In this document: piece after piece, positions 1 to 64,000 of the stretch | How positions within the stretch are numbered: the stretch's first letter is position 1 | Layout of the letters: each line of letters begins with the position of its first letter | NCBI GenBank assembly: GCA_022821085.1 | Contig: JAJEEG010000006.1 | Coordinates: 268,405 to 332,404, forward strand | DNA: 64,000 nt | Reading direction: 5' to 3' | Origin: Candidatus Latescibacterota bacterium | GTDB taxonomy: Bacteria > JAAXHH01 | Notes under the pieces: generated by a model | The model's input: only the letters and a program-made list of their open reading frames with translations | Told to the model about the DNA's origin: nothing | Database searches by the model: none | Position numbers and translations under genes: made by a program

Positions 1-416
1 GCTTTCTGTGCGCGGGCAGATACACCCTGGTGGATCATACGGCGCTCAAGCGGCTGTTGCCCCTGTGCGAGGAAAGAAACATCAGTATCATCATCGGCGG
101 CCCCTACAACAGCGGCATCCTGGCACAGGGCGTCGTGGACGGCGCAAAGTTCGACTACCGCAAGGCGCCGCCGCATATCGTGGAAAAGGTGCGGCGCATC
201 GAAGCGGCCTGCAGACGCCACGGCACGCCCCTCAAGGCGGCGGCCCTGCAGTTCCCCCTGGCCCATCCGGCGGTGGCGGCCGTTATACCAGGTGCGCGGT
301 CGCCGGAGGAAGTGGACGAGAATGTGCGGATGTTCGAGGTCGAGATTCCCGCGGATTTCTGGTCGGAACTTCGGGAAGAAGGATTGATTCCGGACGCGGC
401 GCCGACCCCGGCGTGA
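1..416 (+). CDS. aldo/keto reductase family oxidoreductase, C-terminal part (gene starts upstream of window)
   Basis: ORF 30..416 translation (IIIGGPYNSGIL...KFDYRKAPPHIVEKVRRIEAACRRHG...AHPAVAAVIPGARSPEEVDENV) matches the C-terminal half of the AKR fold. The frame is open to the window edge. Confidence 0.65.
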   Translation, partial: FLCAGRYTLVDHTALKRLLPLCEERNISIIIGGPYNSGILAQGVVDGAKFDYRKAPPHIVEKVRRIEAACRRHGTPLKAAALQFPLAHPAVAAVIPGARSPEEVDENVRMFEVEIPADFWSELREEGLIPDAAPTPA

Positions 417-530
417 GGTGTGCGAGGGGGGCGGGTAGGTCCAAAAACACAGAAAAACACATTGTCAATATTGATTAAAATATCCATCAACCTATAAATC
501 TGTTTTGGATACATCCCCCCGGGGGCCTGC

Positions 531-585
531 TCGTCATCCGCCCGGCGGCCCGACATCCGCCCGGCGGCCCGACATCCGCCCGGAG
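531..585. repeat. 19-bp direct repeat x~2.5 (catccgcccggcggcccga) in the rhamnose-mutarotase upstream region
   Basis: Two perfect units and one partial unit, about 50 nt upstream of the 637 start. A 10-bp palindrome TCAATATTGA lies nearby at 465-474. Confidence 0.8.
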
Positions 586-636
586 CTCGTTTGAAGCGCC
601 CCGTGCTTCGCACCCCACAAATGAAAGGAGGTCCCA

Positions 637-993
637 ATGAGTGCACCCAAAACCGCACCGGAATCCACGCCTCAACGTTACGGCATGGTCCTCAAGGTCA
701 GGCCGGAACGGATCGAGGAATACAAGGAATATCATGTCGAGATCTGGCCAGGCGTGGCGAAGATGATTACGGAATGCAACATCACCAACTACTCCATCTA
801 TCTGAAGGACGGCTTCCTCTTCTCCTATTTCGAGTATGTCGGTGACGACTTCGAGGCGGACATGGCGAAGATGGCCGCCGACCCGGTCACGCAGGAGTGG
901 TGGGACATCATGATGCCGATGCAGGAGCCGCTGCCGACGCGGAAGGAAGGCGAATGGTGGGCGGAGATGGAAGAAGTGTTTCACCAGGACTGA
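637..993 (+). CDS. L-rhamnose mutarotase (RhaM)-like protein
   Basis: 118 aa with the YKEYH...VEIWPGV pattern typical of RhaM-like mutarotases. Strong Shine-Dalgarno (SD) sequence aaaggagg 8 nt upstream. Confidence 0.75.
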   Translation: MSAPKTAPESTPQRYGMVLKVRPERIEEYKEYHVEIWPGVAKMITECNITNYSIYLKDGFLFSYFEYVGDDFEADMAKMAADPVTQEWWDIMMPMQEPLPTRKEGEWWAEMEEVFHQD

Positions 994-1111
994 CATCGAT
1001 TTTCCAAAGTTGCCAATGGACGTTGCTACGATTATGTTACCGGTATCAACACGACAATCAGATCGTTAAGGCTGATAAGACCCTACCGGATATCAAAGAA
1101 GGAGAACGCCC

Positions 1112-2005
1112 ATGGCCCTCACCGAAGCGCAACTGGCGGAGTTCCACGATCGCGGTCTGGTGGTCGTGGAGGACGTGCTGACCGACGCGGACCTGGATCC
1201 CGTGATCGACGCCATGACCGAGTTCGTCGACCGTAAGGCGCGGGACCTCCACGCCGAGGGCAAGATCACCGACCTGCACGAGGACGAACCCTTCCTGACG
1301 CGCTACGCCCGGATCTTCGCCCAGAGCGCGGAGATCGGAAACGGCATGGACATCTACGACCTGCGGGCCAGGCCGGTCTTCGACTTCCTCCGGAACGACA
1401 ATATGCTTGACGCCGTGGAGTCCCTGGTCGGGCCCGAAATCACGTGCTCGCCCATCCAGCACCTGCGGGCCAAGCCGCCGTCCCGCCTGGACGCCAGTCC
1501 GTCGTACAACGTGCCCTGGCACCAGGATTCGGGGGTGAGCTGGGCGGAGTCGGACCGGACCCTGGCGTTGACGTGCTGGCTGCCCCTGGTGGACGCCACG
1601 GTGGAACGGGGATGCCTGGAGGTGATCCCGAACGTGATCCACACCGGCCATCTCGACCACGTGTCGGACGCCGGGACGCGCATCAAACCGGACCTCATGC
1701 CCGAGACCGAGGCGGAACCGGCCGAGGTGCGCAAGGGCGGGGTCGTCTTCCTGAGCCAGTACACGCCCCACCGGTCCACGCCGAACCTGACCGAATGGGA
1801 TGTGCGCTGGAGCCTGGACCTGCGGTACGTGGCCTACGGCGCGCCGACGGGCCGGCCCTTTTTCCCCGATTTCTGCGTGCGGAGCCGATCGAATCCGGAG
1901 CGCGTACTGACCGATCACCAGGCCTGGGCGGACAGCTGGGTCGCGGCGCTCGAGGAACAGCGCCGCAATCCCAAGCAGGCGCACCGCGTCGCGCAGGCGC
2001 CTTAA
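1112..2005 (+). CDS. phytanoyl-CoA dioxygenase (PhyH) family Fe(II)/2-oxoglutarate dioxygenase
   Basis: 297 aa with the PWHQD...H motif layout of the PhyH family. SD aaggagaa upstream. Confidence 0.75.
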   Translation: MALTEAQLAEFHDRGLVVVEDVLTDADLDPVIDAMTEFVDRKARDLHAEGKITDLHEDEPFLTRYARIFAQSAEIGNGMDIYDLRARPVFDFLRNDNMLDAVESLVGPEITCSPIQHLRAKPPSRLDASPSYNVPWHQDSGVSWAESDRTLALTCWLPLVDATVERGCLEVIPNVIHTGHLDHVSDAGTRIKPDLMPETEAEPAEVRKGGVVFLSQYTPHRSTPNLTEWDVRWSLDLRYVAYGAPTGRPFFPDFCVRSRSNPERVLTDHQAWADSWVAALEEQRRNPKQAHRVAQAP

Positions 2006-2055
2006 GGAGTACCATCATGCTTTGAGGCTCGCCCTTGGGCACCAGGTTTGGTGCC

Positions 2056-2229
2056 ATGGTATTCAGTCTGGTCGTCCCGGGACTGGGGCAGCTGTACCAG
2101 GGCCGCAGGCCGGCGGCGGTCATACATTTCGTCCTCGCGGTCATGCTGTGGATGCTGGGTTACGGTTGGATCGTGCATCTTTATTCCGGCGTCGAGGCGG
2201 CATTCCAAACTCCGGGCGGCAAGTGTTGA
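2056..2229 (+). CDS. small two-TM membrane protein (PGLGQLY motif)
   Basis: Hydrophobic 57-aa ORF beginning at the internal ATG at 2056 (the track's 2035 start is a non-ATG codon). An inverted repeat ggcacc..ggtgcc sits immediately upstream. Confidence 0.35.
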   Translation: MVFSLVVPGLGQLYQGRRPAAVIHFVLAVMLWMLGYGWIVHLYSGVEAAFQTPGGKC

Positions 2230-2343
2230 GGCAAGTGTTGAGGCCAGCGTTGCGACACGTAGTCGTTCGGGTCTTCATTGCAAAGTGAAATTCCGGGTAT
2301 TGTTACGAAACATATTAATACGAAACGATAATAGGAAAGAGGC

Positions 2344-3216
2344 ATGCTCATGAGTTTCGGCAGCGGCGCGTATACCTACGAAGTGCAGGAGAACTGGTTC
2401 AGCCTGCCGGAGGGCTGGTCCTTCGGCTGGATTACGGGCGTGGCGTGCGATTCCCAGGACCGGGTGTACGTTTACTCGCGGAGCGAGCATCCCCTGGTCG
2501 TGTTCGACCGTGACGGCCAATTCATCAAGACGATCGGCGACGGCATACTCAAGGATGCGCACGGTATCTACATCGACGGTGAGGACAACCTCTACCTCAC
2601 CGACTGGCTGGATCACTGCGTCCGCAAGTTCGACCGCGATGGAAACCAGGTGAGGGTGATCGGCATGCCCGGCGTTCCCGGTGCGACGGACGGCGAACCC
2701 TTCCGGAAGCCCACCGATGCCGTCGTCGCGACGAATGGCGACATCTACGTGTCCGACGGTTACGAGAATGCCCGGATCCACCATTACGACGCCGAGGGCC
2801 GCCACATCCACTCCTGGGGAAGCTGGGGCTCGGGTCCGGGCCAGTTCGAACTAAGCCACTGCGTCCGCATCGACCGCTACGACCGGCTCTGGGCGTGCGA
2901 TCGCACCAACGAACGCATCCAGCTCTTCGACCCGGAAGGAAACTACCTCGAGGAACGCACCGTTCCCGGCAAGCCCGACACCACCTTCTTCGACCCGGAA
3001 GAGGATATCGTCTACGTGGCCGAACTCGACCAGCAGGTGGGCATATACACCCTGGACGGCGACCTCGTCAGCAGCTGGGGAGGCGGACGCCGCAGTGACC
3101 GGCCGGGCGAGTTCGCAGGATGTCCCCACGGCATCTGGATGGACTCCCGCGGCGACCTCTACGTCGGCGAAGTCCAGGCCGACGCCCGTCTGCAGAAGTT
3201 CGTACGAAACCGCTGA
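2344..3216 (+). CDS. NHL-repeat beta-propeller protein
   Basis: Repeated D-x-x-G-x-I/L-Y-V-x-D blades (YVYSR, LYLTDW, IYVSDG, LWACDR, VYVAE, LYVGE). SD aggaaagagg upstream. Confidence 0.7.
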   Translation: MLMSFGSGAYTYEVQENWFSLPEGWSFGWITGVACDSQDRVYVYSRSEHPLVVFDRDGQFIKTIGDGILKDAHGIYIDGEDNLYLTDWLDHCVRKFDRDGNQVRVIGMPGVPGATDGEPFRKPTDAVVATNGDIYVSDGYENARIHHYDAEGRHIHSWGSWGSGPGQFELSHCVRIDRYDRLWACDRTNERIQLFDPEGNYLEERTVPGKPDTTFFDPEEDIVYVAELDQQVGIYTLDGDLVSSWGGGRRSDRPGEFAGCPHGIWMDSRGDLYVGEVQADARLQKFVRNR

Positions 3217-3232
3217 TTCGGATATGTGATCC

Positions 3233-4054
3233 ATGCGCATCATCGACCCCCATACCCACGTCTGGGTTAACGATCCCGCCTTCCCCTGGCCGGCGGAGAA
3301 CGACGCCCCGCCCGCCGAGGGCCGGACGGCCGAAATGCTCCTGGACCTGATGGACCGGCACGGCGTGGAAAAGACCGTCCTGGTACAGTACATCGGCTAC
3401 CGTTGGGACAATACATACGTTTCTCACGTCCTGCGCACATATCCGGACCGGTTTGCCGGGGTCTGCCGCGTCAATCCCGAAGATCCCGCCGCACCGGACC
3501 ACCTCGCCCACTGGGTGGAGGAGCACGGTTTCCAGGGCGTGCGGCTGAGTCCCGCCGAAGGACCTGTGGGGGACTGGTTCCGCGGTCCCCTGATGCCGCC
3601 GATTTTCCGGCGTGCCGAAGCACTCGGTGTTCCGCTGCTCATGCTGACGCGGCCGGGCCGCCTGCCCGACCTGGCGAACCTGCTGGTACGGTTTCCCGAT
3701 CTCGACGTCGTCGTGGACCACATGGCCGACGCGCATCCCGATCGGCCGGACGAAATCCAGGCCGTCCTCGACCTGGCCCGGTACCCCCGGGTCTACGTGA
3801 AGATCAGCCATACCTGGTCCATTTCGGATCAGGACTATCCCTGGACGGATACCCACGCCATGGTCGAGCAGGTATACCAGGCCTTCGGGGGCAGCCGCAT
3901 CATGTGGGGCACCGACTGGCCCGTCTGCCTCGCCAACGCCGCGTACGGCCAGACCCTGACGGTCGTCCGCGACGAAATGAAGTTCATCGCGCCGGAGGAC
4001 ATGCCCCGCGTGCTGGGCGGCACGGCCCTGGACCTGTGGACCTTTAATGAATAG
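3233..4054 (+). CDS. amidohydrolase-2 family metal-dependent hydrolase (sugar-lactonase-like)
   Basis: N-terminal MRIIDPHTHVW motif and TIM-barrel length (273 aa) are typical of PF04909 lactonases. Confidence 0.75.
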   Translation: MRIIDPHTHVWVNDPAFPWPAENDAPPAEGRTAEMLLDLMDRHGVEKTVLVQYIGYRWDNTYVSHVLRTYPDRFAGVCRVNPEDPAAPDHLAHWVEEHGFQGVRLSPAEGPVGDWFRGPLMPPIFRRAEALGVPLLMLTRPGRLPDLANLLVRFPDLDVVVDHMADAHPDRPDEIQAVLDLARYPRVYVKISHTWSISDQDYPWTDTHAMVEQVYQAFGGSRIMWGTDWPVCLANAAYGQTLTVVRDEMKFIAPEDMPRVLGGTALDLWTFNE

Positions 4055-4065
4055 AAGGAGCAACC

Positions 4066-4836
4066 ATGAACATCCTGATCACCGGCGCCGCGAGCCGGCT
4101 GGGACAGGCGGTGGCCGAAGCCCTGAAGGACCACAGGCTCCGCCTCGTGGACGAATCGCCCGTGGAGGCGCCAGCCGCGACCGGGGCCGAAACGCGCGGC
4201 GAATCGCCCGGCGATGCCGCCCAGGGCAGCCTGCTGGACCAGGACTTCGCCTGGCGGGCGGTCCGGGGCATGGACGCCGTCGTCCACACGGGCGAGCCGC
4301 CGCGGGACCTGCCGGAGTCCGAGGTGGAGCGCGAGAAGCACCTCCTGGAACTGGCCACGCGGGGCACGCACCAGCTCTTCAAGGCCGGCGTGGAGGCGGG
4401 CGTCAGGCGTTTCGTCTACGGCGGGACGCTCGATCTCTTCCGTCCCTATCCGGACGACGTGTACATCAGCGAGCTCTGGAAGCCGCTGCCCGAGCCCGTT
4501 ATGCCCGCCATGTCCCGCTACCTGGGCGAGCACACCGCCCGCGAATTCGCAAGGGACCACATGGTGACGGTTACGGGACTCAGGCTGGGGACCCTGGTCA
4601 GCGAAGAGGAAGTGGCCGGCCAGGCGCCCGACCTGCTGTGGCTGGACTACCGGGATGCGGCTCAGGCCTTTCGGCTGGCCCTGGAGCGGGACGACTCGGA
4701 CCAGGTCTGGTGGACCGGCCGGTACGCCATGTACCACATCTGCGCCGACCTGGAGAATCCGAAGTACCTCATCAACCAGGCCCGCAACCTTGGCTACGCG
4801 CCGGTCCACAACTTCGCGGCGAACTGGCGGGACTAA
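4066..4836 (+). CDS. NAD-dependent epimerase/dehydratase family, uronate-dehydrogenase-like
   Basis: ITGAASRLG Rossmann motif followed by LRLVD, as in uronate dehydrogenase (Udh). SD aaggagcaacc upstream. Confidence 0.65.
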   Translation: MNILITGAASRLGQAVAEALKDHRLRLVDESPVEAPAATGAETRGESPGDAAQGSLLDQDFAWRAVRGMDAVVHTGEPPRDLPESEVEREKHLLELATRGTHQLFKAGVEAGVRRFVYGGTLDLFRPYPDDVYISELWKPLPEPVMPAMSRYLGEHTAREFARDHMVTVTGLRLGTLVSEEEVAGQAPDLLWLDYRDAAQAFRLALERDDSDQVWWTGRYAMYHICADLENPKYLINQARNLGYAPVHNFAANWRD

Positions 4837-4854
4837 CGGCGTATTCCACTAGAG

Positions 4855-5580
4855 GTGCCATCCATGAAGAAAGTCCTGCTGCTCGGCGCGTCCGGGCTCA
4901 TCGCGCCGCACATCACCCCCGCGCTCGAGAAGGACTACGACCTGCGGCTGGCCGACATCAAGGACCATCCGGACGGGAGGCCCGTCCTCAACGTGGATGT
5001 GCGTGACTACGGCCAGGTCCGCGAGGCCATGGAGGGCGTGGACGCGGTCATGAACTTCACGGTCCTGCGCCACGACGACACGCTGAGCTTCCAGGTCAAT
5101 ACCATCGGGGCCTGGAACGTTATGAAAGCCGCGGCCGACGCCGGGATCAGGAAGGTAATCCACACCGGTCCGGCCCAGACCCTCCTGGCCTACGTGCACG
5201 ACACGGACATCCCCGTCGACGCGCCCGACGCGCCGTCCACCGACTACTACTTCATCACCAAGCACCTGAGCAACGAGATCGTCCGGAGCTTTGCCCGCCG
5301 CCACGAGATCCACACGGTCTGCTACCTGTTCCAGGGCCTGGCGCCCCGGCCGACCGAGCATACCGGAAAGAACTCGACACGAGGTTTTCTCATTATCCAC
5401 GACGATCTCGCCGTGGCCTGCCGCCAGGGCCTCGAACTTCCCTCGGTGCCCGGCTTCTACCAGGCCTTCAACCTGCATAGTCATTATGGACCGGGTCAAT
5501 ACAGCCTGGAGAAGGCCGAGCGCATCCTGAGGTACGCGCCGCAGGAGGCGTGGTGGCAGTGGCAGCGGCGGCCGGGTTAG
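4855..5580 (+). CDS. NAD(P)-binding uronate-dehydrogenase-like protein (paralog of 63101..63823)
   Basis: LLLGASGLIAP...LRLAD and YxxxK (YYFITKH) motifs. About 55% identical to the ORF at 63101. Confidence 0.7.
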   Translation: MPSMKKVLLLGASGLIAPHITPALEKDYDLRLADIKDHPDGRPVLNVDVRDYGQVREAMEGVDAVMNFTVLRHDDTLSFQVNTIGAWNVMKAAADAGIRKVIHTGPAQTLLAYVHDTDIPVDAPDAPSTDYYFITKHLSNEIVRSFARRHEIHTVCYLFQGLAPRPTEHTGKNSTRGFLIIHDDLAVACRQGLELPSVPGFYQAFNLHSHYGPGQYSLEKAERILRYAPQEAWWQWQRRPG

Positions 5581-5588
5581 CGCGTAGG

Positions 5589-5792
5589 TCAGTCTACCCG
5601 GAGAGAAGGTCTGTTGGTGGGTCTTGGATGCTTCCAGCCACGCCAGATCTTGTCCCGATAACCGCTGGTGAGCTTGATATCGATCTCGATGCCCATGGTC
5701 AGGATGTCTTCGTCATGCAATGTTTCCAGAATCGTGTTTTTTATGTGTTCAACGACCTCGGGGGTCAGAACCCGGCCTTTCTTCGTCGACAT
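5589..5792 (-). CDS. hypothetical small protein (67 aa) in AT-rich islet
   Basis: ATG at 5792 is preceded by SD aagggagg at 6 nt spacing. Sits in a low-GC segment. No recognisable family. Confidence 0.45.
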   Translation of the reverse strand: MSTKKGRVLTPEVVEHIKNTILETLHDEDILTMGIEIDIKLTSGYRDKIWRGWKHPRPTNRPSLRVD

Positions 5793-5808
5793 GTATGCCT
5801 CCCTTCGA

Positions 5809-6063
5809 TTAGTCCAGTAGTAGTTTGATTGTAATGGTGATGAGCAACCCAAAATTCGCAATGATACATGTAATCAGGGTTTTTCTCCACCAGCGGGCAT
5901 CGCTTTTCATTTCCTTCAACTGTTCGGCGTTGTATTCAATGAGTTCCCGCATGCCGTCTTCCGATGTCTCAAGACCGGACAGACGGCTTTTGACGCACTG
6001 GTCCTTGAAGTACACTTCCTCCATCAGTTCTTCCGTGTCTCTTTGGGTTTTATGATTGTTCAT
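5809..6063 (-). CDS. hypothetical C-terminally membrane-anchored small protein (84 aa) in AT-rich islet
   Basis: Charged N-terminal region and hydrophobic C-terminal TM (ITCIIANFGLLITITIKLLL). Lies 16 nt upstream of 5792 on the same strand. Confidence 0.45.
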   Translation of the reverse strand: MNNHKTQRDTEELMEEVYFKDQCVKSRLSGLETSEDGMRELIEYNAEQLKEMKSDARWWRKTLITCIIANFGLLITITIKLLLD

Positions 6064-6283
6064 CGTCGGGTTGTGCTCCTATCGGTGTGTGCGTGACATC
6101 GCTATGTTTATCCATTTATACTGGTTAATTGTGTATCATGATCTGTCATATTGAATCAGTTGGAATTCCGTTAAACATTCTCGCGGACTTTTTAAAAAAG
6201 ATGCAGGAAGCATGAAATAAACTCCGATCGGTTTAGTTCAAATTTAGACCGGATTCCTACAGCCAACCAAGGAGAATCACCCC

Positions 6284-7354
6284 ATGTCCAGTAACGCCCG
6301 GACCATTCGCGTATTCGTCGGCACCTACACCCAGACCACCAGCAAGGGCATCTACGTATATGACGTCGATACCGCCACCGGCGTCATGGAATACGTCAGC
6401 CACGTGGGCGGCATCACGAACCCGTCCTTCCTGTGCCTGACGCCGGACGCCCGCTTCCTCTACGCCGTGGGCGAGACGGGCGATCCTCACGGCGGCGTTT
6501 TCGCTTATTCCGTGGACGCGTCCGGCACGCTCACGCCGCTGAACAGCCAGTCGTCCGGGGGCGCCGGGCCCTGCTCCATCGACGTGCACCGGAGCGGCAA
6601 GGCCGTGCTCGCGGCCAATTACGGCGGCGGGTCCGTTTCCTCCTTCCCCGTGAATGACGACGGATCCCTGGGCGAGGCGGCGTCGGTCATCCAGCATACC
6701 GGTTCGAGCGTCGACCAGAGCCGCCAGCAGGAGCCCCACGCCCACATGATCCGCCACGACCTGGACTACAACTTCGTCTTCTCGCCGGACCTGGGCACCG
6801 ACAAGGTGATGATCTACGCCCTCGACCCGGACACGGCCGTGCTGACGCCCCATGGGGAGGCTTCTGTACCGCCCGGGTCCGGTCCCAGGCACATCGAGTT
6901 CCATCCCAACCGCCGGTTCGCTTACGTGATCAACGAGATGGGCAACACGATCACGGCCTTCGCCTACGACGGGTCGGCCGGCACGCTCACCGCGATCGAG
7001 ACCGTGCCGACGCTGCCCGACGGCTACGACGAGGTCAGCCACACGGCGGACATCCACATCACCGACGACGGACGGTACCTCTACGGATCCAACCGGGGCC
7101 ACGACAGCCTGGCCATGTACGCGGTGGACGGGGATTCGGGCCGCCTGTCGCTGCTCGGCATTGTGCCCACGGGCGGCGAGAACCCGCGGAACTTCGGGAT
7201 CGACCCGACCAACAGCTTCGTGCTCGTCGGCAACCAGAGCTCGGACACGGTCACCTACCACCGGCTCGACCCGGACACGGGCCTGCTCCATCTCTCGGGC
7301 GTCGTGGCCGAAATCCCCATGGCGGTGTGCCTGAAGATGATCGTGTTGGACTGA
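6284..7354 (+). CDS. lactonase, 7-bladed beta-propeller (6-phosphogluconolactonase-like, PF10282)
   Basis: VFVGTYT...GIYVY N-terminus and repeated propeller blades. SD aaggagaa upstream. Confidence 0.8.
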   Translation: MSSNARTIRVFVGTYTQTTSKGIYVYDVDTATGVMEYVSHVGGITNPSFLCLTPDARFLYAVGETGDPHGGVFAYSVDASGTLTPLNSQSSGGAGPCSIDVHRSGKAVLAANYGGGSVSSFPVNDDGSLGEAASVIQHTGSSVDQSRQQEPHAHMIRHDLDYNFVFSPDLGTDKVMIYALDPDTAVLTPHGEASVPPGSGPRHIEFHPNRRFAYVINEMGNTITAFAYDGSAGTLTAIETVPTLPDGYDEVSHTADIHITDDGRYLYGSNRGHDSLAMYAVDGDSGRLSLLGIVPTGGENPRNFGIDPTNSFVLVGNQSSDTVTYHRLDPDTGLLHLSGVVAEIPMAVCLKMIVLD

Positions 7355-7363
7355 TTTCGGCCC

Positions 7364-9766
7364 ATGAGCGCGCAAGATCGAAGACCCGAATCCGGACCGC
7401 CGGACCGCACTCAACCGGAACTCGCCCGGCAGGATCCCGCCCGGCAGGACGCTGCCCGGCAGGACCGCGAATGGCGGGCGTTCGTCGAACGGTCGCGGCG
7501 CGAGCCCAAACCCTTCGAGGACCACCTGGAGGCCTTCCGGCGTATATTCGACGGACGCCGCCCGGAGGACGGGCCGCCCGCGGTCTGGGCGCCGGACGAG
7601 GAGACCGTGCGCCGGTCGAACCTATGGGCCAGCATGGCGGCGGTGGGTATGGACCGCTACGAAGATTTCCACACCTGGTCCGTCCGCGATCCTTCCGCCT
7701 TCTGGACCCACACCCTCGAGCGGCTCGGCATCGTATTCACGCGACCGCCGGACGCCATCCTCGACCTGGCCGGGGGTGTCCGCGACCCCCGGTGGCTGCC
7801 GGGCGCCCTGCTCAACATCGTCGACAGCTGCTTTACCGCCGATCCCGGCCGACCAGCAGTCGTCACGCCCGGTTCGGGCGACCCGGAGGGCCTGGACGAC
7901 CCTCACGATCCTGACGATCCTGACGACCCTCGCGATCCTGACGGCCCGGCCGGCCAGGCGCTCCGCACGACGACCTACGGGGAACTGGAAAGCCTCGTCA
8001 ACCGCGTCGCCAACGGCCTGAGCGAGCGGGGCCTTGCGCCGGACCGGGCCATCGCGCTCTACATGCCCCTGAACCGGGCATGCGTGATCGCCTATCTGGC
8101 CATCATCCGCGCGGGTTCGCGGGTCGTCTCCATCGCCGACAGCTTCCCGGCGTCAGAAGTGCGCCGCCGCATGGCCATCGCCGCCGCGAACTGCGTCGTC
8201 ACCATGGACCGGTACGTCCACGCGGGCAAGAGCATACCGCTCTACGACACGGTCGTCGAATCCGGCGCGTCCACGATCATCGTCGTGCCGTCCGGTGGCG
8301 ACGCGATCGCGCCAGGTGCTTCCCCGGCGGCATCAGACGCGCCTCAGCACCACTGCGGCATCCGCGCATCCGACATCCCCTGGTCCGACCTCCTGTCCTC
8401 CGACGATACCTTCGAATCCGTAATCGGCGACCCCTATCGCACGACCAATATCCTGTTCTCTTCGGGGACCACCGGCGAGCCGAAGGCCGTCCCCTGGACC
8501 CACCTGACCCCCATCAAGAGCGCCATGGACGGATACTTCCACCAGGACATCCACGGCGACGACGTGACGACCTGGCCGACGAATATCGGCTGGATGATGG
8601 GGCCGTGGCTCATCTACGCCACCCTGGTCAACGGCGCGTGCATGGCCTTGTATCCCGGCGCGTCGAATACCGCCGAATACCTGCGCTTCATCCGGCGCGC
8701 CGGGGTGACGGTGCAGGGCGTCATCCCCTCGCTGGTGCGGACCTGGCGGCGCGCCGGCGTGGCCGATGAGCGGCGCACCGGCGTTTCCGATGGGCAGCAA
8801 GGCGGCGTGGCCGATGGAATCGACTGGCCGTCCATCCGCGTGTTCAGCTCCACGGGCGAGCCCGCCAGCCGGACCGACTACCTGTGGCTCATGAGCCGGG
8901 CCGGATACCGCGCGCCCGTGATCGAGTACCTGGGCGGCACCGAAATCGGGGGCGGCCACCTGGCCTGCACGGTCCTTCAGCCCTGCTCGCCCGCGGCATT
9001 CACCACGGCGAATCTGGGTGTGGATTTCGTTATACTGGAAAAGACCGGCAAGGAGGCCGGGGAGACCGGCTGGGAGGCCGGGGAGACCGGAGAGGCCGGG
9101 GAGGCGGGGAAGGCGGGCAAGGAGGCCGGGGAGGGCGAAACCGGCGAGCTCTTCCTCATGCCGCCCGCCCTGGGCATGTCGCAGCGGCTGCTCAACGGAG
9201 ACCACGACGAAGTCTACTACAATGGCTGTCCGGCAGGTCCCCGGGGCGAGGTCCTGCGCCGGCACGGCGACCACACCAAGCGGCTTTATCACGGCTACTA
9301 CCGGGCCCAGGGACGCGCCGACGACGGGATGAACCTGGGCGGCATCCTGGTCAGCCCCCTGGAACTGGAACGGATCATCGACGGGCATCCCGCCGTCTAT
9401 GAGAGTGCGGCCGTGGCGGTGCAGCCCGAGGGGGAAGGGGCGGAAAGACTGGTGGTCTTCGTCGTCGCCGAAGCGGGCGCCGCCGCTGACGCCGATCTCG
9501 CAGCCGATGCGCTAGATTCGGAACTCGACACCGGCCCGGGTGGCGCCGCCGGGCCCTGGTCGGCCGGTCCACCCGTTGACGCTGAGCCCGACGCCCGAAC
9601 GCTCACGCCCGATCTCGACCCCGAAGCACTAAAATCACAACTCCAGGCCATGGTCTCTGCCGGACTCAACCCGCTGTTCAAAATATACCGGGTCGTTATC
9701 GTGGAGGAACTTCCTCACACCGCGTCGGGAAAGCTGATCCGCCGTGTCCTCAGAGACATGACGTAA
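7364..9766 (+). CDS. acetoacetyl-CoA synthetase-like AMP-forming ligase with N-terminal extension and low-complexity insertions
   Basis: AACS-type N-terminus (VWAPDEE...RYEDFHTWSVRDPSAFW). Acyl-adenylate motif FSSGTTGEPK and C-terminal catalytic Lys (SGKLIRR). Insertions: an acidic DP repeat and a GEAG/KEAG repeat. Confidence 0.85.
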   Translation: MSAQDRRPESGPPDRTQPELARQDPARQDAARQDREWRAFVERSRREPKPFEDHLEAFRRIFDGRRPEDGPPAVWAPDEETVRRSNLWASMAAVGMDRYEDFHTWSVRDPSAFWTHTLERLGIVFTRPPDAILDLAGGVRDPRWLPGALLNIVDSCFTADPGRPAVVTPGSGDPEGLDDPHDPDDPDDPRDPDGPAGQALRTTTYGELESLVNRVANGLSERGLAPDRAIALYMPLNRACVIAYLAIIRAGSRVVSIADSFPASEVRRRMAIAAANCVVTMDRYVHAGKSIPLYDTVVESGASTIIVVPSGGDAIAPGASPAASDAPQHHCGIRASDIPWSDLLSSDDTFESVIGDPYRTTNILFSSGTTGEPKAVPWTHLTPIKSAMDGYFHQDIHGDDVTTWPTNIGWMMGPWLIYATLVNGACMALYPGASNTAEYLRFIRRAGVTVQGVIPSLVRTWRRAGVADERRTGVSDGQQGGVADGIDWPSIRVFSSTGEPASRTDYLWLMSRAGYRAPVIEYLGGTEIGGGHLACTVLQPCSPAAFTTANLGVDFVILEKTGKEAGETGWEAGETGEAGEAGKAGKEAGEGETGELFLMPPALGMSQRLLNGDHDEVYYNGCPAGPRGEVLRRHGDHTKRLYHGYYRAQGRADDGMNLGGILVSPLELERIIDGHPAVYESAAVAVQPEGEGAERLVVFVVAEAGAAADADLAADALDSELDTGPGGAAGPWSAGPPVDAEPDARTLTPDLDPEALKSQLQAMVSAGLNPLFKIYRVVIVEELPHTASGKLIRRVLRDMT

Positions 9767-9810
9767 CCTGGCGTCTGAACGCCTGTGGTCATGCAAAAGC
9801 CCCCGGCCGG

Positions 9811-10713
9811 TTATTGTTTCGATCTGTCCACGTGCCTGAGGTAGGTTTCGCTGGCAAAGAACAGGAAATCGTACGATCGCACCCGGTCGCGCCAATTGGT
9901 AGCGAGGTGGCGATATGTAAACACCCCCCTGGATTTCGATGGCAGCGTATCCTCTCCGTCATGTGTCACAACGGGCACAATCACATAATCCAGTTGCTCG
10001 CCGTTCTCGTCTTTCCAGACAACCGTGACAATGACGTCGCTGATTTCCGTACCCGTGTTATTCAATATGGTCCCGTTGCCAGTCACATATATACCGCCTG
10101 GGTCCGTGGAGAAGATTGCGCTTTCCTCCAGCAAGATTAAAGGTACCGGTGATAATTCGTCCCTGTCGTCTTCAGGGCGCAGGTCCCTGACTCTGACAAA
10201 GGCTGTATTGATGAAGAAACCCCAGTCAACATTGGCAATACGATCGTGAACAAGCGTTACATCATGTCGCCCGTTATAAGTGAGCGTTTCTCCTGGTTCG
10301 ACTTCTTTCTCATCTTCCGGTTCGATTATCGTAAAGAATACCCTACCAATCCTGGCGCCCTGGGTGTCATTTAAGAATATCCCCAACTGAATGAAACTAT
10401 CCTTCAGCGTATGGTCGGTTATGTTCTTAATGACGAGATGCATCACGGCATGTTTCTGCCCGTTCTCCGCGGTCTCATAATCGAGAATAAACTCTGATAA
10501 CTCGAAGACATATTCGAACGACAACAGACCGGGGATACCCGGCGGGCCTTGAGGCCCGGCCTCCCCCTGTGGCCCCGGTGGACCGGCAGGTCCCTGAGGG
10601 CCTTCGGTTCCGACCCCCGGAATTCCCTGCGGACCTTGAGGACCTGCCGGGCCTGCCGGGCCCTCACATGCCGAGAAAACAAAGAGCACTGAAAAGAGAA
10701 CCAGGTATCGCAT
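9811..10713 (-). CDS. lipoprotein with N-terminal collagen-like G-X-Y stalk and unknown C-terminal domain
   Basis: Signal peptide plus lipobox (FSAC). About 40 residues of collagen-like repeat follow immediately ([17 protein letters not shown]...GPPGIPG). Confidence 0.7.
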
Positions 10714-10781
10714 CGTTACCCCCTTTGTTCATGTTCAGAACGGTTGGGAAGGATCGCCGTTGCCGCCGGCCTCCACCCCAC

Positions 10782-13700
10782 TCACGGCACCCCGGTGCTG
10801 ACGACGACCTTCAGGCCCGGTTCGGGCAGCGTGCGACGCGCGGACACCCGGGATGTTCCCGGCGCCGGCCAGTCACGGAGGAAACCCCGGATTTCACCGG
10901 TGACCTCATCCAGCAGCAGTGCGGCGGACGAACCGCCTTCCACACCGCTATCCAGGCCGCCGTCCCGACCGCCGTCCAGGCCGCCTTTCTTGCTCATCGC
11001 TACAATGCCCCCGGGTCCGGACAGTTCGATACGCCCCAGCGCAGCGGGCCAGTCCGCGCTCAGCGGAACCGCGAAGACGAACCCGCCGGCTTCGACGTTG
11101 CCTTCCCCGCACACGATCTCGTCCATGGCGAAGCTCATATCGAATAGCGTGTTTCCATTGGCGGCCGCCCCGGATATCCGGTAGGGGCCGCGCTCCGGAG
11201 GCAGGGTCGGCGGCGCGTCGACCACGAATGAAGGCTCCAGGTAGAGCGCTCCGTCCTCGTCGACGCCTCCCCAGACCAGCAGGCTCTTGCCGGACGGCGA
11301 GAAGGATGAAACGGAGGGACGGTGCGACGCCCCGGACAACCTGTATTCCATCGACTTCCTGAAATTATAGTCGCTGGTCCAGTCGGGCGGACCGCAACCT
11401 GACATGTGATCCGGTGTAAACGGCGGCACAAGTTCGTTATTCCAGATATCATATCCCCAGACGCCGATATTTCCATCCGGGTAAGGGTAATTCTCGTCGA
11501 TGCCCGTCGGCCTTCCACACGGCGCATGCCCCAGGCTGAAGTTGTGTCCCAGTTCGTGGCCGATGTAGTAGGGATGAAGTTCGGCAACGGAATCGAGACC
11601 AGGCCTGAAGGCCCGTCCCCCTCCGCCGTAGACGATGCCCAGGTAGTACCAGTCCGCGCTGTCCATGGTTCGGGTCATCCGGGTCAGAAGGAGCGTGGAA
11701 TGCGTATCTACCGGCTCTTCCGAAACCCATACCGGGCTTCGAGCGTCCACAACCAGCTCGTGTACCGGAAGGTAAGTCATGGTCGGTCTCAGGTACTCGG
11801 AAGCCGATGTAACGCCGTTGATCTCCGCCAGTAGCGCTTCGTCCGGATTATCCGTCCATACCAGGGGAACCAGGGTCAGTTTCATCGGCGGAATCTCGTG
11901 CACGGCAACGGGGATCGCGCCCGATGCGGGAAGGCGGTCGGGCAACGGTACGGGCGCATCGTGAGTTCCATCCGGATCGATCTCTATGACCATCTCCAGT
12001 GTCGGCTGGATGACCGAACTGGGTATCATCGCGTTGGCCGTGGCTTCAAGGTCTCCCGCGTCGATGAGCGGCGGAATGACCTTGCCTTCGGTCCGCAGAT
12101 TCGTGACGTGTACCTGCGCATTGTTCAGGAAGAACCGCGCGGTCATGGGCGGCATGGGCGTTTCTACGGGCGCCGAGATGAATACGCGCAGGAGCGCTTC
12201 TTCTCCCGCCACCAGGGGCACGCTTGATCCCAGGGTCTGGGTCGACTGGGTCAGTACGGCCTTCGAACTCACCACGTTCACCTCCAGACAGGTGTTTACG
12301 CGGGAGTTGGGAATCGTATTGAGCCACTCCCACAGTACAGAATCTACGGGCTCGCACAACCTGGTGAGATCGAGCCGCAGTTCTTCCAGCATCAATCCGG
12401 TCAGGGCCGCCGGGATTCCTCCGGTGAGTCTGGCGTTATAGGACAGGTCGAGCTTTTTGAGGCTGACCAGACCACCGAACGACTCAGGCACGGCGCCCGT
12501 AAGCTCGTTATCCCGCAAGTCCAATTCCACGAGTTGCCCGAGCCGCCCCAGTTCGGGGGGGATTTCGCCCGTTAAACCGTTCCAGGGCATCTGCAGCTTC
12601 TCGAGATGCTCAAGCGCTCCCAGATCGGGCGGAATGGCCTCCGTCAGTCTGTTTACTCCCAGATCCAGTATGACTAGATGGGAGAGTCGTCCCAACTCGG
12701 ATGGGATGCCTCCCGTCAACCGGTTATTCGAAAGACTCAGTACCTTCAGTTGTTCAAGCTGCCCGAGTTCCGGCGGGATTTCGCCCGATAACGAATTGCC
12801 GGTCAAATACAGAGACTCGAGCTTTTGCATTTGCCCGATTTCGGAAGGGATGTCGCCGGTCAACCGATTAAGTGCGAGGCTCAGAAAGGTCAATTGGGAG
12901 ATTTGCCCCAGTTCGGAGGGGATGCCTCCCGTCAACCGGTTGTTGTAGAGATCGAGGTCGTTGAGTTTTTTGAGTCTCCCGAGCTCCGCCGGTATTTCAC
13001 CTGATAACTGGTTGTTTGATATACCCAGTGACGTCAGGGATTCCATCCTCCCCAGCTCCGCCGGTATTGCGCCGGTTAACTGGTTGTTTTCGAGTTTCAG
13101 TCCCTCCAGATTTTCCAGCAGCCCGAGTTCCGCCGGTATTTCTCCGGTCAGCCGGTTAAGGCCGAGATACAGGAGTTTCAGGTTTTTCAGCTCGCCCAGC
13201 GCGGATGGGATATCGCCCGACAACTGGTTGTTATAGAGGTTGATGACCGTGAGGCCGGAGAGTTGCCCCAGTTCGCGAGGTAAACGGCCGGACATTTCAT
13301 TCCCGGGAAGCCACAACGACCATATGCGGCCTTCCTGGTCTGTGTCTATACCATGCCAGGTCCTCAGGGGTTCCCCGCTCAGCCAGTTCGTGTTGTCCGA
13401 CCAGTTGGGCCCGTCCGTTGCGTTGTACAATGCGATCATAGCCTGCAGATCCGGTCCCGCCTCCTCTGCCGAGACGACGAACCTGGCGATGGCCTCCGCG
13501 TCCCCGGACCGGACCGAAATCCGGGCCGATCCTTCGCCGGTGGCGGTCACCAGCCCGTCCGGACTGACCGTCGCCACGGATTCGTCGCTGCTCGACCATT
13601 CCATGTCGGCCTCTTCGATGGGATGTTCGTTCCGATCGAGCACGACGGCGGCCAGCCGAATGGTGTCGCCGACGGCCAGGGCCCAGGCTTCTTCCGGTCC

Positions 13701-14390
13701 CAGGACGATACTGGTTGCGGCCTGCAGGACCGTAACGTCGACGGTCTCCTCGATGCTTCCTGATTGCGCGGTTACCTGCGCGGTCCCGTTGCCGGCCGAG
13801 AATACCCATCCGCTGTCGCTGACCGTTGCCACGGCCTCGTCGCTGCTCGACCACGCCACGACGGCCTCTACGATCGGATGTCCGTTCTGGTCCATCGCGG
13901 TCGCGACGACCCGGACCGAATCGCCTATGGCCGTAAACATTGCCTCGCCCGGTTCGACTATCAGTTCGACCACATCCTGCATGACCGCGACTTCGATACT
14001 CGCTGTCAGGGTCAGGCTGCGCACCGTGATGCGGGCCTTTCCCGGACCTCGCGCCGTCAACAGGCCCCTGTTGGAGTCAATAGCGGCAACGCGCACGTTG
14101 CTGCTGGACCATACGAGTGGAATGCCCGTCAATGGAGCGTTTCGCTGATCGAACACCGTGGCGGTCAACTGCCGGGTCTGACCGATCGAGTGGAAAGAGA
14201 CGGACGAGGGCATGATTTCGATCCGGGTCGCCACCGGCGCCGGTGGCGGAGGCGGGGACGTAGGCGGGGACGTAGGCGGTTGGGGCGGGCGAGCAGGCTG
14301 GGAAGGGCTTTCCTTTCCGCAGGCGGCCAGGACGAACAGGATAAGGCAAACGGCCAACCCGCGAGTACAAGGTGACGGGAAAGAGTACAA
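10782..14390 (-). CDS. large surface lipoprotein: Big_2 Ig-like domains + leucine-rich repeats + C-terminal metzincin-like zinc metalloprotease domain
   Basis: Lipobox LAACGKES and a Pro-rich linker. Four or more Big_2 modules (VATRIEI...). About 12 plant-type LRRs (LxxLxLxxNxLTGxIPxELGxL). HELGHNFSLGH zinc-binding motif encoded near 11525-11560. Confidence 0.8.
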   Translation of the reverse strand: MYSFPSPCTRGLAVCLILFVLAACGKESPSQPARPPQPPTSPPTSPPPPPAPVATRIEIMPSSVSFHSIGQTRQLTATVFDQRNAPLTGIPLVWSSSNVRVAAIDSNRGLLTARGPGKARITVRSLTLTASIEVAVMQDVVELIVEPGEAMFTAIGDSVRVVATAMDQNGHPIVEAVVAWSSSDEAVATVSDSGWVFSAGNGTAQVTAQSGSIEETVDVTVLQAATSIVLGPEEAWALAVGDTIRLAAVVLDRNEHPIEEADMEWSSSDESVATVSPDGLVTATGEGSARISVRSGDAEAIARFVVSAEEAGPDLQAMIALYNATDGPNWSDNTNWLSGEPLRTWHGIDTDQEGRIWSLWLPGNEMSGRLPRELGQLSGLTVINLYNNQLSGDIPSALGELKNLKLLYLGLNRLTGEIPAELGLLENLEGLKLENNQLTGAIPAELGRMESLTSLGISNNQLSGEIPAELGRLKKLNDLDLYNNRLTGGIPSELGQISQLTFLSLALNRLTGDIPSEIGQMQKLESLYLTGNSLSGEIPPELGQLEQLKVLSLSNNRLTGGIPSELGRLSHLVILDLGVNRLTEAIPPDLGALEHLEKLQMPWNGLTGEIPPELGRLGQLVELDLRDNELTGAVPESFGGLVSLKKLDLSYNARLTGGIPAALTGLMLEELRLDLTRLCEPVDSVLWEWLNTIPNSRVNTCLEVNVVSSKAVLTQSTQTLGSSVPLVAGEEALLRVFISAPVETPMPPMTARFFLNNAQVHVTNLRTEGKVIPPLIDAGDLEATANAMIPSSVIQPTLEMVIEIDPDGTHDAPVPLPDRLPASGAIPVAVHEIPPMKLTLVPLVWTDNPDEALLAEINGVTSASEYLRPTMTYLPVHELVVDARSPVWVSEEPVDTHSTLLLTRMTRTMDSADWYYLGIVYGGGGRAFRPGLDSVAELHPYYIGHELGHNFSLGHAPCGRPTGIDENYPYPDGNIGVWGYDIWNNELVPPFTPDHMSGCGPPDWTSDYNFRKSMEYRLSGASHRPSVSSFSPSGKSLLVWGGVDEDGALYLEPSFVVDAPPTLPPERGPYRISGAAANGNTLFDMSFAMDEIVCGEGNVEAGGFVFAVPLSADWPAALGRIELSGPGGIVAMSKKGGLDGGRDGGLDSGVEGGSSAALLLDEVTGEIRGFLRDWPAPGTSRVSARRTLPEPGLKVVVSTGVP

Positions 14391-14715
14391 GTACCTTGTC
14401 CCTTCTACCTACGCTTGCATTCAGGTTCTGATGATAACACGAAACACCGGCCCGTCTCAACCCGGTATCTCCGTCATGCCAGGCGGTCTGCCAGGACCGG
14501 CTGGACAGGCTGGGTGGTTTTGATTATAAATATACCGGTTCTTGTATGTAATTTGTGTGTGAAGTGCGGCTCGTTATATGTAATTTGCGCGATATTGGAT
14601 GTATGACTGTCTTTTTGCATTGAACCACGCAAAGGCGGGTACTTAGTGTAGTGGAATTTCGGCCGACCGGCGGTCCACGATTAGCGCGGAAACACACCGT
14701 GAACAGCAGTAGACA

Positions 14716-17091
14716 GTGGAAAAAAACATGACGAGTATGGAAAAACTCAGGCGGGAGAATGCCGCGTTGCGCGAGAGTATCTCCAAGCTGAACTCGGCCA
14801 GCCTGCGTATCAGCGCGAGCCTGGACCTGGAGACCGTCCTGCAGGAAGTCGTGGAAAGCGCCCGTGCACTGACCCGGGCGAGCCACGGCGTCATCGCAAC
14901 GATAGACGAGGAAGGCCGCCCCGTTGACATTCTCACTTCCGGCCTCACGGACGAAGAGCGACGGCAGATGATGGACTGGCCGGATGGTATCAAGCTCTTC
15001 GAACATTTACGCGACCTGCCGGGCGCACTGAGACTGCCGGACGTGCAGGACTACGTGCGGTCGCTGGGATTCTCCCCGGACGTACTGCCGTTCAGTACCT
15101 TCCAGTGCATGCCCATGCGCTCTGGCGCACAACACGTCGGCAGCTTTTTTCTCGCCGATAAGGAGGGTGGCGAGCACTTCACGGACGAGGACGAGGAATT
15201 CCTCGTGCTGTTCGCGTCGCAGGCGGCCACGGCGATCGTCAATGCCCGCGCGTACCGGGCGGAGCAGAGCGCGCGCGCCGACCTGGAAGCCCTGGTCGAG
15301 ACTTCACCGGTGGGCGTTGCGGTTTTTGACGCGGGGTCCGGGTGGCCGAAGTGGTTCAACCGCGAAGCGAGACGGATCGTGGAAGTCCTGATCAGCCCGG
15401 GAAGTCCGCCGGAGTCTTTGCTGGAACAGATCACATTGAAGCGCGCCGACGGACGCGAGATCGCGCTGGACCAGTTCCCGTTGTCCGAGGCGCTGATCCA
15501 CGCCGAGAACGTACGGGCCGAGGAGATCGTGCTATCGGTACCCGACGGACGTTCCGTCGAGACACTGGTAAACTGCACGCCGATCCATTCCGATGAAGGA
15601 GAGGTCCAGTCCGTCGTCGTCACGATGCAGGACCTGGCGCAGATCAAGGAACTGGACCGGTTGCGGACCGAATTCATCAGCATGGTGAGTCACGAGCTTC
15701 GGGCCCCCCTTACCTCCATCAAGGGCTCTGCGGCCACCCTGATGGAGGAATCACCGGGGCTGGATCCCGCGGAGACGCGCGAGTTCTACCGCATCATCAT
15801 GGATCAGACCGATCAAATGCGCCGGTTGATCGGCGACCTGCTGGACGCGGGCCGCATCGACACGGGCACGCTGTCGGTGACACCCGAAGCATCTGAAATC
15901 GCCGTCCTGGTCGACCAGGCGCGAAGCTCCTTTCAGAGCGGCGGCAGCAAGCACACGCTCAGGATCGATCTTCCACCGGACCTGCCGAGGGTCATGGCCG
16001 ATCGCGCGCGCATCATACAGGTATTGAACAACCTGTTCGTCAATGCCGCGCGTCACGCACCGGAGTCCTCCCCCATCCAGGTCTCCGCCATACATGATTG
16101 CCAACACGTCGAAGTCTCGGTACGCGACGAAGGCATCGGCGTGGCGCCTGAGATGTTGCCGCACCTTTTTCATAAGCACATCGGACTTGACGACCGTGCA
16201 CGCTCTTCCAATACAGCCGGCACGCGGCTGGGTCTTGCCATCTGCAAGGGGCTCGTCGAGGCCCACGGAGGGCGAATCTGGGCGGAAAGCGCGGGTATCG
16301 GCCAGGGCACGCGCATTGCCTTCACCATCCCGGTGATCCAGGAATCCGTGACCGCGGACCGCGCAACGATTCGGAGGGAAGCGCCCGGCGAAGACGAAGT
16401 GTTCGAACCCACGCGCATACTCGTGGTCGACGACGACCCAAGGATGCTGCAGTACATTCGGGACGCCCTCACCGAATCCGGTTTCGACCCGGTCGTAACC
16501 GGCGACCACGTCGAACTGTCGAGCATCATTCGGGCCGAAAAACCCCAACTGGTCCTGCTCGACCTGATATTGCCCGATACAGATGGCATAGAGTTGATGA
16601 GAAGCTTATCAGAACTATCCGATATCCCGGTCATCTTCATCTCTGCCTACGGCCGGGACGAAACCATCGCGAAGGCGCTGGAAGAGGGTGCGGACGACTA
16701 CCTGGTCAAACCCTTCTCGCCGACGGAACTCGTGGCAAGGATACGGACGTCGTTGCGCAGGCGGGCCGATCCCGAACCGTTCCTGCTGGGTGAGCTGGCG
16801 ATCAACTACGACCGTCGCCTGGTGAGCATGGGCGGCGTCCAGGTCGATCTCACCGCCAAGGAGTTCAACCTGCTTCGCGTACTCTCCCTGAACGCGGGCC
16901 GGGTGTCGACCTTCGATGCCCTGATTCGACAGGTTTGGGGTGCGCATGGCTACGCGAACCACAAGCTTGTGCGGAGTCTGATCAAAACGCTTCGGCGCAA
17001 GATTGGAGACGATGCGCGCGCGCCCGACTACATCTTCAACGTACGCGGGGTCGGGTACCGAATGGCCCGGCCCGGCGATGTCAAGGTCTGA
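14716..17091 (+). CDS. fused two-component protein: GAF/PAS sensor histidine kinase + receiver + OmpR-type winged-helix DNA-binding domain
   Basis: HisKA H-box (FISMVSHELRAPL). HATPase region. REC domain (ILVVDDDP...LLDLILPDTDG). Trans_reg_C tail (LTAKEFNLLRVL...GVGYRM). Confidence 0.85.
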   Translation: MEKNMTSMEKLRRENAALRESISKLNSASLRISASLDLETVLQEVVESARALTRASHGVIATIDEEGRPVDILTSGLTDEERRQMMDWPDGIKLFEHLRDLPGALRLPDVQDYVRSLGFSPDVLPFSTFQCMPMRSGAQHVGSFFLADKEGGEHFTDEDEEFLVLFASQAATAIVNARAYRAEQSARADLEALVETSPVGVAVFDAGSGWPKWFNREARRIVEVLISPGSPPESLLEQITLKRADGREIALDQFPLSEALIHAENVRAEEIVLSVPDGRSVETLVNCTPIHSDEGEVQSVVVTMQDLAQIKELDRLRTEFISMVSHELRAPLTSIKGSAATLMEESPGLDPAETREFYRIIMDQTDQMRRLIGDLLDAGRIDTGTLSVTPEASEIAVLVDQARSSFQSGGSKHTLRIDLPPDLPRVMADRARIIQVLNNLFVNAARHAPESSPIQVSAIHDCQHVEVSVRDEGIGVAPEMLPHLFHKHIGLDDRARSSNTAGTRLGLAICKGLVEAHGGRIWAESAGIGQGTRIAFTIPVIQESVTADRATIRREAPGEDEVFEPTRILVVDDDPRMLQYIRDALTESGFDPVVTGDHVELSSIIRAEKPQLVLLDLILPDTDGIELMRSLSELSDIPVIFISAYGRDETIAKALEEGADDYLVKPFSPTELVARIRTSLRRRADPEPFLLGELAINYDRRLVSMGGVQVDLTAKEFNLLRVLSLNAGRVSTFDALIRQVWGAHGYANHKLVRSLIKTLRRKIGDDARAPDYIFNVRGVGYRMARPGDVKV

Positions 17092-17131
17092 CACCAGACG
17101 CCGGCGAACGCTTCGTACCAGGTCGGTTTGC

Positions 17132-17521
17132 TCAGTCCTGCCTCTGCTTCAAAGCCCTGACTTCTCCTTCAACGCGGCCAAGCCTTTTGTTCAAGTCATG
17201 TATATCCGCCCTGACAACCTTGAATTCCTCCTGCATTTCGGTCCTGAGCGACTGCATTTCATCCCTGACGGCCTTGAATTCCTCCTGCATTTCAGCCCTG
17301 ACGGCCTTGAATTCCTCCTGCATTTCAGCCCTGAACGACCGCATTTCAGTCCTGAACGACCTGAATTCCTCCTGCATTTCGGTGCGCAGTTCACCGGTGG
17401 ATTGACCCATAAAGGTGATGACCGCAATGACAAGAATACCGACGGCAACCAGCACCTGGACAAATGCGATCAGTTTCTGGTACATTTCGTTCCCCGCTTT
17501 CGTTTTGCGTTCATGATTCAT
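17132..17521 (-). CDS. small N-terminal-TM protein with 11-residue repeats and C-terminal DLNKRLGRVEG motif (paralog family)
   Basis: 129 aa. TM helix (LIAFVQVLVAVGILVIAVITF). Repeats of the form EMQEEFKAVRA encoded by 33-bp DNA tandem repeats. Confidence 0.65.
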   Translation of the reverse strand: MNHERKTKAGNEMYQKLIAFVQVLVAVGILVIAVITFMGQSTGELRTEMQEEFRSFRTEMRSFRAEMQEEFKAVRAEMQEEFKAVRDEMQSLRTEMQEEFKVVRADIHDLNKRLGRVEGEVRALKQRQD

Positions 17522-17533
17522 TTCTGTTGATCA

Positions 17534-17800
17534 ATACTATTGAAGACATTGGACCGCATCCGGCTCGCCGCACCCGGCTCGTCGCACCCCATTCGACCCT
17601 TCTAAATTGTAACTGTCGGAGCCCATTCTGAAATCCTCGGACTTTTTTGTGTTTTGTTAAGGTTCCGCCAGTTAAGGTTCCGCCAGTTGAAGTTCCGCCC
17701 GGATAAGGCACACAGCAGCCTCTTTCTGCTCGATGGCCTCACCAATTGGGAATTGCCTTATACGCCTCATCCTGTGGTAATTGGCTAATGGCATTGTAAC
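17534..17800. repeat. ~270-bp conserved element, copy A (upstream of minus-strand gene 17132..17521); contains a 15-bp x3 tandem repeat
   Basis: About 80% identity to 19960-20225 (aagacattggac..catccggctcg..gtaactgtcggag..ctgaaatcct.ggacttttttt...gccttatacgc..catcctgtg). Tandem units agttaaggttccgcc at ~17655-17700. Confidence 0.7.
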
Positions 17801-18180
17801 GTCGTTTTGTGATGGGAGAACGCTGACAAGCCCTACGCTAACAGACGCGTCGCGGTCCAGCGCGTCGCGACTCAGCGCTGCGCTGCGAGTCAGTTTAAAA
17901 ACCCTCACTCCCGTCCTTTTGCGTCAACGGCTTGACTGCCCCCTCCACGCGTCCGAGCCTTATTCTCGAACTTTTCACGAAAACACGACAGTCCCCCTTG
18001 CCTTATACCATTACTTATCAGATATTTCACAATACCTCATGACGGAGTAACCACCTCTACGGAAGTTTCTTTCGGTAAAGTAGGAAGCACTTTTACAGCC
18101 AACGGCTTTCCCATCCATATAAAAATCGTCAAATGGGCGTGTAGTATAACCCCAGTGTTTTTCCATCCGAAAGGATTGCC

Positions 18181-19419
18181 ATGACACGCTTGCGTCTCAG
18201 ACTCGTGTGCATTGCGTTACTGCCGGTATCCCTGTTCGTGCTTTCCACCTGCGGCAAGGATAGTTCCACCGCCCCAGGCGCTCCAACACCCCCTGCCCCG
18301 GTACCCGCCAGCATCGAAATCACCCCGGCGTCCGCTACGTTGAACGCCATAGATCAAACCGTTGAGTTGGCTCCAGTAGTACTTGACGAGAATGGTGCTG
18401 AGATCGCCGATGCTTCGGTTACGTGGACGAGTGGCGCCGTGGACGTTGCGACGGTTTCCGATCAAGGCCTGGTCACGGCGGTCAACAACGGGTCCGCGGT
18501 GATCACGGCACAGTCGGACAGTCTTTCGGCATCGGCGAGTATCACCGTCTCGCAGGTGCCGGTCCGTATCGTAATCGAGTTCCCGACCACGGAATCGGGC
18601 CAGGTCATACTGACGGACATGGGCGAGTTAAAACTGGTAGCCACGGTACAGGATAGAAACGGACATCCGGTGGCCGGAGCGGAAGTGACATGGTCGAGCA
18701 GCGATGAATCCGTAGCGACCGTCAACGATCAAGGAGTGGTAAACGAGGTCTCGAGCGGGTTTACTCAGATCACAGCCCGATCGGGAGACCTGTCAGACTC
18801 GATTAATTATGGTGTCTCGTTAAGTGTTGCACTGGGCAGGTTGTATATGGCGACAAATGGTCCGGATTGGACACAAAACACGAACTGGTTGACTGATAAA
18901 CCGTTGGAAGAATGGCACGGTATTACGGTCGGCTTGTTTGGACAGCCTACGATACTGAACCTGAACAACAACAACCTGGGTGGCTCGATTCCGACGGATG
19001 CGGGACAATTGTATTCTCTTGGAGAACTGAATCTGGGATCCAATCGGATTTCGGGCGAGATTCCCGCAACGATAGGAAAGCTGGAATTTCTCGGCAAACT
19101 GAACCTGAGCGACAACCAGTTGTCAGGAGAAATACCCGCCGAGTTGGGACGACTTAAAGAACTGGAGGTTCTGGCACTCGACAGGAACGAGTTGACCGGT
19201 GAGCTTCCGGCCGAACTGGGTAACCTTGCCAACCTCCGGGAATTACACCTGCAGGAAAATGAATCATTGAACGGACCTCTGCCTGATTCGTTTACGAATC
19301 TCGAGCTTCAAACCCTGGACCTGGATGGAACAGCGCTTTGCGTGCCGGCCAACTCGGAGTTCCAGGCCTGGATCGAAGGGATTGATAACGTAACCGCCGC
19401 CACGTGCCCTGATCCGTAG
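18181..19419 (+). CDS. Big_2 + LRR surface lipoprotein (paralog family)
   Basis: Lipobox LSTCGKDS. Two Big_2 domains. LRRs with the conserved C-cap GTALCVP...FQAWI...C. Confidence 0.8.
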   Translation: MTRLRLRLVCIALLPVSLFVLSTCGKDSSTAPGAPTPPAPVPASIEITPASATLNAIDQTVELAPVVLDENGAEIADASVTWTSGAVDVATVSDQGLVTAVNNGSAVITAQSDSLSASASITVSQVPVRIVIEFPTTESGQVILTDMGELKLVATVQDRNGHPVAGAEVTWSSSDESVATVNDQGVVNEVSSGFTQITARSGDLSDSINYGVSLSVALGRLYMATNGPDWTQNTNWLTDKPLEEWHGITVGLFGQPTILNLNNNNLGGSIPTDAGQLYSLGELNLGSNRISGEIPATIGKLEFLGKLNLSDNQLSGEIPAELGRLKELEVLALDRNELTGELPAELGNLANLRELHLQENESLNGPLPDSFTNLELQTLDLDGTALCVPANSEFQAWIEGIDNVTAATCPDP

Positions 19420-19503
19420 TTGGTAAACGGCTTCGCCGGTTCTGAAAACCATTGTAAATCTTCATGAAGCGTGTTTGCTCCGGTCTGATACCCCGGTGCG
19501 CTG

Positions 19504-19543
19504 AAAAAAAACGGGTCAGGGAGACACAGTCCCTGACCCGTTT
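19504..19543 (-). terminator. rho-independent terminator-like hairpin (A-tract / stem / T-rich; strongest on minus strand)
   Basis: aaacgggtcaggg-agacacagt-ccctgacccgttt forms a perfect 13-bp stem. The minus strand reads a U8 tract after the stem. Lies downstream of the minus-strand gene 19731..19946. Confidence 0.55.
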
Positions 19544-19730
19544 GCAATATAGCGGATGATGAATACGCTGTTAAATGTCGCATCCGGTAATCACAGCTTC
19601 ATCCGAAGTGAAAAAGATCACGATCATTCTGGCACGACTACTCTTATGGGCAGGTCGTTAATGGTACGACCTGCCGGCCACAAAGCGGCGTCTCAGGTAT
19701 CGGAAGATCCTTTGAAACAGGTCGCCACGC

Positions 19731-19946
19731 TTACTCCCGCCCCTGCGTCAATGCCCTGACTTCCCCCTCCACGCGTCCAAGCCTTTTGTTCATGTCCTGC
19801 ATTTCGATGCGCAACTCACTGGTGGATTGCCCCATCCAGGTGATGACGGCGATGACGAGCATACCGATGGCAACCAGCGACTGGACAAATACGATCAGTT
19901 TCTGATACATTTTATTCCCTGCTTTCGTTTCGCGTACATGATCCAT
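19731..19946 (-). CDS. short paralog of the N-terminal-TM / RLGRVEG small protein family
   Basis: 71 aa. Same N-terminus (KAGNKMYQKLIVFVQSLVAIGMLVIAVITWMGQST) and DMNKRLGRVEGEVRAL tail. No internal repeats. Confidence 0.55.
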   Translation of the reverse strand: MDHVRETKAGNKMYQKLIVFVQSLVAIGMLVIAVITWMGQSTSELRIEMQDMNKRLGRVEGEVRALTQGRE

Positions 19947-19959
19947 TACTGTTTAAGAC

Positions 19960-20225
19960 ATTGGACTACATCCGGCTCGTCGCATCCGGTTTATCGCATC
20001 CCAATCAGTCGTTCCTAATCGTAACTGTCGGAGTCCAATCTGAAATCCTTGGACTTTTTTTCGTTTAGTTGCAGGTCCCGCCAGTCGAGGCCCCACACGG
20101 ATTACCGCACACAGAGTCCTCTTTTCGGTCGATAGCGTCACTAAATGAGATTTGCCTAATACGCTGCATCCTGTGTTTATTGGCTAAGGTCACTTTATGC
20201 AACCCAGGCACCCCCGGACCACCTG
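19960..20225. repeat. ~270-bp conserved element, copy B (between minus-strand gene 19731..19946 and the thiolase gene)
   Basis: See copy A. This copy has a single unit where copy A has the 15-bp triplication. Confidence 0.7.
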
Positions 20226-20273
20226 GGGCCACCCAGGCACGCCTGGCCACACTGAACCCGAAAGGCACCTTCC

Positions 20274-21395
20274 ATGAGCAACAAGCGCGTCGCCATCGTC
20301 GCGGGCGGACGGACGCCCTTCATCAAGTCGGGCAAGGCCTTCGCCGAAATCGATTCCCTGGCCATGGCCGTCCACACCACGCGCGGCATGCTGGACCGGA
20401 GCGGGATCGACCCGGCGCTCATCGAATCCGTCGTCTTCGGGACGATGACGCCCGATCCCCTGAAGCCCAACCTGGCCCGGGAGCTCGTCTTCGAGGCGGG
20501 GCTACCTATCCGCGCCGAGGCTCATACCGTGGCCTCCTACTGCATCACCGGACTGCGGGCGGTCACGGTCGTCGCCGACGCCATCTCCGGTGGCCGCATC
20601 GACGTGGGCCTGGCCGGCGGGGTCGATTCGCTCACCCGGGCCTCCATGGATCTCTTCCGCGAGCCGTCCACGGGCCTGACCATGGGCGAGCACATGGAGC
20701 TGACCTGCAAGGAATGGGACATCCCGCGCGAGCGGCAGGACGAGGTGGCCCTGGCCAGCCACCGCAACGCCGTGGCCGCGCGCGAGAAGCTTGCCGGGGA
20801 GATCCATCCGCTGCTGGGCGAGGAGGCCGACTCCGGACCGCGGGCCGACACGTCGCTCGAGGCCCTGGCCGCGCTGAAGCCCGTCTTTGACCCGGAGCAC
20901 GGCACGCTCACGGCGGGCAACTCGTCGCCCGTGACGGACGGCGCCGCGGCGGTGCTGCTGATGAGCGAGGAGAAAGCGGCCGAGTGCGGCCTGGAACCGC
21001 TGGCGTACATCGGGGGCATGGCCTACGCCGCCCACGACCCCTCGGAGGGGCTGCTCATGGCGCCGGCCATCTCGGTGCCCCGGCTCCTGGCCAGCCGGAA
21101 CCTGTCCATGGCGGACATGGACCTGGTCGAGATCCACGAGGCCTTCGCGGCCCAGGCCCTGGCCAGCGCGGCGGCGTGGGAGCGGGGCTGGAAAGGCGCG
21201 CCGACGGGCCCGGTGGACTGGGACCGCGTGAACGTCAACGGCAGTTCGATTGCCGTGGGCCATCCCTGGGCGGCCACGGGCACGCGCATCCTCACGACCC
21301 TGGCCCACGAGATGAAACGGCGCGACGCCCGCTACGGCCTGGTCAGCATCTGCGCCGCGGGCGCCATGGCGGGCGCGTTCCTGCTGGAGCGGTAG
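20274..21395 (+). CDS. acetyl-CoA C-acyltransferase (thiolase)
   Basis: 373 aa with the thiolase active-site context (CITGLRAV). [17 protein letters not shown] and [15 protein letters not shown]-terminus. Confidence 0.9.
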
Positions 21396-21465
21396 GGGGC
21401 GGCATCGACAGTATCCACGTCAGTGGGTGGCATTCATGAAGGGTTATTTGCGCGGTAGATTAGAT

Positions 21466-21753
21466 TTACCTGAACAATCTTACCACTATGGCCACGACGC
21501 CTATCAGTGTAGGAATCCCCAGGGTGAGAATGACTGTGAGTATGTAGGCTTTGGTAGGTACATGTTTCAATGTCTCTTCCATCTTCACCACGGAATCTCT
21601 GAGCGCATCTACTTTCTCCGCAGTGTTGTTCGTAGACACTTCCAGCCGGTCGAGCCTGAAATCCCTTGGTCGATTCCCATTACCGCTTCCACTGCTCGAA
21701 CCGCTGCCTTCTCCAGCGGGTTCGCCGGTTAATTCGCGATTGGGCAAAGTCAT
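21466..21753 (-). CDS. hypothetical tail-anchored (C-terminal TM) small protein
   Basis: 95 aa. Gly/Ser-rich N-terminus, helical middle, C-terminal TM (AYILTVILTLGIPTLIGVVAIVV). SD agagagg upstream. Confidence 0.45.
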   Translation of the reverse strand: MTLPNRELTGEPAGEGSGSSSGSGNGNRPRDFRLDRLEVSTNNTAEKVDALRDSVVKMEETLKHVPTKAYILTVILTLGIPTLIGVVAIVVRLFR

Positions 21754-21765
21754 TGGAACACCTCT

Positions 21766-21990
21766 CTACTCGAGCAACGACCCGATCAGCGGGATGACGA
21801 CGCACGCCAGCACGACGCCAAGCATCCATTTCATCAGTTTAATGTCGCTCTGCATCAGTTCGATGTCATTCTGCATGGAGGACAGTTTCCGCTCGAAGTC
21901 CGCGATTTCTTCGGCGGCTTCGCTGGCGGCTGCTTCAGGAGTACCAGCGGCTACGAGTGCGTCATACGTCTTGGAAAGCATGACAGGCAT
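21766..21990 (-). CDS. hypothetical tail-anchored (C-terminal TM) small protein
   Basis: 74 aa. Acidic/Ala-rich helix and C-terminal TM (WMLGVVLACVVIPLIGSLL). SD aaggatgg upstream. Forms a tandem pair with 21466..21753. Confidence 0.45.
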   Translation of the reverse strand: MPVMLSKTYDALVAAGTPEAAASEAAEEIADFERKLSSMQNDIELMQSDIKLMKWMLGVVLACVVIPLIGSLLE

Positions 21991-22191
21991 GATCCATCCT
22001 TTTCTGTCTACGAGTCGTCGTACTATGCGCAGGTACGCTGCACGCGTCCTGCCCGGCCCTTATCTATAATCGTCGGAAGCCGGGACGAGTTTCTCGTATG
22101 GACGATGTCTTTTATTGCTTTGGGAGAGATAAAAGACTAAAGGAGTGCTGGTCAGACCAGAGGAGAGGGGGCCGCCAACTCAGAACCCGCC

Positions 22192-24750
22192 CTACTCATC
22201 CCCGCCGCTCTGTCGCTGCTGCTCGAACTTCACGTCGGGATGGGCCACCAGGTTGATCCGGAAGTAGAACCCCTTGTTGATGCCGTTCGGCACCCACCGG
22301 AAGGTAAACTCCCAGCAGTGCAGCGGACGGTAGAGGTCCACGCTGTGGGAGACGATTTCCTTGCGGCGGTAGTCGTAGTTGATGGAGTGCTGCACGCGCC
22401 ATTTGTCGGTGACGCGGTTGGTCAGCCTGAGCAGGTCCGTGATGTCGTTCAGGGCGAACCGGTTCGTGGCCCGTATCTCGTGACGGCTGGTGGTGAATCC
22501 CTCCTCGGCGTCTGGATTCGAGCGCCGGATCGAGTAGTGGTGGGAGAGCCGGACCGTCCAGGGACCCTTGACCTGGGAGAACCGCTGGTCGAACCGGTCG
22601 TCGCCGTACCCGCCGTACCCGCCGTAGTCGTTGAACCCGCCGCCCGAAAAGCTGCTGCCCCCGAAGCTGCTCCCGCCCAATCCTCCGCCGGAGTAGTCGT
22701 CATACCCGCCGTAGGCGCCGCCGAACTCGCCGTCCCCGAGTTCATTACCGAATTCGTCCCTGCGCGGCCCCACGAGGTTGAGGGACGTGCTGAGCGTCAT
22801 GCGGTCCAGCCAGGGCCGGCGTAATTCGTCGGTTTCCGGATCGTAGAAATCGTGGTTCAGCGACAGATCAACGTTCAGCCGGCGGCTCGGGATGCGCACG
22901 GTGGTCCGCAGGTCCGCGAACTTCCGGTCCTCGGCCTGGAAATCGTAGGACGTCGACGATTTGACGTACACCAGGTTGTACTTCTTCTCGCGGCCCTCGT
23001 GTTCGGTCCTGGCCTGCAGGATGTTGTTCACGGAGAAACGCATCGTCTTCCGGACGCGCGCCCCCCCGGTCCCCCCGGACTGGGAGAAGTTGATGTCGGG
23101 CGTGACCACGTGCCGAATGGCGTTGAGCCGGCCGATCTTGGGCTGGAAGAGCCCGTAGAGCGTCGTGTTGACCGACATGCCCACCGTGTGGTCTTCCTTC
23201 TGTTCCCAGTTACCCTCGGTTTCCGGGTCGGTATCCTGCTCCCAGGTTCGGCCGTACCGGGCCTGCGGGCGGATCTTCAGCCAGCCCCCGATCTTCTGCG
23301 GCGCACTCAGGGTAAAGTCGTTGTCGAAGGTCCGGATGGATGCGTGCGTGTAGTGGTAACGGGTATCCGGACCCGTATGGGTCGTGTCCCGGTCGCCCCG
23401 TATGTTATTCCTGCGGTTCCGCAGCGTGTTGTTGAAACCGAACATGATAGTGTGGAACCAGCGATCCTCGATCTGCGTGCGGGGCTGGCTGAAGTCGGGC
23501 ATACTGCCCCGCCGCGTCTGCCTGCGGGGCGGCTTGAAGATCGCCTTCGTCCCGAAGCGGAACCGAAGCGTGGTGGTGGGCCGGCTCGGCTGGCCGGTCC
23601 GGCCGCTCGTGGACGTGCTCAGGTTGAGGCTGTTCCGCCCGAACTTCTTGTCGATCGCGAAGGATGAACGCGTCGTGGACCGCAGGAGTCCGGGGTCCGT
23701 CCCCCGCGTCGTCGAATGCAGGTACTGCAGCGATTGGGCGAAGTTGCCCTGCCCGCGGATCGTCAGGTCCGGGATCACTTCCTGCCGGTGCCGGGCGGTC
23801 ACGTCCCAGCCGGTCGTCGTCCCGTCGAAGCCTCTCCGCCACGAGCCGCTCGCCGAGCCCGTGAGCCGGCGGTCCTGCCGGTACTGGAACCTTTGCCTTA
23901 GCAGGAACCCGGTCTTGGCCTCGATGTCGGCTGTGGTCTTCATGTCGAAGTACTCGTTCGGCGCCCAGTAGTAGCCCAGGTTGCGCAGGTACCGGCCTTC
24001 CTCCACGCCGCTGCCGTAGTTCGGCACCGTGAGCCCGGACTGCCGGCCTTGCTTCACCGAGAAGACGTAGACGGGGAGATAGACTATGGGTATGCCCATG
24101 ATGTAGCCCGTCACGTTCCGGACGACCGCCTTGTCTTCGGGGACGACTTTCGCCTCGCCCATTTTCAGATAGTAGTGCAGGTGGTTCGGGTTGTCGCAGG
24201 TGGTGTAGGTGCCGTCGTGGATCTCGAAGGTCCGGTCGGCGTTGAGCGTGATGAGTTCGCCGTTGAAGAACCCTTCCTGGTACTGGGTGCGGCCCTTCCA
24301 GATCTGCCCTTCCCCGGTTTTCATGTCGTACTGCATGCGGTCCCCGACCACGACGTTCATCTCGTCCTGCAAACGGGGATAGGTATTGGTCTCGGGATCG
24401 ATGTCCGGCGACGGGGGCAGGAAGTCCGCGGTCAGCAGTTCGGAGTAGGTATGGAATCGCAGTCGCCCGGCCGTCAGCTCGACGTCGCCGTACTTCACAT
24501 AGGCGCTACCGATCATCACCATCATGGTGTCGGGGAATACGTACTCGATGCGTTTCGCATTGTAGTCGATCGGTGGCAGTCCGGTCGTATCGGCCTCGGC
24601 GCCGGCCCCGATCCCCATGCCGCCGGAAGGGAACTGCGCGAAGGCCGCCCCGGGAGCACGGCCGGCCAGCAGCAGACCGGCCGCCAGCAGAAAGATCGAA
24701 AGCCGGCCGGCCGGCAATAAACAGGCCTGCAATAAACACACCGGCAGCAA
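22192..24750 (-). CDS. LptD (OstA)-like outer membrane protein
   Basis: Signal peptide. OstA-like N-terminal beta-jellyroll region (ADTMMVMIGSAYVKYGDVELTAGRLRF). Long beta-barrel-like remainder with a Gly/Tyr-rich insert. Family assignment is tentative. Confidence 0.55.
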   Translation of the reverse strand: MLPVCLLQACLLPAGRLSIFLLAAGLLLAGRAPGAAFAQFPSGGMGIGAGAEADTTGLPPIDYNAKRIEYVFPDTMMVMIGSAYVKYGDVELTAGRLRFHTYSELLTADFLPPSPDIDPETNTYPRLQDEMNVVVGDRMQYDMKTGEGQIWKGRTQYQEGFFNGELITLNADRTFEIHDGTYTTCDNPNHLHYYLKMGEAKVVPEDKAVVRNVTGYIMGIPIVYLPVYVFSVKQGRQSGLTVPNYGSGVEEGRYLRNLGYYWAPNEYFDMKTTADIEAKTGFLLRQRFQYRQDRRLTGSASGSWRRGFDGTTTGWDVTARHRQEVIPDLTIRGQGNFAQSLQYLHSTTRGTDPGLLRSTTRSSFAIDKKFGRNSLNLSTSTSGRTGQPSRPTTTLRFRFGTKAIFKPPRRQTRRGSMPDFSQPRTQIEDRWFHTIMFGFNNTLRNRRNNIRGDRDTTHTGPDTRYHYTHASIRTFDNDFTLSAPQKIGGWLKIRPQARYGRTWEQDTDPETEGNWEQKEDHTVGMSVNTTLYGLFQPKIGRLNAIRHVVTPDINFSQSGGTGGARVRKTMRFSVNNILQARTEHEGREKKYNLVYVKSSTSYDFQAEDRKFADLRTTVRIPSRRLNVDLSLNHDFYDPETDELRRPWLDRMTLSTSLNLVGPRRDEFGNELGDGEFGGAYGGYDDYSGGGLGGSSFGGSSFSGGGFNDYGGYGGYGDDRFDQRFSQVKGPWTVRLSHHYSIRRSNPDAEEGFTTSRHEIRATNRFALNDITDLLRLTNRVTDKWRVQHSINYDYRRKEIVSHSVDLYRPLHCWEFTFRWVPNGINKGFYFRINLVAHPDVKFEQQRQSGGDE

Positions 24751-24997
24751 CCCCGTAACACCCGCCCATTTACTTTTAACTTTACATTTATTATAATGAA
24801 TGTTAATAATGAGCCTCAGTGACCTTTGGCATCGTGTTGTCCTGAACGCTCGGACCGTTTAAGATCGGAGATTCAGGGCGGTTTCTTCAAGTCCCTGCGT
24901 AATCTAAGTTAAACGGGTTAGCAGGCAAAGCGTTTCGTTTCAACGCCCTGAAGGGGCTTAAAGCCCGATGGACAAAAGAATTAATGAAGAAAACCGG

Positions 24998-25026
24998 TTG
25001 ACACGCCGGATGGCCGGCACTATACT
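24998..25026 (+). promoter_or_regulatory. consensus sigma70-type promoter (TTGACA-17 bp-TATACT)
   Basis: A perfect -35 and a 5/6 -10 with a 17-bp spacer. It lies about 320 nt upstream of the OMP gene at 25349. The intervening segment is rich in hairpins. Confidence 0.4.
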
Positions 25027-25348
25027 TGCAATTAGTATGGCCGTTTCGGGCGGAATCCCCGTGGACGCGGGGGCTTCCCCGTGGGCGGCCGGACGCGATT
25101 CCGGCCTGCCATGCTGACACCATCGAATTCGCTATCCGTCTTTAGAAGCATGGCGAATGTACGGTCGCCATCCGGGACGGCCTCGCGAAGCCGGTTCTTT
25201 GAAAACTTATACGGTCAGTTGAGTTTATGGTTGCAAAGGGCACGTAAAGAATTGTGTTGCAACGAAATAAAAAGATTCATTTTTTCCTTGCATTATCGAA
25301 GTGAATCATATTATATGGGTTCAAAACCCGTACTTTTCGTGAGGAGAT

Positions 25349-25837
25349 ATGGCAAGAATCGTATTTCTTTTGATTGCCACGCTTGCATGTGGTGATGCAT
25401 ACGCCCAGTTGGACATGAACCTGGGCGTGTCCGGCAGCAGGCCCTATTCTTGTCTTACGGATCTCACCGATTCAGGGATCGGGTACGGCGTTCGGGTCGA
25501 AATGGCTGCGGATTTGAACGACCGGTTTCAGTTCATTGGCAACTTGTCGTATGATCGGCACAACAGCGACTATTCGTCCCTCCCGGTCATGGCCGGGTTG
25601 AGGATGTCCACCACATCGGATGACGACATGTTCTGTTACGTCCAGGCCACGGCGGGAAGCTCGTACCGGGTCATGGGCGACGAAGAAAGCAGGACGACTT
25701 GGATTGTGAACGGCGGTATCGGTACGGTGTGGAACAGGCTGGGCGCGGTTGTGGAGTACAACATTTCAGACGATGCAGCCGACAAGTGGAGTTGGGTATC
25801 AGTTCGTACATTCTTGAGGTTACCACTCGGTTTTTAG
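25349..25837 (+). CDS. small outer-membrane beta-barrel protein
   Basis: Signal peptide (LLIATLACGDAYAQ). Alternating amphipathic strands. Ends in an aromatic residue (LPLGF). SD gaggagat upstream. Confidence 0.6.
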   Translation: MARIVFLLIATLACGDAYAQLDMNLGVSGSRPYSCLTDLTDSGIGYGVRVEMAADLNDRFQFIGNLSYDRHNSDYSSLPVMAGLRMSTTSDDDMFCYVQATAGSSYRVMGDEESRTTWIVNGGIGTVWNRLGAVVEYNISDDAADKWSWVSVRTFLRLPLGF

Positions 25838-25943
25838 TGTCCATGCCACGAAGAGGGCATATGGGAAAGGAGAGCATATAGATTGCTTACTTATGTACAT
25901 GAGCAGAATGTAAAGTGCAGTTCTCATTCTACGGGAGATACAG

Positions 25944-27398
25944 ATGCATTACTTCATAGTAGTACTGATTGCGTTCGCTCTCAGTATGTATGGATGCGAA
26001 GGTAAGACGGGTCCGGCGGGTCCGACCGGTGCCGCAGGCGCCGCAGGTCCGGCAGGTCCGGCTGGCCCGCAGGGTTCGACTGGTCCGGCAGGTCCGGCAG
26101 GTCCGGCAGGCCCCCAGGGTCCGGCTGGTGCTGATGGTGCCGATGGTGCCGCAGGTCCGGCAGGTCCGGCAGGTCCGGCAGGTCCGGCAGGTCCGGCAGG
26201 TCCGCAAGGTGAGAAGGGCGACACCGGCGAGCAGGGTCCGGCGGGTGCAGGCGCCGATCCGGGTGCTATCCAGGACATCGTTGATGGCGTCATCGGAACT
26301 GGTGTCCTGGCGGACATTCACCACATCCTGCTGTTGAAGGATGGTGAAACAGATCCTAAAAAAGGTATGGCGATAGATGTTGCAGGCGTGGCAGTTGGCG
26401 CCGAGATCGCCAGCGTGAACGTTGGCGTACTTGTAGGGGCATCCACATCTTATGTGGCCAAGGTTGCGACCGTCAGTGGACAGCCGATTCCCGCTACGCT
26501 TACCTGGACATCCGACGACGAGGAAGTAGCCTCGGTGGATGACGGTACGATTACAGGTAATAGAAGGGGATCAGCGACGGTAACCATGGCCGTAGATGGT
26601 CGTGGCATTGAAGTTGATTTCAAGGTAACCGTCCACGACGTTGTCAAGGGTATCATCGCTATTGCTGCCAGTGATACCAGGCTTGCAGTGGGTGATGAGG
26701 TTACAGTTAACGCTACTGCCTATGATGCCGCACAGACCGATGCTGCGGGCGCCGAAGGTAACGAGGTTCCCAATATAACCTTTACCTGGATGAGCTCCAA
26801 CGAAGCCGTGGCAACCGTGGATGAAGATGGCGTGGTGACTGCCAAGGGCGCCGGAAGTGCTGATATTACGGCCCACGTAGGCGACGTTAAGAGTAACAAG
26901 GTCGGAGTCACTGTATTCGACGTTCTGACTGTCGAACGCAGGATACGTGTAACCAACCTTCCCATCTCAGGGACGTATATCGCTGTCGGAGATACGCTTA
27001 TTTCTGACAGCAGCGTAGTTGCAGATGGATCTGAATCTGGTAGCGTCGGCGCTATCAATGTGGTTGTCGAGCAGTTCGATCCGACTTCTGGTGCAAGTGG
27101 AGCTTGGGCAGCTGTTACTGGCACTGATACTATGGTGAAGTACACAAGTCTGGATACAGACGTGATTACTTTTGCCGAAACCACCTCCAATACTGATGCC
27201 ACTCCCTATATGGGTACGGCTAGTATTGCTACCGATGGCAGCGGTAACGCCAATATGCCTGCGTTTACACACGATAATAGCGCAAACGGTAAGGTGGCAG
27301 GTCGAGGCACTGCCAGAATTGAGATTTCCACCCAATATGCTGATTCGCGCTATATTGAGATCATAGTATCAATTCCCTCTACCCACAAGGCCCCCTAA
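25944..27398 (+). CDS. lipoprotein with collagen-like stalk followed by Big_2 Ig-like domains
   Basis: Lipobox YGCEG followed immediately by about 95 residues of G-X-Y repeats ([10 protein letters not shown]...), then Big_2-type domains. Contains a perfect 9-bp tandem repeat. Confidence 0.8.
26151..26204. repeat. perfect 9-bp tandem repeat (gcaggtccg x6) encoding (AGP)n inside the collagen-like gene
   Basis: Six identical head-to-tail units, with three more related units at 26086-26112. Confidence 0.9.
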
Positions 27399-27518
27399 CC
27401 ACAGGATGAGTGGCTATACATTGATGAAGAAAGGTTATTGCCACTCAACAGGTCTTGGAGGGTAGCAGAGCAGAAACGCACGACAAATACAGAATACACA
27501 GTTGAACCGTGTATCTTC

Positions 27519-27580
27519 CCGTCCGTCCTTAGTAGGAGCTTTAGCGACCGAACAGGGCGGACGGTTTTTTTTGTGTTTTT
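27519..27580 (+). terminator. probable rho-independent terminator after the collagen-Big_2 gene
   Basis: ccgtccg...cggacgg stem followed by ttttttttgtgttttt. Confidence 0.45.
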
Positions 27581-27787
27581 CCGCCAGATCCCTCCCTCTT
27601 GACTAAGCCCCTCATGAAAGTTACTTTCTGCGTCGCGGCGTTTCATGGTTCCGGTTGCGTTATGCCGACGTGCCGACATACCCGGTAGACCGGGAATCCT
27701 TGCGCCGTGGTTTGGTATTGCATTGAATGCACCGTTTTGTGGAACGAATTTCATAGCCGATAGCGGCAACATCCGGAGGTCTCCATC

Positions 27788-28711
27788 GTGCTACGCCACC
27801 TCGCCAGGCTGTTACTCTTTCTTGTATTTCTAGGCTGTGAGGGACCGACGGGTCCGGAGGGTCCGGCCGGACCGGCGGGGCAGGCCGGCGCCGCCGGTCC
27901 GCAGGGTATCCAGGGTCCGGCGGGACCGCAGGGCGAACCCGGGGAGACGCTGGACTGGTCGGACGTAATCGAGACCGAGAATCTGGGGGACGCGGTCTAC
28001 GCGATCGGGGTGCAGATCCAGGGGAAGAACTACGTGCTGGGTTCGGGTTTCGTCGCACACTTCACAAATGCCGTCTGGACCAATGCCCGCGTCGTTCAGG
28101 CCGTCCTCATTTCGACCACGTTTATCGACCACCTCAACCCGCGGGCCTTTGCCGTCAAGTCGGGCACGGAGATTGGCGGCGCCGACACGTACTGGCTGGA
28201 GAACTACTGGGTTCATCCCGACTACGACGGCACAGCCGGCTCGCCCGACGCGGCCCTGCTCATCATCGACGCGAACCTGACGGACCTGCCGTTCTTCCTG
28301 CCCAGGGACCAGGCCCAGGGCCTGCGCGCGGGACAGCCCATCGGTACGATCGGGTTTCCGGAGGAAGAAACGGGCGAGTCCGTCACGGTCCCCATCGCCA
28401 CGTTCAATGGCGGCACGATCGGCGCGCTGAGGCCCTTCGAAGACGCGGTCCCCACGCCGGCGAACAGCCGGATCATCCAGCATGACCTGGACAATTCCGG
28501 CCGAACGAGCGGCAGTCTCATTTTTGATCACTCGGGATACATCGTCGGGATGAATTTCGCCGGGATCTTCCGGGTCGCCTACGACGCCCGGACCGGGGAG
28601 CCCACGCGCGTTCCGTCGGGAAACCCCGGCCTCGCCGTCCGCGTGGACGAGCTCTGGCGCCTCTACGACCTGGCAAGGGGGAGTGGGCGCCAGGTCGTGC
28701 TACTTCCCTAG
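27788..28711 (+). CDS. lipoprotein with collagen-like stalk and trypsin-like (S1/Trypsin_2) domain, possibly non-canonical
   Basis: Lipobox LGCEG followed by about 35 residues of G-X-Y repeats. Then GSGFV...TNARVV (Arg where the catalytic His is expected), DAALLIID (Asp box) and GRTSGSLIF (Ser box). Confidence 0.65.
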   Translation: MLRHLARLLLFLVFLGCEGPTGPEGPAGPAGQAGAAGPQGIQGPAGPQGEPGETLDWSDVIETENLGDAVYAIGVQIQGKNYVLGSGFVAHFTNAVWTNARVVQAVLISTTFIDHLNPRAFAVKSGTEIGGADTYWLENYWVHPDYDGTAGSPDAALLIIDANLTDLPFFLPRDQAQGLRAGQPIGTIGFPEEETGESVTVPIATFNGGTIGALRPFEDAVPTPANSRIIQHDLDNSGRTSGSLIFDHSGYIVGMNFAGIFRVAYDARTGEPTRVPSGNPGLAVRVDELWRLYDLARGSGRQVVLLP

Positions 28712-29069
28712 CAGGACTTTCCGCACCTAGCCTTCAGATCCTACCCAGCCTTCAAACCCTTCCCGGATAGATGGAACGGCGAGGCGGAACTTTCGTAACA
28801 CAGGATTCCGGCCTGATCGCTAACGATCCGGAAGCGCTGGCGGTATGTGTTTGTGCCTTCCTCCCCTCCCATGCTCAAATAACCACATTTTAACCCCATA
28901 ACATCACGCTTAAATTATATGTCAAGGTATTGAAACAGATGATACCTGGCTATGGGTGATTTTATGTTGTAAATCCAAATATGATGCATACTTTGATCAT
29001 TCCACTTTGCAGAATGTTAGTCGAAAACTCGAATGTAATGCCGACCACACCGGTCCCGGGGAACGTCCT

Positions 29070-30968
29070 ATGAATATCCGTCCTTTGAAGCGTCTGTACA
29101 TAACGACCTTCTCAAGTTTCAGTACTGTATTTTTGATCACGGCCTGTCTGGTCCTGGTCACCTGCGGCAAGGACAGCACGACGAAGCCTGCGGCGCCTGA
29201 ACCGCCTCCGCCCGCAACACCCGCGCCGCCGCCCCCGGCGCCCGTACCTACCCGGATTACGATCACCCCTTCGTCCGTTTCGCTCAACTCCGTTGGCCAG
29301 ACCATGCCCTTGACGGCCAAGGTCTTCGATCAGAACAACGCGGTGCTCGGCAGTGCAACAGTTTCGTGGTCCAGCAGCGACGAGGGCGTGGCGACGGTCG
29401 GCAGCCGGGGGTTGGTCACCGCCGTCTCGAACGGTACGGCGACCATCACGGCGAGTTCAGGCATCGCTTCTGCGACCGCGGCCGTCACGGTGATGCAGTC
29501 CGCAAGCCGCATCGTCCTTGAGTCGTCCTCGGCAACGCTTGTGTCCCTCGGGGAAACCGTGCAACTCACCGCCACTGTGCAGGATGCGAACGGTCAAGCA
29601 GTAGACGGCGCGGCTGTAACCTGGTCGAGCAGCGACGAGGGCGTGGCGACAGTCGGCGCCCAGGGCTTGGTCACGGCAGTCTCGAACGGCAGCGCCACGA
29701 TCACGGCCAGATCGGGCAGCGTTTCTGCGACCGCGGCCGTCACGGTCATGCAAACCGCCCACGGAATCGTCCTTGAACCGCAGATGGCGACGCTCACCAG
29801 GGCCGGCGAGACCGTGCAGCTGGCCGCGGCCGTACTGGACCTGAACGAACAGCCCGTGGACGGCGCCACCGTCTCATGGGCCAGTAGCGACCCGGGCGTC
29901 GCGGCGGTCGACGATGATGGACTGGTGACGGCGGTTGCGAACGGCAGCGCCGGGATCACCGCGTCTTACGGCGACATATCCGCCACGGCCCGGATCGAAG
30001 TGGAGATCGCCGACCCGGGCGATAGAGACGCGTTGATTGCGCTGTATGTCGCCCTTGACGGACCGAACTGGACGTATAATACCAACTGGCTGTCCGACCT
30101 GCCTCTGGGTGAGTGGTATGGCGTGGGCACCGACGACACTGGAAGAGTCACCTGGCTGAGTCTCGCCTTCAACGAACTCAGCGGCGCCATTCCTTCGGAA
30201 CTGGGCAATCTGGCCAAACTGGAGGAACTCAATCTTAGCCAGAATCGGTTGTCGTGCGTGATTCCACCTGAATTGGGGAACCTGACCAACCTGTACGGGC
30301 TCTACCTTTACTCCATTCCGATCTTGCCGGCGGTCTTTCCGCCGGAGTGGGATCCTGTCCCCGACCCGGCTTGCCGCATCCCTGCCGAGTTGGGGAACCT
30401 GACCAACCTGGAGGAACTGAGGCTTGGCCTCAGAACGCTGTCTGGCCGCATTCCTGCCGAGTTGGGGAACCTGACCAACCTGCAGGTACTGGATCTCCGC
30501 TTCAACGCATTGTCCGGCGGCGTGCCGCCGGAACTGGGGAAGCTGCCCAACCTGTATTCGTTGAATCTCGGTTTCAACGCGTTATCTGGCAGCATCCCTG
30601 CCGAGTTGGGGAATCTGGCCAATCTGATGGAACTGAACCTGACCCTCAACGCGTTGTCGGGCAGCATCCCGCCTGAGTTGGGCAACCTGGCCGGCCTGGA
30701 AGTGCTGGAACTTGGCTTAAATGCGTTGTCCGGCAGTGTCCCGCCTGAGTTGGGAAACCTCTCCGAACTCACATATCTTTCTTTGGTTTACAATGAGGAC
30801 CTGTCGGGTCCGCTGCCCGCCACGTTCACCAACCTCAACTACCTGGAGGGGTTGGATCTGTCTTATACCGGCTTGTGCGTGCCGCCGGAACCTGCGTTCC
30901 GGGCGTGGCTGGAGCGGTTTCAGGCTGCCGATCAAGTGGTGTACTGCGGAGGGATGCAGGGCGGTTAA
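29070..30968 (+). CDS. Big_2 + LRR surface lipoprotein (paralog family)
   Basis: Start placed at the ATG (29070) that gives the signal peptide/lipobox LVTCGKDS. Pro-rich linker. Four Big_2 domains (VPTRITI...). About 9 LRRs. C-cap GLCVPPEPAFRAWLERF...C. Confidence 0.75.
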   Translation: MNIRPLKRLYITTFSSFSTVFLITACLVLVTCGKDSTTKPAAPEPPPPATPAPPPPAPVPTRITITPSSVSLNSVGQTMPLTAKVFDQNNAVLGSATVSWSSSDEGVATVGSRGLVTAVSNGTATITASSGIASATAAVTVMQSASRIVLESSSATLVSLGETVQLTATVQDANGQAVDGAAVTWSSSDEGVATVGAQGLVTAVSNGSATITARSGSVSATAAVTVMQTAHGIVLEPQMATLTRAGETVQLAAAVLDLNEQPVDGATVSWASSDPGVAAVDDDGLVTAVANGSAGITASYGDISATARIEVEIADPGDRDALIALYVALDGPNWTYNTNWLSDLPLGEWYGVGTDDTGRVTWLSLAFNELSGAIPSELGNLAKLEELNLSQNRLSCVIPPELGNLTNLYGLYLYSIPILPAVFPPEWDPVPDPACRIPAELGNLTNLEELRLGLRTLSGRIPAELGNLTNLQVLDLRFNALSGGVPPELGKLPNLYSLNLGFNALSGSIPAELGNLANLMELNLTLNALSGSIPPELGNLAGLEVLELGLNALSGSVPPELGNLSELTYLSLVYNEDLSGPLPATFTNLNYLEGLDLSYTGLCVPPEPAFRAWLERFQAADQVVYCGGMQGG

Positions 30969-31062
30969 TGATTCAACACGTTCGTGCTGAATCGCAATCG
31001 AGTGTCCGTTGCCTCGCGTTATCGTCACTTCGCCGACCATTCTGTACAGCCCGGACTGACGC
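30965..31062 (-). pseudogene. frameshifted remnant duplicating the 3' end of gene 32156..32896
   Basis: About 100 bp at ~85% identity to 32156-32253 (gattcaacacgttcg[t/a]gctgaa[t/c]cgca...ccattctgtacag). It encodes SGLYRMVGEVTI in one frame and LRFSTNVLNH-stop in the adjacent frame. Confidence 0.5.
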
Positions 31063-31395
31063 CCCCGCGTCGGCCTGATCGGCAGGATGAGCTTATGAGG
31101 CGGCAGTTTCATACGCAGTTGAACAGCATCTGCGGAACCGGATCAGGCAACAACGCATGAAACAATGGCCGGGTAATCGGTTGTGTGGGTAAGTCTGTGG
31201 ATAACACTCAGTTCTGTCGCCTGCCCCTGCACGTTTACTGTGTGAATTGAACGCCCCGTGATGCTAAAATCCCGGGGCCTTCTCGTCTTTTGGATGGATG
31301 GGCAGCACAGGATTCGGTAACGACTCGACTGCTTTGATGATTTCGAACTGGTGCACTGCCCGAAAACCAAGTTTAATTTACGAAATATGGAAGAT

Positions 31396-31424
31396 TTGAT
31401 TAGGAAAAACAAATTGTATATACT
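31396..31424 (+). promoter_or_regulatory. sigma70-like promoter candidate (TTGATT-17 bp-TATACT) upstream of the MarR gene
   Basis: Hexamers with 17-bp spacing in an AT-rich intergenic region, about 215 nt upstream of the 31641 start. Confidence 0.3.
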
Positions 31425-31640
31425 ATTTTAAGTATGAGTCAGTTTTCAGGGCTTTCCTATGTCCTCTGAAGCTTAGCAGAATCCGTTTCCATGATCAGGG
31501 AAGATCGAATCGAAGCTCCGATGACCTTGTGTTACTGAATAAGACCGGATACGCGCTCATTCTCATCGTAAGTAGTAGGGTACTATGGCATCCGGCCGAA
31601 CTGCAAGGCGGGGGATCGTAACCAGGGAAAGGTAAAACCG

Positions 31641-32084
31641 ATGAGCAACGACCACAGGGAGGAACTGTGCGACCGGTTGGTAGCCGCGACAGCCGGTCTG
31701 TATCGTCTCGTATATCTGGGCCTTCGGAATGACCGAAGAGATATGCGGGAGACAGAGATGGTTAACCAGTATAAAACCCTGATATTGTTGGCCGACCACG
31801 GACCTGCGAGCGTGAGCCGGATTGCCGATATCAACGAATGCAATGATAGTTCCATAAACAAAGTTCTGGATAGGCTCGAACAAAAAAACATGATCGAGAA
31901 GGAGAGATCTTCGCATGACCGCAGACAAGTCATCTGTGAACTGGCTCCCGAGGGACGGAAGGTGGTGGAGAGGATCGATCATGTCGTCAGGTATCTTGTT
32001 CTGCCGACCACCGAGACCTGGAGCCTGGAGCAACTCGAAGCTTTCGTAGAATCGTTGGAGTCTATGCATCCCGGCCGAGCGTAG
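31641..32084 (+). CDS. MarR family transcriptional regulator
   Basis: 147 aa. Winged-helix region (LADHGPASVSRIADI...VLDRLEQKNMIEKERSSHDRRQVICELAPEG). SD gggaaagg upstream. Confidence 0.8.
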   Translation: MSNDHREELCDRLVAATAGLYRLVYLGLRNDRRDMRETEMVNQYKTLILLADHGPASVSRIADINECNDSSINKVLDRLEQKNMIEKERSSHDRRQVICELAPEGRKVVERIDHVVRYLVLPTTETWSLEQLEAFVESLESMHPGRA

Positions 32085-32155
32085 GCCGCGTCCTGGTCAC
32101 CGAACGAATCACGAGGAAGGTAAACCATGTGTATTCATCGGGAAACCGAACGTCC

Positions 32156-32896
32156 TCAGTGATTCAACACGTTCGAGCTGAACCGCAGTTCCGTAAGTCC
32201 ATCCCGGCCTATCGTAACATCGCCTACCATTCTGTACAGTCCGGACTCGACCGGTGTGTATACGCACAGCTTGTTCTCGCCACGCACCGTGCCGGGTAGG
32301 GTCGTCCAGCCGAATTCATCCTGCCGCTGCCATCTCGAATGGTGAAACCGGTAGCTTGCCGCTTCGTATCCCGTCCCGTACACGGTTTGCGGATCGACGT
32401 CGATGCAGGAGCCGGCCCCCTGCGCGGACAACTCGAAGAACTCCACACGGCCCGCACTGACTACCAGCCTCTGCAATGGATTATAACTTTCGTCGTCGGG
32501 ATGCGCCGGCGCGTTCACCGTTACGGAGATGGTGATCGTCGCGCTGTTCCCGCCTGGGTCCGTCGCCCTGATGGAAACCGTGGCGGTTCCCTCGGCCAAC
32601 GGGTCGATCGTCAGCACCGGACCGGACATAGTGGCCATTACGACCGACGCGTCGCTCGATTCCGCCGAGTAGGTCAGGGGCCGCTCCTCGGGGTCCTTGA
32701 AGGCCGTCGCGAAACTGATCGTAAGGCGCTCCCGCTCCGCGGTCAGCGTCTGCGCTTCGAAGGTCTCGACCACCGTGGGCGCGAAATCATCCGGCGTTCT
32801 CGGCTGGACACTGCTGTCGCCCCCGCATCCCATAGCCAGGGAAACCAGCAGGACAGGTATCATTATTGTTCTCATGGCTTTCTCGCTCCTTGCCAA
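32156..32896 (-). CDS. lipoprotein with Ig-like (Big/cadherin-like) domain
   Basis: Lipobox LAMGCGGD. Beta-sandwich-like segment (TATVSIRATDPGGNSATITISVTV). Its 3' end is duplicated as a remnant at 30965-31062. Confidence 0.6.
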   Translation of the reverse strand: MARSEKAMRTIMIPVLLVSLAMGCGGDSSVQPRTPDDFAPTVVETFEAQTLTAERERLTISFATAFKDPEERPLTYSAESSDASVVMATMSGPVLTIDPLAEGTATVSIRATDPGGNSATITISVTVNAPAHPDDESYNPLQRLVVSAGRVEFFELSAQGAGSCIDVDPQTVYGTGYEAASYRFHHSRWQRQDEFGWTTLPGTVRGENKLCVYTPVESGLYRMVGDVTIGRDGLTELRFSSNVLNH

Positions 32897-33138
32897 CCTG
32901 CTAAGGTAGAATCTTAAGCGGCGACGAACAGTGTATGGCTAATCCCTACTGTTGAGTATTTCTCTGATGACCTGTATAATGATAGATATCTCGTCGGTAG
33001 CAATGCTGGATTTCCGAATGTAATCGTCCGGGGTCATGGGAACAAGTTGGAACCGCCAACCGTCTTGGAAGGTGATCCTCGACCGTCCCGCTTGAATCAG
33101 TCGTAAGGCAGATAACCTTTCTCGCATCGAGGTGTAGC

Positions 33139-33672
33139 ATGACAGAAAAACACCATACGGTCTATTCGCTGCTATCGATCCCCTTCGTGCCACTGCTTGC
33201 GGCTTTGTCGCTGGCAGTGGCGGGTTGTACGGAATCAGCGCAGGACGCACCGACGGCAGACGCTACACCCCCTGCCGCGCCTTCGCACGAGCCGGTCTAT
33301 CTCGTCTCGGAAACCACGGCGAGCATGAACCTGCCCTTCTCCGACGCCGTGCGCGTGGGGCACCTGCTGTTCCTCTCCGGCCAGATCGGAAACATCCCCG
33401 GTACGACGGACCTGGCGCCGGGCGGCATCCAGGGCGAGGCCCGCCAGACCATGGAGAACATCAAGGCGGTCCTGGAAGCCAACGGATCCACCATGGACCG
33501 GGTGTTCAAGGCCACGGTCATGCTGGCGGACATCGCCGAATGGCCCGCCTTCAACGAGGTGTACGTCACGTACTTCCCCGGCGACAAGCCGGCCCGCAGC
33601 GCCTTCGCCGGCAGCGGCCTGGCATTCGGCGCGCGGTGCGAGGTCGAGGTGATCGCCACGGTGGGCGAGTAG
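33139..33672 (+). CDS. RidA/YjgF/TdcF family protein with lipoprotein signal peptide
   Basis: Lipobox LAVAGCTE and a Pro/Ala linker, then the RidA fold signature (...GQIGNIPGT...ARSAFAG...). Confidence 0.75.
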   Translation: MTEKHHTVYSLLSIPFVPLLAALSLAVAGCTESAQDAPTADATPPAAPSHEPVYLVSETTASMNLPFSDAVRVGHLLFLSGQIGNIPGTTDLAPGGIQGEARQTMENIKAVLEANGSTMDRVFKATVMLADIAEWPAFNEVYVTYFPGDKPARSAFAGSGLAFGARCEVEVIATVGE

Positions 33673-33687
33673 GAAAGATCAATAGCC

Positions 33688-34122
33688 ATGGCTAAAGGCA
33701 AGTTCTGGCACGACGGATTGAAGTTCTCCTGCCACGGGTGCGGCCACTGCTGCACCTTCCCGGGTGGATTCATCTACGGCAGCGAGAAGGAGTTCCGGCG
33801 CATCGCCGAATACCTGGACCTGACCTTCGAAACCTTCCTGGAAAGGTACACGGAAGAGATCGACGGCTACGTCTCCCTGGTCTCTCCCAATGACGGTCCC
33901 TGCGTCTTCTACGACCAGGGATGTTCCATCTATCCGGTGCGGCCGTCCCAGTGCAGCAGCTATCCCTTCTGGCAGGACATCCTGAAGTCCAGGCGCCGGT
34001 GGGAACGTGAAGCGGAGACGTGCGGTGGCATGAACCGGGGGAAGCGCTGGACGCGCAAGGAGATCGAGGCGCAGGCGGCAAGCCGGACGGAGCACCTGAT
34101 GGAAGCAAAGAAGCGGGCGTAG
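33688..34122 (+). CDS. YkgJ-family cysteine-cluster protein (UPF0153)
   Basis: CHGCGHCC plus downstream Cys residues (CVFY, GCSIYPVRPSQCSSYPFW). SD upstream. Confidence 0.7.
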   Translation: MAKGKFWHDGLKFSCHGCGHCCTFPGGFIYGSEKEFRRIAEYLDLTFETFLERYTEEIDGYVSLVSPNDGPCVFYDQGCSIYPVRPSQCSSYPFWQDILKSRRRWEREAETCGGMNRGKRWTRKEIEAQAASRTEHLMEAKKRA

Positions 34123-34135
34123 GGAGTGCGGACAC

Positions 34136-35572
34136 ATGGATGAGGATATTCGGGAAGACGAGCGTGTTGATGGGCCGGGGTCGGCAGAGGCGGAAAGCGG
34201 ACCGGGCCGGCTGGACCGGCCGGACCGGCTGAATCGGCTGGACCGCCTGGACCGACGCACGTTCATCAGGGTGAGCGCCCTGGCCGGCATGGCCGGCGCG
34301 GCGGGCGTCGCCGCGTCCGGTTGCACTGGTGCGGGCGAGCAGGATGGATCATCGGAAGGTGGTGGCACGGGCGGTACGAGCGGTGCCGTTGGTACCGGCG
34401 GTTTGGGCGGTGACCCGGAGGCCCTGGCGGCCGACCTGAGGGACAACGTCTACACCCGGCTGCTGGGCGTACGGCCCCATGTCGGTGCCCACGAGCACCT
34501 CTCGAGCATGGGGGGCTCGCGCATGCCGGTCGAGGTAATGGAGGCCATGGCCGAGGCCAACCGCTATTTCGTGGACATGGCGGAACTGCACGACGCGGCG
34601 GGACGGCGCATCGCCGAGATCATGGGGGCGGAGGCCGCCCTGGTCTCGTCTGGCGCCTTCGCGTCGATGCTGGTGGGCGCGGCGGGCGTTTTGACCGGGT
34701 CCGACCAGGAACGGATGCGGCTCCTGCCCAATCCGACCTGGCCGAAGGTGGAGTGCCTGTTCCAGACCGCCCATCGCTTCTTCTACGACAACGTGTTCGG
34801 ATTCGCCGGCATGAAGCTGGTGGAGGTCGGCACCCGCGCGGAATACGAGGCGGCCATCACGGACCGGACGGCGCTGCTCGTGGGCCTGGCCTATATCGAG
34901 CACCAGACGCGGGGCGTCCCGCCCTTCCCCGTGCGCCACCGGCAGGAACACGATCCCGAGACGCTCATGCCCCTGGAGATCATCGAGATCGGCAAGCGCA
35001 GGGGGGTGCCGGTGATGATCGACCTGGCGTCCAACCTGCCGCCGAAGGAGAACCTGACGAAGTACCTGGAAGCCGGCGCCGACCTGGTCGTGGTCAGCGG
35101 CGGCAAGGGGATCCGCGGCCCGAACTCGACGGGGATCCTCGCGGGCCGCGCCGACCTGATCCACGCCGCCCGGATGCAGAACGCGCCGGTGAACGGCATC
35201 GGACGGGGACTGAAGGTCGGCAAGGAGGAGATCGTCGGCCTGGTCGCCGCGCTGGAGCGGTATGTAGCCCTCGACGAAGAAGAGGAGATCGCGGCCTGGA
35301 ACGAGAAGGCCCGCTGGCTGGCGGACCAGTTGCAGGGCATCGACGGCCTGGAAGCCCGCTACGAGCTCAACACCCACGGGTACTGCGACGTGGAACTGCT
35401 CTGGGACGAGGCGGTGATTCCCCTGTCCCGGGAAGACGTGGGCCGGCTGCTGCGCGCGGGCGATCCGAAGATTATCTATGACGGACCGGGTCCGCGAACG
35501 CTGCAGCTCGAGGAAGGCGAAGTCGAACTCGTGGCCCGCAGGCTGCGGGAACTGTTCACCACGGGAAGCTGA
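34136..35572 (+). CDS. SelA-like (fold type I) PLP-dependent enzyme with twin-arginine signal
   Basis: DRRTFIRVSALAGMAGAAGVAASGC is a Tat motif plus possible lipobox. VSGGKGIRGPNSTGILAG resembles the SelA PLP-lysine motif FSGDKLLGGPQAG. Confidence 0.6.
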   Translation: MDEDIREDERVDGPGSAEAESGPGRLDRPDRLNRLDRLDRRTFIRVSALAGMAGAAGVAASGCTGAGEQDGSSEGGGTGGTSGAVGTGGLGGDPEALAADLRDNVYTRLLGVRPHVGAHEHLSSMGGSRMPVEVMEAMAEANRYFVDMAELHDAAGRRIAEIMGAEAALVSSGAFASMLVGAAGVLTGSDQERMRLLPNPTWPKVECLFQTAHRFFYDNVFGFAGMKLVEVGTRAEYEAAITDRTALLVGLAYIEHQTRGVPPFPVRHRQEHDPETLMPLEIIEIGKRRGVPVMIDLASNLPPKENLTKYLEAGADLVVVSGGKGIRGPNSTGILAGRADLIHAARMQNAPVNGIGRGLKVGKEEIVGLVAALERYVALDEEEEIAAWNEKARWLADQLQGIDGLEARYELNTHGYCDVELLWDEAVIPLSREDVGRLLRAGDPKIIYDGPGPRTLQLEEGEVELVARRLRELFTTGS

Positions 35573-35592
35573 AGGATTCCGAAAGGACGGGC

Positions 35593-36804
35593 ATGGCCGA
35601 GGAAAACCCGAACGGACGCGGCACGCCTGGCGGTCCGCCGGCCGGTGACCGGTTGACCTACGAGGATTCCGGCGTGGATTACGACCGGATCGATCCCCTG
35701 AAGGTCCTCGCCCAGCAGGCGGCGCGGGCCACGGGGGCCAACCTCGAGCGCGCGGGTACGGGTGCCCGCGAGGTGGCGGCCAGCCGCGGCGAGTCGGCGT
35801 ACGTGTTGGACATCGGCGACGCGTACCTCGCCTCCATCACCGAATGCCTGGGCACCAAGGCCCTGGTGGCCGACGCGATGCGGAAGGGGCCGGCGGTATC
35901 GGGGGTGTCGGGGCCGCCCGAGGCGTCGGGACGGGAAGCGTCGGGACGGACCTGGTACGACCACATCGCGCAGGACACCATCGCCACGGCCGTCAACGAC
36001 CTCGTCACCGTAGGCGCCAAACCCCTGAGCATCCACGCCTACTGGGCCGCCGGTTCGTCGGACTGGTTCGACGACACCGAACGCATGAACGACCTGGTCG
36101 AGGGTTGGAGGGCGGCCTGCGACGTCCTGGGCGTGGCCTGGGGCGGCGGCGAGACGCCCTGCCTGACCGGCGTGGTGGAGGAAGGCGCCATCGACCTGGC
36201 CGCCTCCTGCGTGGGCATCATCCGGCCGAAGTCGCGCCTCACCCTGGGCGAGGACCTGGCCGCCGGCGACGCGATCGTCCTACTGGAAAGCAGCGGCATC
36301 CACGCCAACGGCCTCACCCTCGCCCGCAAGCTCGCCGAACGGTTGCCGGAGGGGTACGCCACGGTCATGCCCGGCGGCCGGACCTACGGTGAGGCCTTGC
36401 TCGACCCCACCGTGCTCTATCCGCCCGTCACCGAGGCGGCATTCGAGGCCGGCATCGGCCTGCGCTACGTCGCCAACATCACCGGCCACGGCTGGCGAAA
36501 GATCATGCGCCACCCCGGCCGGCTCACCTACCGCATTACCGAACTGCCCCCCGTTCCCGAGGTCCTGCGGTTCATGGTGGATGAGACCCGCCAGACCGCG
36601 GAAGAGGCCTACGGCAGCCTGAACATGGGCGCCGGCTTTGCCCTCTTCGTCCGCCCGGAGGATGGGGACGCGGCCGTGGCCTGCGCCGAGGCGCAAGGCA
36701 TCCGCGCCTGGGTTGCCGGCGTAGTGGAAGATGGCCCCCGCCAGGTGGTCATCGAGCCGCTGGGCGTGACGCTCAGTGGGGAAAGCCTGGCGCTGCGGGA
36801 CTGA
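35593..36804 (+). CDS. AIR-synthase-related (PurM-like) protein
   Basis: YEDSGVDYDRID N-terminal motif and overall PurM-like N-/C-domain layout (403 aa). Confidence 0.7.
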   Translation: MAEENPNGRGTPGGPPAGDRLTYEDSGVDYDRIDPLKVLAQQAARATGANLERAGTGAREVAASRGESAYVLDIGDAYLASITECLGTKALVADAMRKGPAVSGVSGPPEASGREASGRTWYDHIAQDTIATAVNDLVTVGAKPLSIHAYWAAGSSDWFDDTERMNDLVEGWRAACDVLGVAWGGGETPCLTGVVEEGAIDLAASCVGIIRPKSRLTLGEDLAAGDAIVLLESSGIHANGLTLARKLAERLPEGYATVMPGGRTYGEALLDPTVLYPPVTEAAFEAGIGLRYVANITGHGWRKIMRHPGRLTYRITELPPVPEVLRFMVDETRQTAEEAYGSLNMGAGFALFVRPEDGDAAVACAEAQGIRAWVAGVVEDGPRQVVIEPLGVTLSGESLALRD

Positions 36805-36840
36805 GTAGTCGCGTTTCCTTCAGCCTGTCCTGTTGCATCA

Positions 36841-36937
36841 AAAAAAGAAAAACTCCGAGTATTGCCTGGTGATCTCCGACTAAACACTTTAGAGGTCGGT
36901 TGTTCATGCTTTACCGCTATCACCAGGAGATCGGAAA
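36841..36937 (+). promoter_or_regulatory. conserved structured leader (nested inverted repeats overlapping the SD), copy 1
   Basis: Outer stem cctggtgat (36865-36873) pairs with atcaccagg (36919-36927). Inner hairpin ccgac-taaa-cac-ttta-gag-gtcgg. The 3' arm overlaps the AGG of the aggag SD. About 90% identical to 38388-38485. Confidence 0.5.
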
Positions 36938-37177
36938 ATGACCGCAATGTCCCGCGAGAACTGGGCCTTTGGCGCGCAGATCGTATCGGCCATCGGCATT
37001 CTCACAATCGCAGTCGTCACCTTCATCAATCAATCCAACAAGGAATTCCGGGATGAGATTAGGACCGAATTGGCCGGGTTGCGGACCGAACTCACCTCGA
37101 TTCGTTCCGAAATCCACGACATGAATACACGACTCGGTCGCGTCGAAGGCTACCTGCGCGTATCTGTAAACGAATAA
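36938..37177 (+). CDS. small N-terminal-TM protein with HDMNTRLGRVEG motif (paralog family)
   Basis: 79 aa. TM (IVSAIGILTIAVVTF). Helical repeats (EFRDEIRTELAGLRTELTSIRSEI). Confidence 0.65.
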   Translation: MTAMSRENWAFGAQIVSAIGILTIAVVTFINQSNKEFRDEIRTELAGLRTELTSIRSEIHDMNTRLGRVEGYLRVSVNE

Positions 37178-37449
37178 AAACAGTCCATAAATATCACCGT
37201 ATAAGGAAGTTTGGCGTCGAATATCTGGATATGGGAAATTTACGTATGATTATAAATTGACATTCCAAATAATATTCATAATTACTGTATGTGTTGTCCT
37301 TCCTGCGACCTGGGCAGATCCATTCCAGTCGAGCGGTACACCTTTGAAGGACCTGGCCGATCTGGATCTGACCGGCCACGGAAAGCTGTCCCCTTTAATC
37401 TGGTTTCAAAAGTGGCGCCGTATCGATATGACGAAGTGAAGGGAGCGAC

Positions 37450-37815
37450 ATGTCAAGTAACCTGCAAATGATGACCCGTAACCTGCTGCCGTTCCGGCTA
37501 GCGATGATTGTCGCGATGGGACTGCTTGTGGCCTGTGGGGGAGACGATAGTCCCGTGGCGCCGGCGCCTGATCCAGATCCACCGGAGGCGACGCCAACGC
37601 CGCCGCCATCAGGACGGGCCTGCACCGTCGGACTTGAACTGGGTGCCGGTCAGAGTTGCACGTTCGGCGGAGTTAAGTTCGAAGTCAGGGACGACGGATT
37701 CGGGTGTGCGTTCGGCGGCAGCATCTGCGCGGGTTCGGGAGTGTCGCTGAACAACTTCAGCGCCAAAAAGGTTTCAGACAACCCGGTGCGTTGGAGAATC
37801 GAAGCGCTGCCATAG
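37450..37815 (+). CDS. hypothetical small lipoprotein (Cys/Gly-rich)
   Basis: Signal peptide plus lipobox LLVACGGD, a Pro-rich linker and four further Cys residues. Confidence 0.45.
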   Translation: MSSNLQMMTRNLLPFRLAMIVAMGLLVACGGDDSPVAPAPDPDPPEATPTPPPSGRACTVGLELGAGQSCTFGGVKFEVRDDGFGCAFGGSICAGSGVSLNNFSAKKVSDNPVRWRIEALP

Positions 37816-37916
37816 AAACCGTGCGTGCCGAATCCCGTCACGGGCGAGTAGATTTGATCCATCCTGAATCGATGTGGCTGCTGGTCCATTGGCTCATAAT
37901 GGGAGGTTTCCGGGAT

Positions 37917-38261
37917 ATGGCAATTCAGTACTCGAGTCGTTTCCTGCATTTCATACTGGCATTGGGTTTGACGATCGGTCTGGCAGCCTGTGGGAACGGC
38001 GTGGGATCGTCGTCATGGAATTGCGAAGTGTCCTTGCGGTTGGATTCTGTGTCCGGGGCGGGTAGCGGTAGCGGCGGCAGCCGTGACGAAGCGTTGCGGA
38101 CCGCGCTGGAGACCGCCTGCTCGAAACTGAATCTCGATCAGGACGAGCTTACCCGATGTAAGCAAAACATGGACTTCGGCGTAACGCGAACGTTCGGTAA
38201 CATCACCGTCGTGACGCCCGCGGAGAGAAGTATCAGTTGCAGTTCATCTTCATCATTCTGA
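37917..38261 (+). CDS. hypothetical small lipoprotein
   Basis: ATG at 37917 is preceded by gggagg. Lipobox GLAACGNG. Ser/Gly-rich, with four Cys residues. Confidence 0.45.
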   Translation: MAIQYSSRFLHFILALGLTIGLAACGNGVGSSSWNCEVSLRLDSVSGAGSGSGGSRDEALRTALETACSKLNLDQDELTRCKQNMDFGVTRTFGNITVVTPAERSISCSSSSSF

Positions 38262-38387
38262 GGACGCGGTCGCGGCCATGCCGTGAAGTCCTGGATGGAA
38301 ATCCACCCGGCAATCGTTCATCTGGTCGACACCCACCATGGAAAGTCCGACCCCATTTGCTCCGCCGGCCCAGCCTCCTGCTTCTCC

Positions 38388-38485
38388 CTAACTAAAAAAA
38401 CCACGAGTATCGCCTGGTGATCTCCGACTAAACACTTTAGAGGTCGGTTGTTCATGCTTTACCGCTATCACCAGGAGGTCGGAAG
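38388..38485 (+). promoter_or_regulatory. conserved structured leader, copy 2
   Basis: Same nested inverted repeats as 36841-36937, located immediately upstream of the 38486 start. Confidence 0.5.
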
Positions 38486-38737
38486 ATGACCGGAATGTCC
38501 CGCGAAAACTGGACCTTTGGCGCGCAGATCGTGTCGGCCATAGGCATCCTCGTAATCGCAGTCGTCACTTTCATCAATTCATCCAACAAGGAATTCCGGG
38601 ATGAGGTTCGGGCCGAGTTGACCGGATTGCGGACGGAAATGCAATCCGAATTCGCCTCCATACGTTCAGAGATGCACGATATGAACACGCGCCTCGGTCG
38701 CGTCGAAGGATACCTGCGTGTGTCCGTAAACGAATAG
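38486..38737 (+). CDS. small N-terminal-TM protein with HDMNTRLGRVEG motif (paralog family)
   Basis: 83 aa, about 85% identical to 36938..37177. Confidence 0.65.
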   Translation: MTGMSRENWTFGAQIVSAIGILVIAVVTFINSSNKEFRDEVRAELTGLRTEMQSEFASIRSEMHDMNTRLGRVEGYLRVSVNE

Positions 38738-38825
38738 AATGATCGCTGCTGTCGGTACTGCCTGAATGACGGAATGCATGCTGGTATGTGAATGAAGAAC
38801 AGTCAGAAAAGCTGAGGTCTAAATA

Positions 38826-39089
38826 ATGAGCGAACACAGCAAGAGAGATTGGTCATGGTCTCCGGTTATTACCATGGCCGGAATGCATATCATGATGACG
38901 GGTATCATCGTTACGATAATGCTCTTCTTAAATGGTGATCTTAGTAACAGGATGCTATCGGTAGAAGAGAAATTGAGAGACTTGATCGAGGTTGTATCGG
39001 GCATGCAGACCGAAATCGGTGCAATTAAACAGGAAGTGGATGTAATTAAACAGGAAGTGGATGAAATTAAACGGGAAGTGTCCAAATAG
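38826..39089 (+). CDS. small N-terminal-TM protein with heptad/11-mer repeats (divergent member of the family)
   Basis: 87 aa. TM (MTGIIVTIMLFL). C-terminal repeats IKQEVDVIKQEVDEIKREV. Confidence 0.5.
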   Translation: MSEHSKRDWSWSPVITMAGMHIMMTGIIVTIMLFLNGDLSNRMLSVEEKLRDLIEVVSGMQTEIGAIKQEVDVIKQEVDEIKREVSK

Positions 39090-39114
39090 AAATCAGTCAG
39101 GGAGAAATCGTTCC

Positions 39115-39519
39115 ATGGAAATCGCTCAACTGATCGTATCCCCGGCCATCTTGTTGGGAGCGTTCATTTTCTTCTGGAAAGAATCCAAGGCGGGTCGCAT
39201 GGAACTCGAGACCCGGCTGGTACAGCGCATGGATCGCATGGAGGACAGGCTGGAAGCGCGTTTTGTCGAGTCGGAAGCGCGCTTTGTCGCGCTGGAGGAC
39301 AAGATGGATAGACGCTTTATCGCGACTGATGCGCGCATTGTTGCGCTGGAAAACAAGATGGATAAACGCTTTGTCTCGTTGGAGGACAAGATGGATAAGC
39401 GCTTTGTCGCTCTGGAGGACAAGATGAACGAACGCATCGTCTCACTGGAGGACAAGATGGACGTTCGGGTTGGCCGACTGGAAGGGGTGCTGATTACTAC
39501 GCAGCAGAAGGCGTCTTGA
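39115..39519 (+). CDS. small N-terminal-TM protein with 11-residue repeats (ALEDKMDKRFV x6) and VGRLEGV tail
   Basis: ATG at 39115 is preceded by agggag. TM (IVSPAILLGAFIFFW). Repeats encoded by 33-bp DNA periodicity. Confidence 0.6.
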   Translation: MEIAQLIVSPAILLGAFIFFWKESKAGRMELETRLVQRMDRMEDRLEARFVESEARFVALEDKMDRRFIATDARIVALENKMDKRFVSLEDKMDKRFVALEDKMNERIVSLEDKMDVRVGRLEGVLITTQQKAS

Positions 39520-39527
39520 TTAACGTG

Positions 39528-41957
39528 CTACGGTCCGGAACAGAATTGCACACCGGAACTACTTCGTATACCGCTGATCCACGCCCGGAAATCCGCGGTC
39601 GGGGGTACACACAGGCCGGTGTTTTGCAGCGTCAGATCCTGCATGAACTCGAGCCCGGAAAACGAATCCGGCAATGGTCCGGATAGTCCGGGATTATCGG
39701 CGAGCCAGAGTAACCTGAGGCCGGTGAGTTGTCCCAGTTCGTCCGGGATCGTTCCGGTCAGCCGGTTATCGTCGAAGGTCAGCGACAACAGGTTGTTGAG
39801 TTTACCAAATTCCGGTGGGATTGTCCCGGACAGCCGGTTGTCCTTGAACCAGAGCTCCCTCAAGTTCGAAAGCTGTGCCAGTTCCGGCGGGATGTTCCCG
39901 GTCAGTTCGTTCCGGTCGAAATATAGCAATTCGAGCTTGGATAGCTGTCCCAGTTCCGGCGGAATGTTCCCGGTCAATATGTTCCGATTGAAATCCAGGA
40001 AGGTGAGCTCGGAGAGTTGAGCCAATTCCGGTGGTATGGGTCCCGTCAATCGATTTTTGGCAAGCGACAGATGGGTGAGTGCGGTGAGTTGGGCCAATTC
40101 CAACGGGATATCCCCCGTCAGCCTGTTGCTGCTGAGCCCCAGATGAGTAAGGTCAACGAGTTGCCCCAATTCCGGCGGAATGATTCCCGTCAGGTTGTTG
40201 CCTGTAAGCGTCAGGCGTTCAAGGGCGGTCAATTGTCCCAGTTCCGGCGGGATGTTCCCCGTCAACTCGTTTCCGGCAAGAGCAAGGACTGTCAGGTTCA
40301 CCAACTGCCCGATCTCCGGTGGAATATCTCCCGACAACTGGCTGTTGAGTATACTCAGCCAGGTAAGGTTGGTCAGTTGCCCGATTTCCGGCGGAATGTT
40401 CCCCGTCAGATCGGTGCTGTCGAGACTCAGAGTACCCAATTGGGTCAGTTGCCCCAGTTCCGGCGGGATCCCGCCCGTCAACCCGTTGCCGGACTGCCCC
40501 AGCCAGATGAGGTTGGCGAGCAGCCCGAATTCCGGTGGCAGGTTACCCGTCAGATCGTTGTACCTGAGGTCCAGCACGGCAAGCGAGGCGAGATAGCACA
40601 GTTCAGCGGGAAGGGGGCCCTGGAGATTGTTGCGCGGCAGTTGCAGGCGCACCACCTCTCCGGATGGAGTTGCGATGACGCCATGCCAGTCGCTAAGAGG
40701 TGCATCGCTTAACCAGTTGTCGTTGTTGGTCCATTCGTCCCCGTTCGTGCTGCGGTACAGGATCGCCAGGGCCTCGCGGTCCGGAACCGCTTCCTTCACA
40801 GTGACGGTCGCCACGGAAGTGGTCTCGCCTGAACGGGCGGTGATCTCCACGGTGCCGCCCGCAACGGCGGTCACCAGGCCCTGTTCATCGACCGTTGCGA
40901 TCGTTTCGTCACTGCTTGCCCAGGTCACGTCCGCGCCGTCTATCCTGTGCCCCATATGATCGAGTACCGTGGCCGTGAGCTGTGCCGTATCGCCGGCCGC
41001 CGCCAGGATCGTTTCCACCGGATCGACTACGATGCTGGCGGGCGACTGCATGACGGTAACGTCGCTGCTTACCGTTAGATCGCCTGAGGTGGCCGTGATG
41101 GTTGCGGCGCCGTTGGCCACCGCGGTCACGAGACCGTCAGTGCTCACCGTCGCCACGGAAGCGTCGCTGCTTTGCCAGGTCACGCCGGCCCCTTCGATGG
41201 CCCGGTTATTCGGATCGACCACCATTGCGATGAATTGGACGGTTTCGCCAAAGGCCGTGAGGGTGGCCTCAGGCGGATCGATCACGATACCGGTGGGCGT
41301 CTGCATGACCCTGACGGTGACGCCTTGCTCGGTACTGCCCGACCGGGCGGTTATCCTGGTTGTGCCGTTGCCTGTCGAGGTAACCAGTCCGGTAGTGCTC
41401 ACGCGTGCCACTTCCGTATCGCTGCTCCGCCAGGTCACGTTGGCCCCTTCGATCGTCTGCCCGTTGCGGTCCTGTACTGTTGCGGTGAGCTGCACCGTCT
41501 CCCCGATGGCCGTCAAGGTGGCCTCCGTGGGTTCGATGGTGATCCTGCCGGCGGTCTGTACCACTTTTATTTCAACATCTCGCGATACGCCGCCGGACCT
41601 CGCCGTAATGCGGATTATCCCGTACGCGACCGCCGTCGCCAGGCCGCCCGAACTGACCGACACGATCCTGGGGTCCGCACTGGTCCAGGTTACGGAAGCG
41701 CCTGTCATTACAGCGTTATTCTGATCGAAGACCTGGGCCGTCAGTTGGACCGTCTGGCCGATCGCGTTCAGCGTCGCCGAGGCCGGCGTGATGGTAATGC
41801 GGGTCGCAACCGGAGTCGGCGGCGGGGGCGGGGGCTGCGTCGGGGCCGGTGGCGACGGCGCGGGAGCGGTGGCGCTGTCCTTTCCGCAAGCGGCGATCAG
41901 CGCAATCAGCGTGCCGAATGCGAGCGCGGTAAAGGTATTCAACAGGATTCGTGACAC
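39528..41957 (-). CDS. Big_2 + LRR surface lipoprotein (paralog family)
   Basis: Lipobox LIAACGKDS and a Pro-rich linker. Five Big_2 domains (VATRITI...). About 12 LRRs. C-cap GLCVPPTADFRAWISGI...C. Confidence 0.8.
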   Translation of the reverse strand: MSRILLNTFTALAFGTLIALIAACGKDSATAPAPSPPAPTQPPPPPPTPVATRITITPASATLNAIGQTVQLTAQVFDQNNAVMTGASVTWTSADPRIVSVSSGGLATAVAYGIIRITARSGGVSRDVEIKVVQTAGRITIEPTEATLTAIGETVQLTATVQDRNGQTIEGANVTWRSSDTEVARVSTTGLVTSTGNGTTRITARSGSTEQGVTVRVMQTPTGIVIDPPEATLTAFGETVQFIAMVVDPNNRAIEGAGVTWQSSDASVATVSTDGLVTAVANGAATITATSGDLTVSSDVTVMQSPASIVVDPVETILAAAGDTAQLTATVLDHMGHRIDGADVTWASSDETIATVDEQGLVTAVAGGTVEITARSGETTSVATVTVKEAVPDREALAILYRSTNGDEWTNNDNWLSDAPLSDWHGVIATPSGEVVRLQLPRNNLQGPLPAELCYLASLAVLDLRYNDLTGNLPPEFGLLANLIWLGQSGNGLTGGIPPELGQLTQLGTLSLDSTDLTGNIPPEIGQLTNLTWLSILNSQLSGDIPPEIGQLVNLTVLALAGNELTGNIPPELGQLTALERLTLTGNNLTGIIPPELGQLVDLTHLGLSSNRLTGDIPLELAQLTALTHLSLAKNRLTGPIPPELAQLSELTFLDFNRNILTGNIPPELGQLSKLELLYFDRNELTGNIPPELAQLSNLRELWFKDNRLSGTIPPEFGKLNNLLSLTFDDNRLTGTIPDELGQLTGLRLLWLADNPGLSGPLPDSFSGLEFMQDLTLQNTGLCVPPTADFRAWISGIRSSSGVQFCSGP

Positions 41958-42079
41958 AGCCTATTCCTAACTTTTTTCGTGAAATCCCGGGGGATTGGGA
42001 AACATCAGCGTCAGGCGAACGCTAATGATGATGGGGTATTTCGATGATGGCAACCGGTTTTTTGTATGGCCGCCCGGAC

Positions 42080-42508
42080 TCACTCGGCCCGCACCACCAG
42101 CGTCCGCGCGATCAGGTCGTGAAAGGCCTGTCTGCGCTGCGTGAAGACCGCGGCGAGGTATCCCGGCCAGAGGATGGGCAGGCACTTTGGAATGGCCCTC
42201 AGCGCGGCGCGGCCGAAGGTGGGCGTATATCCCTCGGCATCCACGACCCGGATGCCCAGGATCATCTTGCCGATGGTAGCGCCCCTGGTCGAGCTCTCCA
42301 TGACCGCGTAGTAGAACCAGGGCATGAGCAGCTGGAAGGCGCTCAGCAGCGGGACGGTTACCGGGTCAGAGCCGGCCAGGAATTCGGCGGACAGCGCAAT
42401 CACGGCGCCCGCGGCGGTGAGGATCGCCAGGTCGATGGCGAAGGCGCCGATCCGCTGCAGATGGCCGGCGTAGTCTTCGGACAGGGAGTAGCCGGAGATG
42501 AAGGTCAC
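42080..42508 (-). CDS. RDD family membrane protein
   Basis: Signature YAGHLQRIGAFAIDLAIL...R...D. GTG start at 42508 overlaps the stop of the upstream gene (GTGA). The longer 471-aa ORF in this frame overlaps the ManD-like gene and is not supported. Confidence 0.55.
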   Translation of the reverse strand: MTFISGYSLSEDYAGHLQRIGAFAIDLAILTAAGAVIALSAEFLAGSDPVTVPLLSAFQLLMPWFYYAVMESSTRGATIGKMILGIRVVDAEGYTPTFGRAALRAIPKCLPILWPGYLAAVFTQRRQAFHDLIARTLVVRAE

Positions 42509-43704
42509 GGCCGGGCGGGCCCTCCGTCGGGCGTCCGGGCCTGGGTCCAGTTGATGATTTCGTCCTCGTAGGGATAGCGGGCCGCCAGTTCCTCGTCCAC
42601 GTCGACGCCCAGTCCCGGGCGGTCGTTGGGATACATGTATCCGCCGCGCACTTCGGGGGTGCCGGGGAAGATCTCGTAGACCAGGTCGCCGAACCGGCAC
42701 CACTCCTGGATGCCGAAATTCGGCGCCCACAGGTCGAGGTGCAGGTTGGCGGCGTGTCCCACCGGCGAGACGTCGCCCGGACCGTGCCAGGCCGTGCGGA
42801 TGCCGTACATGGCCGCCATGGCCGCGACGTTGCGGGCCGGCGTGATGCCGCCCATCTGGCTGATGTGCATGCGCAGGAAGTCGATGAGCCGTCCCTCGAT
42901 CAGGGGCAGCCATTCCGCGGGGTTGTTGAAGAGTTCCCCCATGGCGATGGGCGTGGTGGAGGTATCCCGGATGCGGCGGAACCAGGCGTTGTCTTCGGGC
43001 GCCAGGACGTCTTCGAGGAAGAACAGATTGTAGGGTTCGAGCTGCTTCGCGAAGACGACGGCATCGGCGGGGTTGAGCCGCTCGTGGGTGTCGTGGAGCA
43101 GCTCCACCTCGTCGCCCACGGACGCGCGCAGGTGCTCGAACATCTGGACCGTGCGGCGCATGTAGCTCCGCGGGTCGAAATAGTCGCCGGATTTCGCGCC
43201 CTCGGGCGGCGTGACCCGCGGCTTCCGGCCCCCGTATCCGCCGATCTGGCAGCGGACGTGCCGGTAGTCCTGTTCCATGTACTTCCGGACAATTTCCGCC
43301 ACTTCCTCGGGCGATGCGCCGTCGGCGTGGACGTAGGTGTCCGCCGCCTCCCGGCACTTGCCGCCGAGGAGCTGGTACACGGGCATGCCGGCCTGCTTGC
43401 CCTTGATGTCCCACAGGGCCATGTCCATGCCGGAGATCGCATTGTTCAGGACCGGCCCGTTGCGCCAGTAGCCGTTCACCATGGCCGTCTGCCACAGGTC
43501 CTCGATATCGTCCGCGTCCTTGCCGATGAGGAAGGGTTTCAGGTGGTGTTCGATGGCCGCGTGGACGGCGTGGAACCGCTGGGTGAAGGTGGCGCAGCCC
43601 AGGCCGTACAGGCCGGGTTCGGAGGTCAGGATCTTGACGACGATCAGCCGCGACCCGGCGGGCTGGGTCAGGATGGTCTTCACGTCGGTGATGGTCACGG
43701 GCAT
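42505..43704 (-). CDS. enolase-superfamily dehydratase (D-mannonate dehydratase / RspA-like)
   Basis: MPVTITDVKTI...LYGLGCATF...GMDMALWDIKGK N-terminal capping-domain motifs. 399 aa. Confidence 0.85.
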   Translation of the reverse strand: MPVTITDVKTILTQPAGSRLIVVKILTSEPGLYGLGCATFTQRFHAVHAAIEHHLKPFLIGKDADDIEDLWQTAMVNGYWRNGPVLNNAISGMDMALWDIKGKQAGMPVYQLLGGKCREAADTYVHADGASPEEVAEIVRKYMEQDYRHVRCQIGGYGGRKPRVTPPEGAKSGDYFDPRSYMRRTVQMFEHLRASVGDEVELLHDTHERLNPADAVVFAKQLEPYNLFFLEDVLAPEDNAWFRRIRDTSTTPIAMGELFNNPAEWLPLIEGRLIDFLRMHISQMGGITPARNVAAMAAMYGIRTAWHGPGDVSPVGHAANLHLDLWAPNFGIQEWCRFGDLVYEIFPGTPEVRGGYMYPNDRPGLGVDVDEELAARYPYEDEIINWTQARTPDGGPARP

Positions 43705-43814
43705 GGGGTTGGCTTTCAGATCAGGATGCGTGGTTCACTTCGGCCGCGCGTCAGCGGCGCGCCGGCGGCGCCCGGGTCGCGCCGGCGGCGCCCGGGTCGC
43801 GCCTGGAACGCGCC

Positions 43815-46481
43815 CTAGAACGCGCCGCCGAAGAAGACGGCGTTCAGGAACAGGCCGTTCGTGCCGTACCAGAAGGCCCGGAAATTGGGGTTGTCCGCGA
43901 AGAGTATGACGGCGCCGCCACCCACTCGGCGGGCGATCAGCGCGGCCGTGCCCGCCAGTTCGCCGTGTCGCTTCGGCGAGACGTAGCCGCTCAGCAGCGG
44001 TGACGACGTGTATCGGGCTACCGTGGCGCCCGGAATCGCGGAGGGCTCGAAGAAGATCTCGTGGTTGCGGAAGAGCGGCGCCTGATCGCCGTAGCCGAAG
44101 GCCAGAGGGTGGGTGGTGTCCAGCTTCGCCGCGAATATGGCGCCGCCGATGCGCTGCGCGCCCCGCGTGGTCGGCACCTGCTCGTAGGTCAGTTCGGTCG
44201 TATCGGGCGGACTGGCCACGGTCTTTTCGTCGATCAGCTCCCTGGCGATCAGCCAACGGGCCGCGCTCTTCCAGGCGATGAGGATGCCGCCCTCGCGCAC
44301 CCACCTGTTGAGCCGGTTCACGTCTTCGGTATCCAGGTCGTAGCTGCCCATGGCCATGACCAGGACCGTATAGCGGTCCAGGTCCAGGTTCGAAAATCCG
44401 TCGGCGTCGACCAGGGAGACGGGAATGCCGAACCGCTCGTTCAGCAGATGCCAGGTTTCCCCGACCTCGTAGGCCCGGGTGCCTGGGCCCGAGAGCAGCG
44501 CGATCTCCGGCTTGACCAGCACCGGGGAGGTCGGACCGCCGAGATCGCCGCCCGAGGGCGTCAGGCCCGTGTCCGCGCCGTGCACGATTACGTGGTCTTC
44601 CGCCACGATCCGGTCGATCACCGCGCGTACCGCCTCGGGCGTCACCGTCGAGGCTGCGTCGCGCTGGGCGACGGGGATGATGATCGTGCCCCGGCCGAAG
44701 GTCCGTTCCGTGCCGCCCGTGGCCAGGGTAAAGGATTTTCTGGCCACCCGAGGCCGGAGACCCGCGTCCAGGATCCGGTAGAGCGCGCGCGGCGCATAGT
44801 AGCGGTTCCATTCCATCAGGTAGGCGTAGGACCCGTGGCCGCCAATGAGTTCGCCGCCGTCGAAAGCGGCCCCGGTGATCTCCGCACCGGCCAGGTCGTC
44901 GGAGTAACGGCGCAGTTCACCGCTCGTGACGCCCATGGCCAGGGGCAGCGTCCAGGCCGAGACGTCGTAGAAGAGGGAGTCCGTGAAGGTGGTGACGCGC
45001 TCCATCGAGGCCTTGATCAGCCGCGTCTGGGGCTGGTCCATGGGGATGACGACCGCCTCGCCGGCGCGGAAGGTCCGGCCATCGGAACCCGCGATGCGCC
45101 CGGCCCGCGAGCCTCGGCTGGTCGGCAAGGACCGCCCGCCCGCCTCCACGGTCCGCGCGAGTTCGTACACGCGGATGCGGTGGCGGAGCAGCATCTCCAC
45201 GAGGGCCTGCGTGCGCGTGCGGGATTCGGACAGGTCGAGGACGTAGGCCTTGACGGGGTTCTGCCGGGCGGCTTCAGGCGCCGAGGCGTAGAAGTCGCGC
45301 TGATTGGACAGCAGTTCGGTCCGAAGGGCCAGGCTGCCGGCCAGCGTCGACATGGAAGTGGCGAACTGGTTGCGGATCGTGAAGGGGAAGGTCAAGACCC
45401 CGTCGTTGGTCGTCCTTTCGAGCGACCGGGCCGAGGCCTGCTCGAAGAGGATGCCGATGGCGCCGTTCACGTCCGGAAAGGTGGACCCCTTGCCGTAGAA
45501 GAAGTCGTCGAAAGTCTCCCGGCTGTAGTACAGCGCACCGTGGCGGTCAAGCCACTCGGCGTGGTGCTCGGCCAGCGCCACCGTCAGTTCGAAGGTCCGC
45601 TGCGGCGTGTTCGGGTTGTTCCGGCTCGGGATCCCGGGCTGGAAGAAGTAGGTCGCGTTGCTGCCCATCTCGTGGAAATCGGTCAGCACCTGGGCGCGCC
45701 AGTGGTGGAACAGCGCTACCCGGCCCTGCGATTCGGGGTGCTGCGCCACGAGCCAGTCCCGGTTCAGGTCGAACCAGTAGTGGTTGGTCCGCCCGCCCGG
45801 CCACGGCTCCACGTGCTCCCGGTCCTGTCCGTCCCGCGTGGCGATGCGGCCCCGGTTGGCGTTGACCCAGTTGACGAAACGGTCCCGCCCGTCCGGGTTG
45901 TAATTGGGATCCATAATGATCACCGCGCGGTCCAGCAGGTCGTCCACGGCCGGTCCGCTGCCCGCGGCCAGGTGATAGAGCACCAGCATGGCCGCCTCGG
46001 AACTGCTGCCCTCGTTGCCGTGCACGCCGTAGCCCATGTGGACGACGACGGGCATGTCATCGATCATGGCGTCCGTCACCTCGCCGGGCGCGTCGGACAG
46101 CCGGTGGTTGGCCAGCCGGATCTCCTCCAGGCGCCCATGGTTGGCCGGCGACGTCACCACGGCGTGGAGCAGGCGGCGCCCCTCGTAGGAAGCGCCGTGG
46201 CGGTTCACCACGACGCGGTCCGAGGCCTCGGCCACCGCCCGGTAGTAGTCGGCCACCAGGTGGGACCGCGTGTGCGTGTCGCCCACCACGTGGCCGATGA
46301 CCGATTCGGGGCGGGGAACGGCCGGGTCGTAGGACTCGACGCCGGGCACGCGGACCTCCATGGCGAAAGGGAGGTCCTGGGCGCGGGCGCTGCCTGGGAA
46401 AAGGATCAGGACGCAGAGCAGGCCGGTGGCGATGGGGAAGGGCGCGGCGAGGAGCGAGGACAGCGAAACGACTCGGGACAT
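43815..46481 (-). CDS. M14-family zinc carboxypeptidase (large, secreted)
   Basis: Signal peptide. HGNE zinc motif within MGYGVHGNEGSSSEAA. Long C-terminal extension. Confidence 0.75.
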   Translation of the reverse strand: MSRVVSLSSLLAAPFPIATGLLCVLILFPGSARAQDLPFAMEVRVPGVESYDPAVPRPESVIGHVVGDTHTRSHLVADYYRAVAEASDRVVVNRHGASYEGRRLLHAVVTSPANHGRLEEIRLANHRLSDAPGEVTDAMIDDMPVVVHMGYGVHGNEGSSSEAAMLVLYHLAAGSGPAVDDLLDRAVIIMDPNYNPDGRDRFVNWVNANRGRIATRDGQDREHVEPWPGGRTNHYWFDLNRDWLVAQHPESQGRVALFHHWRAQVLTDFHEMGSNATYFFQPGIPSRNNPNTPQRTFELTVALAEHHAEWLDRHGALYYSRETFDDFFYGKGSTFPDVNGAIGILFEQASARSLERTTNDGVLTFPFTIRNQFATSMSTLAGSLALRTELLSNQRDFYASAPEAARQNPVKAYVLDLSESRTRTQALVEMLLRHRIRVYELARTVEAGGRSLPTSRGSRAGRIAGSDGRTFRAGEAVVIPMDQPQTRLIKASMERVTTFTDSLFYDVSAWTLPLAMGVTSGELRRYSDDLAGAEITGAAFDGGELIGGHGSYAYLMEWNRYYAPRALYRILDAGLRPRVARKSFTLATGGTERTFGRGTIIIPVAQRDAASTVTPEAVRAVIDRIVAEDHVIVHGADTGLTPSGGDLGGPTSPVLVKPEIALLSGPGTRAYEVGETWHLLNERFGIPVSLVDADGFSNLDLDRYTVLVMAMGSYDLDTEDVNRLNRWVREGGILIAWKSAARWLIARELIDEKTVASPPDTTELTYEQVPTTRGAQRIGGAIFAAKLDTTHPLAFGYGDQAPLFRNHEIFFEPSAIPGATVARYTSSPLLSGYVSPKRHGELAGTAALIARRVGGGAVILFADNPNFRAFWYGTNGLFLNAVFFGGAF

Positions 46482-46747
46482 GGTTGTTCCTGACCTGGTT
46501 ACGGTGTTGGATCAGTCTTTTTTTGGGCAAATGTAACCGGCAAGATACTGATCGGTGAAAAGCGGATCAAGGGTTATCCGGCAGGCGCTGCCCGTTCGTC
46601 CGATGCGTGTCCGGCGCTTCCGTTTATCCGCCTCCAGATTGGCCTTGACGCGGCAGGCTTTCGCGGCACAAATTAACAGTCCGGATCATCATTTCGTTCC
46701 TATATGCACATGAATGATCGGATGGGGATATACCTACGGAGGCGCCC

Positions 46748-47914
46748 GTGCGCATGCTCGTGATCGGCAGCGGCCTGATGGGCCCGGCGGCGGCATACAA
46801 CGCCATGGTGGACGACGCGGTGGAACGGGTCACCGTCTGCGATCTCAGCGAGGAACAACTGGGGACCTGCCGCGCCAGGCTCCAGGGACTGCCGGGGGCG
46901 GACAAGGTCGCCTACCGGAGGCTGGACATGAACGACGCCGCCGAGGCCGTCGCCGTGATGAAGGACCACGGAGCGGGCGTGGCGGCCCTGCCCCGCGCGG
47001 CGAGCATGGCGGCCATCCCCCTGGCCCTCGAGGCGGGGATGCCCTACATGGATCTCACGCGCGTGGCCGACGAGGACCTCGAGACCTGGACGTCCTCCCA
47101 TGCCGGTTCCGGCGGGTTCGTCATCCTGGGATGCGGCCTGGAGCCGGGACTGACCGAGATCATGGCCCGCCACCTGGCCGAACAGCTGGACCGGACCGAC
47201 GAACTGCACATCCAGTGCGGCGGCATTCCGGAGAGGCCGTCGCCGCCCCTGGGGTACAAGATCGTCTTCGGCGGCCGGCGCCTGCCCCTGCGCGAGTCCA
47301 CGGCCCGGGCCGTCGTCGACGGGCGTCTCGTGGACGTGCCGCGTTACTCCGATCCGGAACCCGCGGTCTTCGAAGGCGTGGGGGAATGCGAGGCCTGGCA
47401 CGAGGGTTTCATGCCCTGGCTCCTGGAGGTGGACGCCCTCAAGGGACTGCGCGCCGGGACGCAGAAGACCGTCCGCTGGCCGGGCTATTCCGAAAAGGTC
47501 ACCGTGCTGCGGGAACTCGGCCTGCTCAGCGAGGCGCCCGTGGACGTGGACGGCGTTTCCATTATACCGAAACACGTGGTGGACGCCGTGCTCTACCCCA
47601 GCGTGAAGATGGCGCCGGAGGAACGGGACATCACGGCCTACCGCGTCACGGTGATCGGCGAAAAGGACGGTCGGCCGGCCACGAGATCGGCCGAGATGGT
47701 CGATCGGTACGACGAAAGTACGGGGTTCACTTCCATGGCGCGCACCACGGCATTTACCGCGGCCATCGCCGCGCGCATGGCGGCCCGGGGCGACCTGCCC
47801 CATCCCGGCTCGCTTTTCATTACCCCCGAACAGGCGATCTATGGGGACCGGTACCAAATGCTGATCGAAGAGCTCGGCCGGATGGGCGTCCGCTTCACGA
47901 TTACCGGAGACTGA
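46748..47914 (+). CDS. saccharopine dehydrogenase NADP-binding family oxidoreductase
   Basis: MLVIGSGLMGPAAAYN Rossmann motif and Sacchrp_dh-like length. Confidence 0.75.
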   Translation: MRMLVIGSGLMGPAAAYNAMVDDAVERVTVCDLSEEQLGTCRARLQGLPGADKVAYRRLDMNDAAEAVAVMKDHGAGVAALPRAASMAAIPLALEAGMPYMDLTRVADEDLETWTSSHAGSGGFVILGCGLEPGLTEIMARHLAEQLDRTDELHIQCGGIPERPSPPLGYKIVFGGRRLPLRESTARAVVDGRLVDVPRYSDPEPAVFEGVGECEAWHEGFMPWLLEVDALKGLRAGTQKTVRWPGYSEKVTVLRELGLLSEAPVDVDGVSIIPKHVVDAVLYPSVKMAPEERDITAYRVTVIGEKDGRPATRSAEMVDRYDESTGFTSMARTTAFTAAIAARMAARGDLPHPGSLFITPEQAIYGDRYQMLIEELGRMGVRFTITGD

Positions 47915-47950
47915 GTGGCCGGAGACTGAGTGGCCGGAGACTGAGACGGC
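47905..47950. repeat. 15-bp tandem repeat (ccggagactgagtgg x~3) spanning the stop codon of 46748..47914
   Basis: Two perfect units and one partial unit. Confidence 0.8.
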
Positions 47951-47978
47951 CCTGTCCGTGTCCGCGGCAGGAGGAACA

Positions 47979-48815
47979 GTGGCGAAAAAAACCATAGACA
48001 AGCAACCGGCGGCCACCGTGAAGAAGAATAAGAAGAAGAAACTGAGCCGCAAGGCCTACGAGGCGGAACTGGCCCGCCTGCAGGTCGAACTGTCCAAGCT
48101 CCAGGAATGGGTGGTCGACCAGGGCGAGAAAGTGGTGGTCATCTTCGAAGGGCGCGACGCGGCCGGCAAGGGCGGCACCATCGCCCGCATCACCGCGCGG
48201 CTCAATTCCCGCGTCTGCCGCGTGGCCGCGCTGGCCAAGCCGACAGAACGGGAACAGTCGCAGTGGTACTTCCAGCGGTACGTCGCGCACCTGCCTTCGG
48301 CCGGCGAAATCGTCCTCTTCGACCGGAGCTGGTACAACCGGGCCGGCGTCGACCGGGTAATGGGGTTCTGCTCAGAGGAGGAATACCGCGAGTTCCTTCG
48401 GACCTGCCCCCAGTTCGAGCGCATGCTCGTGCGGTCCGGCATCAGGCTGATCAAGTACTGGTTCTCGGTGAGCGCGAAGGAACAGGAACGGAGGTTCAGG
48501 AACCGGATCAAGGATCCCCTGAAGAGCTGGAAGTTCAGCGAAATGGACCTGCAGTCCTACATGAAATGGGACGAATACTCGCACGCCAAGGACGACATGA
48601 TGAATTACACGGACAGCAACCAGGCGCCCTGGTTCGTCGTGCCGTCGGACAGCAAGCGCCGCGCCCGGCTGAACTGCATCAACCACCTGCTCAGCCACTT
48701 CCCCTATGACAAGGATCCCCCTACGTCCGGCATCGAGTTGCCCGACCGGGACACCGACTCAGGCTACGTCCGTCCCCCCATGGACGACCAGCGATTCATC
48801 CCCGAAATATACTGA
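47979..48815 (+). CDS. ppk2: polyphosphate kinase 2 (PPK2) family
   Basis: Walker-A-like FEGRDAAGKGGTI and PPK2 lid region. GTG at 47979 has aggagg at 5-nt spacing (the track start at 47958 is also GTG). Confidence 0.8.
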   Translation: MAKKTIDKQPAATVKKNKKKKLSRKAYEAELARLQVELSKLQEWVVDQGEKVVVIFEGRDAAGKGGTIARITARLNSRVCRVAALAKPTEREQSQWYFQRYVAHLPSAGEIVLFDRSWYNRAGVDRVMGFCSEEEYREFLRTCPQFERMLVRSGIRLIKYWFSVSAKEQERRFRNRIKDPLKSWKFSEMDLQSYMKWDEYSHAKDDMMNYTDSNQAPWFVVPSDSKRRARLNCINHLLSHFPYDKDPPTSGIELPDRDTDSGYVRPPMDDQRFIPEIY

Positions 48816-48875
48816 AGTACCGGCCGCCGCCACGCGGTAAGCCGGCGATTCAAGGGGACGGCCCCGCCGGCACCC

Positions 48876-50678
48876 CTACCTGATGATCTCGCCCAGTATG
48901 CGCCCGTCGCGGTTCGACGGCAGGGTGATCCGCAGCAGATTGCAGATCGTCGGCGTGATATCGGCCGCGTCGATGGAGTGACGGTAGTGGCCGGGTGCGA
49001 TCCACGGACCGTGGAACATGACCGGTATGTGCGTATCGTAGTCGTGGGGCCATCCGTGGGAAGTGCCCACCGTGGCCGACCCGTACTCGCCCAGCAGGAG
49101 GTAGAAGGGCGTGGCGATGAGCATGATGTCGCCGCTGTTTTCGGTATGGAAGCTGTGATAGACCGTCTTCGTGAGGTTCGATTCCGGCAACAGCTTCCGT
49201 TCGATGCGGTGGCGCGTATAGGCCCGCAATACGGCCGGATGGGTCACGACGGCGGCGGCCGCCGTCTCTTCCACCTCTGCCCGGCTCAGGCCGCGGCTGT
49301 CGATGGCCTCCCAGTTCAGGTACACGCCCGATTCCGCCACGTGCAGGACCCAGTCGTCTTCCCCGTGCAGCCCGTCCAGGGCCTCCTCTATCAGGGCCGT
49401 CAGCGGCTCGGGACCGGCCCGTCCGGCCTCCAGGCCCCTGAGCGCGAGCTGCTCCGGCAATTCCATGGCGCCGTGGTCGGCCGTCAGGGCCAGGAGGGTG
49501 TGGTCGCGCCCGACCCGCTCGTCGAGGAAGGCGAAGAAATCCGCAAGTTGCCGGTCCGTACGCAAGGTGGCGTCCATGGATTCCTGGCTGAAGGGCCCGA
49601 AATCGTGGCCGATGTAGTCATTGGCCGAGAGACAGATGACCAGGACGTCCGGGATGTCGTCCTGACCCAGTTCTTCCTCGATGATCGCCTGCCGGGCGAA
49701 TTCCAGCTGGTAGTCTGTGGACCAGGGCGTGTGCTTGAAGGCGTTCCAGTACCGGGGCCCCGGCTCCTCCAGGCCGCCTTTCGTCACGTGGGGGAAGACG
49801 ATCCCGCTGTTCCGGTTGTCCTCCTCGCCCTCGCGGACGTCTTCGCCTGCCCGTTCAAGGTAGAGTTCCTCCGGCAGCAGGCGTTCCCATGTGCGGCCGA
49901 AGGACTGGTCCGGGATTTTCCGCTCGTTGAAGCGCTTGACCCAGTCGGGCACGTCGTCCATGAAGAAACTGCTCGACGTGATCCGGCCCAGGGACGCCTC
50001 GAACCAGTATGGCGCCCCCAGTTTCCCGGCGGAGATCATGGCGCTGTAGTCCTTGAGCGATATCGTGATGGCCTTGCCCCGGTAGCGTGTGGCCATGCGC
50101 AGTTCGTCCGCCAGGGAAGAGCCAACCAGTTCCCGCGTGGATGCGCGGCCGGTCGCGGTGGGCCACAATCCGAGGATGTGGCTGTCCGGATCCACCAGCG
50201 ACGGCCGAAACACCCCCGTGGACCGGCTGTACCACGCGTTGTTGACCATCCCCGTCTTGTGGGCGTAGGTGCCAGAGGTGACCACGCTGTGGCCCGGTGA
50301 AGTGGAGGCATGCACATGCGTGAAACGGGCGTCCTGCATCCACGCGCCGCGGTCCATGAACCGGCGGAATCCGTCCTCCACGAAGAGGTCGTCGAACCGC
50401 TGCAGGTAGTCGTGGCGGAACTGGTCGATGATGATCAGCACCGCGAGCCGGGGCGGGTCGGTCGGCGCGGGCTCCGACGACATCTGATCGGCCGGGTCGG
50501 CCTGCGCGGGTTCCGACGGCGGTGCAGACGGGGTGGCCCGCGCGGGCGATTCGGACGGTCCGGGCGGTCCGGCTGCTTCCTGGAGAACCGGTTCGCCGGT
50601 GTGCGCCGCTGAAGCAGGCGTAATGATCAAAAGCAACGACAGGATCAAACCCGTCCTGGTGAGTCCGGATATGGACAT
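48876..50678 (-). CDS. alkaline phosphatase superfamily protein (PafA / nucleotide pyrophosphatase-phosphodiesterase-like)
   Basis: Signal peptide and Pro-rich linker. VLIIIDQFRHDYL metal-site motif. HDFGP...TADHG. Confidence 0.7.
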   Translation of the reverse strand: MSISGLTRTGLILSLLLIITPASAAHTGEPVLQEAAGPPGPSESPARATPSAPPSEPAQADPADQMSSEPAPTDPPRLAVLIIIDQFRHDYLQRFDDLFVEDGFRRFMDRGAWMQDARFTHVHASTSPGHSVVTSGTYAHKTGMVNNAWYSRSTGVFRPSLVDPDSHILGLWPTATGRASTRELVGSSLADELRMATRYRGKAITISLKDYSAMISAGKLGAPYWFEASLGRITSSSFFMDDVPDWVKRFNERKIPDQSFGRTWERLLPEELYLERAGEDVREGEEDNRNSGIVFPHVTKGGLEEPGPRYWNAFKHTPWSTDYQLEFARQAIIEEELGQDDIPDVLVICLSANDYIGHDFGPFSQESMDATLRTDRQLADFFAFLDERVGRDHTLLALTADHGAMELPEQLALRGLEAGRAGPEPLTALIEEALDGLHGEDDWVLHVAESGVYLNWEAIDSRGLSRAEVEETAAAAVVTHPAVLRAYTRHRIERKLLPESNLTKTVYHSFHTENSGDIMLIATPFYLLLGEYGSATVGTSHGWPHDYDTHIPVMFHGPWIAPGHYRHSIDAADITPTICNLLRITLPSNRDGRILGEIIR

Positions 50679-50938
50679 GATCGGCCCTTTCAGAGTTCGG
50701 ATGTGTTACAGTAGTTTTTTTGTTACGAGGTTACAGCGGACGCAAATGACTAACACTTTTAACAGGGGTGCTTAGCGCTATTGCCGGTTCCGGGTCCCGT
50801 TCGACGCATTTGCCGTCGCCTTCATGGCCACGCTCAGGGTCGTTCATGACGGCCCGTCAGCAGGCTGATTTTAAGATAGTGAACTATAGAGCGTTGTCAA
50901 CGACGCGCCGTTAGCTGGAAAGGGGGCTGTAGAGACAA

Positions 50939-51268
50939 ATGACGGAATTCATGGTGGTTACCCAGGTGATCTGCGCGGCGGGAGTCTTGTTGCTCGGCAT
51001 AGTGACCTTAACGGGACGGATCACGAAGTCTCTGCGCGAGGAGATGCGCGCGGACCGGGAGACCATCCGCGAAGAGATGAGACAAGACCGTGAGAATGTC
51101 TTTGGTGAGATCAAATCACTTCGTGAGGAGATGCGTGCGGACCGGGAAGTCATCTTCGGTGAGATCAAATCGCTTCGTAGGGAGATGCACGACATGAACG
51201 GCCGGCTGGGCCGAGTAGAAGGTCATATGAGAATCTCTGGATCGAACAGTTCAAAGGAGTTGCAATGA
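50939..51268 (+). CDS. small N-terminal-TM protein with 11-residue repeats and MHDMNGRLGRVEG motif (paralog family)
   Basis: 109 aa. TM (VVTQVICAAGVLLLGIVTL). Repeats LREEMRADRE...FGEIKSLREEMRADRE. Confidence 0.65.
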   Translation: MTEFMVVTQVICAAGVLLLGIVTLTGRITKSLREEMRADRETIREEMRQDRENVFGEIKSLREEMRADREVIFGEIKSLRREMHDMNGRLGRVEGHMRISGSNSSKELQ

Positions 51269-51296
51269 CCAAAATAATGGAAGTTTCACTGCTCAT

Positions 51297-52604
51297 TCAG
51301 GCGGATTCCGTATCCCGTTGCCTGATTCGGTGAAGCAGGGCGACGAGGTGATCACGAAACACGGCGCCCGCATCGGGTTCGAAGGGCAGATGGCGGCAGA
51401 TCCGTGGCGCGAACACCGCGGCGTACCAGCCGAATCCTTCCTGGTCGAAATCCTGCGGCCGCGCCAGGTAGCCGACGGTCTCGTTGGCGTACCCGATAAC
51501 CATGGTGTGCGGGTAAGGAGAGGCCGACTGGATCTGCTTTCCGTAGGTCAGGAACAACTCCAGCGGATGGGCGAGGAACACGGCATCGTTGATGCGCATC
51601 CACGAAACGCGGAATTCCAGCCGCTGCGGATGGGGGCCGTCGAGCAGGCCGAGACGGTGCGCGCGCCAGTCCACCTCGAAGCGCGGTTTGCGCAGGTCTG
51701 CGGGGTCCGCATCACTGCCTGAAGCCTCGAGACGGTCGCGGCAGTCGGCCAGTTCCGCTGCCAGCGCCGCCCGGTCCGGGACTTCCGTGGGCAGCGCGAC
51801 CTCGTAGGTGTCGCCGTCCAGGTCCACATCGGCGGTCGTCTCGATTTCGTCCAGGGCCGGCAAAGCGTGCTCGCGGAGGAGCGAACCGTTCGCTTTCATC
51901 ATATCCATGCCATCGCCGAATCCCCGGCAGTTCAGGTCGCCGCAGCTGCCCTGGAGGAATAGCACACGCAGGCCTTGCCGCTCTGCCTCCATCTTCCCGA
52001 TGGCATCGGCCGGGTAGTCGCCGCAGATTACGGTGTCGGCGCCGAGCGTAACGGGGTGGGCGCCGAAATTGATCGCGGCGGCGCGCATCCGGCCGCGGGT
52101 ATCGTCGATGCGCATCAGCAGCGCTTCCGCGTCGGCTTCCCCGCCCTCGTCGACCCGGTTGACCGAGAGCTCCGGCACGGGCGTTCTCCCGAACCCGATG
52201 CGCCCGGGTTCCAGGTTCGACAAGGCCTGGCCGATGGCGTCGGCGAATAGCGCCGGCAACCCCGCCGTGTAGTCCTCGTCCCATTCTCCCCAGGCCACGG
52301 TCTTCATGGTGGCCGGGCCGGAATGGGTATGGGTGTTGGTGATGACCACGCGGGCCGGTTCGAGTCCGTACCGGTCGCGGACGATGCGGTGGGTCTCGTC
52401 GACCAGGGAGCGGTCCGTCCACACCAGGTCGTTCGACACCCAAACGAAGATCCGGTCGCCGTCCGAAAGGGCCAGGGCCGTGCAATGGAGGTCCTGGTGT
52501 ACCGCGGTGGACCGGCGCTCGAGGTAGGGACCGTATCCGCAGAGTTCGATCCCCACGGGCGGCGTGATGAGGGTTCTGCCGGTGCCGAAATGCAGCTGGG
52601 CCAT
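51297..52604 (-). CDS. neutral/alkaline ceramidase-like hydrolase
   Basis: N-terminal GRTLITPPVGIELCGYG resembles the ceramidase N-terminus. 435 aa. Confidence 0.55.
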   Translation of the reverse strand: MAQLHFGTGRTLITPPVGIELCGYGPYLERRSTAVHQDLHCTALALSDGDRIFVWVSNDLVWTDRSLVDETHRIVRDRYGLEPARVVITNTHTHSGPATMKTVAWGEWDEDYTAGLPALFADAIGQALSNLEPGRIGFGRTPVPELSVNRVDEGGEADAEALLMRIDDTRGRMRAAAINFGAHPVTLGADTVICGDYPADAIGKMEAERQGLRVLFLQGSCGDLNCRGFGDGMDMMKANGSLLREHALPALDEIETTADVDLDGDTYEVALPTEVPDRAALAAELADCRDRLEASGSDADPADLRKPRFEVDWRAHRLGLLDGPHPQRLEFRVSWMRINDAVFLAHPLELFLTYGKQIQSASPYPHTMVIGYANETVGYLARPQDFDQEGFGWYAAVFAPRICRHLPFEPDAGAVFRDHLVALLHRIRQRDTESA

Positions 52605-52622
52605 GGTCGTGATTATGCCGAG

Positions 52623-53645
52623 TTAGTCCGAAAACCGCACGGTTTTCCCCGTCTTCACCGATTCGGCCTCTCCGTGGCAGATCCGCAGGGCGTCGCGGGC
52701 CGCGCCGGCCGATACCAGGACGGGCTCCGTGCCGTTTTCCAGGGCGTCGACGGCATATCCCAACTGGGCCTCGAAGGCCTCGGGAAAGTCGATTTCCGGT
52801 TCGGTTCTGCCGCCGTCGGGCGTGTAGAGCGTGACCGGCCGTTCGGACAGCACGTTGTACCAGAGCGTGCCTTCCTCGAAATAGGCGTCGTATCCGTGCT
52901 CGAAGGCGGCCGAGCTGATGGCCCCGCACTGGGACGAGACGGTGATGTCCCGGCCCTCGTATCCGTACTGCGTGTTCAGGTAGAGCACGTAGCCGTTCGG
53001 ACTCGTCTTGCCGTCGGCGTGCACGCTGTCCGGCATGCCGAAGAGATAGCGCAGGTAGTCGGTGTCGTGTATGTGCAGGTCGATGCCCGCCGCGCCCGTG
53101 CGCTCGTAGTCTCCGAACCAGTTGCCTTCCCCCCAGAGGGGTTTGGAGATGACCCGCTTGAGGTGCAGTCCCAGCAGGCGGCCGTAGCGGCCGTCGTCGA
53201 TGGCGGCCTTGAGGAAGGCGAATTCGGGAAAGAACTTCAGCACGTGGGCGACCATCAGGGTCCGGCCGGCTTCCCCGGCCCGGGCGATCATGCGGTCCGC
53301 CTCGTCCAGTCCGAGGGCGATGGGCTTCTCGACGAGGACGTGCTTTCCGGCGTCCAGCGCGCGCAGGACGACGTCGTGGTGCAGGGCCGTGGGCAGGCAC
53401 ACGTCGACCAGGTCGATTTCCGGGTCGCCCAGCACCTCGTCGATATCGGTACAGGTGCGGATGCTGGTGAGGTCCTGCACGCCGCCGCCGCCCCCGAAGT
53501 TGCCCTGGATATGCCGCCAGTCGCCGCTCAGCTTTCGCTCGTCCCGCGTGCAGATGGCCCCCACCTCCGCGTTAGCCAGATGCTTGATCGCCATGAAGTG
53601 GGTCGTCCCCATGAACCCGATGCCCAGGATGCCGATGCGTATCAA
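52623..53645 (-). CDS. Gfo/Idh/MocA family oxidoreductase
   Basis: MIRIGILGIGFMG Rossmann N-terminus. EKP motif (VLVEKPIAL). Confidence 0.85.
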   Translation of the reverse strand: MIRIGILGIGFMGTTHFMAIKHLANAEVGAICTRDERKLSGDWRHIQGNFGGGGGVQDLTSIRTCTDIDEVLGDPEIDLVDVCLPTALHHDVVLRALDAGKHVLVEKPIALGLDEADRMIARAGEAGRTLMVAHVLKFFPEFAFLKAAIDDGRYGRLLGLHLKRVISKPLWGEGNWFGDYERTGAAGIDLHIHDTDYLRYLFGMPDSVHADGKTSPNGYVLYLNTQYGYEGRDITVSSQCGAISSAAFEHGYDAYFEEGTLWYNVLSERPVTLYTPDGGRTEPEIDFPEAFEAQLGYAVDALENGTEPVLVSAGAARDALRICHGEAESVKTGKTVRFSD

Positions 53646-53745
53646 TGCAGATCCTCCTCTGTTTCGCGCCGGAGCTTCGCAGGTATCCGGCGGTCCGTCC
53701 GGCTTCCGGCGCCCGGACCACTTCGCGCGCTCGATCCGCCGCGCT

Positions 53746-54591
53746 TCAGTCCGCCGCGGACGGCGTGAACAACCGCTGGCCGTACTTCCGGTATCCGCCG
53801 ATGATGGCCTGGGCTTCCGGCGAGGTCACATAGTCGATGAACGCGCGCGCCTGCCCGTACTTGACGTGGGGCCAGCGTTCGGGGTTGACGGCGATGATGC
53901 TGTAGGGGTTGTGCAGCGGGGGATCGTACTCCACCAGGACCCGCAGGTTCACCGTTTCCCGCAGGGCCAGATAGGTGCCCCGGTCAATCAGCACGTAACC
54001 CCGCTTCTCGTCCGCCATCCGCAGCGTGGCCGCCATGCCCTGGCCCACTTCCACGTACCAACTCCCCGCGGGGTCGATCCCGGAAAGGTCCCAGATCGCC
54101 CGTTCCTTCAGGTGGGTACCGGACAGGTCGCCCCGCGAGAAGAACAACGCTTCCTTTCGCGCGATGGTGGCGAAGGCGTCGGCGACCCGCTCCGTTCCGG
54201 CGATCCCCGCCTGGTCGGCAGCCGGTCCGACGACGACGAAATCGTTGTACATGACGCCCCGGCGGTCCACCCCGAAGCCGGCGGCCACGAAGGCTTCTTC
54301 CAGCTCCGGCGCGTGTACGAGGACCGCGTCCACGTCCCCGTTCTCGGCCAGCTTCAGCGCCTTGCCCGTACCCACGGCGATGACGTCCACCCGGATCCCG
54401 TCCGTCCGGTTCTCCTCGAAGGGCGGCAGGAGGATGTCCAGCAGGCCGGAGTCGTAGGTGCTGGTGGTGGTAGCGAGTTTCAGGCGCGGTTGCGCTTCGG
54501 CGGCAGATGAGGCGGCGAGAACCGATGCGGTAGACGCGACAAATGCGATCAGCGCGATGGGAAGCAGGTCGAAAAGCTGGCGGAGGCGCAT
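53746..54591 (-). CDS. tungstate/molybdate-type ABC substrate-binding protein (TupA/PBP-like)
   Basis: Signal peptide. TTSTYDSGLL...VIAVGTGKAL and C-terminal PBP fold. Confidence 0.65.
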   Translation of the reverse strand: MRLRQLFDLLPIALIAFVASTASVLAASSAAEAQPRLKLATTTSTYDSGLLDILLPPFEENRTDGIRVDVIAVGTGKALKLAENGDVDAVLVHAPELEEAFVAAGFGVDRRGVMYNDFVVVGPAADQAGIAGTERVADAFATIARKEALFFSRGDLSGTHLKERAIWDLSGIDPAGSWYVEVGQGMAATLRMADEKRGYVLIDRGTYLALRETVNLRVLVEYDPPLHNPYSIIAVNPERWPHVKYGQARAFIDYVTSPEAQAIIGGYRKYGQRLFTPSAAD

Positions 54592-54647
54592 GCTGTGGAC
54601 CGATCAGTGGGCGGTACTTCGCGGGCGGTGCTGCGCGGGCGGACCCG

Positions 54648-55787
54648 TCAGTTGAGCCGGAGCATGAACATCACGCGAAGCCGCGTTCGCCAGGCGTTGT
54701 TGGCCGCGGGGGACACGAGTGTTTCGGGGGAATCGTACTTTCGGGTATACACGTGGGTATAGACCGTCAACTTCTCGATGAGATGATGGGCGAAAAAGAG
54801 GGCGGCGCCCTTCGTATTGGTCTGCGTGTAGTCGATGTTGCTGAACGGCGCCAGCGTGGCGTCCTGCTGCATGAGGAAAGCCTGGACCCCGGCCTGGGTG
54901 TCGCCGACCTTACCCGTGCCGCCGTACATCAACGAACCCGTGATACCGTGGCGCATGTCGTCGGCCCCGGTGTTGAATACGTAGTCGGCGTTCAGCGCCA
55001 GCGGCCGTCCGTTCACGGTCTGGGTGTACTGGCCGCTTAAGTTGATCATCCGGAATTTAGACAGGTAACCGGTGCGGTCCGCGTTGGGCCGGTTGGAATT
55101 CGCCGCGACGATCGGCGCGGGGGACCTGAGGTTTTGCGCGGCGAAGAGGGAATCCGCGCCTCCCACGGTATAAATGGCGGCTGCCAGCGTCTGCGACCTG
55201 CCCGGCTGGTCGAAACGGACCACGAACTGTCCGCCCAGGAAATAGGTGCGGTCGAGGTCCTTCACCGGCGAGGCCAGTTGGTTGATCATGAACTGGCCGA
55301 AATTCATGCCGAAGGTCGTGGAGCCGTCAGCGCTCTTCGTGGTGATCTGCTGGGCCAGTCCCTCCGGCGAGAGATCGCTGTCCAGGACGACCTGGGTCGG
55401 ACGGAAGAAGGGCAGGGGGAACTTGCCCGCGGTCAGGGTGAGCGTGGGATTGAGCCGGATGCGCGCGTACATCCAGGAGATATGGGGGTTTTCGCGTACG
55501 AACAGGTCGCCGTAACCCATCCAGTCGGCCACGGTGATGGCCTTGGGATTGCCCGTCATGACCTTGCCGGTTACGTCGATGCGGTCCGACACACGCAACG
55601 TGGCATTCAGGAAGGCCCCGTACATGAAACGATTGACCGCGCGGCTGCCGTCCTGGTAGTCGCCCTGCAGCCGCGACCTGATCATGCCGTTCCAGGTGAA
55701 ACGGCCATCTTCCTGGCCTGCCGCGGGAGCGGTGTTGAAGAGCACGGCAATCGTGCTGGCACACAACAGGATGTATCTGGTCCGCAT
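54648..55787 (-). CDS. putative porin-like outer-membrane protein
   Basis: ATG at 55787 gives the signal peptide MRTRYILLCASTIAVLFNTAPAAGQ. Beta-rich sequence with a C-terminal aromatic residue (FMLRLN is weak). The longer N-terminal extension from the 56003 start is not supported. Confidence 0.45.
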   Translation of the reverse strand: MRTRYILLCASTIAVLFNTAPAAGQEDGRFTWNGMIRSRLQGDYQDGSRAVNRFMYGAFLNATLRVSDRIDVTGKVMTGNPKAITVADWMGYGDLFVRENPHISWMYARIRLNPTLTLTAGKFPLPFFRPTQVVLDSDLSPEGLAQQITTKSADGSTTFGMNFGQFMINQLASPVKDLDRTYFLGGQFVVRFDQPGRSQTLAAAIYTVGGADSLFAAQNLRSPAPIVAANSNRPNADRTGYLSKFRMINLSGQYTQTVNGRPLALNADYVFNTGADDMRHGITGSLMYGGTGKVGDTQAGVQAFLMQQDATLAPFSNIDYTQTNTKGAALFFAHHLIEKLTVYTHVYTRKYDSPETLVSPAANNAWRTRLRVMFMLRLN

Positions 55788-56190
55788 GGGCCGATTTCCC
55801 CGGTGTACTGGTCTCATCCGGTTCCCCGCGTTGCGGGCCGGCTTATTCAACATACACTGGAAACGATCCAATTTGACGATGTCGGTTCCTGACCAAGCCA
55901 TTTTAAGATCGTCGTATAATCGTGTCAAGGTTAATCTAAGGTACTCGGCCTGCGCCGGACTGGACGGATTCCCTCGTTTTCGATCCGGTCCGGCAGTAAT
56001 CAAAAAGTCGGGGATAGTTCGGCCCGCGGCATAATGTTAGAAGAAAGCCGGCCGGTTGAATGTATCCAAATTGTATACACGAATCCGCCCGGTGCCTTGC
56101 CTGGTTTCGAGTCCCGTTTCGGTGACTTTAAGGGTTGTCAGGACACCCCCGGGCGCGTATATTCGACATCGTAATCGAACCGGCTCATCC

Positions 56191-56226
56191 ACGTACATGC
56201 TATACGTACATGCTATACGTACATGC
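56191..56226. repeat. 13-bp tandem repeat (acgtacatgctat x2.6)
   Basis: Direct repeats in the intergenic region upstream of the Tat-signal aminotransferase. Confidence 0.8.
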
Positions 56227-56289
56227 GGGTGGGTCGGATTCGACCGCCGCCGCTACGCGGCCGCGTTCACACACACAGGGAGAACTTTC

Positions 56290-57543
56290 ATGTTGAACCG
56301 TATAAAGGAGACGGTCGATTCCGGCCTCTCCCGCCGCCGTTTTCTCACGGGAGCACTGGCCGCAGGCGCCGCGTTGACGCTGGCCGATCGTCTGGCCCTT
56401 GCCCAGACCATGGCTACGGGCGGCCTTACCGCCAAGGACATCCACGGGATCGGCGTCGAACCGGGTCTCGTCCGCATGGCGTTGAACGAGAATCCCATCG
56501 GACCGTCCCCGCGGGCGTTGGAAGCCATCGCCGAGAACATGTTCAAGATCAACCGGTATTCCTTCGGCGGCGGCGACATCTTCGGCGCGCTGGCCGAGTT
56601 CGACGGTCTGGAGCTGCCGCCCCCTCCCAGGTTCGGCGGTACGGGTCGTATGGGCGGTGGAGGCCGTTTCTTCAGGCAGACTCCGTTCTACATTACGGCG
56701 GGATCCGGCGCGCTCCTTTCCCAGATCGCGCTGACCTATCTGAGCAAGGGCGGCACCGAGGTCATCGAGGCCGATATGGGCTACGGCGACATTTCGGGTG
56801 ATGCCGAGAACTACCTGGAAGCCGGCCTCGACGTGAACATCATCCGCACGCCCATGAAGGACTACAAACACGACCTGGACGCCATGCTCGCGGCGATTAC
56901 CCCGAAGACGTCCGTGGTGGTCATCACCAATCCGAACAACCCGACCGGCACGCTGCTCTCCTTCGAAGAGACGGAGAAGTTCGTGGCCGCCGTGCCCGAG
57001 AACGTAATCGTGGTCATCGACGAGGCCTACATTCATTTCGTCCGGGATCCCCAGTACCAAACCGCGGCGTCGCTGACCAGGAAGTACGAAAACGTGATCG
57101 TCACCCGAACCTTTTCCAAGGTCTTCGGCATGCCGGGCATGCGCCTTGGATACGGGATCTGCAGCCAGGCCATCCAGGAGAAGCTGCGGTTCTACAGAAC
57201 AGGCAGCGCCAACGCCCTGGCCTACGCCGCGGGCGAGGCGTCCCTGAAGGATCGGAACCATTACGACCGTTCCCGGGCGGTCGTTCAACACTTCCGGGAC
57301 CGGCTGGAAGACGAATTCACGAAGATGGGGCTGGAGTACATCCCGTCCGAAAGCAATTTCATGATGGTCGACCTGGGCAAGCCGTCGATGAACATCATGC
57401 GGGAAATGTTCCAGAAGGGCGTCATGGTGACGAACCGGCGCAGGCAGCAGATGCCCACGTGGATCCGCGTATCCTCCGGCGACGAGCGGGAAACGGAAGT
57501 CTTCCTCAACGTGCTGAAAGAAGCTTTGGGCAAGACCAGCTAG
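56290..57543 (+). CDS. class I/II (HisC-like) PLP aminotransferase with twin-arginine signal peptide
   Basis: ATG at 56290 is preceded by agggag. SRRRFLTGALAAGAALTLA Tat motif. NENPIGP, NPNNPTG and FSKVFGMPGMRLGYG (PLP Lys) motifs. Confidence 0.75.
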   Translation: MLNRIKETVDSGLSRRRFLTGALAAGAALTLADRLALAQTMATGGLTAKDIHGIGVEPGLVRMALNENPIGPSPRALEAIAENMFKINRYSFGGGDIFGALAEFDGLELPPPPRFGGTGRMGGGGRFFRQTPFYITAGSGALLSQIALTYLSKGGTEVIEADMGYGDISGDAENYLEAGLDVNIIRTPMKDYKHDLDAMLAAITPKTSVVVITNPNNPTGTLLSFEETEKFVAAVPENVIVVIDEAYIHFVRDPQYQTAASLTRKYENVIVTRTFSKVFGMPGMRLGYGICSQAIQEKLRFYRTGSANALAYAAGEASLKDRNHYDRSRAVVQHFRDRLEDEFTKMGLEYIPSESNFMMVDLGKPSMNIMREMFQKGVMVTNRRRQQMPTWIRVSSGDERETEVFLNVLKEALGKTS

Positions 57544-57559
57544 CAGCACGGGGCCGCCA

Positions 57560-58930
57560 ATGTCGCACATCCGCCTGCCCCTGATCGTTACCTGGGGCCT
57601 GGTCGTCCTGTGGTTCCTGCTGGACGTCTCGGGCCTGGTGTCGGGCGGTCCATTCAACATAAACTGGACGATACCGGCCGCCGCCGCGTGGATTTCGGTC
57701 ATCAGTCTCCGCGCGGGCAGGGGATACGGCGGGTTTCTGTCTGCCGTCATGCTCTATACGGCGGGCGTCCGCCTGTTGATCGTCCTGCTGTCGGTTCTGG
57801 GCAAGACGGCGGAGCTCGAAGGCGAGTATTTCACCTGGGGCCGCAACGTCCTGTTCGGCCTCGTCATTCCCCACGTCGTTGTCTGGCCCATCGTCACCTT
57901 CATCGCGGGCACGGTACTCTGGCCCGCGGCTGCCCTGGTTCTGCGCAGGGGGCGGGTTTCCTATCGAGGCGCCGCCATGGGCGTTGTGGTCATTCTACTG
58001 CTGGTATTCATCGGTCTTCCCTACCTGATATCGATCACTTATACCGGCGGCGTGGGCCCGCGGCGCAAGGCGCAGAATACGCCGGCGGACTATGGACTGG
58101 CCTACGAAGAGGTGACCTTGACCACGTCGGACGGCCTGAACCTGGCCGCCTGGTACATACCGAACGCGTCTGGCCGGGGCACGGTCATCTACTGCCATGG
58201 CCACACCAACCACCGGGGCCAGATGCTGGAACAGGCCGCCTTCCTGCATGAAAACGGGTATAGCGGGCTCCTGTTCGACTTCCGCCGCCACGGGGACAGT
58301 GAAGGCGACCTGACGACATTCGGTTACTACGAATGGCGCGACGCACAGGCGGCCTTGAGACACGTGGTCGACGAACGTGGTGAGGAAGGCCCGGTCATAC
58401 TCTGGGGCGTTTCCATGGGGGCCGCCACCGCGCTGCTCACGGCGACGGAGGAGCCCGAATACGACGCCGTGATCGCCGAAAGCAGCTACTACGCCGCGTC
58501 GGAAACGCTCCGCAGCGACCTGAGCCGGATATTCGGCCTGCCGAAAAACCCCTTCGGTTTCCTGACCGGTACCATTACGGAACTCCGCGTGGGCATCAAG
58601 ATCGATTCCCTGGACCTCGGCCGGGCGGTTGCCGGCCTGGGGGAGACGGCCGTACTCCTCGTGGGCGGAAGCGCGGACCGGCGCATGCCGCTGTCGAACA
58701 ACGAGCGGCTGTTCGAGCGGATTCCCGGCGCACGCAAGGAGATCTACGTGGCCGAAGGCGCGACCCACGGCGACATCTGGGAAATGGACCGGGAGGCGTA
58801 CGCGGAGAAGGTCCTGGCCTTCCTTGAGAAGTCGGGGTCTAGCGATGACCTGGAATCGCCGGCCAGAGACGGGGCATCCGATGACCCGGAAACATCGGCC
58901 GGAGACGGGGCATCCGATGAATCCCGCTAG
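57560..58930 (+). CDS. membrane-anchored alpha/beta hydrolase
   Basis: Four or five N-terminal TM helices, then a hydrolase domain (HGHTNHRG, GVSMGA nucleophile elbow). Confidence 0.7.
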   Translation: MSHIRLPLIVTWGLVVLWFLLDVSGLVSGGPFNINWTIPAAAAWISVISLRAGRGYGGFLSAVMLYTAGVRLLIVLLSVLGKTAELEGEYFTWGRNVLFGLVIPHVVVWPIVTFIAGTVLWPAAALVLRRGRVSYRGAAMGVVVILLLVFIGLPYLISITYTGGVGPRRKAQNTPADYGLAYEEVTLTTSDGLNLAAWYIPNASGRGTVIYCHGHTNHRGQMLEQAAFLHENGYSGLLFDFRRHGDSEGDLTTFGYYEWRDAQAALRHVVDERGEEGPVILWGVSMGAATALLTATEEPEYDAVIAESSYYAASETLRSDLSRIFGLPKNPFGFLTGTITELRVGIKIDSLDLGRAVAGLGETAVLLVGGSADRRMPLSNNERLFERIPGARKEIYVAEGATHGDIWEMDREAYAEKVLAFLEKSGSSDDLESPARDGASDDPETSAGDGASDESR

Positions 58931-58951
58931 AGAGAAAAAAGGGGAACTGGC

Positions 58952-59620
58952 GTGAAAGATCCCGTGTTTCAATCCCTGTCGACCTACCGGGAGTATTCGC
59001 CCGAAGAGATGAAACGGCGGGCCGAAGCGTTCTACCGGGAGCTTCGCCGGCGGAGGACGGTCCGCGATTTCTCCGACCGGCCCGTGCCGAAATCCATCAT
59101 CGATCACTGCCTGCTGGCGGCCGGTACGGCGCCCAGCGGCGCGAACATGCAGCCGTGGCATTTCGCCGCGGTGTCCGACCCGGAGATCAAAGCGAAGATC
59201 CGCGTCGCCGCCGAGCAGGAGGAACAGCAGTTCTACCGCGAGAAAGCGCCGCAGGAGTGGCTCGACGCCCTGGCCCCGCTGGGCACCGATGAACATAAGC
59301 CCTTCCTGGAAACGGCGCCGTGGCTGGTCGCCATCTTCGTCCAGCGTCACGGCGTGCTGCCCGACGGACGGAGCGTCAAGCACTACTACGCCCTGGAATC
59401 GGTGGGCATCGCCACGGGCATGCTGATCGCGGCGGTGCACCAGGCCGGCCTGGCGTCGCTCACCCACACGCCGAGCCCCATGAATTTCCTGAACCGCCTG
59501 CTGGGCCGGCCGGCCAACGAACGGCCCTTCCTGCTCCTGGTCGTCGGGTACCCGGCGGAAGACGCGGAAGTGCCGGTGATCACGAAGAAACCGCTTGAGG
59601 ACATCGCCACGTTTATTTGA
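58952..59620 (+). CDS. nitroreductase family flavoprotein (iodotyrosine-deiodinase-like)
   Basis: RRRTVRDF motif and nitroreductase fold length (222 aa). GTG start. Confidence 0.75.
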
Positions 59621-59723
59621 AGCGCGACGCGGACACGGGCATCCCGGCGAGACCGGGCGCGACCTGGCGCGACCGGGCGCGTCCAGGCGAGACCAGACAC
59701 GTCCAACAGATTGGGGAGGATCA

Positions 59724-60599
59724 ATGCGCGGATCGATCGTACCGGTGGTTACACCCTTCAAGAACGGGTCGCTGGACCTGGACGGACTGGCCGGCCTGGT
59801 CGATTGGCAGATCCGTTGCGGGTCCCATGGCGTGTCGGTGCAGGGGACGACCGGCGAACCGGGTTCGCTGTCTCTCGAAGAACGTAAGGAAGTGATCCGC
59901 GCCGCGGCCGCGGCGGTGGACGGAAGGGTGCCCTTCGTGCCGGGCAGCGCGTCCACCCACCACGAGGAGTCGGTCGAGCTCTCCCGCTTCGCCCAGGCGA
60001 ACGGCGCCGACGCCCTGCTCTTCATCGCGCCGTACTACAGCCGGCCGGGCCAGGAAGGGATTTTCCGACATTTCGACGCGCTGGCGAAATGCGTGGACCT
60101 GCCGGTCATCCTGTACAACATTCCCGGGCGCACGGCCGTCAACATCGAGATCGATACCGTGGCGCGGCTGAAGGAGGCCAATGACAATCTCATCGGCGTC
60201 AAGGAGTCGAACAAGGATTTCGAGCACATCAACCGGCTCCTGCACCGTATGGGCCGGGACTTCCTCGTGTACTCGGGGATCGAACTGCTCTGCTATCCCA
60301 TTCTGGCCATCGGCGGGGCGGGATTCGTGAGCGCCACGGGCAACCTGATGCCGTCGGAAGTGGCGCGGCTGTACGACCTGGTCCAGGAGGGCAAGTGGCT
60401 GGAGGCGCGCGAACTCCATTATCACATGATGACGCTTAACGACGCCGTGTTCATGGAAATCAATCCCGTGCCGGTCAAGACGGCCCTGGGCATGATGGGT
60501 AAAATCAGTCCCGAGGTCAGGCTGCCCCTGGCCCCGTTGTCGGAACCGAACCGCGAGAAGCTGCGCGGGATCCTGGCGGACTACGGGCTGATCGGATAG
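59724..60599 (+). CDS. DapA/DHDPS-family enzyme (dihydrodipicolinate synthase / 2-keto-3-deoxy acid dehydratase or aldolase family)
   Basis: ATG at 59724 is preceded by ggggagga. IVPVVTPF, GTTGE and Schiff-base Lys in LIGVKES. Confidence 0.8.
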   Translation: MRGSIVPVVTPFKNGSLDLDGLAGLVDWQIRCGSHGVSVQGTTGEPGSLSLEERKEVIRAAAAAVDGRVPFVPGSASTHHEESVELSRFAQANGADALLFIAPYYSRPGQEGIFRHFDALAKCVDLPVILYNIPGRTAVNIEIDTVARLKEANDNLIGVKESNKDFEHINRLLHRMGRDFLVYSGIELLCYPILAIGGAGFVSATGNLMPSEVARLYDLVQEGKWLEARELHYHMMTLNDAVFMEINPVPVKTALGMMGKISPEVRLPLAPLSEPNREKLRGILADYGLIG

Positions 60600-60666
60600 C
60601 CGGCCATGGCCTCCTGCCGGTCATGGCCGCAGCTACATCCTTGCGCGGTGCGCTTCCGGTACGCAT

Positions 60667-61716
60667 ATGCCGAACACCCCTTACCGACTGCATTACAACG
60701 AGAATCCGCTCGGTCCGTCCCCGCTGGTGATGGACCGGATCCGGGCTCACCTGGCCGGACTCAGCCTGTATCCGCCCAGGGACGATGACGCGCTGCGAAA
60801 CCGCCTCGCGGCGTTCTACGGCAGGAGCGTGACGCCCGACCACCTGTTCACGACCTACAGCGGCTCCGAAGCCCTGGACCTCATTGCCCGGGTCTTCCTG
60901 GCGCCCGGCGACGAGGTCATCGTGTGCGGGCCGACGTTTCATGTATACGAACGGACCGCCGCGTGGCAGGGCGCGAAGGTTGTCGACGTTCCCCTGGACG
61001 GCGAGGATTTCAGCGTCCGGACCGACGCGGTCCTGGAGGCGGTGACGGCGCGGACGCGCCTGGTCTACCTGGGCAATCCCAACAATCCGACGGGTTCTAT
61101 CGTTAACCGGGAGGACATGGACCGGCTTCACGAGGGCCTGCCCTCCAGCGTTACCCTGGTTTCCGACGAAGTGTACCACCAGTTCGTGACCCATCCGGAC
61201 TATCCGGATTCGCCCGCCGATGCCGTAGCCGGGCGCAACGTGATCGTCCTCCACTCATTCTCGAAGGTCTACGGGCTGGCCGGCCTACGCGTCGGCGTGG
61301 TCATATCCCGTCCCGACATCGTCGAACGCCTGGCGGGACTTCGCAGGACCTTTCACCTGGGTTCGCTCGAGATGGAGGCGGCCGCCGCGGCCATCGATGA
61401 CCAGGACCACGTTGCGCAATCCGTGGCACTGGCGGAGCAGGGGAAGAAAACGCTCTACGCGGCCTTCGACCGGCTGGGCGTCGCCTGCTGGCTGAGCGAG
61501 GGCAACTTCGTGCTTTTCCGGACGCCGGTTCCCGCCGACGAACTGACGGCGCGGATGGCGGACCGTGGCATACTCGTGGGATCGGGCAATCGTTTCGGCC
61601 TGACACACAGCATCCGGGTCAGCGTCGGGCTTCCGGAGGCGAACGAAGCCTTCATATCGGCGCTGGAATGCATCCTGATCGACAACAGGCAGCCCGTGAC
61701 GTCCGACGGGCGCTGA
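60667..61716 (+). CDS. histidinol-phosphate-aminotransferase-like class II aminotransferase (cytoplasmic paralog)
   Basis: YNENPLGPSP, GNPNNPTG and SFSKVYGLAGLRVG motifs. 349 aa. Confidence 0.8.
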   Translation: MPNTPYRLHYNENPLGPSPLVMDRIRAHLAGLSLYPPRDDDALRNRLAAFYGRSVTPDHLFTTYSGSEALDLIARVFLAPGDEVIVCGPTFHVYERTAAWQGAKVVDVPLDGEDFSVRTDAVLEAVTARTRLVYLGNPNNPTGSIVNREDMDRLHEGLPSSVTLVSDEVYHQFVTHPDYPDSPADAVAGRNVIVLHSFSKVYGLAGLRVGVVISRPDIVERLAGLRRTFHLGSLEMEAAAAAIDDQDHVAQSVALAEQGKKTLYAAFDRLGVACWLSEGNFVLFRTPVPADELTARMADRGILVGSGNRFGLTHSIRVSVGLPEANEAFISALECILIDNRQPVTSDGR

Positions 61717-61787
61717 CTTTCGGTCGGCGATCGCCGGCGTCAGATATCGTTGCATGATAAACAGAGATTCCGTACCGAGGGAAACGC

Positions 61788-63083
61788 ATGTCGCAAACCG
61801 CATTGATCGAACGGGCCGAACGGGTTTTCGTGGGCGGAGGAAACGGGGAATTCCGCCTTCCGCCTGAAGCCAACCTGGTCGTGACCCGCGGCGAAGGCGT
61901 GACGATCCACGACACCGCGGGAAAAACGTACATCGACTTTCTCCTGGGGTCCGGCCCGATGATCCTCGGTCACGCCCATCCCGCAGTAGTGGAGGCGGTG
62001 ACCCGCCAGATCGCGCGCGGGACGACCTTCATGGCCCTCAACGAACCGGCGATCGAGCTGGCCGAACGGGTGGTCGACGCCTCGCCCTGCGGGGAGAAGG
62101 TCCGCCTGGTAATCACCGGTTCCGAATCGATCCAGTTCGCCCTGCGGGCCGCCCGGGCCTTCACGGGCCGCGACCGCTGCCTGCGCTTCGAGGGGGGCTG
62201 GCACGGGGTGAGCGATTCGGCGCTGCACGGGGCGCGGACGCTGCATCCCGGCGCCTATCCCGGCACGTTGCCGGACGGCGGCGGCATTCCCCGGAGTTGG
62301 TCGGCGGACATGCTCGCCGTGCCCTTCAACGACGTGGAACGGGCCACCGAGATCGTGGAACGCCACCACGGGGAGCTCGCCGCGATCGTCATCGAGCCCC
62401 TCCAGCGGTGCATCCTGCCCCGGCCGGGCTTCTTCGAGGCGATGCGGACATTGTGCGACCGGTTCGGCATCGTCCTCATCTTCGACGAGATCGTCACGGG
62501 TTTCCGCATGGCCTGGGGCGGTGCGCAGGAACGGTATGGCGTGACCGCCGATCTGGCGGCCTACGGAAAGACGATCAGCGGCGGCTATCCCCTGGCCGCC
62601 ATGTGCGGACGGGCCGACGTGATGGACGTCATGAATGGCTGGCGCCCGGCGGACGATCCGAAGCGGGTCATCGCCTCCGGCACCTTCAACGGCTATCCCG
62701 TGGGCGCCGTCGCCGGGCTGGCCACCCTCGGCGTGCTGGAACGGCCCGGGACCTACGAGCGGCTCTTCGCCATGGGCGACCGCATCACCCGGGAGATTAC
62801 GGCCATGGGCGAGCGGCATTCGATCCCCCTGCTGGTCGGCGGCGAAGGCCCCGTGCTCCAGGTGCTGTTCACCGACGAAAGGGAAATCGTCGACTACGGT
62901 TCCATGTTCCGCGCCGACAAGCAGAAGGCCTTCGTCTTCGGCGTCGAGATGATCAAGCGGGGGCTCTTCGTAAGCCCCTACGAGAAGATTTACCTGTCCC
63001 TCGTGCACACGGACGGCCACATCGACCGGCTTCTAGAGTCGGCGGAAGAGGTGCTGCGGGACGTGATCGCGAAAATGGATTGA
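61788..63083 (+). CDS. class III aminotransferase (glutamate-1-semialdehyde 2,1-aminomutase-like)
   Basis: GSGPMILGHAHP, DEIVTGFR and YGKTISGG (PLP Lys) motifs. Confidence 0.85.
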   Translation: MSQTALIERAERVFVGGGNGEFRLPPEANLVVTRGEGVTIHDTAGKTYIDFLLGSGPMILGHAHPAVVEAVTRQIARGTTFMALNEPAIELAERVVDASPCGEKVRLVITGSESIQFALRAARAFTGRDRCLRFEGGWHGVSDSALHGARTLHPGAYPGTLPDGGGIPRSWSADMLAVPFNDVERATEIVERHHGELAAIVIEPLQRCILPRPGFFEAMRTLCDRFGIVLIFDEIVTGFRMAWGGAQERYGVTADLAAYGKTISGGYPLAAMCGRADVMDVMNGWRPADDPKRVIASGTFNGYPVGAVAGLATLGVLERPGTYERLFAMGDRITREITAMGERHSIPLLVGGEGPVLQVLFTDEREIVDYGSMFRADKQKAFVFGVEMIKRGLFVSPYEKIYLSLVHTDGHIDRLLESAEEVLRDVIAKMD

Positions 63084-63100
63084 ACAGAAGGAGCAAAACC

Positions 63101-63823
63101 ATGAAAAACGTCCTCCTCCTGGGCGCCTCCGGCAATATCGCGCCGTTCATCATCCCCGGCCTGGAGCAGCACTACAACCTGCGCCTGGCCGATATCCGTC
63201 CCCATCCCGGCGGAAAGCCCACCATGCACGTGGACATGGGCGACTACGGGCAGGTGCTGGAAGCCGCCCGCGGCATGGACGCGATCATGAACTGGACCGT
63301 GGTCCGGCAGGACCCGGTGGCGAGTTTCGCCGTATCGACCCGGGGCGCCTGGCACGTGATGAAGGCGGCGGCGGAGCTCGGTATCGAGAAGGTCCTGCAC
63401 ACGGGTCCGGAGATCATCATCTCCGGTTACCTCCACGACCACGACATCGGCGACGTGCCCCAGGCGCCGGGCACCGGCTATTACATGCTGACCAAGCACC
63501 TGGCCATGGAGATCTGCAAAATCTACGCCCGCAAGTACCGTATACACACCGTGTGCTATCAGTTCAACGGACTGGGCCCGATGCCCGAAGAGCAGGTCAG
63601 GAACGCCGACCATCCGCCCTTCACCATCGTCTACGACGACCTGGTGGAGGCCTGCCGGCTGGCCCTGGAAATCGAGGAGGTGCCGGGATACTTCCAGGCC
63701 TTCAACATGGGCAGCTACCTGCAGCAGGGCAAGTACACCATCGACAAGGCCCGGCGCATCCTCGGCTACGAACCCCGGACCAACCCCCAGCGGTTCTACA
63801 GGCGGCCGGTTGCGACTACATGA
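63101..63823 (+). CDS. NAD(P)-binding uronate-dehydrogenase-like protein (paralog of 4855..5580)
   Basis: LLLGASGNIAP...LRLAD and YYMLTKH. SD aaggagcaaaacc. The longer track ORF from 62297 is not supported upstream of this ATG. Confidence 0.7.
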   Translation: MKNVLLLGASGNIAPFIIPGLEQHYNLRLADIRPHPGGKPTMHVDMGDYGQVLEAARGMDAIMNWTVVRQDPVASFAVSTRGAWHVMKAAAELGIEKVLHTGPEIIISGYLHDHDIGDVPQAPGTGYYMLTKHLAMEICKIYARKYRIHTVCYQFNGLGPMPEEQVRNADHPPFTIVYDDLVEACRLALEIEEVPGYFQAFNMGSYLQQGKYTIDKARRILGYEPRTNPQRFYRRPVATT

Positions 63824-64000
63824 AGATCACGCGGTTCGAGGTCATTCCCCTGAAGCAGCGCGGCCTGCTGCTCAAGGTGCATACCGATTCGGAACTCGTG
63901 GGCTACGGGTCGCCCATGAACTACGAGCACGGCCGGACGGTCACCCGGGCTATCCATGACATGGAAGACTACCTCCGCGGCCGCGATCCTCGGCAAATCG
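63822..64000 (+). CDS. enolase-superfamily (mandelate racemase / sugar-acid dehydratase) protein, N-terminal fragment (continues past window)
   Basis: MKITRFEVIPLK...LLKVHTDSELVGYG capping-domain start. Its ATGA overlaps the stop of 63101..63823. Confidence 0.55.

Follow-up and report, generated by a model that had tools for sequence, protein, structure and literature searches.

Small Membrane-Anchored Coiled-Coil Proteins

Several bacterial protein families combine a single transmembrane (TM) helix in the inner membrane with a cytoplasmic coiled coil, including subunit b of the F-type ATP synthase, YhcB/ZapG and the ElaB/YqjD/YgaM proteins. Subunit b is oriented N-out/C-in and has hendecad character, and ElaB and YqjD are small, paralogous members of a stationary-phase regulon. 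The Bdr proteins of Borrelia form a large paralogous family of small proteins, which are anchored in the inner membrane by a C-terminal TM helix and carry a helical domain made of a variable number of short tandem repeats; their genes are plasmid-borne, and the paralogues have conserved upstream DNA in common. In the DUF1640/CCDC90-like proteins (PF07798), which comprise MCUR1, CCDC90B and prokaryotic relatives, an N-terminal head is followed by a stalk, opened by the β-layer motif [aliphatic]-A-T-K-[polar]-[DE], and by a C-terminal TM helix (PMC4786415).

A Many-Copy Family in the Window and Beyond

In the 64-kb stretch of DNA analyzed here (the window), an earlier note had described seven small ORFs (M1–M7) of one architecture, all of which were recovered at the coordinates and on the strands that it gave (Table 1). 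These ORFs are genuine genes and belong to an unnamed family, present in many copies, that encodes helical rods anchored in the membrane. A total of 565 relatives were found in the database at E ≤ 1e-3, and a scan of GTDB species genomes returned 103 related stretches, far beyond chance; the possibility of no conservation outside the contig, raised in the earlier note, is thereby excluded. Orthologues occur in approximately 20 Gemmatimonadota metagenome-assembled genomes (MAGs). Among their seven length classes, six have dN/dS values of 0.08–0.17 and one has a value of 0.31. The retrieved loci contain 117 copies in 20 genomes, with up to 13 in a single genome, and the proposed expansion by duplication is borne out by tandem arrays of two to five genes and by one genome with at least 13 copies. 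The known range so far consists mainly of bacteria that are apparently associated with sponges or corals. Relatives of the same architecture are harbored by the Acidimicrobiia genus ‘Candidatus Poriferisodalis’, and the Acidimicrobiia relatives have C-terminal extensions rich in Ala and Pro. The view that no named family is involved also stands: matches in Pfam, NCBIfam, PHROGs and PADLOC are weak and mostly sub-threshold, no match in these sets or in the PDB, phage or plasmid sets explains the family, and the profile search proposed in the note found no well-characterized family with a known role.

Table 1. Family members, promoter-like elements and candidate regulon genes in the window (PWM, position weight matrix score of the element).
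Feature	Position	Strand	Description
M1	17132..17521	-	ORF; subfamily B; 129 aa as listed; TM helix, GQST hinge, rod of 11- and 7-residue units, tail HDLNKRLGRVEGEVR
M2	19731..19946	-	ORF; subfamily B; 71 aa; tail QDMNKRLGRVEGEVR
M3	36938..37177	+	ORF; subfamily A, 79-aa form; heptad TELTSIR; tail HDMNTRLGRVEGYLR
M4	38486..38737	+	ORF; subfamily A, 83-aa form; hendecad TEMQSEFASIR
M5	38826..39089	+	ORF; divergent relative; TM helix; heptad repeats IKQEVDV
M6	39115..39519	+	ORF; subfamily D; 134 aa; rod of ALEDKMDKRFV 11-mers; variant tail DKMDVRVGRLEGVLI
M7	50939..51268	+	ORF; subfamily C; 109 aa; 18-residue (11+7) units; tail HDMNGRLGRVEGHMR
Eighth copy, truncated	17895..18002	-	SSRIRLGRVEGAVKPLTQ; …VFVKSSRIRLGRVEGAVKPLTQ…; repeat family D17, motif scan
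M1 element	17614..17639	-	CGAGGATT-N-CTCCGACA; PWM 27.8
M2 element	20026..20051	-	First box degenerate, CAAG for CGAG; PWM 19.5
M3 element	36856..36883	+	CGAGTATT-N-CTCCGACTAA; 82 nt before ATG; PWM 31.5
M4 element (probably also M5, M6)	38404..38431	+	PWM 31.0
M7 element	50726..50753	+	CGAGGTT-N-ATGACTAA; 213 nt before ATG; PWM 23.4
Possible regulon member, outside family	21466..22096	-	Weaker box 22096-22069; PWM 16.5
Small coiled-coil protein	21766-21990	-	74 aa; 7-residue repeats; C-terminal TM helix
Small coiled-coil protein	21466-21753	-	95 aa; C-terminal TM helix
Possible regulon member	5809..6183	-	Weaker box 6183-6156; PWM 17.2
XhlA-like protein	5809-6063	-	84 aa; C-terminal TM helix; XhlA 29.9 bits vs. 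cut-off 34.7

M1 is identical from Met13 onward to database entry P0004, and, as in that entry, translation of M1 and M2 probably starts at the conserved MYQKL (17485 and 19910), which would give likely products of 117 and 59 aa, respectively. M2 is a subfamily B copy devoid of the entire repeat block, and its DNA is homologous to M1 on either side of that block (repeat families D12, D13 and D15). Orthologues of 79 aa were identified for M3 (L011, L012, L014 and P0045; dN/dS 0.083), and those of M4 in L001–L010 are 82–96% identical (dN/dS 0.12). M5 is tied to the family only by its architecture, its synteny and its N-terminus, SKRDWSWSPVI, which resembles that of subfamily A; same-position counterparts in eight other genomes carry the heptad-repeat unit in one to three copies. 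The N-terminus of M6, MEIAQLIVSPAILLGAFIFFWK, matches subfamily E, which bears the canonical tail. M7 has orthologues in L045, L055 and L059. The truncated eighth copy is probably a pseudogene remnant, since both the TM helix and the start codon are absent; a similar fragment is present in L074.

Architecture of the Proteins

Each protein consists of an N-tail of 2–16 residues, a single TM helix with a conserved Gln close to its N-terminal end, a charged helical rod and, in six of the seven, a C-terminal cap. The single N-terminal TM helix was confirmed in all seven members by mean Kyte–Doolittle values of 1.8–2.75 over 19 residues. The C-terminal domain contains 26–31% large hydrophobic residues, 38–45% K/R/D/E and 0.5% Pro, and its predicted helical nature agrees with AlphaFold2, which returned one helix for M4 (residues 4–81) and helices 3–41 and 46–128 for M1, at low confidence (mean pLDDT 65.8 and 66.9, or ~66; pTM 0.28) in monomer models.

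The rod had been described as built from 11-residue repeats encoded by 33-bp tandem repeats of DNA. Hendecads are indeed present in M1, M4, M6 and M7, but the rod mixes 7- and 11-residue units: M1 contains EMQEEFKAVRA together with EMRSFRA and EMQSLRT, M3 has only heptad-like units, M5 has heptads, and M4 differs from M3 solely by four inserted residues, through which a heptad becomes a hendecad. Tandem repeats of 33 bp were detected in M1 (17252–17334) and M6 (39346–39461) but not in the other members; M1 also carries repeats of 21 and 87 bp, M6 of 54 and 66 bp, M5 a 21-bp tandem repeat and M7 a 54-bp direct repeat (D20). Differences in rod length reflect units of 7 and 11 residues that have been gained or lost. 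The hydrophobic period is 3.49 in M5 and 3.54–3.62 in M1, M3, M4, M6 and M7, the latter range lying between 7/2 and 11/3 and near 18/5, periodicities of the kind defined in PMC4786415. Such a rod would form a parallel coiled coil that is almost untwisted.

The tail (H/Q)D(M/L)N(K/T/G)RLGRVEG(E/Y/H)(V/L/M)R ends five members exactly as reported earlier; in the form HDMN-x-RLGRVEG-x-L-R it is found in six of the seven, with M6 as a variant (DKMDVRVGRLEGVLI), whereas M5 has no RLGRVEG tail. The cap is made of two invariant C-terminal heptads, (E)-h-H-D-M-N-x-R-L-G-R-V-E-G-x-L-R, and the logo of 101 distinct proteins shows E-7, H-5, D-4, M-3, N-2, R0, L1, G2, R3, V4, E5, G6 and L8. Hydrophobic residues occupy positions -13, -10, -6, -3, +1, +4 and +8, a spacing by which R, L, V and E take the g, a, d and e positions, respectively, so that the cap fits, in register, the published trimerization motif Arg(g)-h(a)-x-x-h(d)-Glu(e) (PMC3653964). 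A trimer is therefore suggested as the most likely oligomeric state, although Gly at b and f is unusual in a stable coiled coil. In some members, the cap is reiterated in 7-residue steps (NTRLDRV NTRMDGV NTRLGRV). The cap and the TM Gln may serve as two fixed association points, and mixed oligomers are possible because the cap is common to all paralogues.

Gene Neighborhood and a Common Promoter-Like Element

According to the earlier note, every copy adjoins a gene for a Big_2-LRR or collagen-like lipoprotein or a secreted hydrolase. Genes for such lipoproteins abound in the window, where four of the Big_2-LRR and three of the collagen-like type were confirmed. Among 80 related loci, just 9 had a Big_2/LRR relative within 4 kb, and these nine include the syntenic counterparts of the M1 and M4–M6 sites. 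Other paralogues adjoin genes encoding GatA/GatB, an E2 acyltransferase, nitrile hydratase, DsbD, PhyH and similar proteins; the neighbors are otherwise unrelated housekeeping genes that differ for each paralogue group, and no operon partner is constant across the groups. The family is not a partner of the neighboring lipoproteins, and the adjacency in the window is a local coincidence.

A bipartite promoter-like element, aCGAGaTT-N13-CTCCGACTaa, precedes genes of all subfamilies, while the DNA flanking it is not conserved between subfamilies. Of 104 upstream regions, 57 contained the strict pattern, for which the expectation is 0.12 per 300 bp, and a position weight matrix gave 86 matches with scores ≥18, compared with 2.3 in shuffled sequences. 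Sixty-one of these are found on the coding strand no more than 400 nt upstream of genes assigned to the family, with all seven subfamilies represented; most of the others stand before family members without an assignment or before small TM/coiled-coil repeat proteins of other kinds, and a few are located before other genes or without a clear ORF. The position of the M7 element is kept in the three M7 orthologues. M6 has no promoter box of its own and no terminator-like site was found on the + strand between M4 and M6, which are probably co-transcribed with M5. Two weaker boxes in the window precede genes outside the family: one, upstream of two genes for small coiled-coil proteins whose TM helix is C-terminal, has an orthologous site in L043 that scores 20.4 before the same gene, and the other precedes the XhlA-like gene, whose counterpart in L023 has a box scoring 24.7. 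The element common to the family and to other small membrane-anchored coiled-coil proteins suggests a regulon, in which each gene or tandem array would be transcribed from its own copy of A/T-rich-aCGAGaTT-N13-CTCCGACTaa. The gap between CGAG and GAC, fixed at 17–18 nt, points to an alternative (ECF- or sigma-28-like) sigma factor or a single activator, and the element could also be bound by a transcription factor instead of serving as a sigma-factor promoter; the part of the window ORFs scanned against Pfam contained no sigma-factor domain. If the common-promoter interpretation is true, transcripts would start a few bases past CCGACTAA and expression of the paralogues would be correlated.

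Membrane Topology and Competing Interpretations

The explanation that we tentatively favor, while granting it slightly less than an even chance, is a lineage-expanded set of small single-pass inner-membrane proteins with capped, cytoplasmic coiled-coil rods under a common promoter-like signal. In every subfamily, K+R number 0–1.25 in the N-tail and 2.4–4.0 in the 12 residues after the TM helix, so that by the positive-inside rule the rod is most likely cytoplasmic, standing on the inner membrane in an N-out/C-in orientation, and the periplasmic or surface location suggested earlier is doubtful. This argument is weakened by the abundance of acidic and basic residues alike in the rod, and in subfamilies A, B and G the N-tail has one K/R and the flank after the TM helix is net negative. 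The opposite orientation (N-in/C-out), close to the idea in the earlier note, is unlikely but the most serious competitor: rods anchored in the inner membrane would reach into the periplasm and serve as struts of variable length or as partners on which lipoproteins or peptidoglycan dock, with a function comparable to that of the trimeric Lpp ruler. It is consistent with the basic N-tail that a longer start gives subfamily B, with its net negative flank; with the type-II-membrane stalk profile Lectin_N, just over its cut-off for M1 (29.5 vs. 28.3); with the Big_2-LRR lipoprotein genes beside some window copies; and with the Ala/Pro-rich ends of the Acidimicrobiia relatives, which we take to resemble typical wall-spanning segments. 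Against it stand the opposite K/R bias in all seven subfamilies, the acidic N-tail free of K and R in four of them, the scarcity of lipoprotein neighbors and a C-terminus without Lys or any other recognizable anchoring residue.

Amphipathic helices of the LEA/apolipoprotein/DUF948 type, with 11-mers lying flat on the bilayer and stabilizing it under stress without a coiled coil, are improbable. M1 and M6 do show 11-residue periodicity, weak similarities connect M6 to Apolipoprotein A1/A4/E (22.7 bits, E 8.8e-5) and a subfamily F member to DUF948 (20.7 bits), and PDB apolipoprotein chains match at E ~2e-3, but these scores are far under the family cut-offs (90 and 37.2 bits), many subfamilies have heptads alone, and an invariant in-register R-h-x-x-h-E cap is unexpected in a lipid-surface helix. 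The likeness to apolipoproteins and LEA proteins proposed earlier is also weak in that the hydrophobic seam is narrow (~3 of 11 residues; 26–31% overall) and Pro punctuations are absent (0.5% Pro). Still less credence is given to the idea of lysis, holin-like or toxin proteins of phage origin (XhlA-like or type-I-toxin-like) dispersed over the chromosome: the XhlA-like protein behind the same element, weak PHROG matches (e.g., M7 to a ‘hol-like’ family, E 8.6e-6) and many-copy small TM proteins reminiscent of type I toxin loci are outweighed by zero relatives in 50,697 phage records, 72,556 plasmids and 2.9 million viral contigs, by only two PADLOC matches, both marginal, unspecific and to M1, by housekeeping surroundings throughout, and by a long charged domain under strong purifying selection in proteins of 59–160 aa whose conserved soluble cap is unlike type I toxins. 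That the ORFs are artefacts of tandem DNA repeats has a negligible probability; although repeat DNA leaves long ORFs open on both strands at M1 and M6, dN/dS is 0.08–0.31 in the stated frame, M2, M3 and M4 keep the TM helix and tail without DNA repeats, and homologues number in the hundreds, a conservation pattern that rules this reading out.

On the favored cytoplasmic interpretation, the proteins would be oligomeric inner-membrane rods made on a common signal. Further small coiled-coil proteins with a membrane anchor are preceded by this element too, and they and the family may therefore be produced together as a condition-specific membrane-associated scaffold.

Comparison With Known Systems

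By analogy only, the proposed set resembles ElaB/YqjD or DUF948/YtxH, small coiled-coil proteins with a membrane anchor that belong to general-stress or stationary-phase regulons. Subunit b, YhcB/ZapG and ElaB/YqjD/YgaM show no significant similarity to the family (NCBIfam E 0.02–0.024, far under cut-offs), and to our knowledge none of them has an RLGRVEG cap, variation in repeat number or more than 10 paralogues per genome. Haemolysin XhlA (PF10779) is likewise small, with one TM helix and a short coiled coil, but in the reverse order, as had been pointed out; its profile matches none of the seven members, and its phage context is absent here. The hepatic lectin N-terminal region (Lectin_N, PF03954) also has a signal-anchor TM helix followed by an oligomerizing coiled-coil stalk, but it is metazoan and its stalk bears a C-type lectin domain that the family lacks; the match of M1 reflects architecture and composition, and other members score far below the cut-off (M4, 13.3 bits). 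DUF1640, the best weak Pfam relative besides Lectin_N (26.1 bits, under the 33.5-bit cut-off), shares small size, a membrane anchor and an E/R-rich coiled-coil stalk, and the 11-mer EFAAVRSEMAT of its bacterial members P0133 and P0138 is nearly that of M1 (EMQEEFKAVRA); the family differs in its N-terminal TM helix, again the reverse layout, in having neither head nor ATK motif, and in its unique RLGRVEG cap. The comparison with the Bdr proteins of Borrelia reveals differences in the TM end, plasmid location, sequence, which is unrelated, and phylum, but a common plan of many paralogues, a repeat-built helical domain and shared upstream DNA.

Members and Extent of the Family

All seven small ORFs named in the earlier note (M1 to M7) are present in the window, and five of them (M1, M2, M3, M4, and M7) end, as had been claimed, in the tail (H/Q)D(M/L)N(K/T/G)RLGRVEG(E/Y/H)(V/L/M)R, referred to here as the cap; a motif scan found no canonical tail in M5. 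The sequence of M1 from Met13 onward is identical to that of the database protein P0004, and both M1 and M2 are therefore likely to start at the conserved MYQKL. The pairs M1/M2 and M3/M4 are DNA-level duplicates, in which the homologous segments extend over 110-260 nt of upstream sequence and are approximately 78-88% identical. An insertion of 12 nt sets M4 apart from M3 and gives it the hendecad TEMQSEFASIR in place of the heptad TELTSIR. The truncated eighth copy recurs nearly word for word at positions 6204-6308 of a related locus (L074, OX638340.1), which is unexpected in a dead remnant.

Coordinates of family members, promoter-like element sites, and repeat-protein genes in the window (element positions are CGAG starts, except where a range is given; scores are those of the position weight matrix, PWM)
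Feature	Position	Strand	Length or score	Remarks
M1	17132-17521	-	129 aa	Subfamily B
M2	19731-19946	-	71 aa	Subfamily B; M1-like copy without the repeat block
M3	36938-37177	+	79 aa	Subfamily A
M4	38486-38737	+	83 aa	Subfamily A
M5	38826-39089	+	87 aa	Treated as a divergent relative; no cap
M6	39115-39519	+	134 aa	Subfamily D; tail DKMDVRVGRLEGVLI
M7	50939-51268	+	109 aa	Subfamily C
Truncated eighth copy	17895-18002	-		VFVKSSRIRLGRVEGAVKPLTQ; six-frame motif scan
Element site	17639	-	27.8	M1
Element site	20051	-	19.5	M2; first box CAAG
Element site	36856	+	31.5	M3
Element site	38404	+	31.0	M4
Element site	50726	+	23.4	M7
Weaker element site	22096	-		Ahead of 21766-21990(-) and 21466-21753(-)
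Weaker element site	6183	-		Ahead of XhlA-like gene 5809-6063(-)
Element site	33097-33124	-	20.1	About 230 nt ahead of Big_9 lipoprotein gene 32156-32896(-), 246 aa
Big_2-LRR and collagen-like genes	9811-10713, 10782-14390, 39528-41957	-
Big_2-LRR and collagen-like genes	18181-19419, 25944-27398, 27788-28711, 28956-30968	+

A profile of the five core members retrieved 565 proteins at E<=1e-3; among the matches listed, each one that carries a name from its source is a “hypothetical protein” from a Gemmatimonadetes/Gemmatimonadota MAG. When one genome per species (185,579 species) was scanned with N[TKG]RLGRVEG, 103 related stretches were obtained, from which 80 loci of 21 MAGs were kept. These MAGs are labeled Gemmatimonadetes/Gemmatimonadota, “Candidatus Latescibacterota” (presumed to be a mis-binning label), or just “bacterium,” and the names IRC1, APA, SB0665, and Plut, read as names alone, suggest sponge or coral sources. 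The 80 loci contain approximately 130 family ORFs, commonly in tandem arrays of 2-5, with up to 13 copies per genome as a lower bound. The possibility that the ORFs are artefacts of DNA repeats, raised in the earlier note, is excluded by the homologues found elsewhere and by the low dN/dS of orthologues, which is 0.08-0.17 in six of the seven length classes and 0.31 in the seventh. The family is thus real, well beyond chance. It is unnamed and uncharacterized, and no description of it was found in the accessible parts of the literature on sponge Gemmatimonadota and “Poriferisodalis.” An origin in mobile elements was also considered and rejected: tblastn against phages and plasmids gave no match, and a scan of viral contigs gave no relative.

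When 1.84 billion representatives were searched exhaustively with a profile, 1893 matched at E<=1e-3, 130 of them at E<=1e-10, and the matches fall into two kinds. The DUF1640-type matches (such as P0133 and P0138) contain nearly the same 11-mer with a C-terminal transmembrane (TM) helix. Those of the same architecture as the family begin with an acidic N-tail, followed by a TM helix that carries Gln, by E/R repeats, and by the tail x-R-[LM]-A-R-[IV]-E-G-x-L; where a source is named, it is an Acidimicrobiaceae MAG or “Candidatus Poriferisodalis sp.” (Acidimicrobiia), and two loci of this second kind (L081 and L082) lie among housekeeping genes. Profile-profile comparison aligned the family with this set from the TM helix to the tail at 99.9% probability, a figure that is inflated because the set holds two nearer relatives.

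Anatomy and Topology

Seven subfamilies were distinguished by N-terminal sequence: A (M3, M4), B (M1, M2), C (M7), D (M6), and E, F, and G, which are not represented in the window. Subfamily E unites an M6-type N-terminus (MELAQLLITPGTLLTAFIFFWK) with the canonical HDMNGRLGRVEG tail in one protein, and M6 is therefore a true member. M5 is kept at the same position in eight other genomes; it and its counterparts have 1-3 copies of an IKQEVDV-type heptad unit and no cap. Its N-terminus (S-K-R-D-W-S-W) is similar to that of subfamily A, and it is treated as a divergent relative. In L003, L004, L005, and L008 (approximately positions 4485-5168 of each locus), a subfamily D gene is devoid of the N-terminal TM segment and keeps the repeat rod and an RVGRLEG tail; these copies from four genomes may be either decaying or a soluble variant.

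All subfamilies have in common an N-tail of 2-16 residues and a TM helix with Gln close to its N-terminal end (AQIVSAIG, VQALAAVG, TQVICAAG, AQLLITPG, IQGTTAVG); in all seven window members the helix lies within the first 45 residues and the C-terminus is polar. AlphaFold2 monomer models, both of low confidence, gave a single long helix for M4 (residues 4-81) and a TM helix, a GQST hinge, and an 83-residue helix for M1; the low values of the models (mean pLDDT 66, pTM 0.28) are those expected of a lone strand of an oligomer. Lys and Arg are scarce in the N-tail (mean 0-1.25 across all subfamilies; none, with a net charge of -1, in subfamilies C, D, E, and F) and abundant in the 12 residues after the TM helix (2.4-4.0 in every subfamily). 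By the positive-inside rule, this pattern favors, though only weakly given the abundance of both charges in the rod, an N-out/C-in topology with a cytoplasmic rod; the periplasmic or cell-surface scaffold previously proposed does not find support in it.

Rod and Cap

The 11-residue repeats ascribed to all members in the earlier note were confirmed only in part: they make up the repeats of M6, they occur within the 18-residue (11+7) units of M7, and in M1 the 11-mer EMQEEFKAVRA is mixed with the 7-mers EMRSFRA and EMQSLRT, whereas M5 has heptads. Subfamily E is built mainly of heptads (EIMSVRR, EVAAVRD, EMKAEIR). The hydrophobic periodicity peaks at 3.54-3.62 in M1, M3, M4, M6, and M7, and at 3.49 in M5. 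Coiled coils with periodicities of 7/2, 11/3, and 18/5 are described, the value for a free helix being 3.63 (PMC4786415); the family value thus lies between 7/2 and 11/3, near 18/5 and 3.63, which suggests a nearly untwisted bundle. Repeat number varies among orthologues (59-144 aa in 101 distinct proteins of the loci; database relatives reach 160 aa), so rod length changes readily while both ends stay fixed.

The tail logo of the 101 distinct proteins reads E-7, [MI]-6, H-5, D-4, M-3, N-2, [GT]-1, R0, L1, G2, R3, V4, E5, G6, x, L8, [RK]9, and N-2, G+6, and L+8, which the search pattern left free, are 93-100% conserved. Hydrophobic positions at -13, -10, -6, -3, +1, +4, and +8 form a continuous 3-4 spacing, in which R0 occupies heptad position g, L1 a, V4 d, and E5 e. 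A trimerization motif of the form Arg(g)-h(a)-x-x-h(d)-Glu(e) has been described (PMC3653964). With h(a) taken as I/L/V/M and h(d) as L/I/V, it is matched by RLGRVE in five window members and by RVGRLE in M6, and the heptad register agrees with the published motif as well. Because R-h-x-x-h-E is found in some dimers too (PMC3653964), a parallel trimer is what we infer from these matches and register. In some members the cap is repeated in 7-residue steps (NTRLDRV-NTRMDGV-NTRLGRV). As a natural and strongly conserved instance of R-h-x-x-h-E, with Gly at b and f, the cap is relevant to rules of coiled-coil design.

A Promoter-Like Element Common to the Subfamilies

Upstream of genes of all subfamilies lies a bipartite element composed of an A/T-rich tract, aCGAGaTT, approximately 13 nt, and CTCCGACTaa, and the sequence flanking it is unrelated between subfamilies. 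CGAG and GAC are separated by 17-18 nt in 48 of 50 distinct sites. The element is mostly located 82-130 nt, and at most 280 nt, upstream of the ATG. Of 104 upstream regions, 57 contain the strict pattern (0.12 expected per 300 bp), and a PWM score >=18 is reached by 86 matches in 1.4 Mb on both strands, compared with 2.3 in shuffles; 61 of the 86 lie no more than 400 nt ahead of an assigned family gene and on its coding strand. Most of the others precede family members that had not been assigned, or further small proteins with a membrane anchor and repeats (for example, proteins with KIDRVET-KVDRVET, five RFEAVDR units, SLDDKMDDRLQ, or TRDDLKAFA units followed by a C-terminal TM helix), and a few are followed by genes of other kinds or by no clear ORF. 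In the window, the weaker sites at 22096(-) and 6183(-) likewise stand ahead of small membrane-anchored proteins of this sort. The Big_9 lipoprotein gene is the only window gene behind an element site that does not encode a coiled-coil protein, which could be due to chance or make it a further regulon member. At the distant relatives L081 and L082, the element is absent from the coding strand.

Neither M5 nor M6 was found to have a site of its own. No terminator-like site separates them from M4, and on this sequence evidence they are probably co-transcribed with it; a scan for sigma-70 promoters and terminators around M3-M6 did not exceed shuffled expectation. Two boxes at a fixed spacing, upstream and on the coding strand of family genes, are the structure expected of an alternative-sigma regulon. 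Conservation of the element is an observation, from which we infer a function: it would be the promoter of one alternative sigma factor (ECF- or sigma-28-like), or the site of one activator, and small membrane-anchored coiled-coil proteins would form the corresponding regulon. Among the part of the window ORFs scanned against Pfam, none has a sigma-factor domain. If the element is a promoter, transcripts would start 5-10 nt past the second box (CCGACTAA) and the abundances of paralogues would correlate.

Several features of the leaders were also recorded. In subfamily A, the second box (CTCCGAC, 36874-36880) is complementary to two downstream copies of GGTCGG(A), one 20 nt past the box (36896-36901) and the other between the Shine-Dalgarno sequence and the ATG (36928-36934), and the same arrangement lies upstream of M4. 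RNAalifold pairs the box with the distal copy, and the pairing yields no covariation evidence because the columns are invariant. A structured 5′ leader with a hairpin over the Shine-Dalgarno sequence was unsupported by RNAalifold on 12 subfamily A leaders (-8.5 kcal/mol, covariation term +0.17, double changes in 2 of 11 pairs); the pairs involve the invariant CTCCGAC box, and the 5′ arm would lie upstream of the presumed transcript start. The subfamily B leaders of M1 (17554-17589(-)) and M2 (19969-20001(-)) contain a 14-nt tandem repeat, CGAGCCGG(A/G)TGCG(A/G), in about 2.5 copies, as against 4-5 in L042 and L043. A small ORF without a Pfam match (5589-5861(-); …ILTMGIEIDIKLTSGYRDKIWRGWKHP…) follows the XhlA-like gene, with which it may form a two-gene unit, and is conserved in L023 approximately 400 nt past the element.

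Genomic Surroundings

The window is ordinary chromosome, with genes for a thiolase, LptD, PPK2, aminotransferases, and an acyl-CoA-synthetase-like protein, together with several collagen-like and Big_2-LRR lipoprotein genes; Rfam (gathering threshold) and tRNA scans of the whole window gave no matches. Clustering of 556 neighboring ORFs from the 80 loci showed that each paralogue group has its own housekeeping neighbors, including GatA/GatB, an enolase-superfamily enzyme, an E2 acyltransferase, a GFO/IDH/MocA oxidoreductase, nitrile hydratase, PhyH, and DsbD, and no partner common to several groups was found among them. The two largest neighbor clusters, in which no Pfam domain is present, may consist of antisense ORFs. 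Relatives of the Big_2/LRR genes occur within 4 kb in only 9 of the 80 loci, and the suggested partnership with Big_2-LRR or collagen-like lipoproteins or with hydrolases therefore does not characterize the family.

The eukaryote-like repeat genes of the window comprise four Big_2-LRR genes, one of which (10782-14390) includes a Peptidase_M66-like region, and three collagen-like genes, two with Pfam Collagen matches and one (27788-28711) recognized by triplet DNA repeats only. A density of eukaryote-like repeat proteins is typical of sponge-symbiont genomes. Convergent with M1, the gene at 14716-17091(+) encodes a full sensor-to-DNA-binding chain in a single 791-aa polypeptide (GAF, PAS, HisKA, HATPase_c, receiver, and OmpR-type DNA-binding domains), and the same gene adjoins subfamily B copies in L042, L043, L051, and L052.

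Interpretation

We give close to an even chance to the reading that these are co-regulated single-pass inner-membrane proteins in which the conserved cap would join rods of variable length in parallel; the rods would probably form trimers and would probably be located in the cytoplasm. An improbable extension is a symbiosis-associated module across phyla: sponge and coral Gemmatimonadota and Acidimicrobiia would carry many copies of proteins with an N-terminal TM helix, a variable rod, and R-L-[GA]-R-[VI]-E-G; a dedicated sigma factor or activator of Gemmatimonadota, as yet undescribed, would switch on the entire regulon of membrane-anchored coiled-coil rods; and gain or loss of 7- and 11-residue repeats would reset the lengths, providing tunable envelope or membrane spacers peculiar to life within an animal host.

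Small membrane-anchored coiled-coil proteins make up a large, mainly unannotated part of bacterial “hypothetical proteins.” This family is unusually tractable, with a sharp cap and TM signature, natural length variants, and at least 10 paralogues per genome, and the common, clean cis-element that ties it to other small coiled-coil membrane proteins adds to this. Should the element prove to be a promoter that a dedicated sigma factor recognizes, it would define a regulon in an uncultured host-associated lineage, for which we know of no described promoter or regulon, and a true regulon would be traceable in holobiont metatranscriptomes. Its occurrence in named symbiont lineages of two phyla, as given by MAG and genus names only, makes the family a candidate marker of the sponge-symbiont lifestyle.

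Comparison with Known Families

The earlier view that this is not a named family was borne out, since the matches from Pfam, NCBIfam, PHROGs, and PADLOC were no more than weak cross-matches to coiled coils. The DUF1640/CCDC90-like family (PF07798) matches M1 at 26.1 bits, compared with a gathering cut-off of 33.5, and none of the other six; its proteins are anchored by a C-terminal TM helix after the stalk, whereas that of M1-M7 is N-terminal, and the beta-layer motif [aliphatic]-A-T-K-[polar]-[DE] that opens the DUF1640 stalk (PMC4786415) has no counterpart in the seven sequences, all of which are devoid of A-T-K. Haemolysin XhlA (PF10779), in which a coiled coil precedes a C-terminal TM helix, has the reverse order and matches none of the seven in Pfam at E<=1. 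Lectin_N (PF03954) matches M1 at 29.5 bits (cut-off 28.3), M4 at 13.3, and no other member; its stalk continues into a C-type lectin domain that is absent from the family, the proteins of which end 9-18 residues past RLGRVE. For Apolipoprotein A1/A4/E (PF01442), the best score is 22.7 bits (M6) against a cut-off of 90; its 11/22-mer amphipathic helices are punctuated by Pro and have a broad non-polar face, whereas the family rods contain 0.5% Pro and 26-31% large hydrophobic residues (charged residues, 38-45%). DUF948 (PF06103) matches a subfamily F relative at 20.7 bits (cut-off 37.2) and no window member, and DUF1664 reaches 21 bits (cut-off 34.6). No NCBIfam score was near any cut-off, PHROGs gave weak matches only, mainly to families of unknown function, PADLOC gave two marginal matches to M1 only, and a PDB profile search found only apolipoproteins (~2e-3) and Rcf1, with E of 1e-4 to 1e-2. 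The general type of architecture is known; the new features are the strict cap, the common promoter-like element, and the presence of the family in named symbiont lineages of two phyla.

What the first reader, a model, noticed from the sequence alone, without database searches (positions are those of the whole stretch)
24998..25348. Consensus sigma70-type promoter driving a hairpin-rich ~320-nt untranslated segment (candidate sRNA or leader)
TTGACA-17 bp-TATACT at 24998-25026 is a near-perfect promoter. Downstream are several perfect local stems (ccccg/cgggg, ggccgga/tccggcc, gttgcaac, gggtt/aaccc followed by Ts) and no convincing ORF, until the outer-membrane barrel gene at 25349. That gene has its own possible promoter (ttgcat...tattat) just upstream. 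The segment could be an independent sRNA or a long regulatory leader of the OMP gene. OMP genes are classic sRNA and attenuator targets.
Basis: partly seen in the sequence, partly recalled or inferred. Interest (0 to 1): 0.5.

Follow-up and report, generated by a model that had tools for sequence, protein, structure and literature searches.

The report
Conserved promoter plus boxA-type leader
The flagged promoter is real and conserved, but the RNA it makes is most likely a long leader of the outer-membrane-protein gene rather than a separate small RNA: its conserved core matches the boxA site of ribosomal RNA operons, and the hairpin-rich part is a dispensable, fast-evolving spacer.

Summary
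TTGACA-17-TATACT (24998-25026) is one of only two sites matching the consensus at 11 of 12 or better in the 64 kb. It is kept in all 22 distinct homologous LptD–OMP intergenic regions, from sponge/coral-associated MAGs labelled Latescibacterota or Gemmatimonadota. No Rfam family matches, and no reading frame is conserved.

The GC-rich, hairpin-rich part (25039-25178) is missing or truncated in 14 of 21 relatives. It evolves at least as fast as 4-fold sites of the adjacent gene. Its excess fold stability (z -2.6) is not shared by homologues. Only the first hairpin is retained.

The constrained parts are:
- the promoter and the 12 nt after it;
- GGTTCTTTGAAAAC-TTATACGGTCAG (25193-25218);
- a proximal promoter-like block, TTGCAT-15-TATTAT (25288-25314).

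The 14-mer matches the boxA consensus GYTCTTTAANA at 10 of 11 positions. In a metagenome sample of the same 14-mer, at least 25% of occurrences lie just upstream of 16S or 23S rRNA. No conserved terminator separates the promoter from the OMP gene.

Best reading (about 0.5): an rrn-style, Nus-factor leader of the OMP operon. An independent sRNA is unlikely. Transcription and Nus binding are inferred, not shown.

The parts
22192..24750 (-). Divergent upstream gene, an LptD_2-family outer-membrane LPS-assembly protein. It defines the left edge of the intergenic region.
   Evidence: Pfam PF19838, E 2.2e-50. The same gene lies upstream in most homologous loci, for example L022, L026, L030 and L154.
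24778..24817 (.). Conserved AT-rich block holding a minus-strand promoter-like site (TTAACA-16-TAAAGT, probably for LptD) and overlapping plus-strand sites.
   Evidence: Promoter scan; conserved in the alignment.
24837..24865 (+). Upstream promoter-like site 'P1'. It reads TTGTCC-17-TAAGAT in the window and TTGACC/TTGACT-16 to 18-TATACT/TATATA/TAAGAT in relatives.
   Evidence: Alignments. The window's own copy is degenerate in the -35 hexamer.
24970..24994 (+). A-rich stretch (GGACAAAAGAATTAATGAAGAAAAC) immediately upstream of the -35 hexamer, possibly an UP-like element.
   Evidence: AAGAAT...GAAGAAAA is conserved in the alignment. The UP-element function is inferred.
24998..25026 (+). Promoter 'P2': TTGACA, 17 nt, TATACT. 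This is the flagged promoter.
   Evidence: Matches 11 of 12 and is one of two such sites in 64 kb. Across 22 leaders: -35 TTGACA in 20 of 22, -10 TATACT in 22 of 22, 17-nt spacer in 19 of 22, with spacer identity only 0.72.
25027..25038 (+). Nearly invariant TGCAATTAGTAT after the -10 hexamer. The transcription start is predicted at about 25033-25035. With the -10 it forms the inverted repeat ATACT-N7-AGTAT, a possible operator.
   Evidence: Identity 0.95 across 21 relatives; coordinates. The start site and any operator role are inferred.
25039..25178 (+). Variable, GC-rich, hairpin-rich domain. It is dispensable and evolves fast.
   Evidence: Present in only 7 of 21 relatives and removed by a nested series of deletions. 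Identity is 0.54-0.61 to distant relatives, against 0.74-0.83 at 4-fold sites of the OMP gene. Fold z is -2.6 here but +0.47 to -1.10 in homologues. RNAalifold finds no compensatory pairs.
25046..25081 (+). Hairpin H1 (UCGGGCGGAAUCCCCG...CGGGGGCUUCCCCG), the one stem of the domain kept in every leader that retains the domain.
   Evidence: All 9 homologous segments fold into the same single hairpin, z -0.3 to -2.9. The deletion variants L010, L024 and L001 keep a shorter capped hairpin at this position.
25087..25106 (+). Hairpin GGCCGGA/UCCGGCC, specific to the window's own clade.
   Evidence: Kept in win, L021, L007 and L008; replaced by other sequences in L006 and L011-L013.
25178..25193 (+). 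Short hairpin (CGGC-loop-GCCG) abutting the boxA-like element, in a boxB-like position.
   Evidence: A 3-5 bp stem with a GNRA-like loop occupies this position in about 15 of 21 relatives. rRNA leaders in the metagenome sample show the same hairpin-then-boxA arrangement.
25193..25206 (+). boxA-like element GGTTCTTTGAAAAC, the candidate NusB/NusE binding site on the RNA.
   Evidence: The only occurrence in the window. Matches GYTCTTTAANA at 10 of 11 positions (consensus from PMC5725501). Identity 0.96, present in 20 of 21 relatives. At least 30 of 122 metagenomic occurrences of GTTCTTTGAAAACT lie in rRNA leaders or spacers.
25207..25236 (+). Conserved sequence after boxA: TTATACGGTCAG, then the G/U-rich TTGAGTTTATGGTTGCAA. 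It occupies the spacer/boxC-like position.
   Evidence: Identity 0.94 and 0.79. The boxC analogy is an inference.
25229..25263 (+). GGTTGCAA ... GTTGCAAC pair. It could be an RNA hairpin or two copies of a palindromic DNA site.
   Evidence: Sequence read directly. L023 lacks the second copy. No T-run follows directly, so it is not a terminator.
25274..25318 (+). Proximal promoter-like site 'P3': invariant GATTCATTTTTTCC-TTGCAT, a variable 15-nt spacer, and invariant TATTAT-ATGG.
   Evidence: Identity 0.95, 0.76 and 0.98 for the three parts. TTGC[AG]T-15-TATTAT is found in essentially all leaders. The consensus scan missed it because of the 15-nt spacer.
25314..25340 (+). Hairpin GGGTT/AACCC plus CTTTTCG. 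It looks like a terminator in the window only.
   Evidence: Terminator-like hit. The helix is broken in L021, L006, L010 and L011. It lies downstream of the P3 -10 hexamer.
25341..25837 (+). Shine-Dalgarno GAGGAG and the 162-aa small beta-barrel OMP gene (ATG at 25349).
   Evidence: Pfam OMP_b-brl, E 4.5e-6. AlphaFold model is an all-beta barrel. Foldseek matches OmpA transmembrane domain, Ail, OmpX, PagL and NspA. 40 homologues were found.

Best explanation
The flagged site is a functional, strong sigma70-type promoter (P2). It is one of up to three tandem promoters (P1, P2, P3) in the LptD–OMP intergenic region. Its transcript is not a free-standing sRNA but a long 5' leader that runs into the small beta-barrel OMP gene, and probably into the collagen-like, Ig-like, protease and LRR genes behind it.

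The leader has three parts:
1. A 5'-proximal hairpin followed by a lineage-variable, GC-rich spacer that can be deleted without loss.
2. A short hairpin directly followed by an rrn-type boxA (GGUUCUUUGAAAAC) and a conserved flank.
3. A fixed-length stretch of about 140 nt that carries the proximal promoter and the ribosome-binding site.

Proposed mechanism, by analogy with rRNA operons, suhB and CRISPR-array leaders: NusB/NusE (S10) bind boxA on the nascent RNA and, with NusA, NusG and SuhB, convert RNA polymerase into a Rho-resistant form. The long untranslated leader and the downstream genes are then transcribed without premature termination.

Shown here: the sequence elements, their conservation, and the dispensability of the hairpin domain. 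Inferred: the transcription start, read-through, Nus binding and antitermination.
For: - Promoter. 11 of 12 match and one of two such sites in 64 kb. In 22 distinct leaders the -10 is kept in 22 of 22, the -35 in 20 of 22, and the 17-nt spacing in 19 of 22, with a variable spacer sequence.
- boxA motif. GTTCTTTGAAA matches the experimentally derived consensus GYTCTTTAANA at 10 of 11 positions (PMC5725501). It occurs once in the window. It lies on the same strand as P2 and the OMP gene. Identity is 0.96 and it is present in 20 of 21 relatives.
- boxA spacing. The distance from boxA to the ATG is constant (153-160 nt), while all length variation lies upstream of it.
- Independent test of the 14-mer. 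Another 13 lie in the 16S-23S spacer or upstream of 23S. A further 19 sit at contig ends. Many are preceded by a GC hairpin, as here.
- rrn architecture from the literature. boxB, boxA and boxC lie just after promoter P2; boxA is necessary and sufficient; boxB is dispensable (PMC10250234, PMC2724277). This matches a dispensable hairpin domain upstream of an invariant boxA.
- Non-rRNA boxA sites are documented (PMC5725501, PMC7665894).
- Terminators. No conserved terminator lies between P2 and the ATG. No plus-strand terminator-like site occurs until about 31273.
- Coding. The segment is noncoding.
Against: - There are no transcript data, so the start site, read-through and the relative use of P2 and P3 are unknown.
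- The boxA call rests on sequence identity only. 73 of the 122 metagenomic occurrences of the 14-mer were not demonstrably in rRNA operons, so the motif alone is not proof.
- The rRNA-operon boxA of these same organisms could not be retrieved for comparison.
- One lineage (L028/L029) has lost boxA altogether, L022 has a degraded copy, and L001, L024 and L031 carry single substitutions in the core. It is therefore not indispensable.
- The conserved blocks could act at the DNA level. The -10/+1 region forms an inverted repeat, and TTGCAA hexamers recur.
- The OMP gene has its own conserved proximal promoter, so a long leader is not strictly required for expression.
Confidence: 0.5

Rival explanations
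1. P2 drives an independent trans-acting small RNA of about 250-300 nt, possibly regulating OMP mRNAs. It would end at the GGGTT/AACCC hairpin plus T-run, or by Rho or processing upstream of the OMP gene.
For: There is a strong conserved promoter with an invariant initial transcribed sequence. In the window a terminator-like hairpin plus T-run lies at 25314-25340. The plus strand folds better than shuffles (z -2.6) and the minus strand does not (z -1.2). The OMP gene has its own promoter-like site.
Against: The only terminator-like element lies after the P3 -10 hexamer, so it would also terminate P3 transcripts. Its helix is lost in L021, L006, L010 and L011. No other conserved stem followed by a U-tract exists. 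The body of the putative sRNA is deleted in most relatives and evolves at a neutral-like rate. The constant boxA-to-ATG spacing ties the conserved part to the gene. There is no Rfam match.
Confidence: 0.12
2. The conserved blocks are DNA-level control elements only: promoters, UP-like A/T tracts and transcription-factor operators for the OMP and LptD genes. The boxA match would then be coincidental, and the transcribed leader would have no RNA-level function.
For: The conservation pattern is invariant short blocks separated by variable spacers of fixed length, as in promoters and operators. An inverted repeat ATACT-N7-AGTAT spans the -10/+1 region, and TTGCAA occurs at 25026, 25231 and 25257. 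There is little covariation support for RNA structure. Sixty percent of the 14-mer occurrences in metagenomes were not demonstrably rRNA-linked.
Against: The chance of a 10-of-11 or better match to the boxA consensus somewhere in a 320-nt leader is about 0.02 (my estimate from base frequencies of 1/4). It falls exactly in the most conserved block, in the sense orientation, directly after a hairpin, as in rRNA leaders. No known operator motif was identified.
Confidence: 0.2
3. The hairpin-rich domain (25039-25178) is itself a functional structured cis-regulatory RNA, such as a riboswitch, thermosensor or attenuator, controlling the OMP gene.
For: The window copy has fold z -2.6. Hairpin H1 is retained in all copies that have the domain. 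One G-U to U-A compensatory pair occurs within the window's clade.
Against: The domain is absent or truncated in 14 of 21 relatives through at least six different deletions. Its sequence identity is no higher than at 4-fold sites. Homologues show no excess stability. RNAalifold gives a covariation term of +0.44 with no compensatory pairs. There is no Rfam hit and no alternative terminator/antiterminator pairing.
Confidence: 0.06
4. The segment encodes a small secreted protein, for example the 49-aa ORF at 24968-25117 or the longer open frames seen in relatives.
For: Open frames of 77-105 codons exist in several relatives, and the window ORF has a hydrophobic N-terminal stretch.
Against: The frames differ between relatives because of 1-nt indels. 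The same conserved block is read as GSLKTYTVS in some relatives and as RFFENLYGQ in the window. Substitution counts by codon phase are flat (12/8/6 and 9/8/7). There is no Shine-Dalgarno sequence, although this organism uses strong ones. The ORF runs through the promoter hexamers.
Confidence: 0.02

Closest known systems
rRNA-operon (rrn) leader antitermination site: tandem promoters P1/P2 followed by boxB, boxA and boxC, which assemble the NusB/NusE/NusA/NusG/SuhB complex
   Same: Tandem consensus-like promoters. A hairpin immediately 5' of a boxA. A boxA core identical to the GTTCTTTGAAAACT found upstream of 16S and 23S genes in many bacteria, and matching the E. coli-derived consensus at 10 of 11 positions. 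The hairpin part is dispensable while boxA is conserved, as reported for rrn (PMC10250234, PMC2724277).
   Different: The downstream genes encode proteins (an OMP and surface proteins), not rRNA. No leader-trailer helix partner is expected. There is a second, proximal promoter between boxA and the gene. Whether it matches this organism's own rrn boxA is untested.
Non-rRNA boxA targets of the Nus complex: the suhB 5' UTR, a ParE-like toxin gene, and CRISPR-array leaders
   Same: A boxA in the leader of a non-rRNA transcription unit. For CRISPR arrays it serves to protect a long untranslated RNA from Rho (PMC7665894).
   Different: In suhB the boxA lies within about 50 nt of the start codon and represses translation (PMC5725501). 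Here it is about 143 nt upstream. Neither paper, as far as I read them, mentions an OMP operon or this phylum.
Long structured 5' UTRs of major OMP mRNAs (for example E. coli ompA), whose 5' hairpins stabilise the message (from my own knowledge, not checked here)
   Same: A leader of several hundred nucleotides before an OmpA/OmpX-like barrel gene, with a hairpin retained close to the predicted 5' end (H1).
   Different: There is no sequence or Rfam relationship, and most of the structure is not conserved here.
Hfq-dependent OMP-regulating sRNAs (MicA, RybB, MicF, OmrA/B)
   Different: There is no own terminator, no Rfam match and no conserved body. The RNA is in cis and co-oriented with the gene rather than a separate antisense or trans-encoded gene.

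Membership tests
rrn-type boxA (NusB/NusE site) leader | Sequence match to the boxA consensus (GYTCTTTAANA in gamma-proteobacteria; variants in other phyla) | tested here: met
   GTTCTTTGAAA at 25194-25204 matches 10 of 11 positions, with G instead of A at position 8 (consensus from PMC5725501). The exact 14-mer is found in 16S leaders (17) and 16S-23S spacers (13) among 122 metagenomic occurrences.
rrn-type boxA (NusB/NusE site) leader | Located on the sense strand of a transcribed leader, downstream of the promoter and upstream of the transcription unit it serves | tested here: met
   It lies 167 nt downstream of the conserved P2 -10 hexamer, on the same strand, 143 nt upstream of the ATG, and the boxA-to-ATG distance is constant in relatives. 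Transcription itself is inferred.
rrn-type boxA (NusB/NusE site) leader | Conservation of the element under purifying selection | tested here: met
   Identity is 0.96 and it is present in 20 of 21 relatives, against 0.69-0.77 for flanking variable parts. It is lost in L028/L029 and degraded in L022.
rrn-type boxA (NusB/NusE site) leader | Same boxA present in the organism's own rRNA operon leader and spacer | not tested
rrn-type boxA (NusB/NusE site) leader | Binding of NusB/NusE and Rho-resistant elongation | not testable with these tools
   Needs biochemistry or genetics.
Sigma70-type promoter | -35 and -10 hexamers at 16-18 nt, conserved across relatives with a free spacer sequence | tested here: met
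Sigma70-type promoter | Mapped transcription start | not testable with these tools
   No RNA data. Short Logan contigs gave no 5'-end information.
Independent trans-acting sRNA gene | Own conserved intrinsic terminator or other defined 3' end | tested here: not met
   The only hairpin plus T-run (25314-25340) lies after the P3 -10 hexamer and is not conserved.
Independent trans-acting sRNA gene | Conserved RNA body or membership of a described family | tested here: not met
   Rfam gives no hit at gathering thresholds in 64 kb and only chance-level hits at E up to 10. The body is deleted in most relatives.
Riboswitch or attenuator leader | Conserved aptamer or alternative-structure core supported by covariation | tested here: not met
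   RNAalifold covariation term is +0.44 with no compensatory pairs. Homologues show no excess stability. The domain is dispensable.
REP/MITE-like repeated palindromic element (as origin of the GC-rich domain) | Multiple dispersed copies, terminal inverted repeats and a target-site duplication | tested here: inconclusive
   There is no second copy in the 64-kb window and no target-site duplication is visible. Divergence tracks species divergence, which suggests vertical descent. Whole genomes could not be scanned.

The most novel reading that the evidence does not exclude
An rRNA-operon-style expression module (tandem strong promoters, a boxB-like hairpin and a consensus boxA) has been co-opted in uncultivated sponge/coral-associated Latescibacterota-like bacteria. 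It would drive a surface-protein operon of a small OMP followed by collagen-like, Ig-like, trypsin-like and LRR 'eukaryote-like' proteins. That would put host-interaction genes under Nus-factor processive antitermination, a regulatory target class not mentioned in the two Nus-factor target studies I consulted.
Probability: 0.35. Interest if true: 0.55.

Novelty: new member of a known kind. Interest (0 to 1): 0.4.

Why it matters
If the boxA reading is right, it extends Nus-factor antitermination beyond rRNA, suhB and CRISPR arrays to an outer-membrane and surface-protein operon, in a candidate phylum known only from metagenomes. It would also mark this operon as one the symbiont needs to express strongly and completely.

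Practically, the invariant blocks (P2, boxA and its flank, P3) give a compact, testable regulatory module and a sequence signature for finding similar leaders.

The result is also a caution. The eye-catching hairpins were the least constrained part of the region, and comparative data were needed to find the part that matters.

Tried and rejected
- Rfam, whole window at gathering thresholds and the intergenic region at E up to 10: nothing credible. No tRNA or tmRNA.
- Coding hypothesis: rejected.
- Repeat or mobile-element origin of the GC-rich domain: no other copy in the window. This could not be tested genome-wide.
- Global conserved RNA structure. RNAalifold on 8 full-length leaders gave a weak consensus with no compensatory pairs. 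Clade-wise folds disagree with each other. Homologues are not more stable than shuffles. A formal pair count for H1 was not attempted because the register differs between clades, so only per-sequence folds are reported.
- GATTCA/TGAATC and GGGTT/AACCC pairings: not conserved.
- Sigma54 and Bacteroidetes-type promoter motifs around P3: no match by eye.
- Using short Logan contigs as proxies for transcripts to locate 5' ends: uninformative.
- Literature. Full-text searches for the boxA sequence string returned irrelevant papers. Arnvig et al. 2008, on boxA across phyla, is not held. My recollection that Gram-positive rrn boxA reads UGUUCUUUGAAAACU is therefore unverified from the literature; I replaced it with the direct metagenome test.
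- Search for the lineage's own extended boxA block or P2 block among the 120 metagenome loci: none found.

Full report
**What is there**

The flagged segment lies in a 598-nt intergenic region (24751-25348). On one side is a divergently transcribed LptD_2-family gene (22192-24750, minus strand; Pfam E 2.2e-50). On the other is a 162-aa gene at 25349-25837. That gene has a signal peptide, a sub-threshold OMP_b-brl hit, a predicted all-beta barrel, and fold matches to the OmpA transmembrane domain, Ail, OmpX, PagL and NspA.

The distance from the end of the -10 hexamer to the ATG is 322 nt. TTGACA-17-TATACT scores 11 of 12, and only one other site in the whole 64 kb, on either strand, does as well.

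**Origin and comparative material**

Homologues of the OMP come from metagenome-assembled genomes labelled Candidatus Latescibacterota or Gemmatimonadota. Latescibacterota belongs to the FCB group. The host or source labels of these MAGs were read from record names only; I did not check them further.

I collected the upstream regions of 13 genome loci and further ENA, Logan and JGI contigs. This gave 22 distinct leaders that share the LptD–OMP arrangement. OMP protein identity to the window ranges from 94% down to about 65%.

**The promoter is real by comparative criteria**

Across the 22 leaders:
- the -10 TATACT is invariant (22 of 22);
- the -35 is TTGACA in 20 and TTGACG in 2;
- the spacer is 17 nt in 19, yet its sequence is free (identity 0.72).

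This is the signature of a working sigma70-type promoter. The 12 nt after the -10 (TGCAATTAGTAT) are almost invariant as well (0.95). Together with the -10 they form an inverted repeat, ATACT-N7-AGTAT, so an operator cannot be excluded.

**The hairpin-rich segment is the least constrained part**

- Presence. The sequence between the promoter block and position about 25179 is a nested deletion series across relatives. It ranges from about 150 nt (win, L021, L006-L008, L011-L013), through intermediate forms (L005, L026, L010, L024, L030, L031, L001), to about 10-20 nt (L002-L004, L009, L022, L023) and none (L028/L029). It is present in only 7 of 21 relatives. The window's close relative L001 (OMP 94% identical) already lacks it.
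- Rate. Where present, its identity to the window is 0.82-0.83 for L007/L008 and 0.54-0.61 for L006 and L011-L013. That is no higher than identity at 4-fold degenerate sites of the adjacent OMP gene (0.74-0.83).
- Stability. The window copy folds better than shuffles (z -2.6), but the homologous domains do not (+0.47, -0.66, -1.06, -0.19, -0.51, -1.10).
- Covariation. RNAalifold on the eight full-length leaders gives a weak consensus with no compensatory pairs.
- Exception. The first hairpin (H1, 25046-25081) forms the same single stem-loop in all nine homologous segments (z -0.3 to -2.9). Several deletion variants keep a shorter hairpin there.
- Coding. The segment is not coding. Frames are not conserved, and substitutions show no codon periodicity.
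- Databases. No Rfam family matches, and no second copy of the domain exists in the window.

**What is constrained downstream**

Three blocks stand out:
- GGTTCTTTGAAAAC (25193-25206; identity 0.96, present in 20 of 21) with its flank TTATACGGTCAG (0.94);
- GATTCATTTTTTCC-TTGCAT (0.95);
- TATTATATGG (0.98).

The last two are separated by a variable 15-nt spacer (0.76), which is a promoter-like signature. The distance from the first block to the ATG is constant (153-160 nt), whereas all length variation lies upstream of it.

The GGGTT/AACCC hairpin plus T-run, which looks like a terminator in the window, lies after the P3 -10 hexamer. It is not maintained in L021, L006, L010 or L011. No conserved terminator therefore separates P2 from the gene. 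No plus-strand terminator-like site occurs before about 31273.

**The conserved block looks like a boxA**

GTTCTTTGAAA matches the experimentally grounded boxA consensus GYTCTTTAANA at 10 of 11 positions (PMC5725501).

I could not read the phylum-wide boxA survey, so I tested the motif directly. Classified by position:

| Position of the 14-mer | Occurrences |
|---|---|
| Within 700 nt upstream of a 16S 5' end, same strand | 17 |
| In the 16S-23S spacer or upstream of 23S | 13 |
| At a contig end, downstream sequence unknown | 19 |
| Other | 73 |

Since rRNA leaders and spacers are a tiny fraction of any genome, this is a very large enrichment. It shows that this exact 14-mer is a widespread rRNA-operon boxA. 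Many of the rRNA examples have a GC hairpin directly before it. Compare GGGGCGAAGCGACGCC-GGTTCTTTGAAAACT in L149 with GGCCTCGCGAAGCC-GGTTCTTTGAAAACT in the window.

In rrn operons the order is boxB hairpin, boxA, boxC, just after promoter P2. BoxA is necessary and sufficient for assembling the Nus complex, boxB is dispensable, and the complex counteracts Rho-dependent termination (PMC10250234, PMC2724277). BoxA sites outside rRNA operons are established for suhB and CRISPR-array leaders (PMC5725501, PMC7665894).

**Best explanation and its limits**

P2 is one of up to three tandem promoters. A further conserved promoter-like site, P1, lies at 24837-24865. P2 most likely produces a long leader of the OMP transcription unit. 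The working part of that leader is an rrn-type boxA, which recruits Nus factors and protects the long untranslated leader, and possibly the roughly 5.6 kb of downstream surface-protein genes, from Rho. The GC-rich hairpin domain is a tolerated, decaying spacer, with at most a 5'-hairpin (stabilising or boxB-like) role for H1. I put this at about 0.5.

- Shown: the sequence elements, their selective constraint, the dispensability of the hairpin domain, the absence of a conserved terminator, and the rRNA-operon identity of the 14-mer in other bacteria.
- Inferred: the start site, read-through, Nus binding and antitermination.
- Weaknesses: no RNA data; the organism's own rrn boxA could not be checked; one lineage lost boxA and a few carry core substitutions; 60% of metagenomic occurrences of the 14-mer were not demonstrably rRNA-linked.

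**Rivals**

- Independent sRNA, about 0.12. It lacks a conserved 3' end and a conserved body.
- Purely DNA-level regulatory blocks with a coincidental boxA match, about 0.2. This cannot be excluded without RNA-level experiments.
- A functional riboswitch- or attenuator-like domain, about 0.06. Its dispensability argues against it.
- A small protein, about 0.02. The frame analysis excludes it.

**Novelty and interest**

If correct, this is a new member of a known kind: a non-rRNA boxA leader, here in front of an OMP and surface-protein operon in an uncultivated FCB-group lineage. It is moderately interesting (0.4).

Noticed in passing
window 24837-24997: A second conserved promoter-like site (P1, TTGACC/T-16 to 18-TAnAnT) is followed by invariant blocks: TAATCTAAG (24900-24908) and a 13-nt palindrome, GGCGAAAGCGTTTCGTC in relatives. 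The window has the variant GCAAAGCGTTTCGTT at 24925-24939. Some genomes (L002-L005, L011, L013, L022) carry an extra insert of 50-170 nt here. Its function is unknown.
   Followed up: partly
window 24880-24891; L006 and L154-L163 upstream regions: About 15 nt after the P1 -10 hexamer lies a degenerate boxA-like GGTTYCTTY motif. It reads GGTTTCTTCAAG in the window and GGTTCTTTCAAATC in the L006 species, the latter matching the boxA consensus at 10 of 11 positions. This may be a second, weaker boxA or a trace of a duplicated promoter-leader module.
   Followed up: partly
window 25022-25038, 25026-25031, 25231-25236, 25257-25262: An inverted repeat ATACT-N7-AGTAT spans the P2 -10/+1 region, and the palindromic hexamer TTGCAA recurs three times in the leader (with TTGCAT at P3). 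These are possible binding sites for an unidentified regulator.
   Followed up: no
window 55928-55900 (minus strand): This is the only other site in the window matching the sigma70 consensus at 11 of 12 or better (TTGACA-17-TAAAAT). It lies about 110 nt upstream of an ATG at 55787 (minus strand) that opens an ORF with a signal-peptide-like N-terminus.
   Followed up: no
window 25944-30968: The genes after the OMP encode 'eukaryote-like' surface proteins: collagen triple-helix repeats plus Big_2 (25944-27398), collagen plus a trypsin-like peptidase (27788-28711), and Big_2/Big_1 plus leucine-rich repeats (28956-30968). A gene follows the OMP on the same strand in most relatives; where Pfam hits are recorded for it they are Big_2 or Collagen.
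   Followed up: partly
L014-L019 (MAG CBDAUD01, contigs 1 and 2): One genome carries at least six paralogous copies of the OMP gene (65-75% identical to the window's), several close to contig ends. Each is preceded by a strong terminator-like hairpin (AAAAGACCCGTAGCCGGTAACGGGTCTTTT) instead of the promoter and boxA leader.
   Followed up: no
L027 versus L028/L029: The same OMP protein (P0032) occurs in two contexts. One has the short leader that lacks boxA (L028/L029). The other is a copy flanked by ISL3-family transposase genes, which shares only the last 60 nt or so before the ATG (L027). This suggests a recent IS-associated duplication.
   Followed up: no
L023, L025, L031, L158, L163: In some strains the LptD–OMP intergenic region is enlarged to 1.2-1.9 kb and holds extra called ORFs of 180-470 aa with no Pfam hit (for example a 212-aa ORF at L023 1955-2593). 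In L158 and L163 the neighbouring genes are also different from LptD.
   Followed up: no
L021 1-2421: In the window's closest relative the LptD gene is called as two ORFs (329 and 503 aa). This indicates a frameshift, either a pseudogene or an assembly error in a low-coverage long-read contig.
   Followed up: no

What the first reader, a model, noticed from the sequence alone, without database searches (positions are those of the whole stretch)
28085..28520. Trypsin-like domain with Arg in place of the catalytic His
In 27788..28711 the S1/Trypsin_2-type motifs are recognisable: GSGFV, then 8 residues, then TNARVV (the Arg codon cgc is at 28088-28090), plus an Asp box DAALLIID and a Ser box GRTSGSLIF. 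The Arg stands where TNAHV normally supplies the His of the catalytic triad. The protein may be a pseudo-protease or binding module, or it may use a shifted His (AHF, 9 residues upstream).
Basis: partly seen in the sequence, partly recalled or inferred. Interest (0 to 1): 0.5.

Follow-up and report, generated by a model that had tools for sequence, protein, structure and literature searches.

The report
Collagen-stalked trypsin-like lipoprotein lacking catalytic His
This gene encodes a membrane-anchored protein with a short collagen-like stalk and a trypsin-fold head that has lost two parts of its cutting machinery yet is still kept by selection, so it most likely works as a non-cutting binding protein in a marine symbiont-type bacterium.

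Summary
ORF 27788..28711 (+, 307 aa) is a lipoprotein signal, 12 collagen GXY triplets and a Trypsin_2 domain. Arg101 (cgc 28088-28090) sits exactly where about 200 homologues and HtrA/Deg structures have the catalytic His; no register shift is possible. A second lesion was missed: Arg239 replaces the oxyanion-hole Gly (chymotrypsin 193). That G-to-R change defines a monophyletic, syntenic ortholog clade next to lptD. In that clade the His changed about 13 times independently (to R, T, S, K, Q). In the rest of the family, with three times the tree length, it never changed. Asp154 and Ser241 never change anywhere. The protein is not a dead gene: dN/dS is 0.24 against its closest relative, which shares both lesions. 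The clade median is 0.25, against 0.20 for intact-triad paralogues. The identical protein occurs in at least 4 independent contigs. His91 (the "shifted His") is equally frequent with or without the catalytic His and is mostly not His in the intact-triad paralogues, so that idea has no support. An in-frame TAG (28709-28711) also cuts off the family's conserved C-terminal tail. Best reading: a pseudo-protease binding head, a new variant of a known kind (compare MamO). Activity was not tested.

The parts
27775..27779 (+). Shine-Dalgarno-like GGAGG, 8 nt upstream of the GTG start
   Evidence: Read directly from the sequence. The same start context is present in L001.
27788..28711 (+). Whole ORF, 307 aa, GTG start, TAG stop: collagen-stalked trypsin-like lipoprotein
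   Evidence: The identical protein is called on 4 contigs. dN/dS against L001 is 0.24.
27788..27838 (+). Signal peptide with lipobox (LFLVFLG-C17); Cys17 is the predicted lipidated N-terminus of the mature protein
   Evidence: Hydrophobic N-terminus read from the translation. Cys17 is invariant in 27 homologues. No dedicated lipoprotein predictor was run.
27842..27949 (+). Collagen-like region: 12 uninterrupted Gly-X-Y triplets (residues 19-54)
   Evidence: Pfam Collagen PF01391 scores 24.5 bits, E = 2.3e-5, just under the 27.2 gathering score. Homologues carry PF01391 hits. The periodicity was read directly.
27950..28681 (+). Trypsin-fold (PA clan) globular domain, residues 55-298
   Evidence: Pfam Trypsin_2 covers residues 85-255. 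The AlphaFold2 model has pLDDT 94.6 and pTM 0.91. Foldseek finds DegP, Deg5, HTRA1, DegS and V8 protease, with TM-scores mostly 0.53-0.64 by query length.
28058..28060 (+).
   Evidence: Not family-conserved: 46% His in G-type paralogues, and 96% in both His-bearing and His-less clade members.
28088..28090 (+). Arg101 (cgc) at the catalytic His position (chymotrypsin His57 equivalent)
   Evidence: It is one transition away from the CAC found in His-bearing orthologues.
28247..28249 (+). Asp154 (gac), catalytic Asp equivalent, retained
   Evidence: Asp in 206/206 aligned family members. Zero changes on the tree. Aligned to the Asp of DVAVL/DIALI in Deg1/HTRA1.
28502..28504 (+). Arg239 (cga) at the oxyanion-hole Gly position (chymotrypsin Gly193 equivalent); signature of the clade
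   Evidence: Aligned to the first G of GNSGGP in HtrA proteases. It is Gly in 103 G-type paralogues and in 129/134 remote representatives, and Arg in 92% of the clade.
28508..28510 (+). Ser241 (agc), nucleophile Ser equivalent, retained
   Evidence: Ser in 201/202 family members. Zero changes on the tree. Aligned to the Ser of GNSGGP.
28709..28711 (+). In-frame TAG stop that replaces the Glu of the family's conserved PEQDYPH tail motif
   Evidence: The same TAG is in L001, and P0001 and P0003 end at the same residue. TAG is the commonest ordinary stop in the window's Pfam-supported genes, 8 of 17.
28712..28798 (+). Relic of the conserved C-terminal tail, still in frame (QDFPHLAFRSYPAFKPFPDRWNGEAELS, then TAA at 28796-28798); probably no longer translated
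   Evidence: Compared with L001 there are 6 differences in 84 nt, 4 of them non-synonymous. That is too few to decide whether it is still constrained.
25944..27398 (+). Upstream syntenic partner: lipoprotein signal + collagen-like region + Big_2 domains
   Evidence: Pfam. It is conserved upstream of the orthologue in most syntenic loci, for example L001, L003, L004, L007, L009, L010, L012 and L025.
25349..25837 (+). Small outer-membrane beta-barrel protein gene, part of the conserved neighbourhood
   Evidence: Pfam OMP_b-brl E = 4.5e-6, 27.4 bits, just under the 28.7 gathering score. Syntenic in L001-L013 and L025.
22192..24750 (-). lptD-like gene marking the conserved chromosomal locus
   Evidence: Pfam LptD_2 E = 2.2e-50. 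Syntenic in relatives.
28956..30968 (+). Downstream Big_2 + leucine-rich-repeat surface protein
   Evidence: Pfam. Present downstream in L001, L004 and L081.

Best explanation
The gene encodes a cell-envelope lipoprotein. After signal-peptide cleavage at Cys17, a short collagen-like stalk (12 GXY triplets, expected to form a trimer) carries a trypsin-fold head. The head belongs to a small family of collagen-stalked Trypsin_2 proteins found mainly in MAGs of marine-invertebrate-associated bacteria, and most members have an intact His-Asp-Ser triad. The window's copy belongs to one orthologous clade, always next to lptD, whose ancestor replaced the oxyanion-hole Gly (chymotrypsin 193) with Arg. 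After that change the catalytic His stopped being protected and was replaced about 13 separate times. In the window's lineage it was replaced by Arg through a single CAC-to-CGC transition. The fold, the Asp and the Ser are still kept by purifying selection. The most likely function is therefore non-catalytic: the former substrate cleft serves as a binding site on a stalk (pseudo-protease, adhesin or receptor-like head), and Arg101 probably pairs with the buried Asp154. Shown here: domain architecture, residue equivalences, clade-specific release of the His site, purifying selection, synteny. Inferred: loss of proteolytic activity, trimerisation, surface exposure, a binding role, and the Arg101-Asp154 pairing.
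For: Architecture.

Residue equivalence to the HtrA/Deg triad and the oxyanion Gly. The high-confidence model places residue 101 at the N-terminus of the helix after the TNA strand. D154 lies just before a strand and S241 in the loop before a strand, as in the chymotrypsin fold. Fold matches to DegP/HTRA1/DegS/V8.

Family tally: with Gly at 193, His is present in 103/103 sequences. With Arg/His/Leu/Gln at 193, His is lost in 25 of 96.

Tree of 181 unique sequences: the clade is monophyletic. The His site shows 13 changes inside the clade (tree length 7.19) and 0 outside (20.75). If the 13 changes fell at random in proportion to tree length, all falling inside has probability about 0.257^13, roughly 2e-8. 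Only four sites are invariant outside but variable inside: 101, 191, 212 and 239.

All replacements are polar or basic (R, K, T, S, Q).

Purifying selection: window against L001, both carrying Arg101, Arg239 and the TAG, gives dN/dS 0.24 at dS 0.20. Clade median 0.25. His/His pairs 0.23; pairs both lacking His 0.26; intact-triad paralogues 0.20.

The same protein occurs in 4 contigs.

Precedent: the HtrA-like pseudoprotease MamO has Glu at position 193. The authors state that a non-Gly residue there is strongly disfavoured in the active conformation and that Gly193 is critical for catalysis (PMC4794232).
Against: No activity measurement exists for any family member.

Asp154 and Ser241 are never lost in 86 clade members although the His changed 13 times. 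A purely non-catalytic head might be expected to lose them sometimes, so some residual or altered chemistry cannot be excluded.

About three quarters of clade members keep the His, so the G193R change alone may not abolish activity.

The binding partner is unknown. Trimerisation and surface exposure are inferred from domain types only.

Confidence: 0.65

Rival explanations
1. The protein is still a working serine protease with a non-canonical catalytic apparatus. Ser241 and Asp154 would act with another general base: the nearby His91, another conserved His such as His232 or His248, or an Arg. The Arg at position 193 might help to stabilise the oxyanion.
For: Ser241 and Asp154 are absolutely conserved even in His-less members. 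His232 is 100% conserved in the clade against 54% in the other paralogues, and His248 is 92-96% conserved everywhere. Overall constraint on the protein is hardly relaxed: dN/dS 0.25 against 0.20.
Against: The replacements at residue 101 are chemically heterogeneous (R, T, S, K, Q), which fits dispensability rather than a new catalytic residue. His91 is no more frequent in His-less than in His-bearing members and is mostly not His in active-looking paralogues. No new His column appears in His-less sequences. By alignment to HtrA, His91 lies in a hairpin turn, and His232 and His248 lie 9 residues before and 7 after the Ser, not at triad positions. A non-Gly residue at 193 is reported as incompatible with the active oxyanion-hole conformation (PMC4794232).
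Confidence: 0.12
2. The gene is a decaying pseudogene: loss of the catalytic His, loss of the oxyanion Gly and a premature TAG are successive steps of inactivation with no remaining function.
For: There are three lesions in one gene, including an in-frame nonsense codon that removes a tail conserved across the family. Clearly fragmented copies of the family exist in other genomes: L061, L068, L075.
Against: dN/dS is 0.24 between the window and L001, which already share all three lesions, so selection acted after the lesions arose. The 307-codon frame, RBS and lipobox are intact. The same truncated protein is found in four contigs, and the truncation is shared by diverged relatives P0001, P0003 and L001. 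His-less members show the same constraint as His-bearing ones.
Confidence: 0.1
3. The clade consists of regulated or zymogen-like proteases. Arg239 locks the oxyanion hole until a partner or substrate activates it. The His-less members act as non-catalytic subunits of mixed trimers with intact-triad paralogues, held together by the collagen stalk.
For: Genomes of relatives carry several paralogues with intact triads (for example, L001 and L044 come from one MAG). All have a similar N-terminal lipobox and collagen module that could co-assemble. HtrA proteases switch between inactive and active oxyanion-hole states (PMC4794232).
Against: There is no evidence for co-assembly. Stalk lengths differ between paralogues (12 to more than 25 triplets). 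The paralogues are at distant loci. The window itself holds only one trypsin-like gene.
Confidence: 0.08

Closest known systems
MamO of magnetotactic bacteria (HtrA/trypsin-like pseudoprotease; PMC4794232)
   Same: Both are bacterial Trypsin_2/HtrA-type folds retained without a working active site. Both have a non-Gly residue at chymotrypsin position 193 (Glu in MamO, Arg here). Both arose beside intact paralogues. In magnetotactic bacteria pseudoproteases evolved independently several times, and here the catalytic His was lost repeatedly.
   Different: MamO keeps His and Asp and has Thr for the nucleophile; here Ser and Asp are kept and His is lost. MamO is fused to a TauE transporter domain and binds metal through a di-His motif. 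The window protein has a lipobox, a collagen stalk and no such motif tested. Sequence relatedness is only at the fold/family level.
HtrA/DegP/DegQ/DegS/Deg1/Deg5/HTRA1 serine proteases (MEROPS S1C)
   Same: These are the best sequence-profile and structural matches. They share the motif layout GSGF...TNxHV, D[IV]A[LV]L and GNSGGP-like, and they form trimers through the protease domain (established knowledge).
   Different: No PDZ domain is present. Identity is 16-22% and TM-score about 0.6. The catalytic His and the oxyanion Gly are replaced. A lipobox, a collagen stalk and a family-specific C-terminal tail are present instead.
Bacterial collagen-like surface proteins (Scl1/Scl2 of Streptococcus, BclA of Bacillus, Lcl of Legionella)
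   Same: Short GXY repeat stalk attached to a globular head on a cell-envelope protein. NCBIfam collagen-adhesin models give weak local hits to the GXY region.
   Different: Those proteins are anchored by LPXTG or to the exosporium and have V-domain or C1q-like heads. Here the anchor is a lipobox Cys directly followed by the stalk, and the head is a trypsin fold. Scores are far below the family cut-offs, so this protein is not a member.
Eukaryotic serine-protease homologues without activity (haptoglobin, hepatocyte growth factor, azurocidin, insect clip-domain SPHs) - from general knowledge, not tested here
   Same: Chymotrypsin-fold domains that lost triad residues and act as binding modules.
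   Different: They belong to S1A and are eukaryotic and secreted, with different lesions. No evolutionary link beyond the clan.
CspA/CspC pseudoproteases of Clostridioides difficile (PMC7200643, PMC6636752; found)
   Same: Bacterial protease homologues with degenerate triads that are kept for a signalling or binding role.
   Different: They have the subtilisin fold (clan SB), not the trypsin fold, and work in spore germination.

Membership tests
Pfam Trypsin_2 (PF13365) / clan PA trypsin fold | Significant match to the family HMM over its full length | tested here: met
   E = 1.1e-9, 39.6 bits against a gathering score of 27.6; profile positions 1-144 of 144.
Pfam Trypsin_2 (PF13365) / clan PA trypsin fold | Double beta-barrel chymotrypsin fold | tested here: met
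   AlphaFold2 model pLDDT 94.6, pTM 0.91, all-beta with a C-terminal helix. Foldseek probability 1.00 to DegP, Deg5, HTRA1, DegS and V8 protease.
Active serine endopeptidase of clan PA | Catalytic His (chymotrypsin His57 equivalent) | tested here: not met
   Arg101 stands at the column that is His in 180 of 205 aligned family sequences and in Deg1/HTRA1.
Active serine endopeptidase of clan PA | Catalytic Asp (Asp102 equivalent) | tested here: met
   Asp154; 206/206 in the family; aligned to the HtrA Asp.
Active serine endopeptidase of clan PA | Nucleophile Ser in a G-x-S-G motif (Ser195 and oxyanion-hole Gly193) | tested here: not met
   Ser241 is present, but the Gly two residues before it is Arg239: GRTSGS against GGTSGS/GNSGGP.
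Active serine endopeptidase of clan PA | Measurable peptidase activity | not testable with these tools
   Needs recombinant protein and assays.
HtrA/DegP family (S1C) | One or more C-terminal PDZ domains | tested here: not met
   No PDZ hit in Pfam at E <= 1. The TIGR02037 degP_htrA_DO model scores 12.6 bits against a 416 cut-off.
Bacterial collagen-like proteins | Uninterrupted Gly-X-Y repeats long enough for a triple helix | tested here: inconclusive
   12 perfect triplets (residues 19-54). Pfam Collagen scores 24.5 bits, just under the 27.2 gathering score. Homologues with 12 to about 25 triplets carry the Pfam hit. Triple-helix formation was not tested.
Bacterial lipoproteins | Signal peptide ending in a lipobox with invariant Cys | tested here: inconclusive
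   The sequence LFLVFLG-C17 follows a charged N-terminus. Cys17 is invariant in 27 homologues. No dedicated predictor (SignalP/LipoP) was available.
Pseudoenzyme (pseudo-protease) | Homologue of an enzyme family lacking residues essential for catalysis, yet maintained by purifying selection | tested here: met
   His and oxyanion Gly are replaced. dN/dS is 0.24 after the lesions arose, and the clade median is 0.25.
Pseudoenzyme (pseudo-protease) | Demonstrated lack of catalysis and a demonstrated non-catalytic function | not testable with these tools
   Requires biochemistry and genetics.

The most novel reading that the evidence does not exclude
The clade marked by Arg at the oxyanion-hole position is a previously undescribed class of surface-displayed, collagen-stalked, trimeric 'protease-shaped' receptors. 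Sponge- or coral-associated bacteria would use them to bind host matrix or host or phage proteins without cleaving them, retaining the Ser and Asp to grip a ligand. Alternatively, it is a serine hydrolase that works without a His, using an Arg-containing active site. Either would be a new functional type for the bacterial trypsin fold.
Probability: 0.12. Interest if true: 0.7.

Novelty: new variant of a known kind. Interest (0 to 1): 0.45.

Why it matters
Pseudoenzymes are well documented in eukaryotes but sparsely in bacteria. This locus offers a clean natural series. One orthologous gene at one chromosomal position first lost the oxyanion-hole Gly. It then lost the catalytic His about a dozen independent times while staying under selection and keeping Asp and Ser. 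That ordering, with the first lesion releasing the second site, can be tested directly by reverting residues, and it shows how a protease turns into a binding module. The family itself (lipobox, collagen stalk, trypsin head, conserved C-terminal tail) is uncharacterised. It is concentrated in MAGs from sponges, corals and marine samples across several phyla. It sits among leucine-rich-repeat and Ig-like surface proteins, which are thought to mediate host association, so it may be relevant to symbiont-host contact. As an isolated fact, a trypsin-like domain lacking His is not surprising.

Tried and rejected
1. Register shift or misalignment: rejected. The WTNA[H/R]V block is ungapped in about 200 sequences and aligns to TNxHV of solved HtrA proteases.

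2. Sequencing error: rejected. The identical protein occurs on four contigs, and the same Arg is in relatives.

3. Shifted His91: rejected on conservation grounds.

4. TAG as a recoded sense codon: rejected. TAG is the commonest ordinary stop among the window's Pfam-supported genes, 8 of 17.

5. C-terminal tail as a general sorting signal: rejected. Among ORFs of the 80 fetched loci and the window, the motif occurs only in family members or their fragments.

6. First structure prediction with 27 full-length sequences: poor (pLDDT 54) and not used. It was replaced by a 149-sequence domain alignment.

7. PDB search with the full-length profile: swamped by collagens. It was repeated with the domain only.

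8. Correlation between tail loss and His loss: the regular expression failed. A count by eye from its listing (about 6 of 22 His-less against about 7 of 66 His-bearing members) is suggestive only and is not claimed.

9. Rfam scan and promoter/terminator scan around the gene: nothing found.

10. Literature searches for this architecture in sponge symbionts: no description found.

11. Asp235 as a trypsin-like S1 Asp189 equivalent: not claimed. The position is Asp in only about half of the remote representatives, and the register to S1A enzymes is uncertain.

12. Active-site geometry could not be measured because model coordinates are not exposed.

Full report
**What is there**

The finding lies in ORF 27788..28711 on the + strand (GTG start, 307 aa, TAG stop). 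A GGAGG box sits 8 nt upstream. The product has three parts.
- A hydrophobic signal peptide ends in a lipobox (LFLVFLG-Cys17). The Cys is invariant in 27 homologues.
- Twelve uninterrupted Gly-X-Y collagen triplets span residues 19-54. Pfam Collagen scores 24.5 bits, just under the gathering score.
- A globular domain matches Pfam Trypsin_2 end to end: residues 85-255, E = 1.1e-9, 39.6 bits against a 27.6 cut-off.

**Is the Arg really at the catalytic His?**

Yes, on four lines of evidence.
- A search of 5.8 billion proteins returned 477 relatives. The best 120 nearly all combine Collagen and Trypsin_2.
- In the alignment the block around residue 101 has no gaps and the consensus is WTNAH.
- A domain-only family profile searched against PDB sequences aligns this block to GSGF...TNYHV of Deg1 and TNAHV of HTRA1. 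It aligns SPD154 to DVAVL/DIALI, and GG-T-S241-GS to G-N-S-GGP.
- An AlphaFold2 model built on 149 sequences is confident (pLDDT 94.6, pTM 0.91). It has the expected topology: residue 101 at the start of the helix after the TNA strand, D154 just before a strand, and S241 in a loop before a strand.

Foldseek finds DegP, Deg5, HTRA1, DegS, MucD and V8 protease with probability 1.00. TM-scores are mostly 0.53-0.64 and identity 16-22%.

The identical protein is called on four contigs from at least three data sets. The nearest species-level relative, L001, has the same Arg. Error is therefore excluded.

The same alignment puts Arg239 on the first Gly of GNSGGP, the oxyanion-hole Gly (chymotrypsin 193).

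In 207 aligned family sequences this position is Gly in 103, and Arg, His, Leu or Gln in about 96. Among 150 remote representatives it is Gly in 129 of 134, and the catalytic position is His in 115 of 117.

The MamO study states that non-Gly residues at 193 are strongly disfavoured in the active conformation and that this Gly is critical for catalysis. MamO, an HtrA-like pseudoprotease, has Glu there (PMC4794232).

**Evolutionary pattern**

A neighbour-joining tree of 181 unique sequences shows that the Arg-193 proteins form one clade of 86 tips.

| Site | Changes inside the clade (tree length 7.19) | Changes outside (tree length 20.75) |
|---|---|---|
| 101 (catalytic His) | 13 | 0 |
| 154 (Asp) | 0 | 0 |
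| 241 (Ser) | 0 | 0 |
| 239 (oxyanion Gly) | 6 | 1 |

- Fitch parsimony gives these counts. A smaller tree also gave 13 changes at the His site.
- If the 13 changes were spread in proportion to branch length, all of them falling inside the clade would have a probability of about 2e-8.
- Site 101 is among the more variable quarter of sites in the clade.
- Only four sites are fixed outside the clade but variable inside: 101, 191 (the P of GFPGE), 212 and 239.
- The replacements are R (most often), T, S, K and Q, all polar or basic.
- The window, L001, L005b and L010 carry CGC, one transition from the CAC of His-bearing orthologues.
- The clade is also a positional orthologue group. The arrangement lptD(-), a small OMP beta-barrel gene, a collagen-Big_2 lipoprotein gene, then the trypsin-like gene recurs, in whole or in large part, in L001-L013 and L025.

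**Is it a dead gene?**

No. The window and L001 share Arg101, Arg239 and the TAG, so their divergence post-dates all three lesions. Their dN/dS is 0.24 (dN 0.048, dS 0.20, 253 codons).

| Comparison (pairs with dS below 1.5) | Pairs | Median dN/dS |
|---|---|---|
| Arg-193 clade, all pairs | 87 | 0.25 |
| Clade, both keep His | 23 | 0.23 |
| Clade, both lack His | 16 | 0.26 |
| Intact-triad paralogues | 50 | 0.20 |

Constraint on the protein as a whole is almost unchanged.

**The shifted-His idea**

His91 is His in 96% of clade members both with and without the catalytic His. It is His in only 46% of the intact-triad paralogues, where Tyr is the commonest replacement family-wide. No column gains a His specifically in the His-less proteins. 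In the HtrA alignment His91 lies in the hairpin between two strands. I reject this alternative on present evidence.

**The truncated tail**

Nearly all family members end in a conserved tail, PEQDYPHxxYxPFPxNWNGETxLP. Among ORFs of the fetched loci and the window, this tail occurs only in this family.

In the window the Glu codon of PEQ is TAG (28709-28711). The tail continues in frame for 28 codons to TAA at 28796-28798 (QDFPHLAFRSYPAFKPFPDRWNGEAELS). L001 has the same TAG, and P0001 and P0003 end at the same residue.

TAG is the commonest ordinary stop in the window, 8 of 17 genes. The relic differs from L001 at 6 of 84 nt, 4 of them non-synonymous. That is too few to tell whether it is still read. 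The role of the tail is unknown.

**Context**

- The window (62% GC) is chromosomal DNA of a diderm bacterium, with lptD and an OMP gene.
- It carries three lipoproteins with the same N-terminal module (lipobox Cys-Glu-Gly followed by GXY repeats) but different heads: 9811..10713(-), 25944..27398(+) and 27788..28711(+).
- It carries four Big_2 plus leucine-rich-repeat proteins.
- The 80 related loci come from MAGs labelled Latescibacterota, Gemmatimonadota, Longimicrobiales, Spirochaetia and Chloroflexota, often with several paralogues per genome.
- From my own knowledge of the naming, many isolate names (APA, IRC, COS, RHO, Plut, SB) and the OX/OY/OZ chromosome records correspond to sponge and coral metagenome projects (compare).
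- Sponge-associated Latescibacterota are reported to be rich in eukaryote-like repeat proteins (PMC8163846).
- The family is small. In 1.84 billion protein representatives, 583 reach E <= 1e-3 and 48 reach E <= 1e-30.
- I found no paper describing this architecture.

**Interpretation**

The best-supported reading is a pseudo-protease: a stalked, probably trimeric envelope protein whose trypsin-fold head is kept for something other than cleavage, most simply ligand binding in the former substrate cleft. Loss of the oxyanion Gly came first and released the His.

The unbroken conservation of Asp154 and Ser241 is the main unexplained point. It may reflect structural roles, for example the buried Asp pairing with Arg, Lys, Thr, Ser or Gln at residue 101. 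It may reflect ligand contacts. It leaves some room for residual or unusual chemistry.

The rivals are weaker but not excluded without biochemistry: non-canonical catalysis, a decaying pseudogene, or an inactive subunit of mixed trimers.

**Verdict**

The 'pseudo-protease' interpretation is supported and the 'shifted His' interpretation is not. This is a new variant of a known phenomenon. It is of moderate interest, mainly as a tidy natural experiment in how a protease active site decays stepwise while the protein is retained.

Noticed in passing
window 28709-28798: An in-frame TAG replaces the Glu of the family's conserved C-terminal tail. The tail (28 codons, ending in TAA at 28796-28798) is still intact in frame. 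L001 has the same TAG, and P0001 and P0003 end at the same residue. It is unknown whether the tail is ever translated and what it does.
   Followed up: partly
window 9811-10713 (-), 25944-27398 (+), 27788-28711 (+): Three lipoproteins share the same N-terminal module (hydrophobic signal, lipobox Cys, Glu-Gly, then collagen GXY repeats) but carry different heads: an unannotated beta-rich domain, Big_2 domains, and the trypsin fold. This looks like a modular 'collagen-stalk lipoprotein' design.
   Followed up: partly
window 10782-14390 (-), 18181-19419 (+), 28956-30968 (+), 39528-41957 (-): Four large Big_2/Big_1 plus leucine-rich-repeat proteins lie in 64 kb, one of them with a Peptidase_M66 hit. 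These are eukaryote-like repeat proteins of the kind reported as enriched in sponge symbionts.
   Followed up: no
window 27399-27787: The 389-nt intergenic region upstream of the gene is very similar to L001 over the 200 nt compared by eye, as similar as the coding sequence. It has no Rfam match and no sigma-70-like promoter hit. It may hold an unrecognised regulatory element or a non-sigma-70 promoter.
   Followed up: partly
L061 4323-5527; L068 4710-7345; L075 6285-7053: Family copies are split into two or more ORF fragments, apparently frameshifted or truncated pseudogenes. True gene decay therefore does occur in this family elsewhere.
   Followed up: no
L031, L033, L039, L044, L049 (two family ORFs each within about 3 kb); L005 2715-3690 and 5823-7074: Tandem duplications of family members. 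In L005 the two clade copies sit about 2 kb apart, and one kept His (P0056) while the other has Arg (P0081).
   Followed up: partly
P0257 (remote representative, 399 aa): A distant relative has all three triad positions replaced (VTSARV, SPAVA, EGADGS), a fully degenerate homologue outside the window's clade.
   Followed up: no
loci L030, L035, L048, L055, L060, L062, L065, L067, L069, L070: Family members are present in MAGs labelled Spirochaetia, Chloroflexota and Dehalococcoidia as well as Latescibacterota and Gemmatimonadota. This suggests lateral spread among co-resident bacteria.
   Followed up: no
window 27830-28531 (-) and 27660-28058 (-): Long ORFs on the opposite strand (233 and 132 aa) overlap the gene. 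They are Arg/Pro-rich shadow frames typical of GC-rich coding DNA, not genes.
   Followed up: no
family alignment, window residues 191 and 212: Besides residues 101 and 239, only Pro191 (GFPGE motif, changing to Leu) and residue 212 (Ser/Gly) are fixed in the rest of the family but variable in the clade. They may mark further parts of the former active site or substrate cleft.
   Followed up: no
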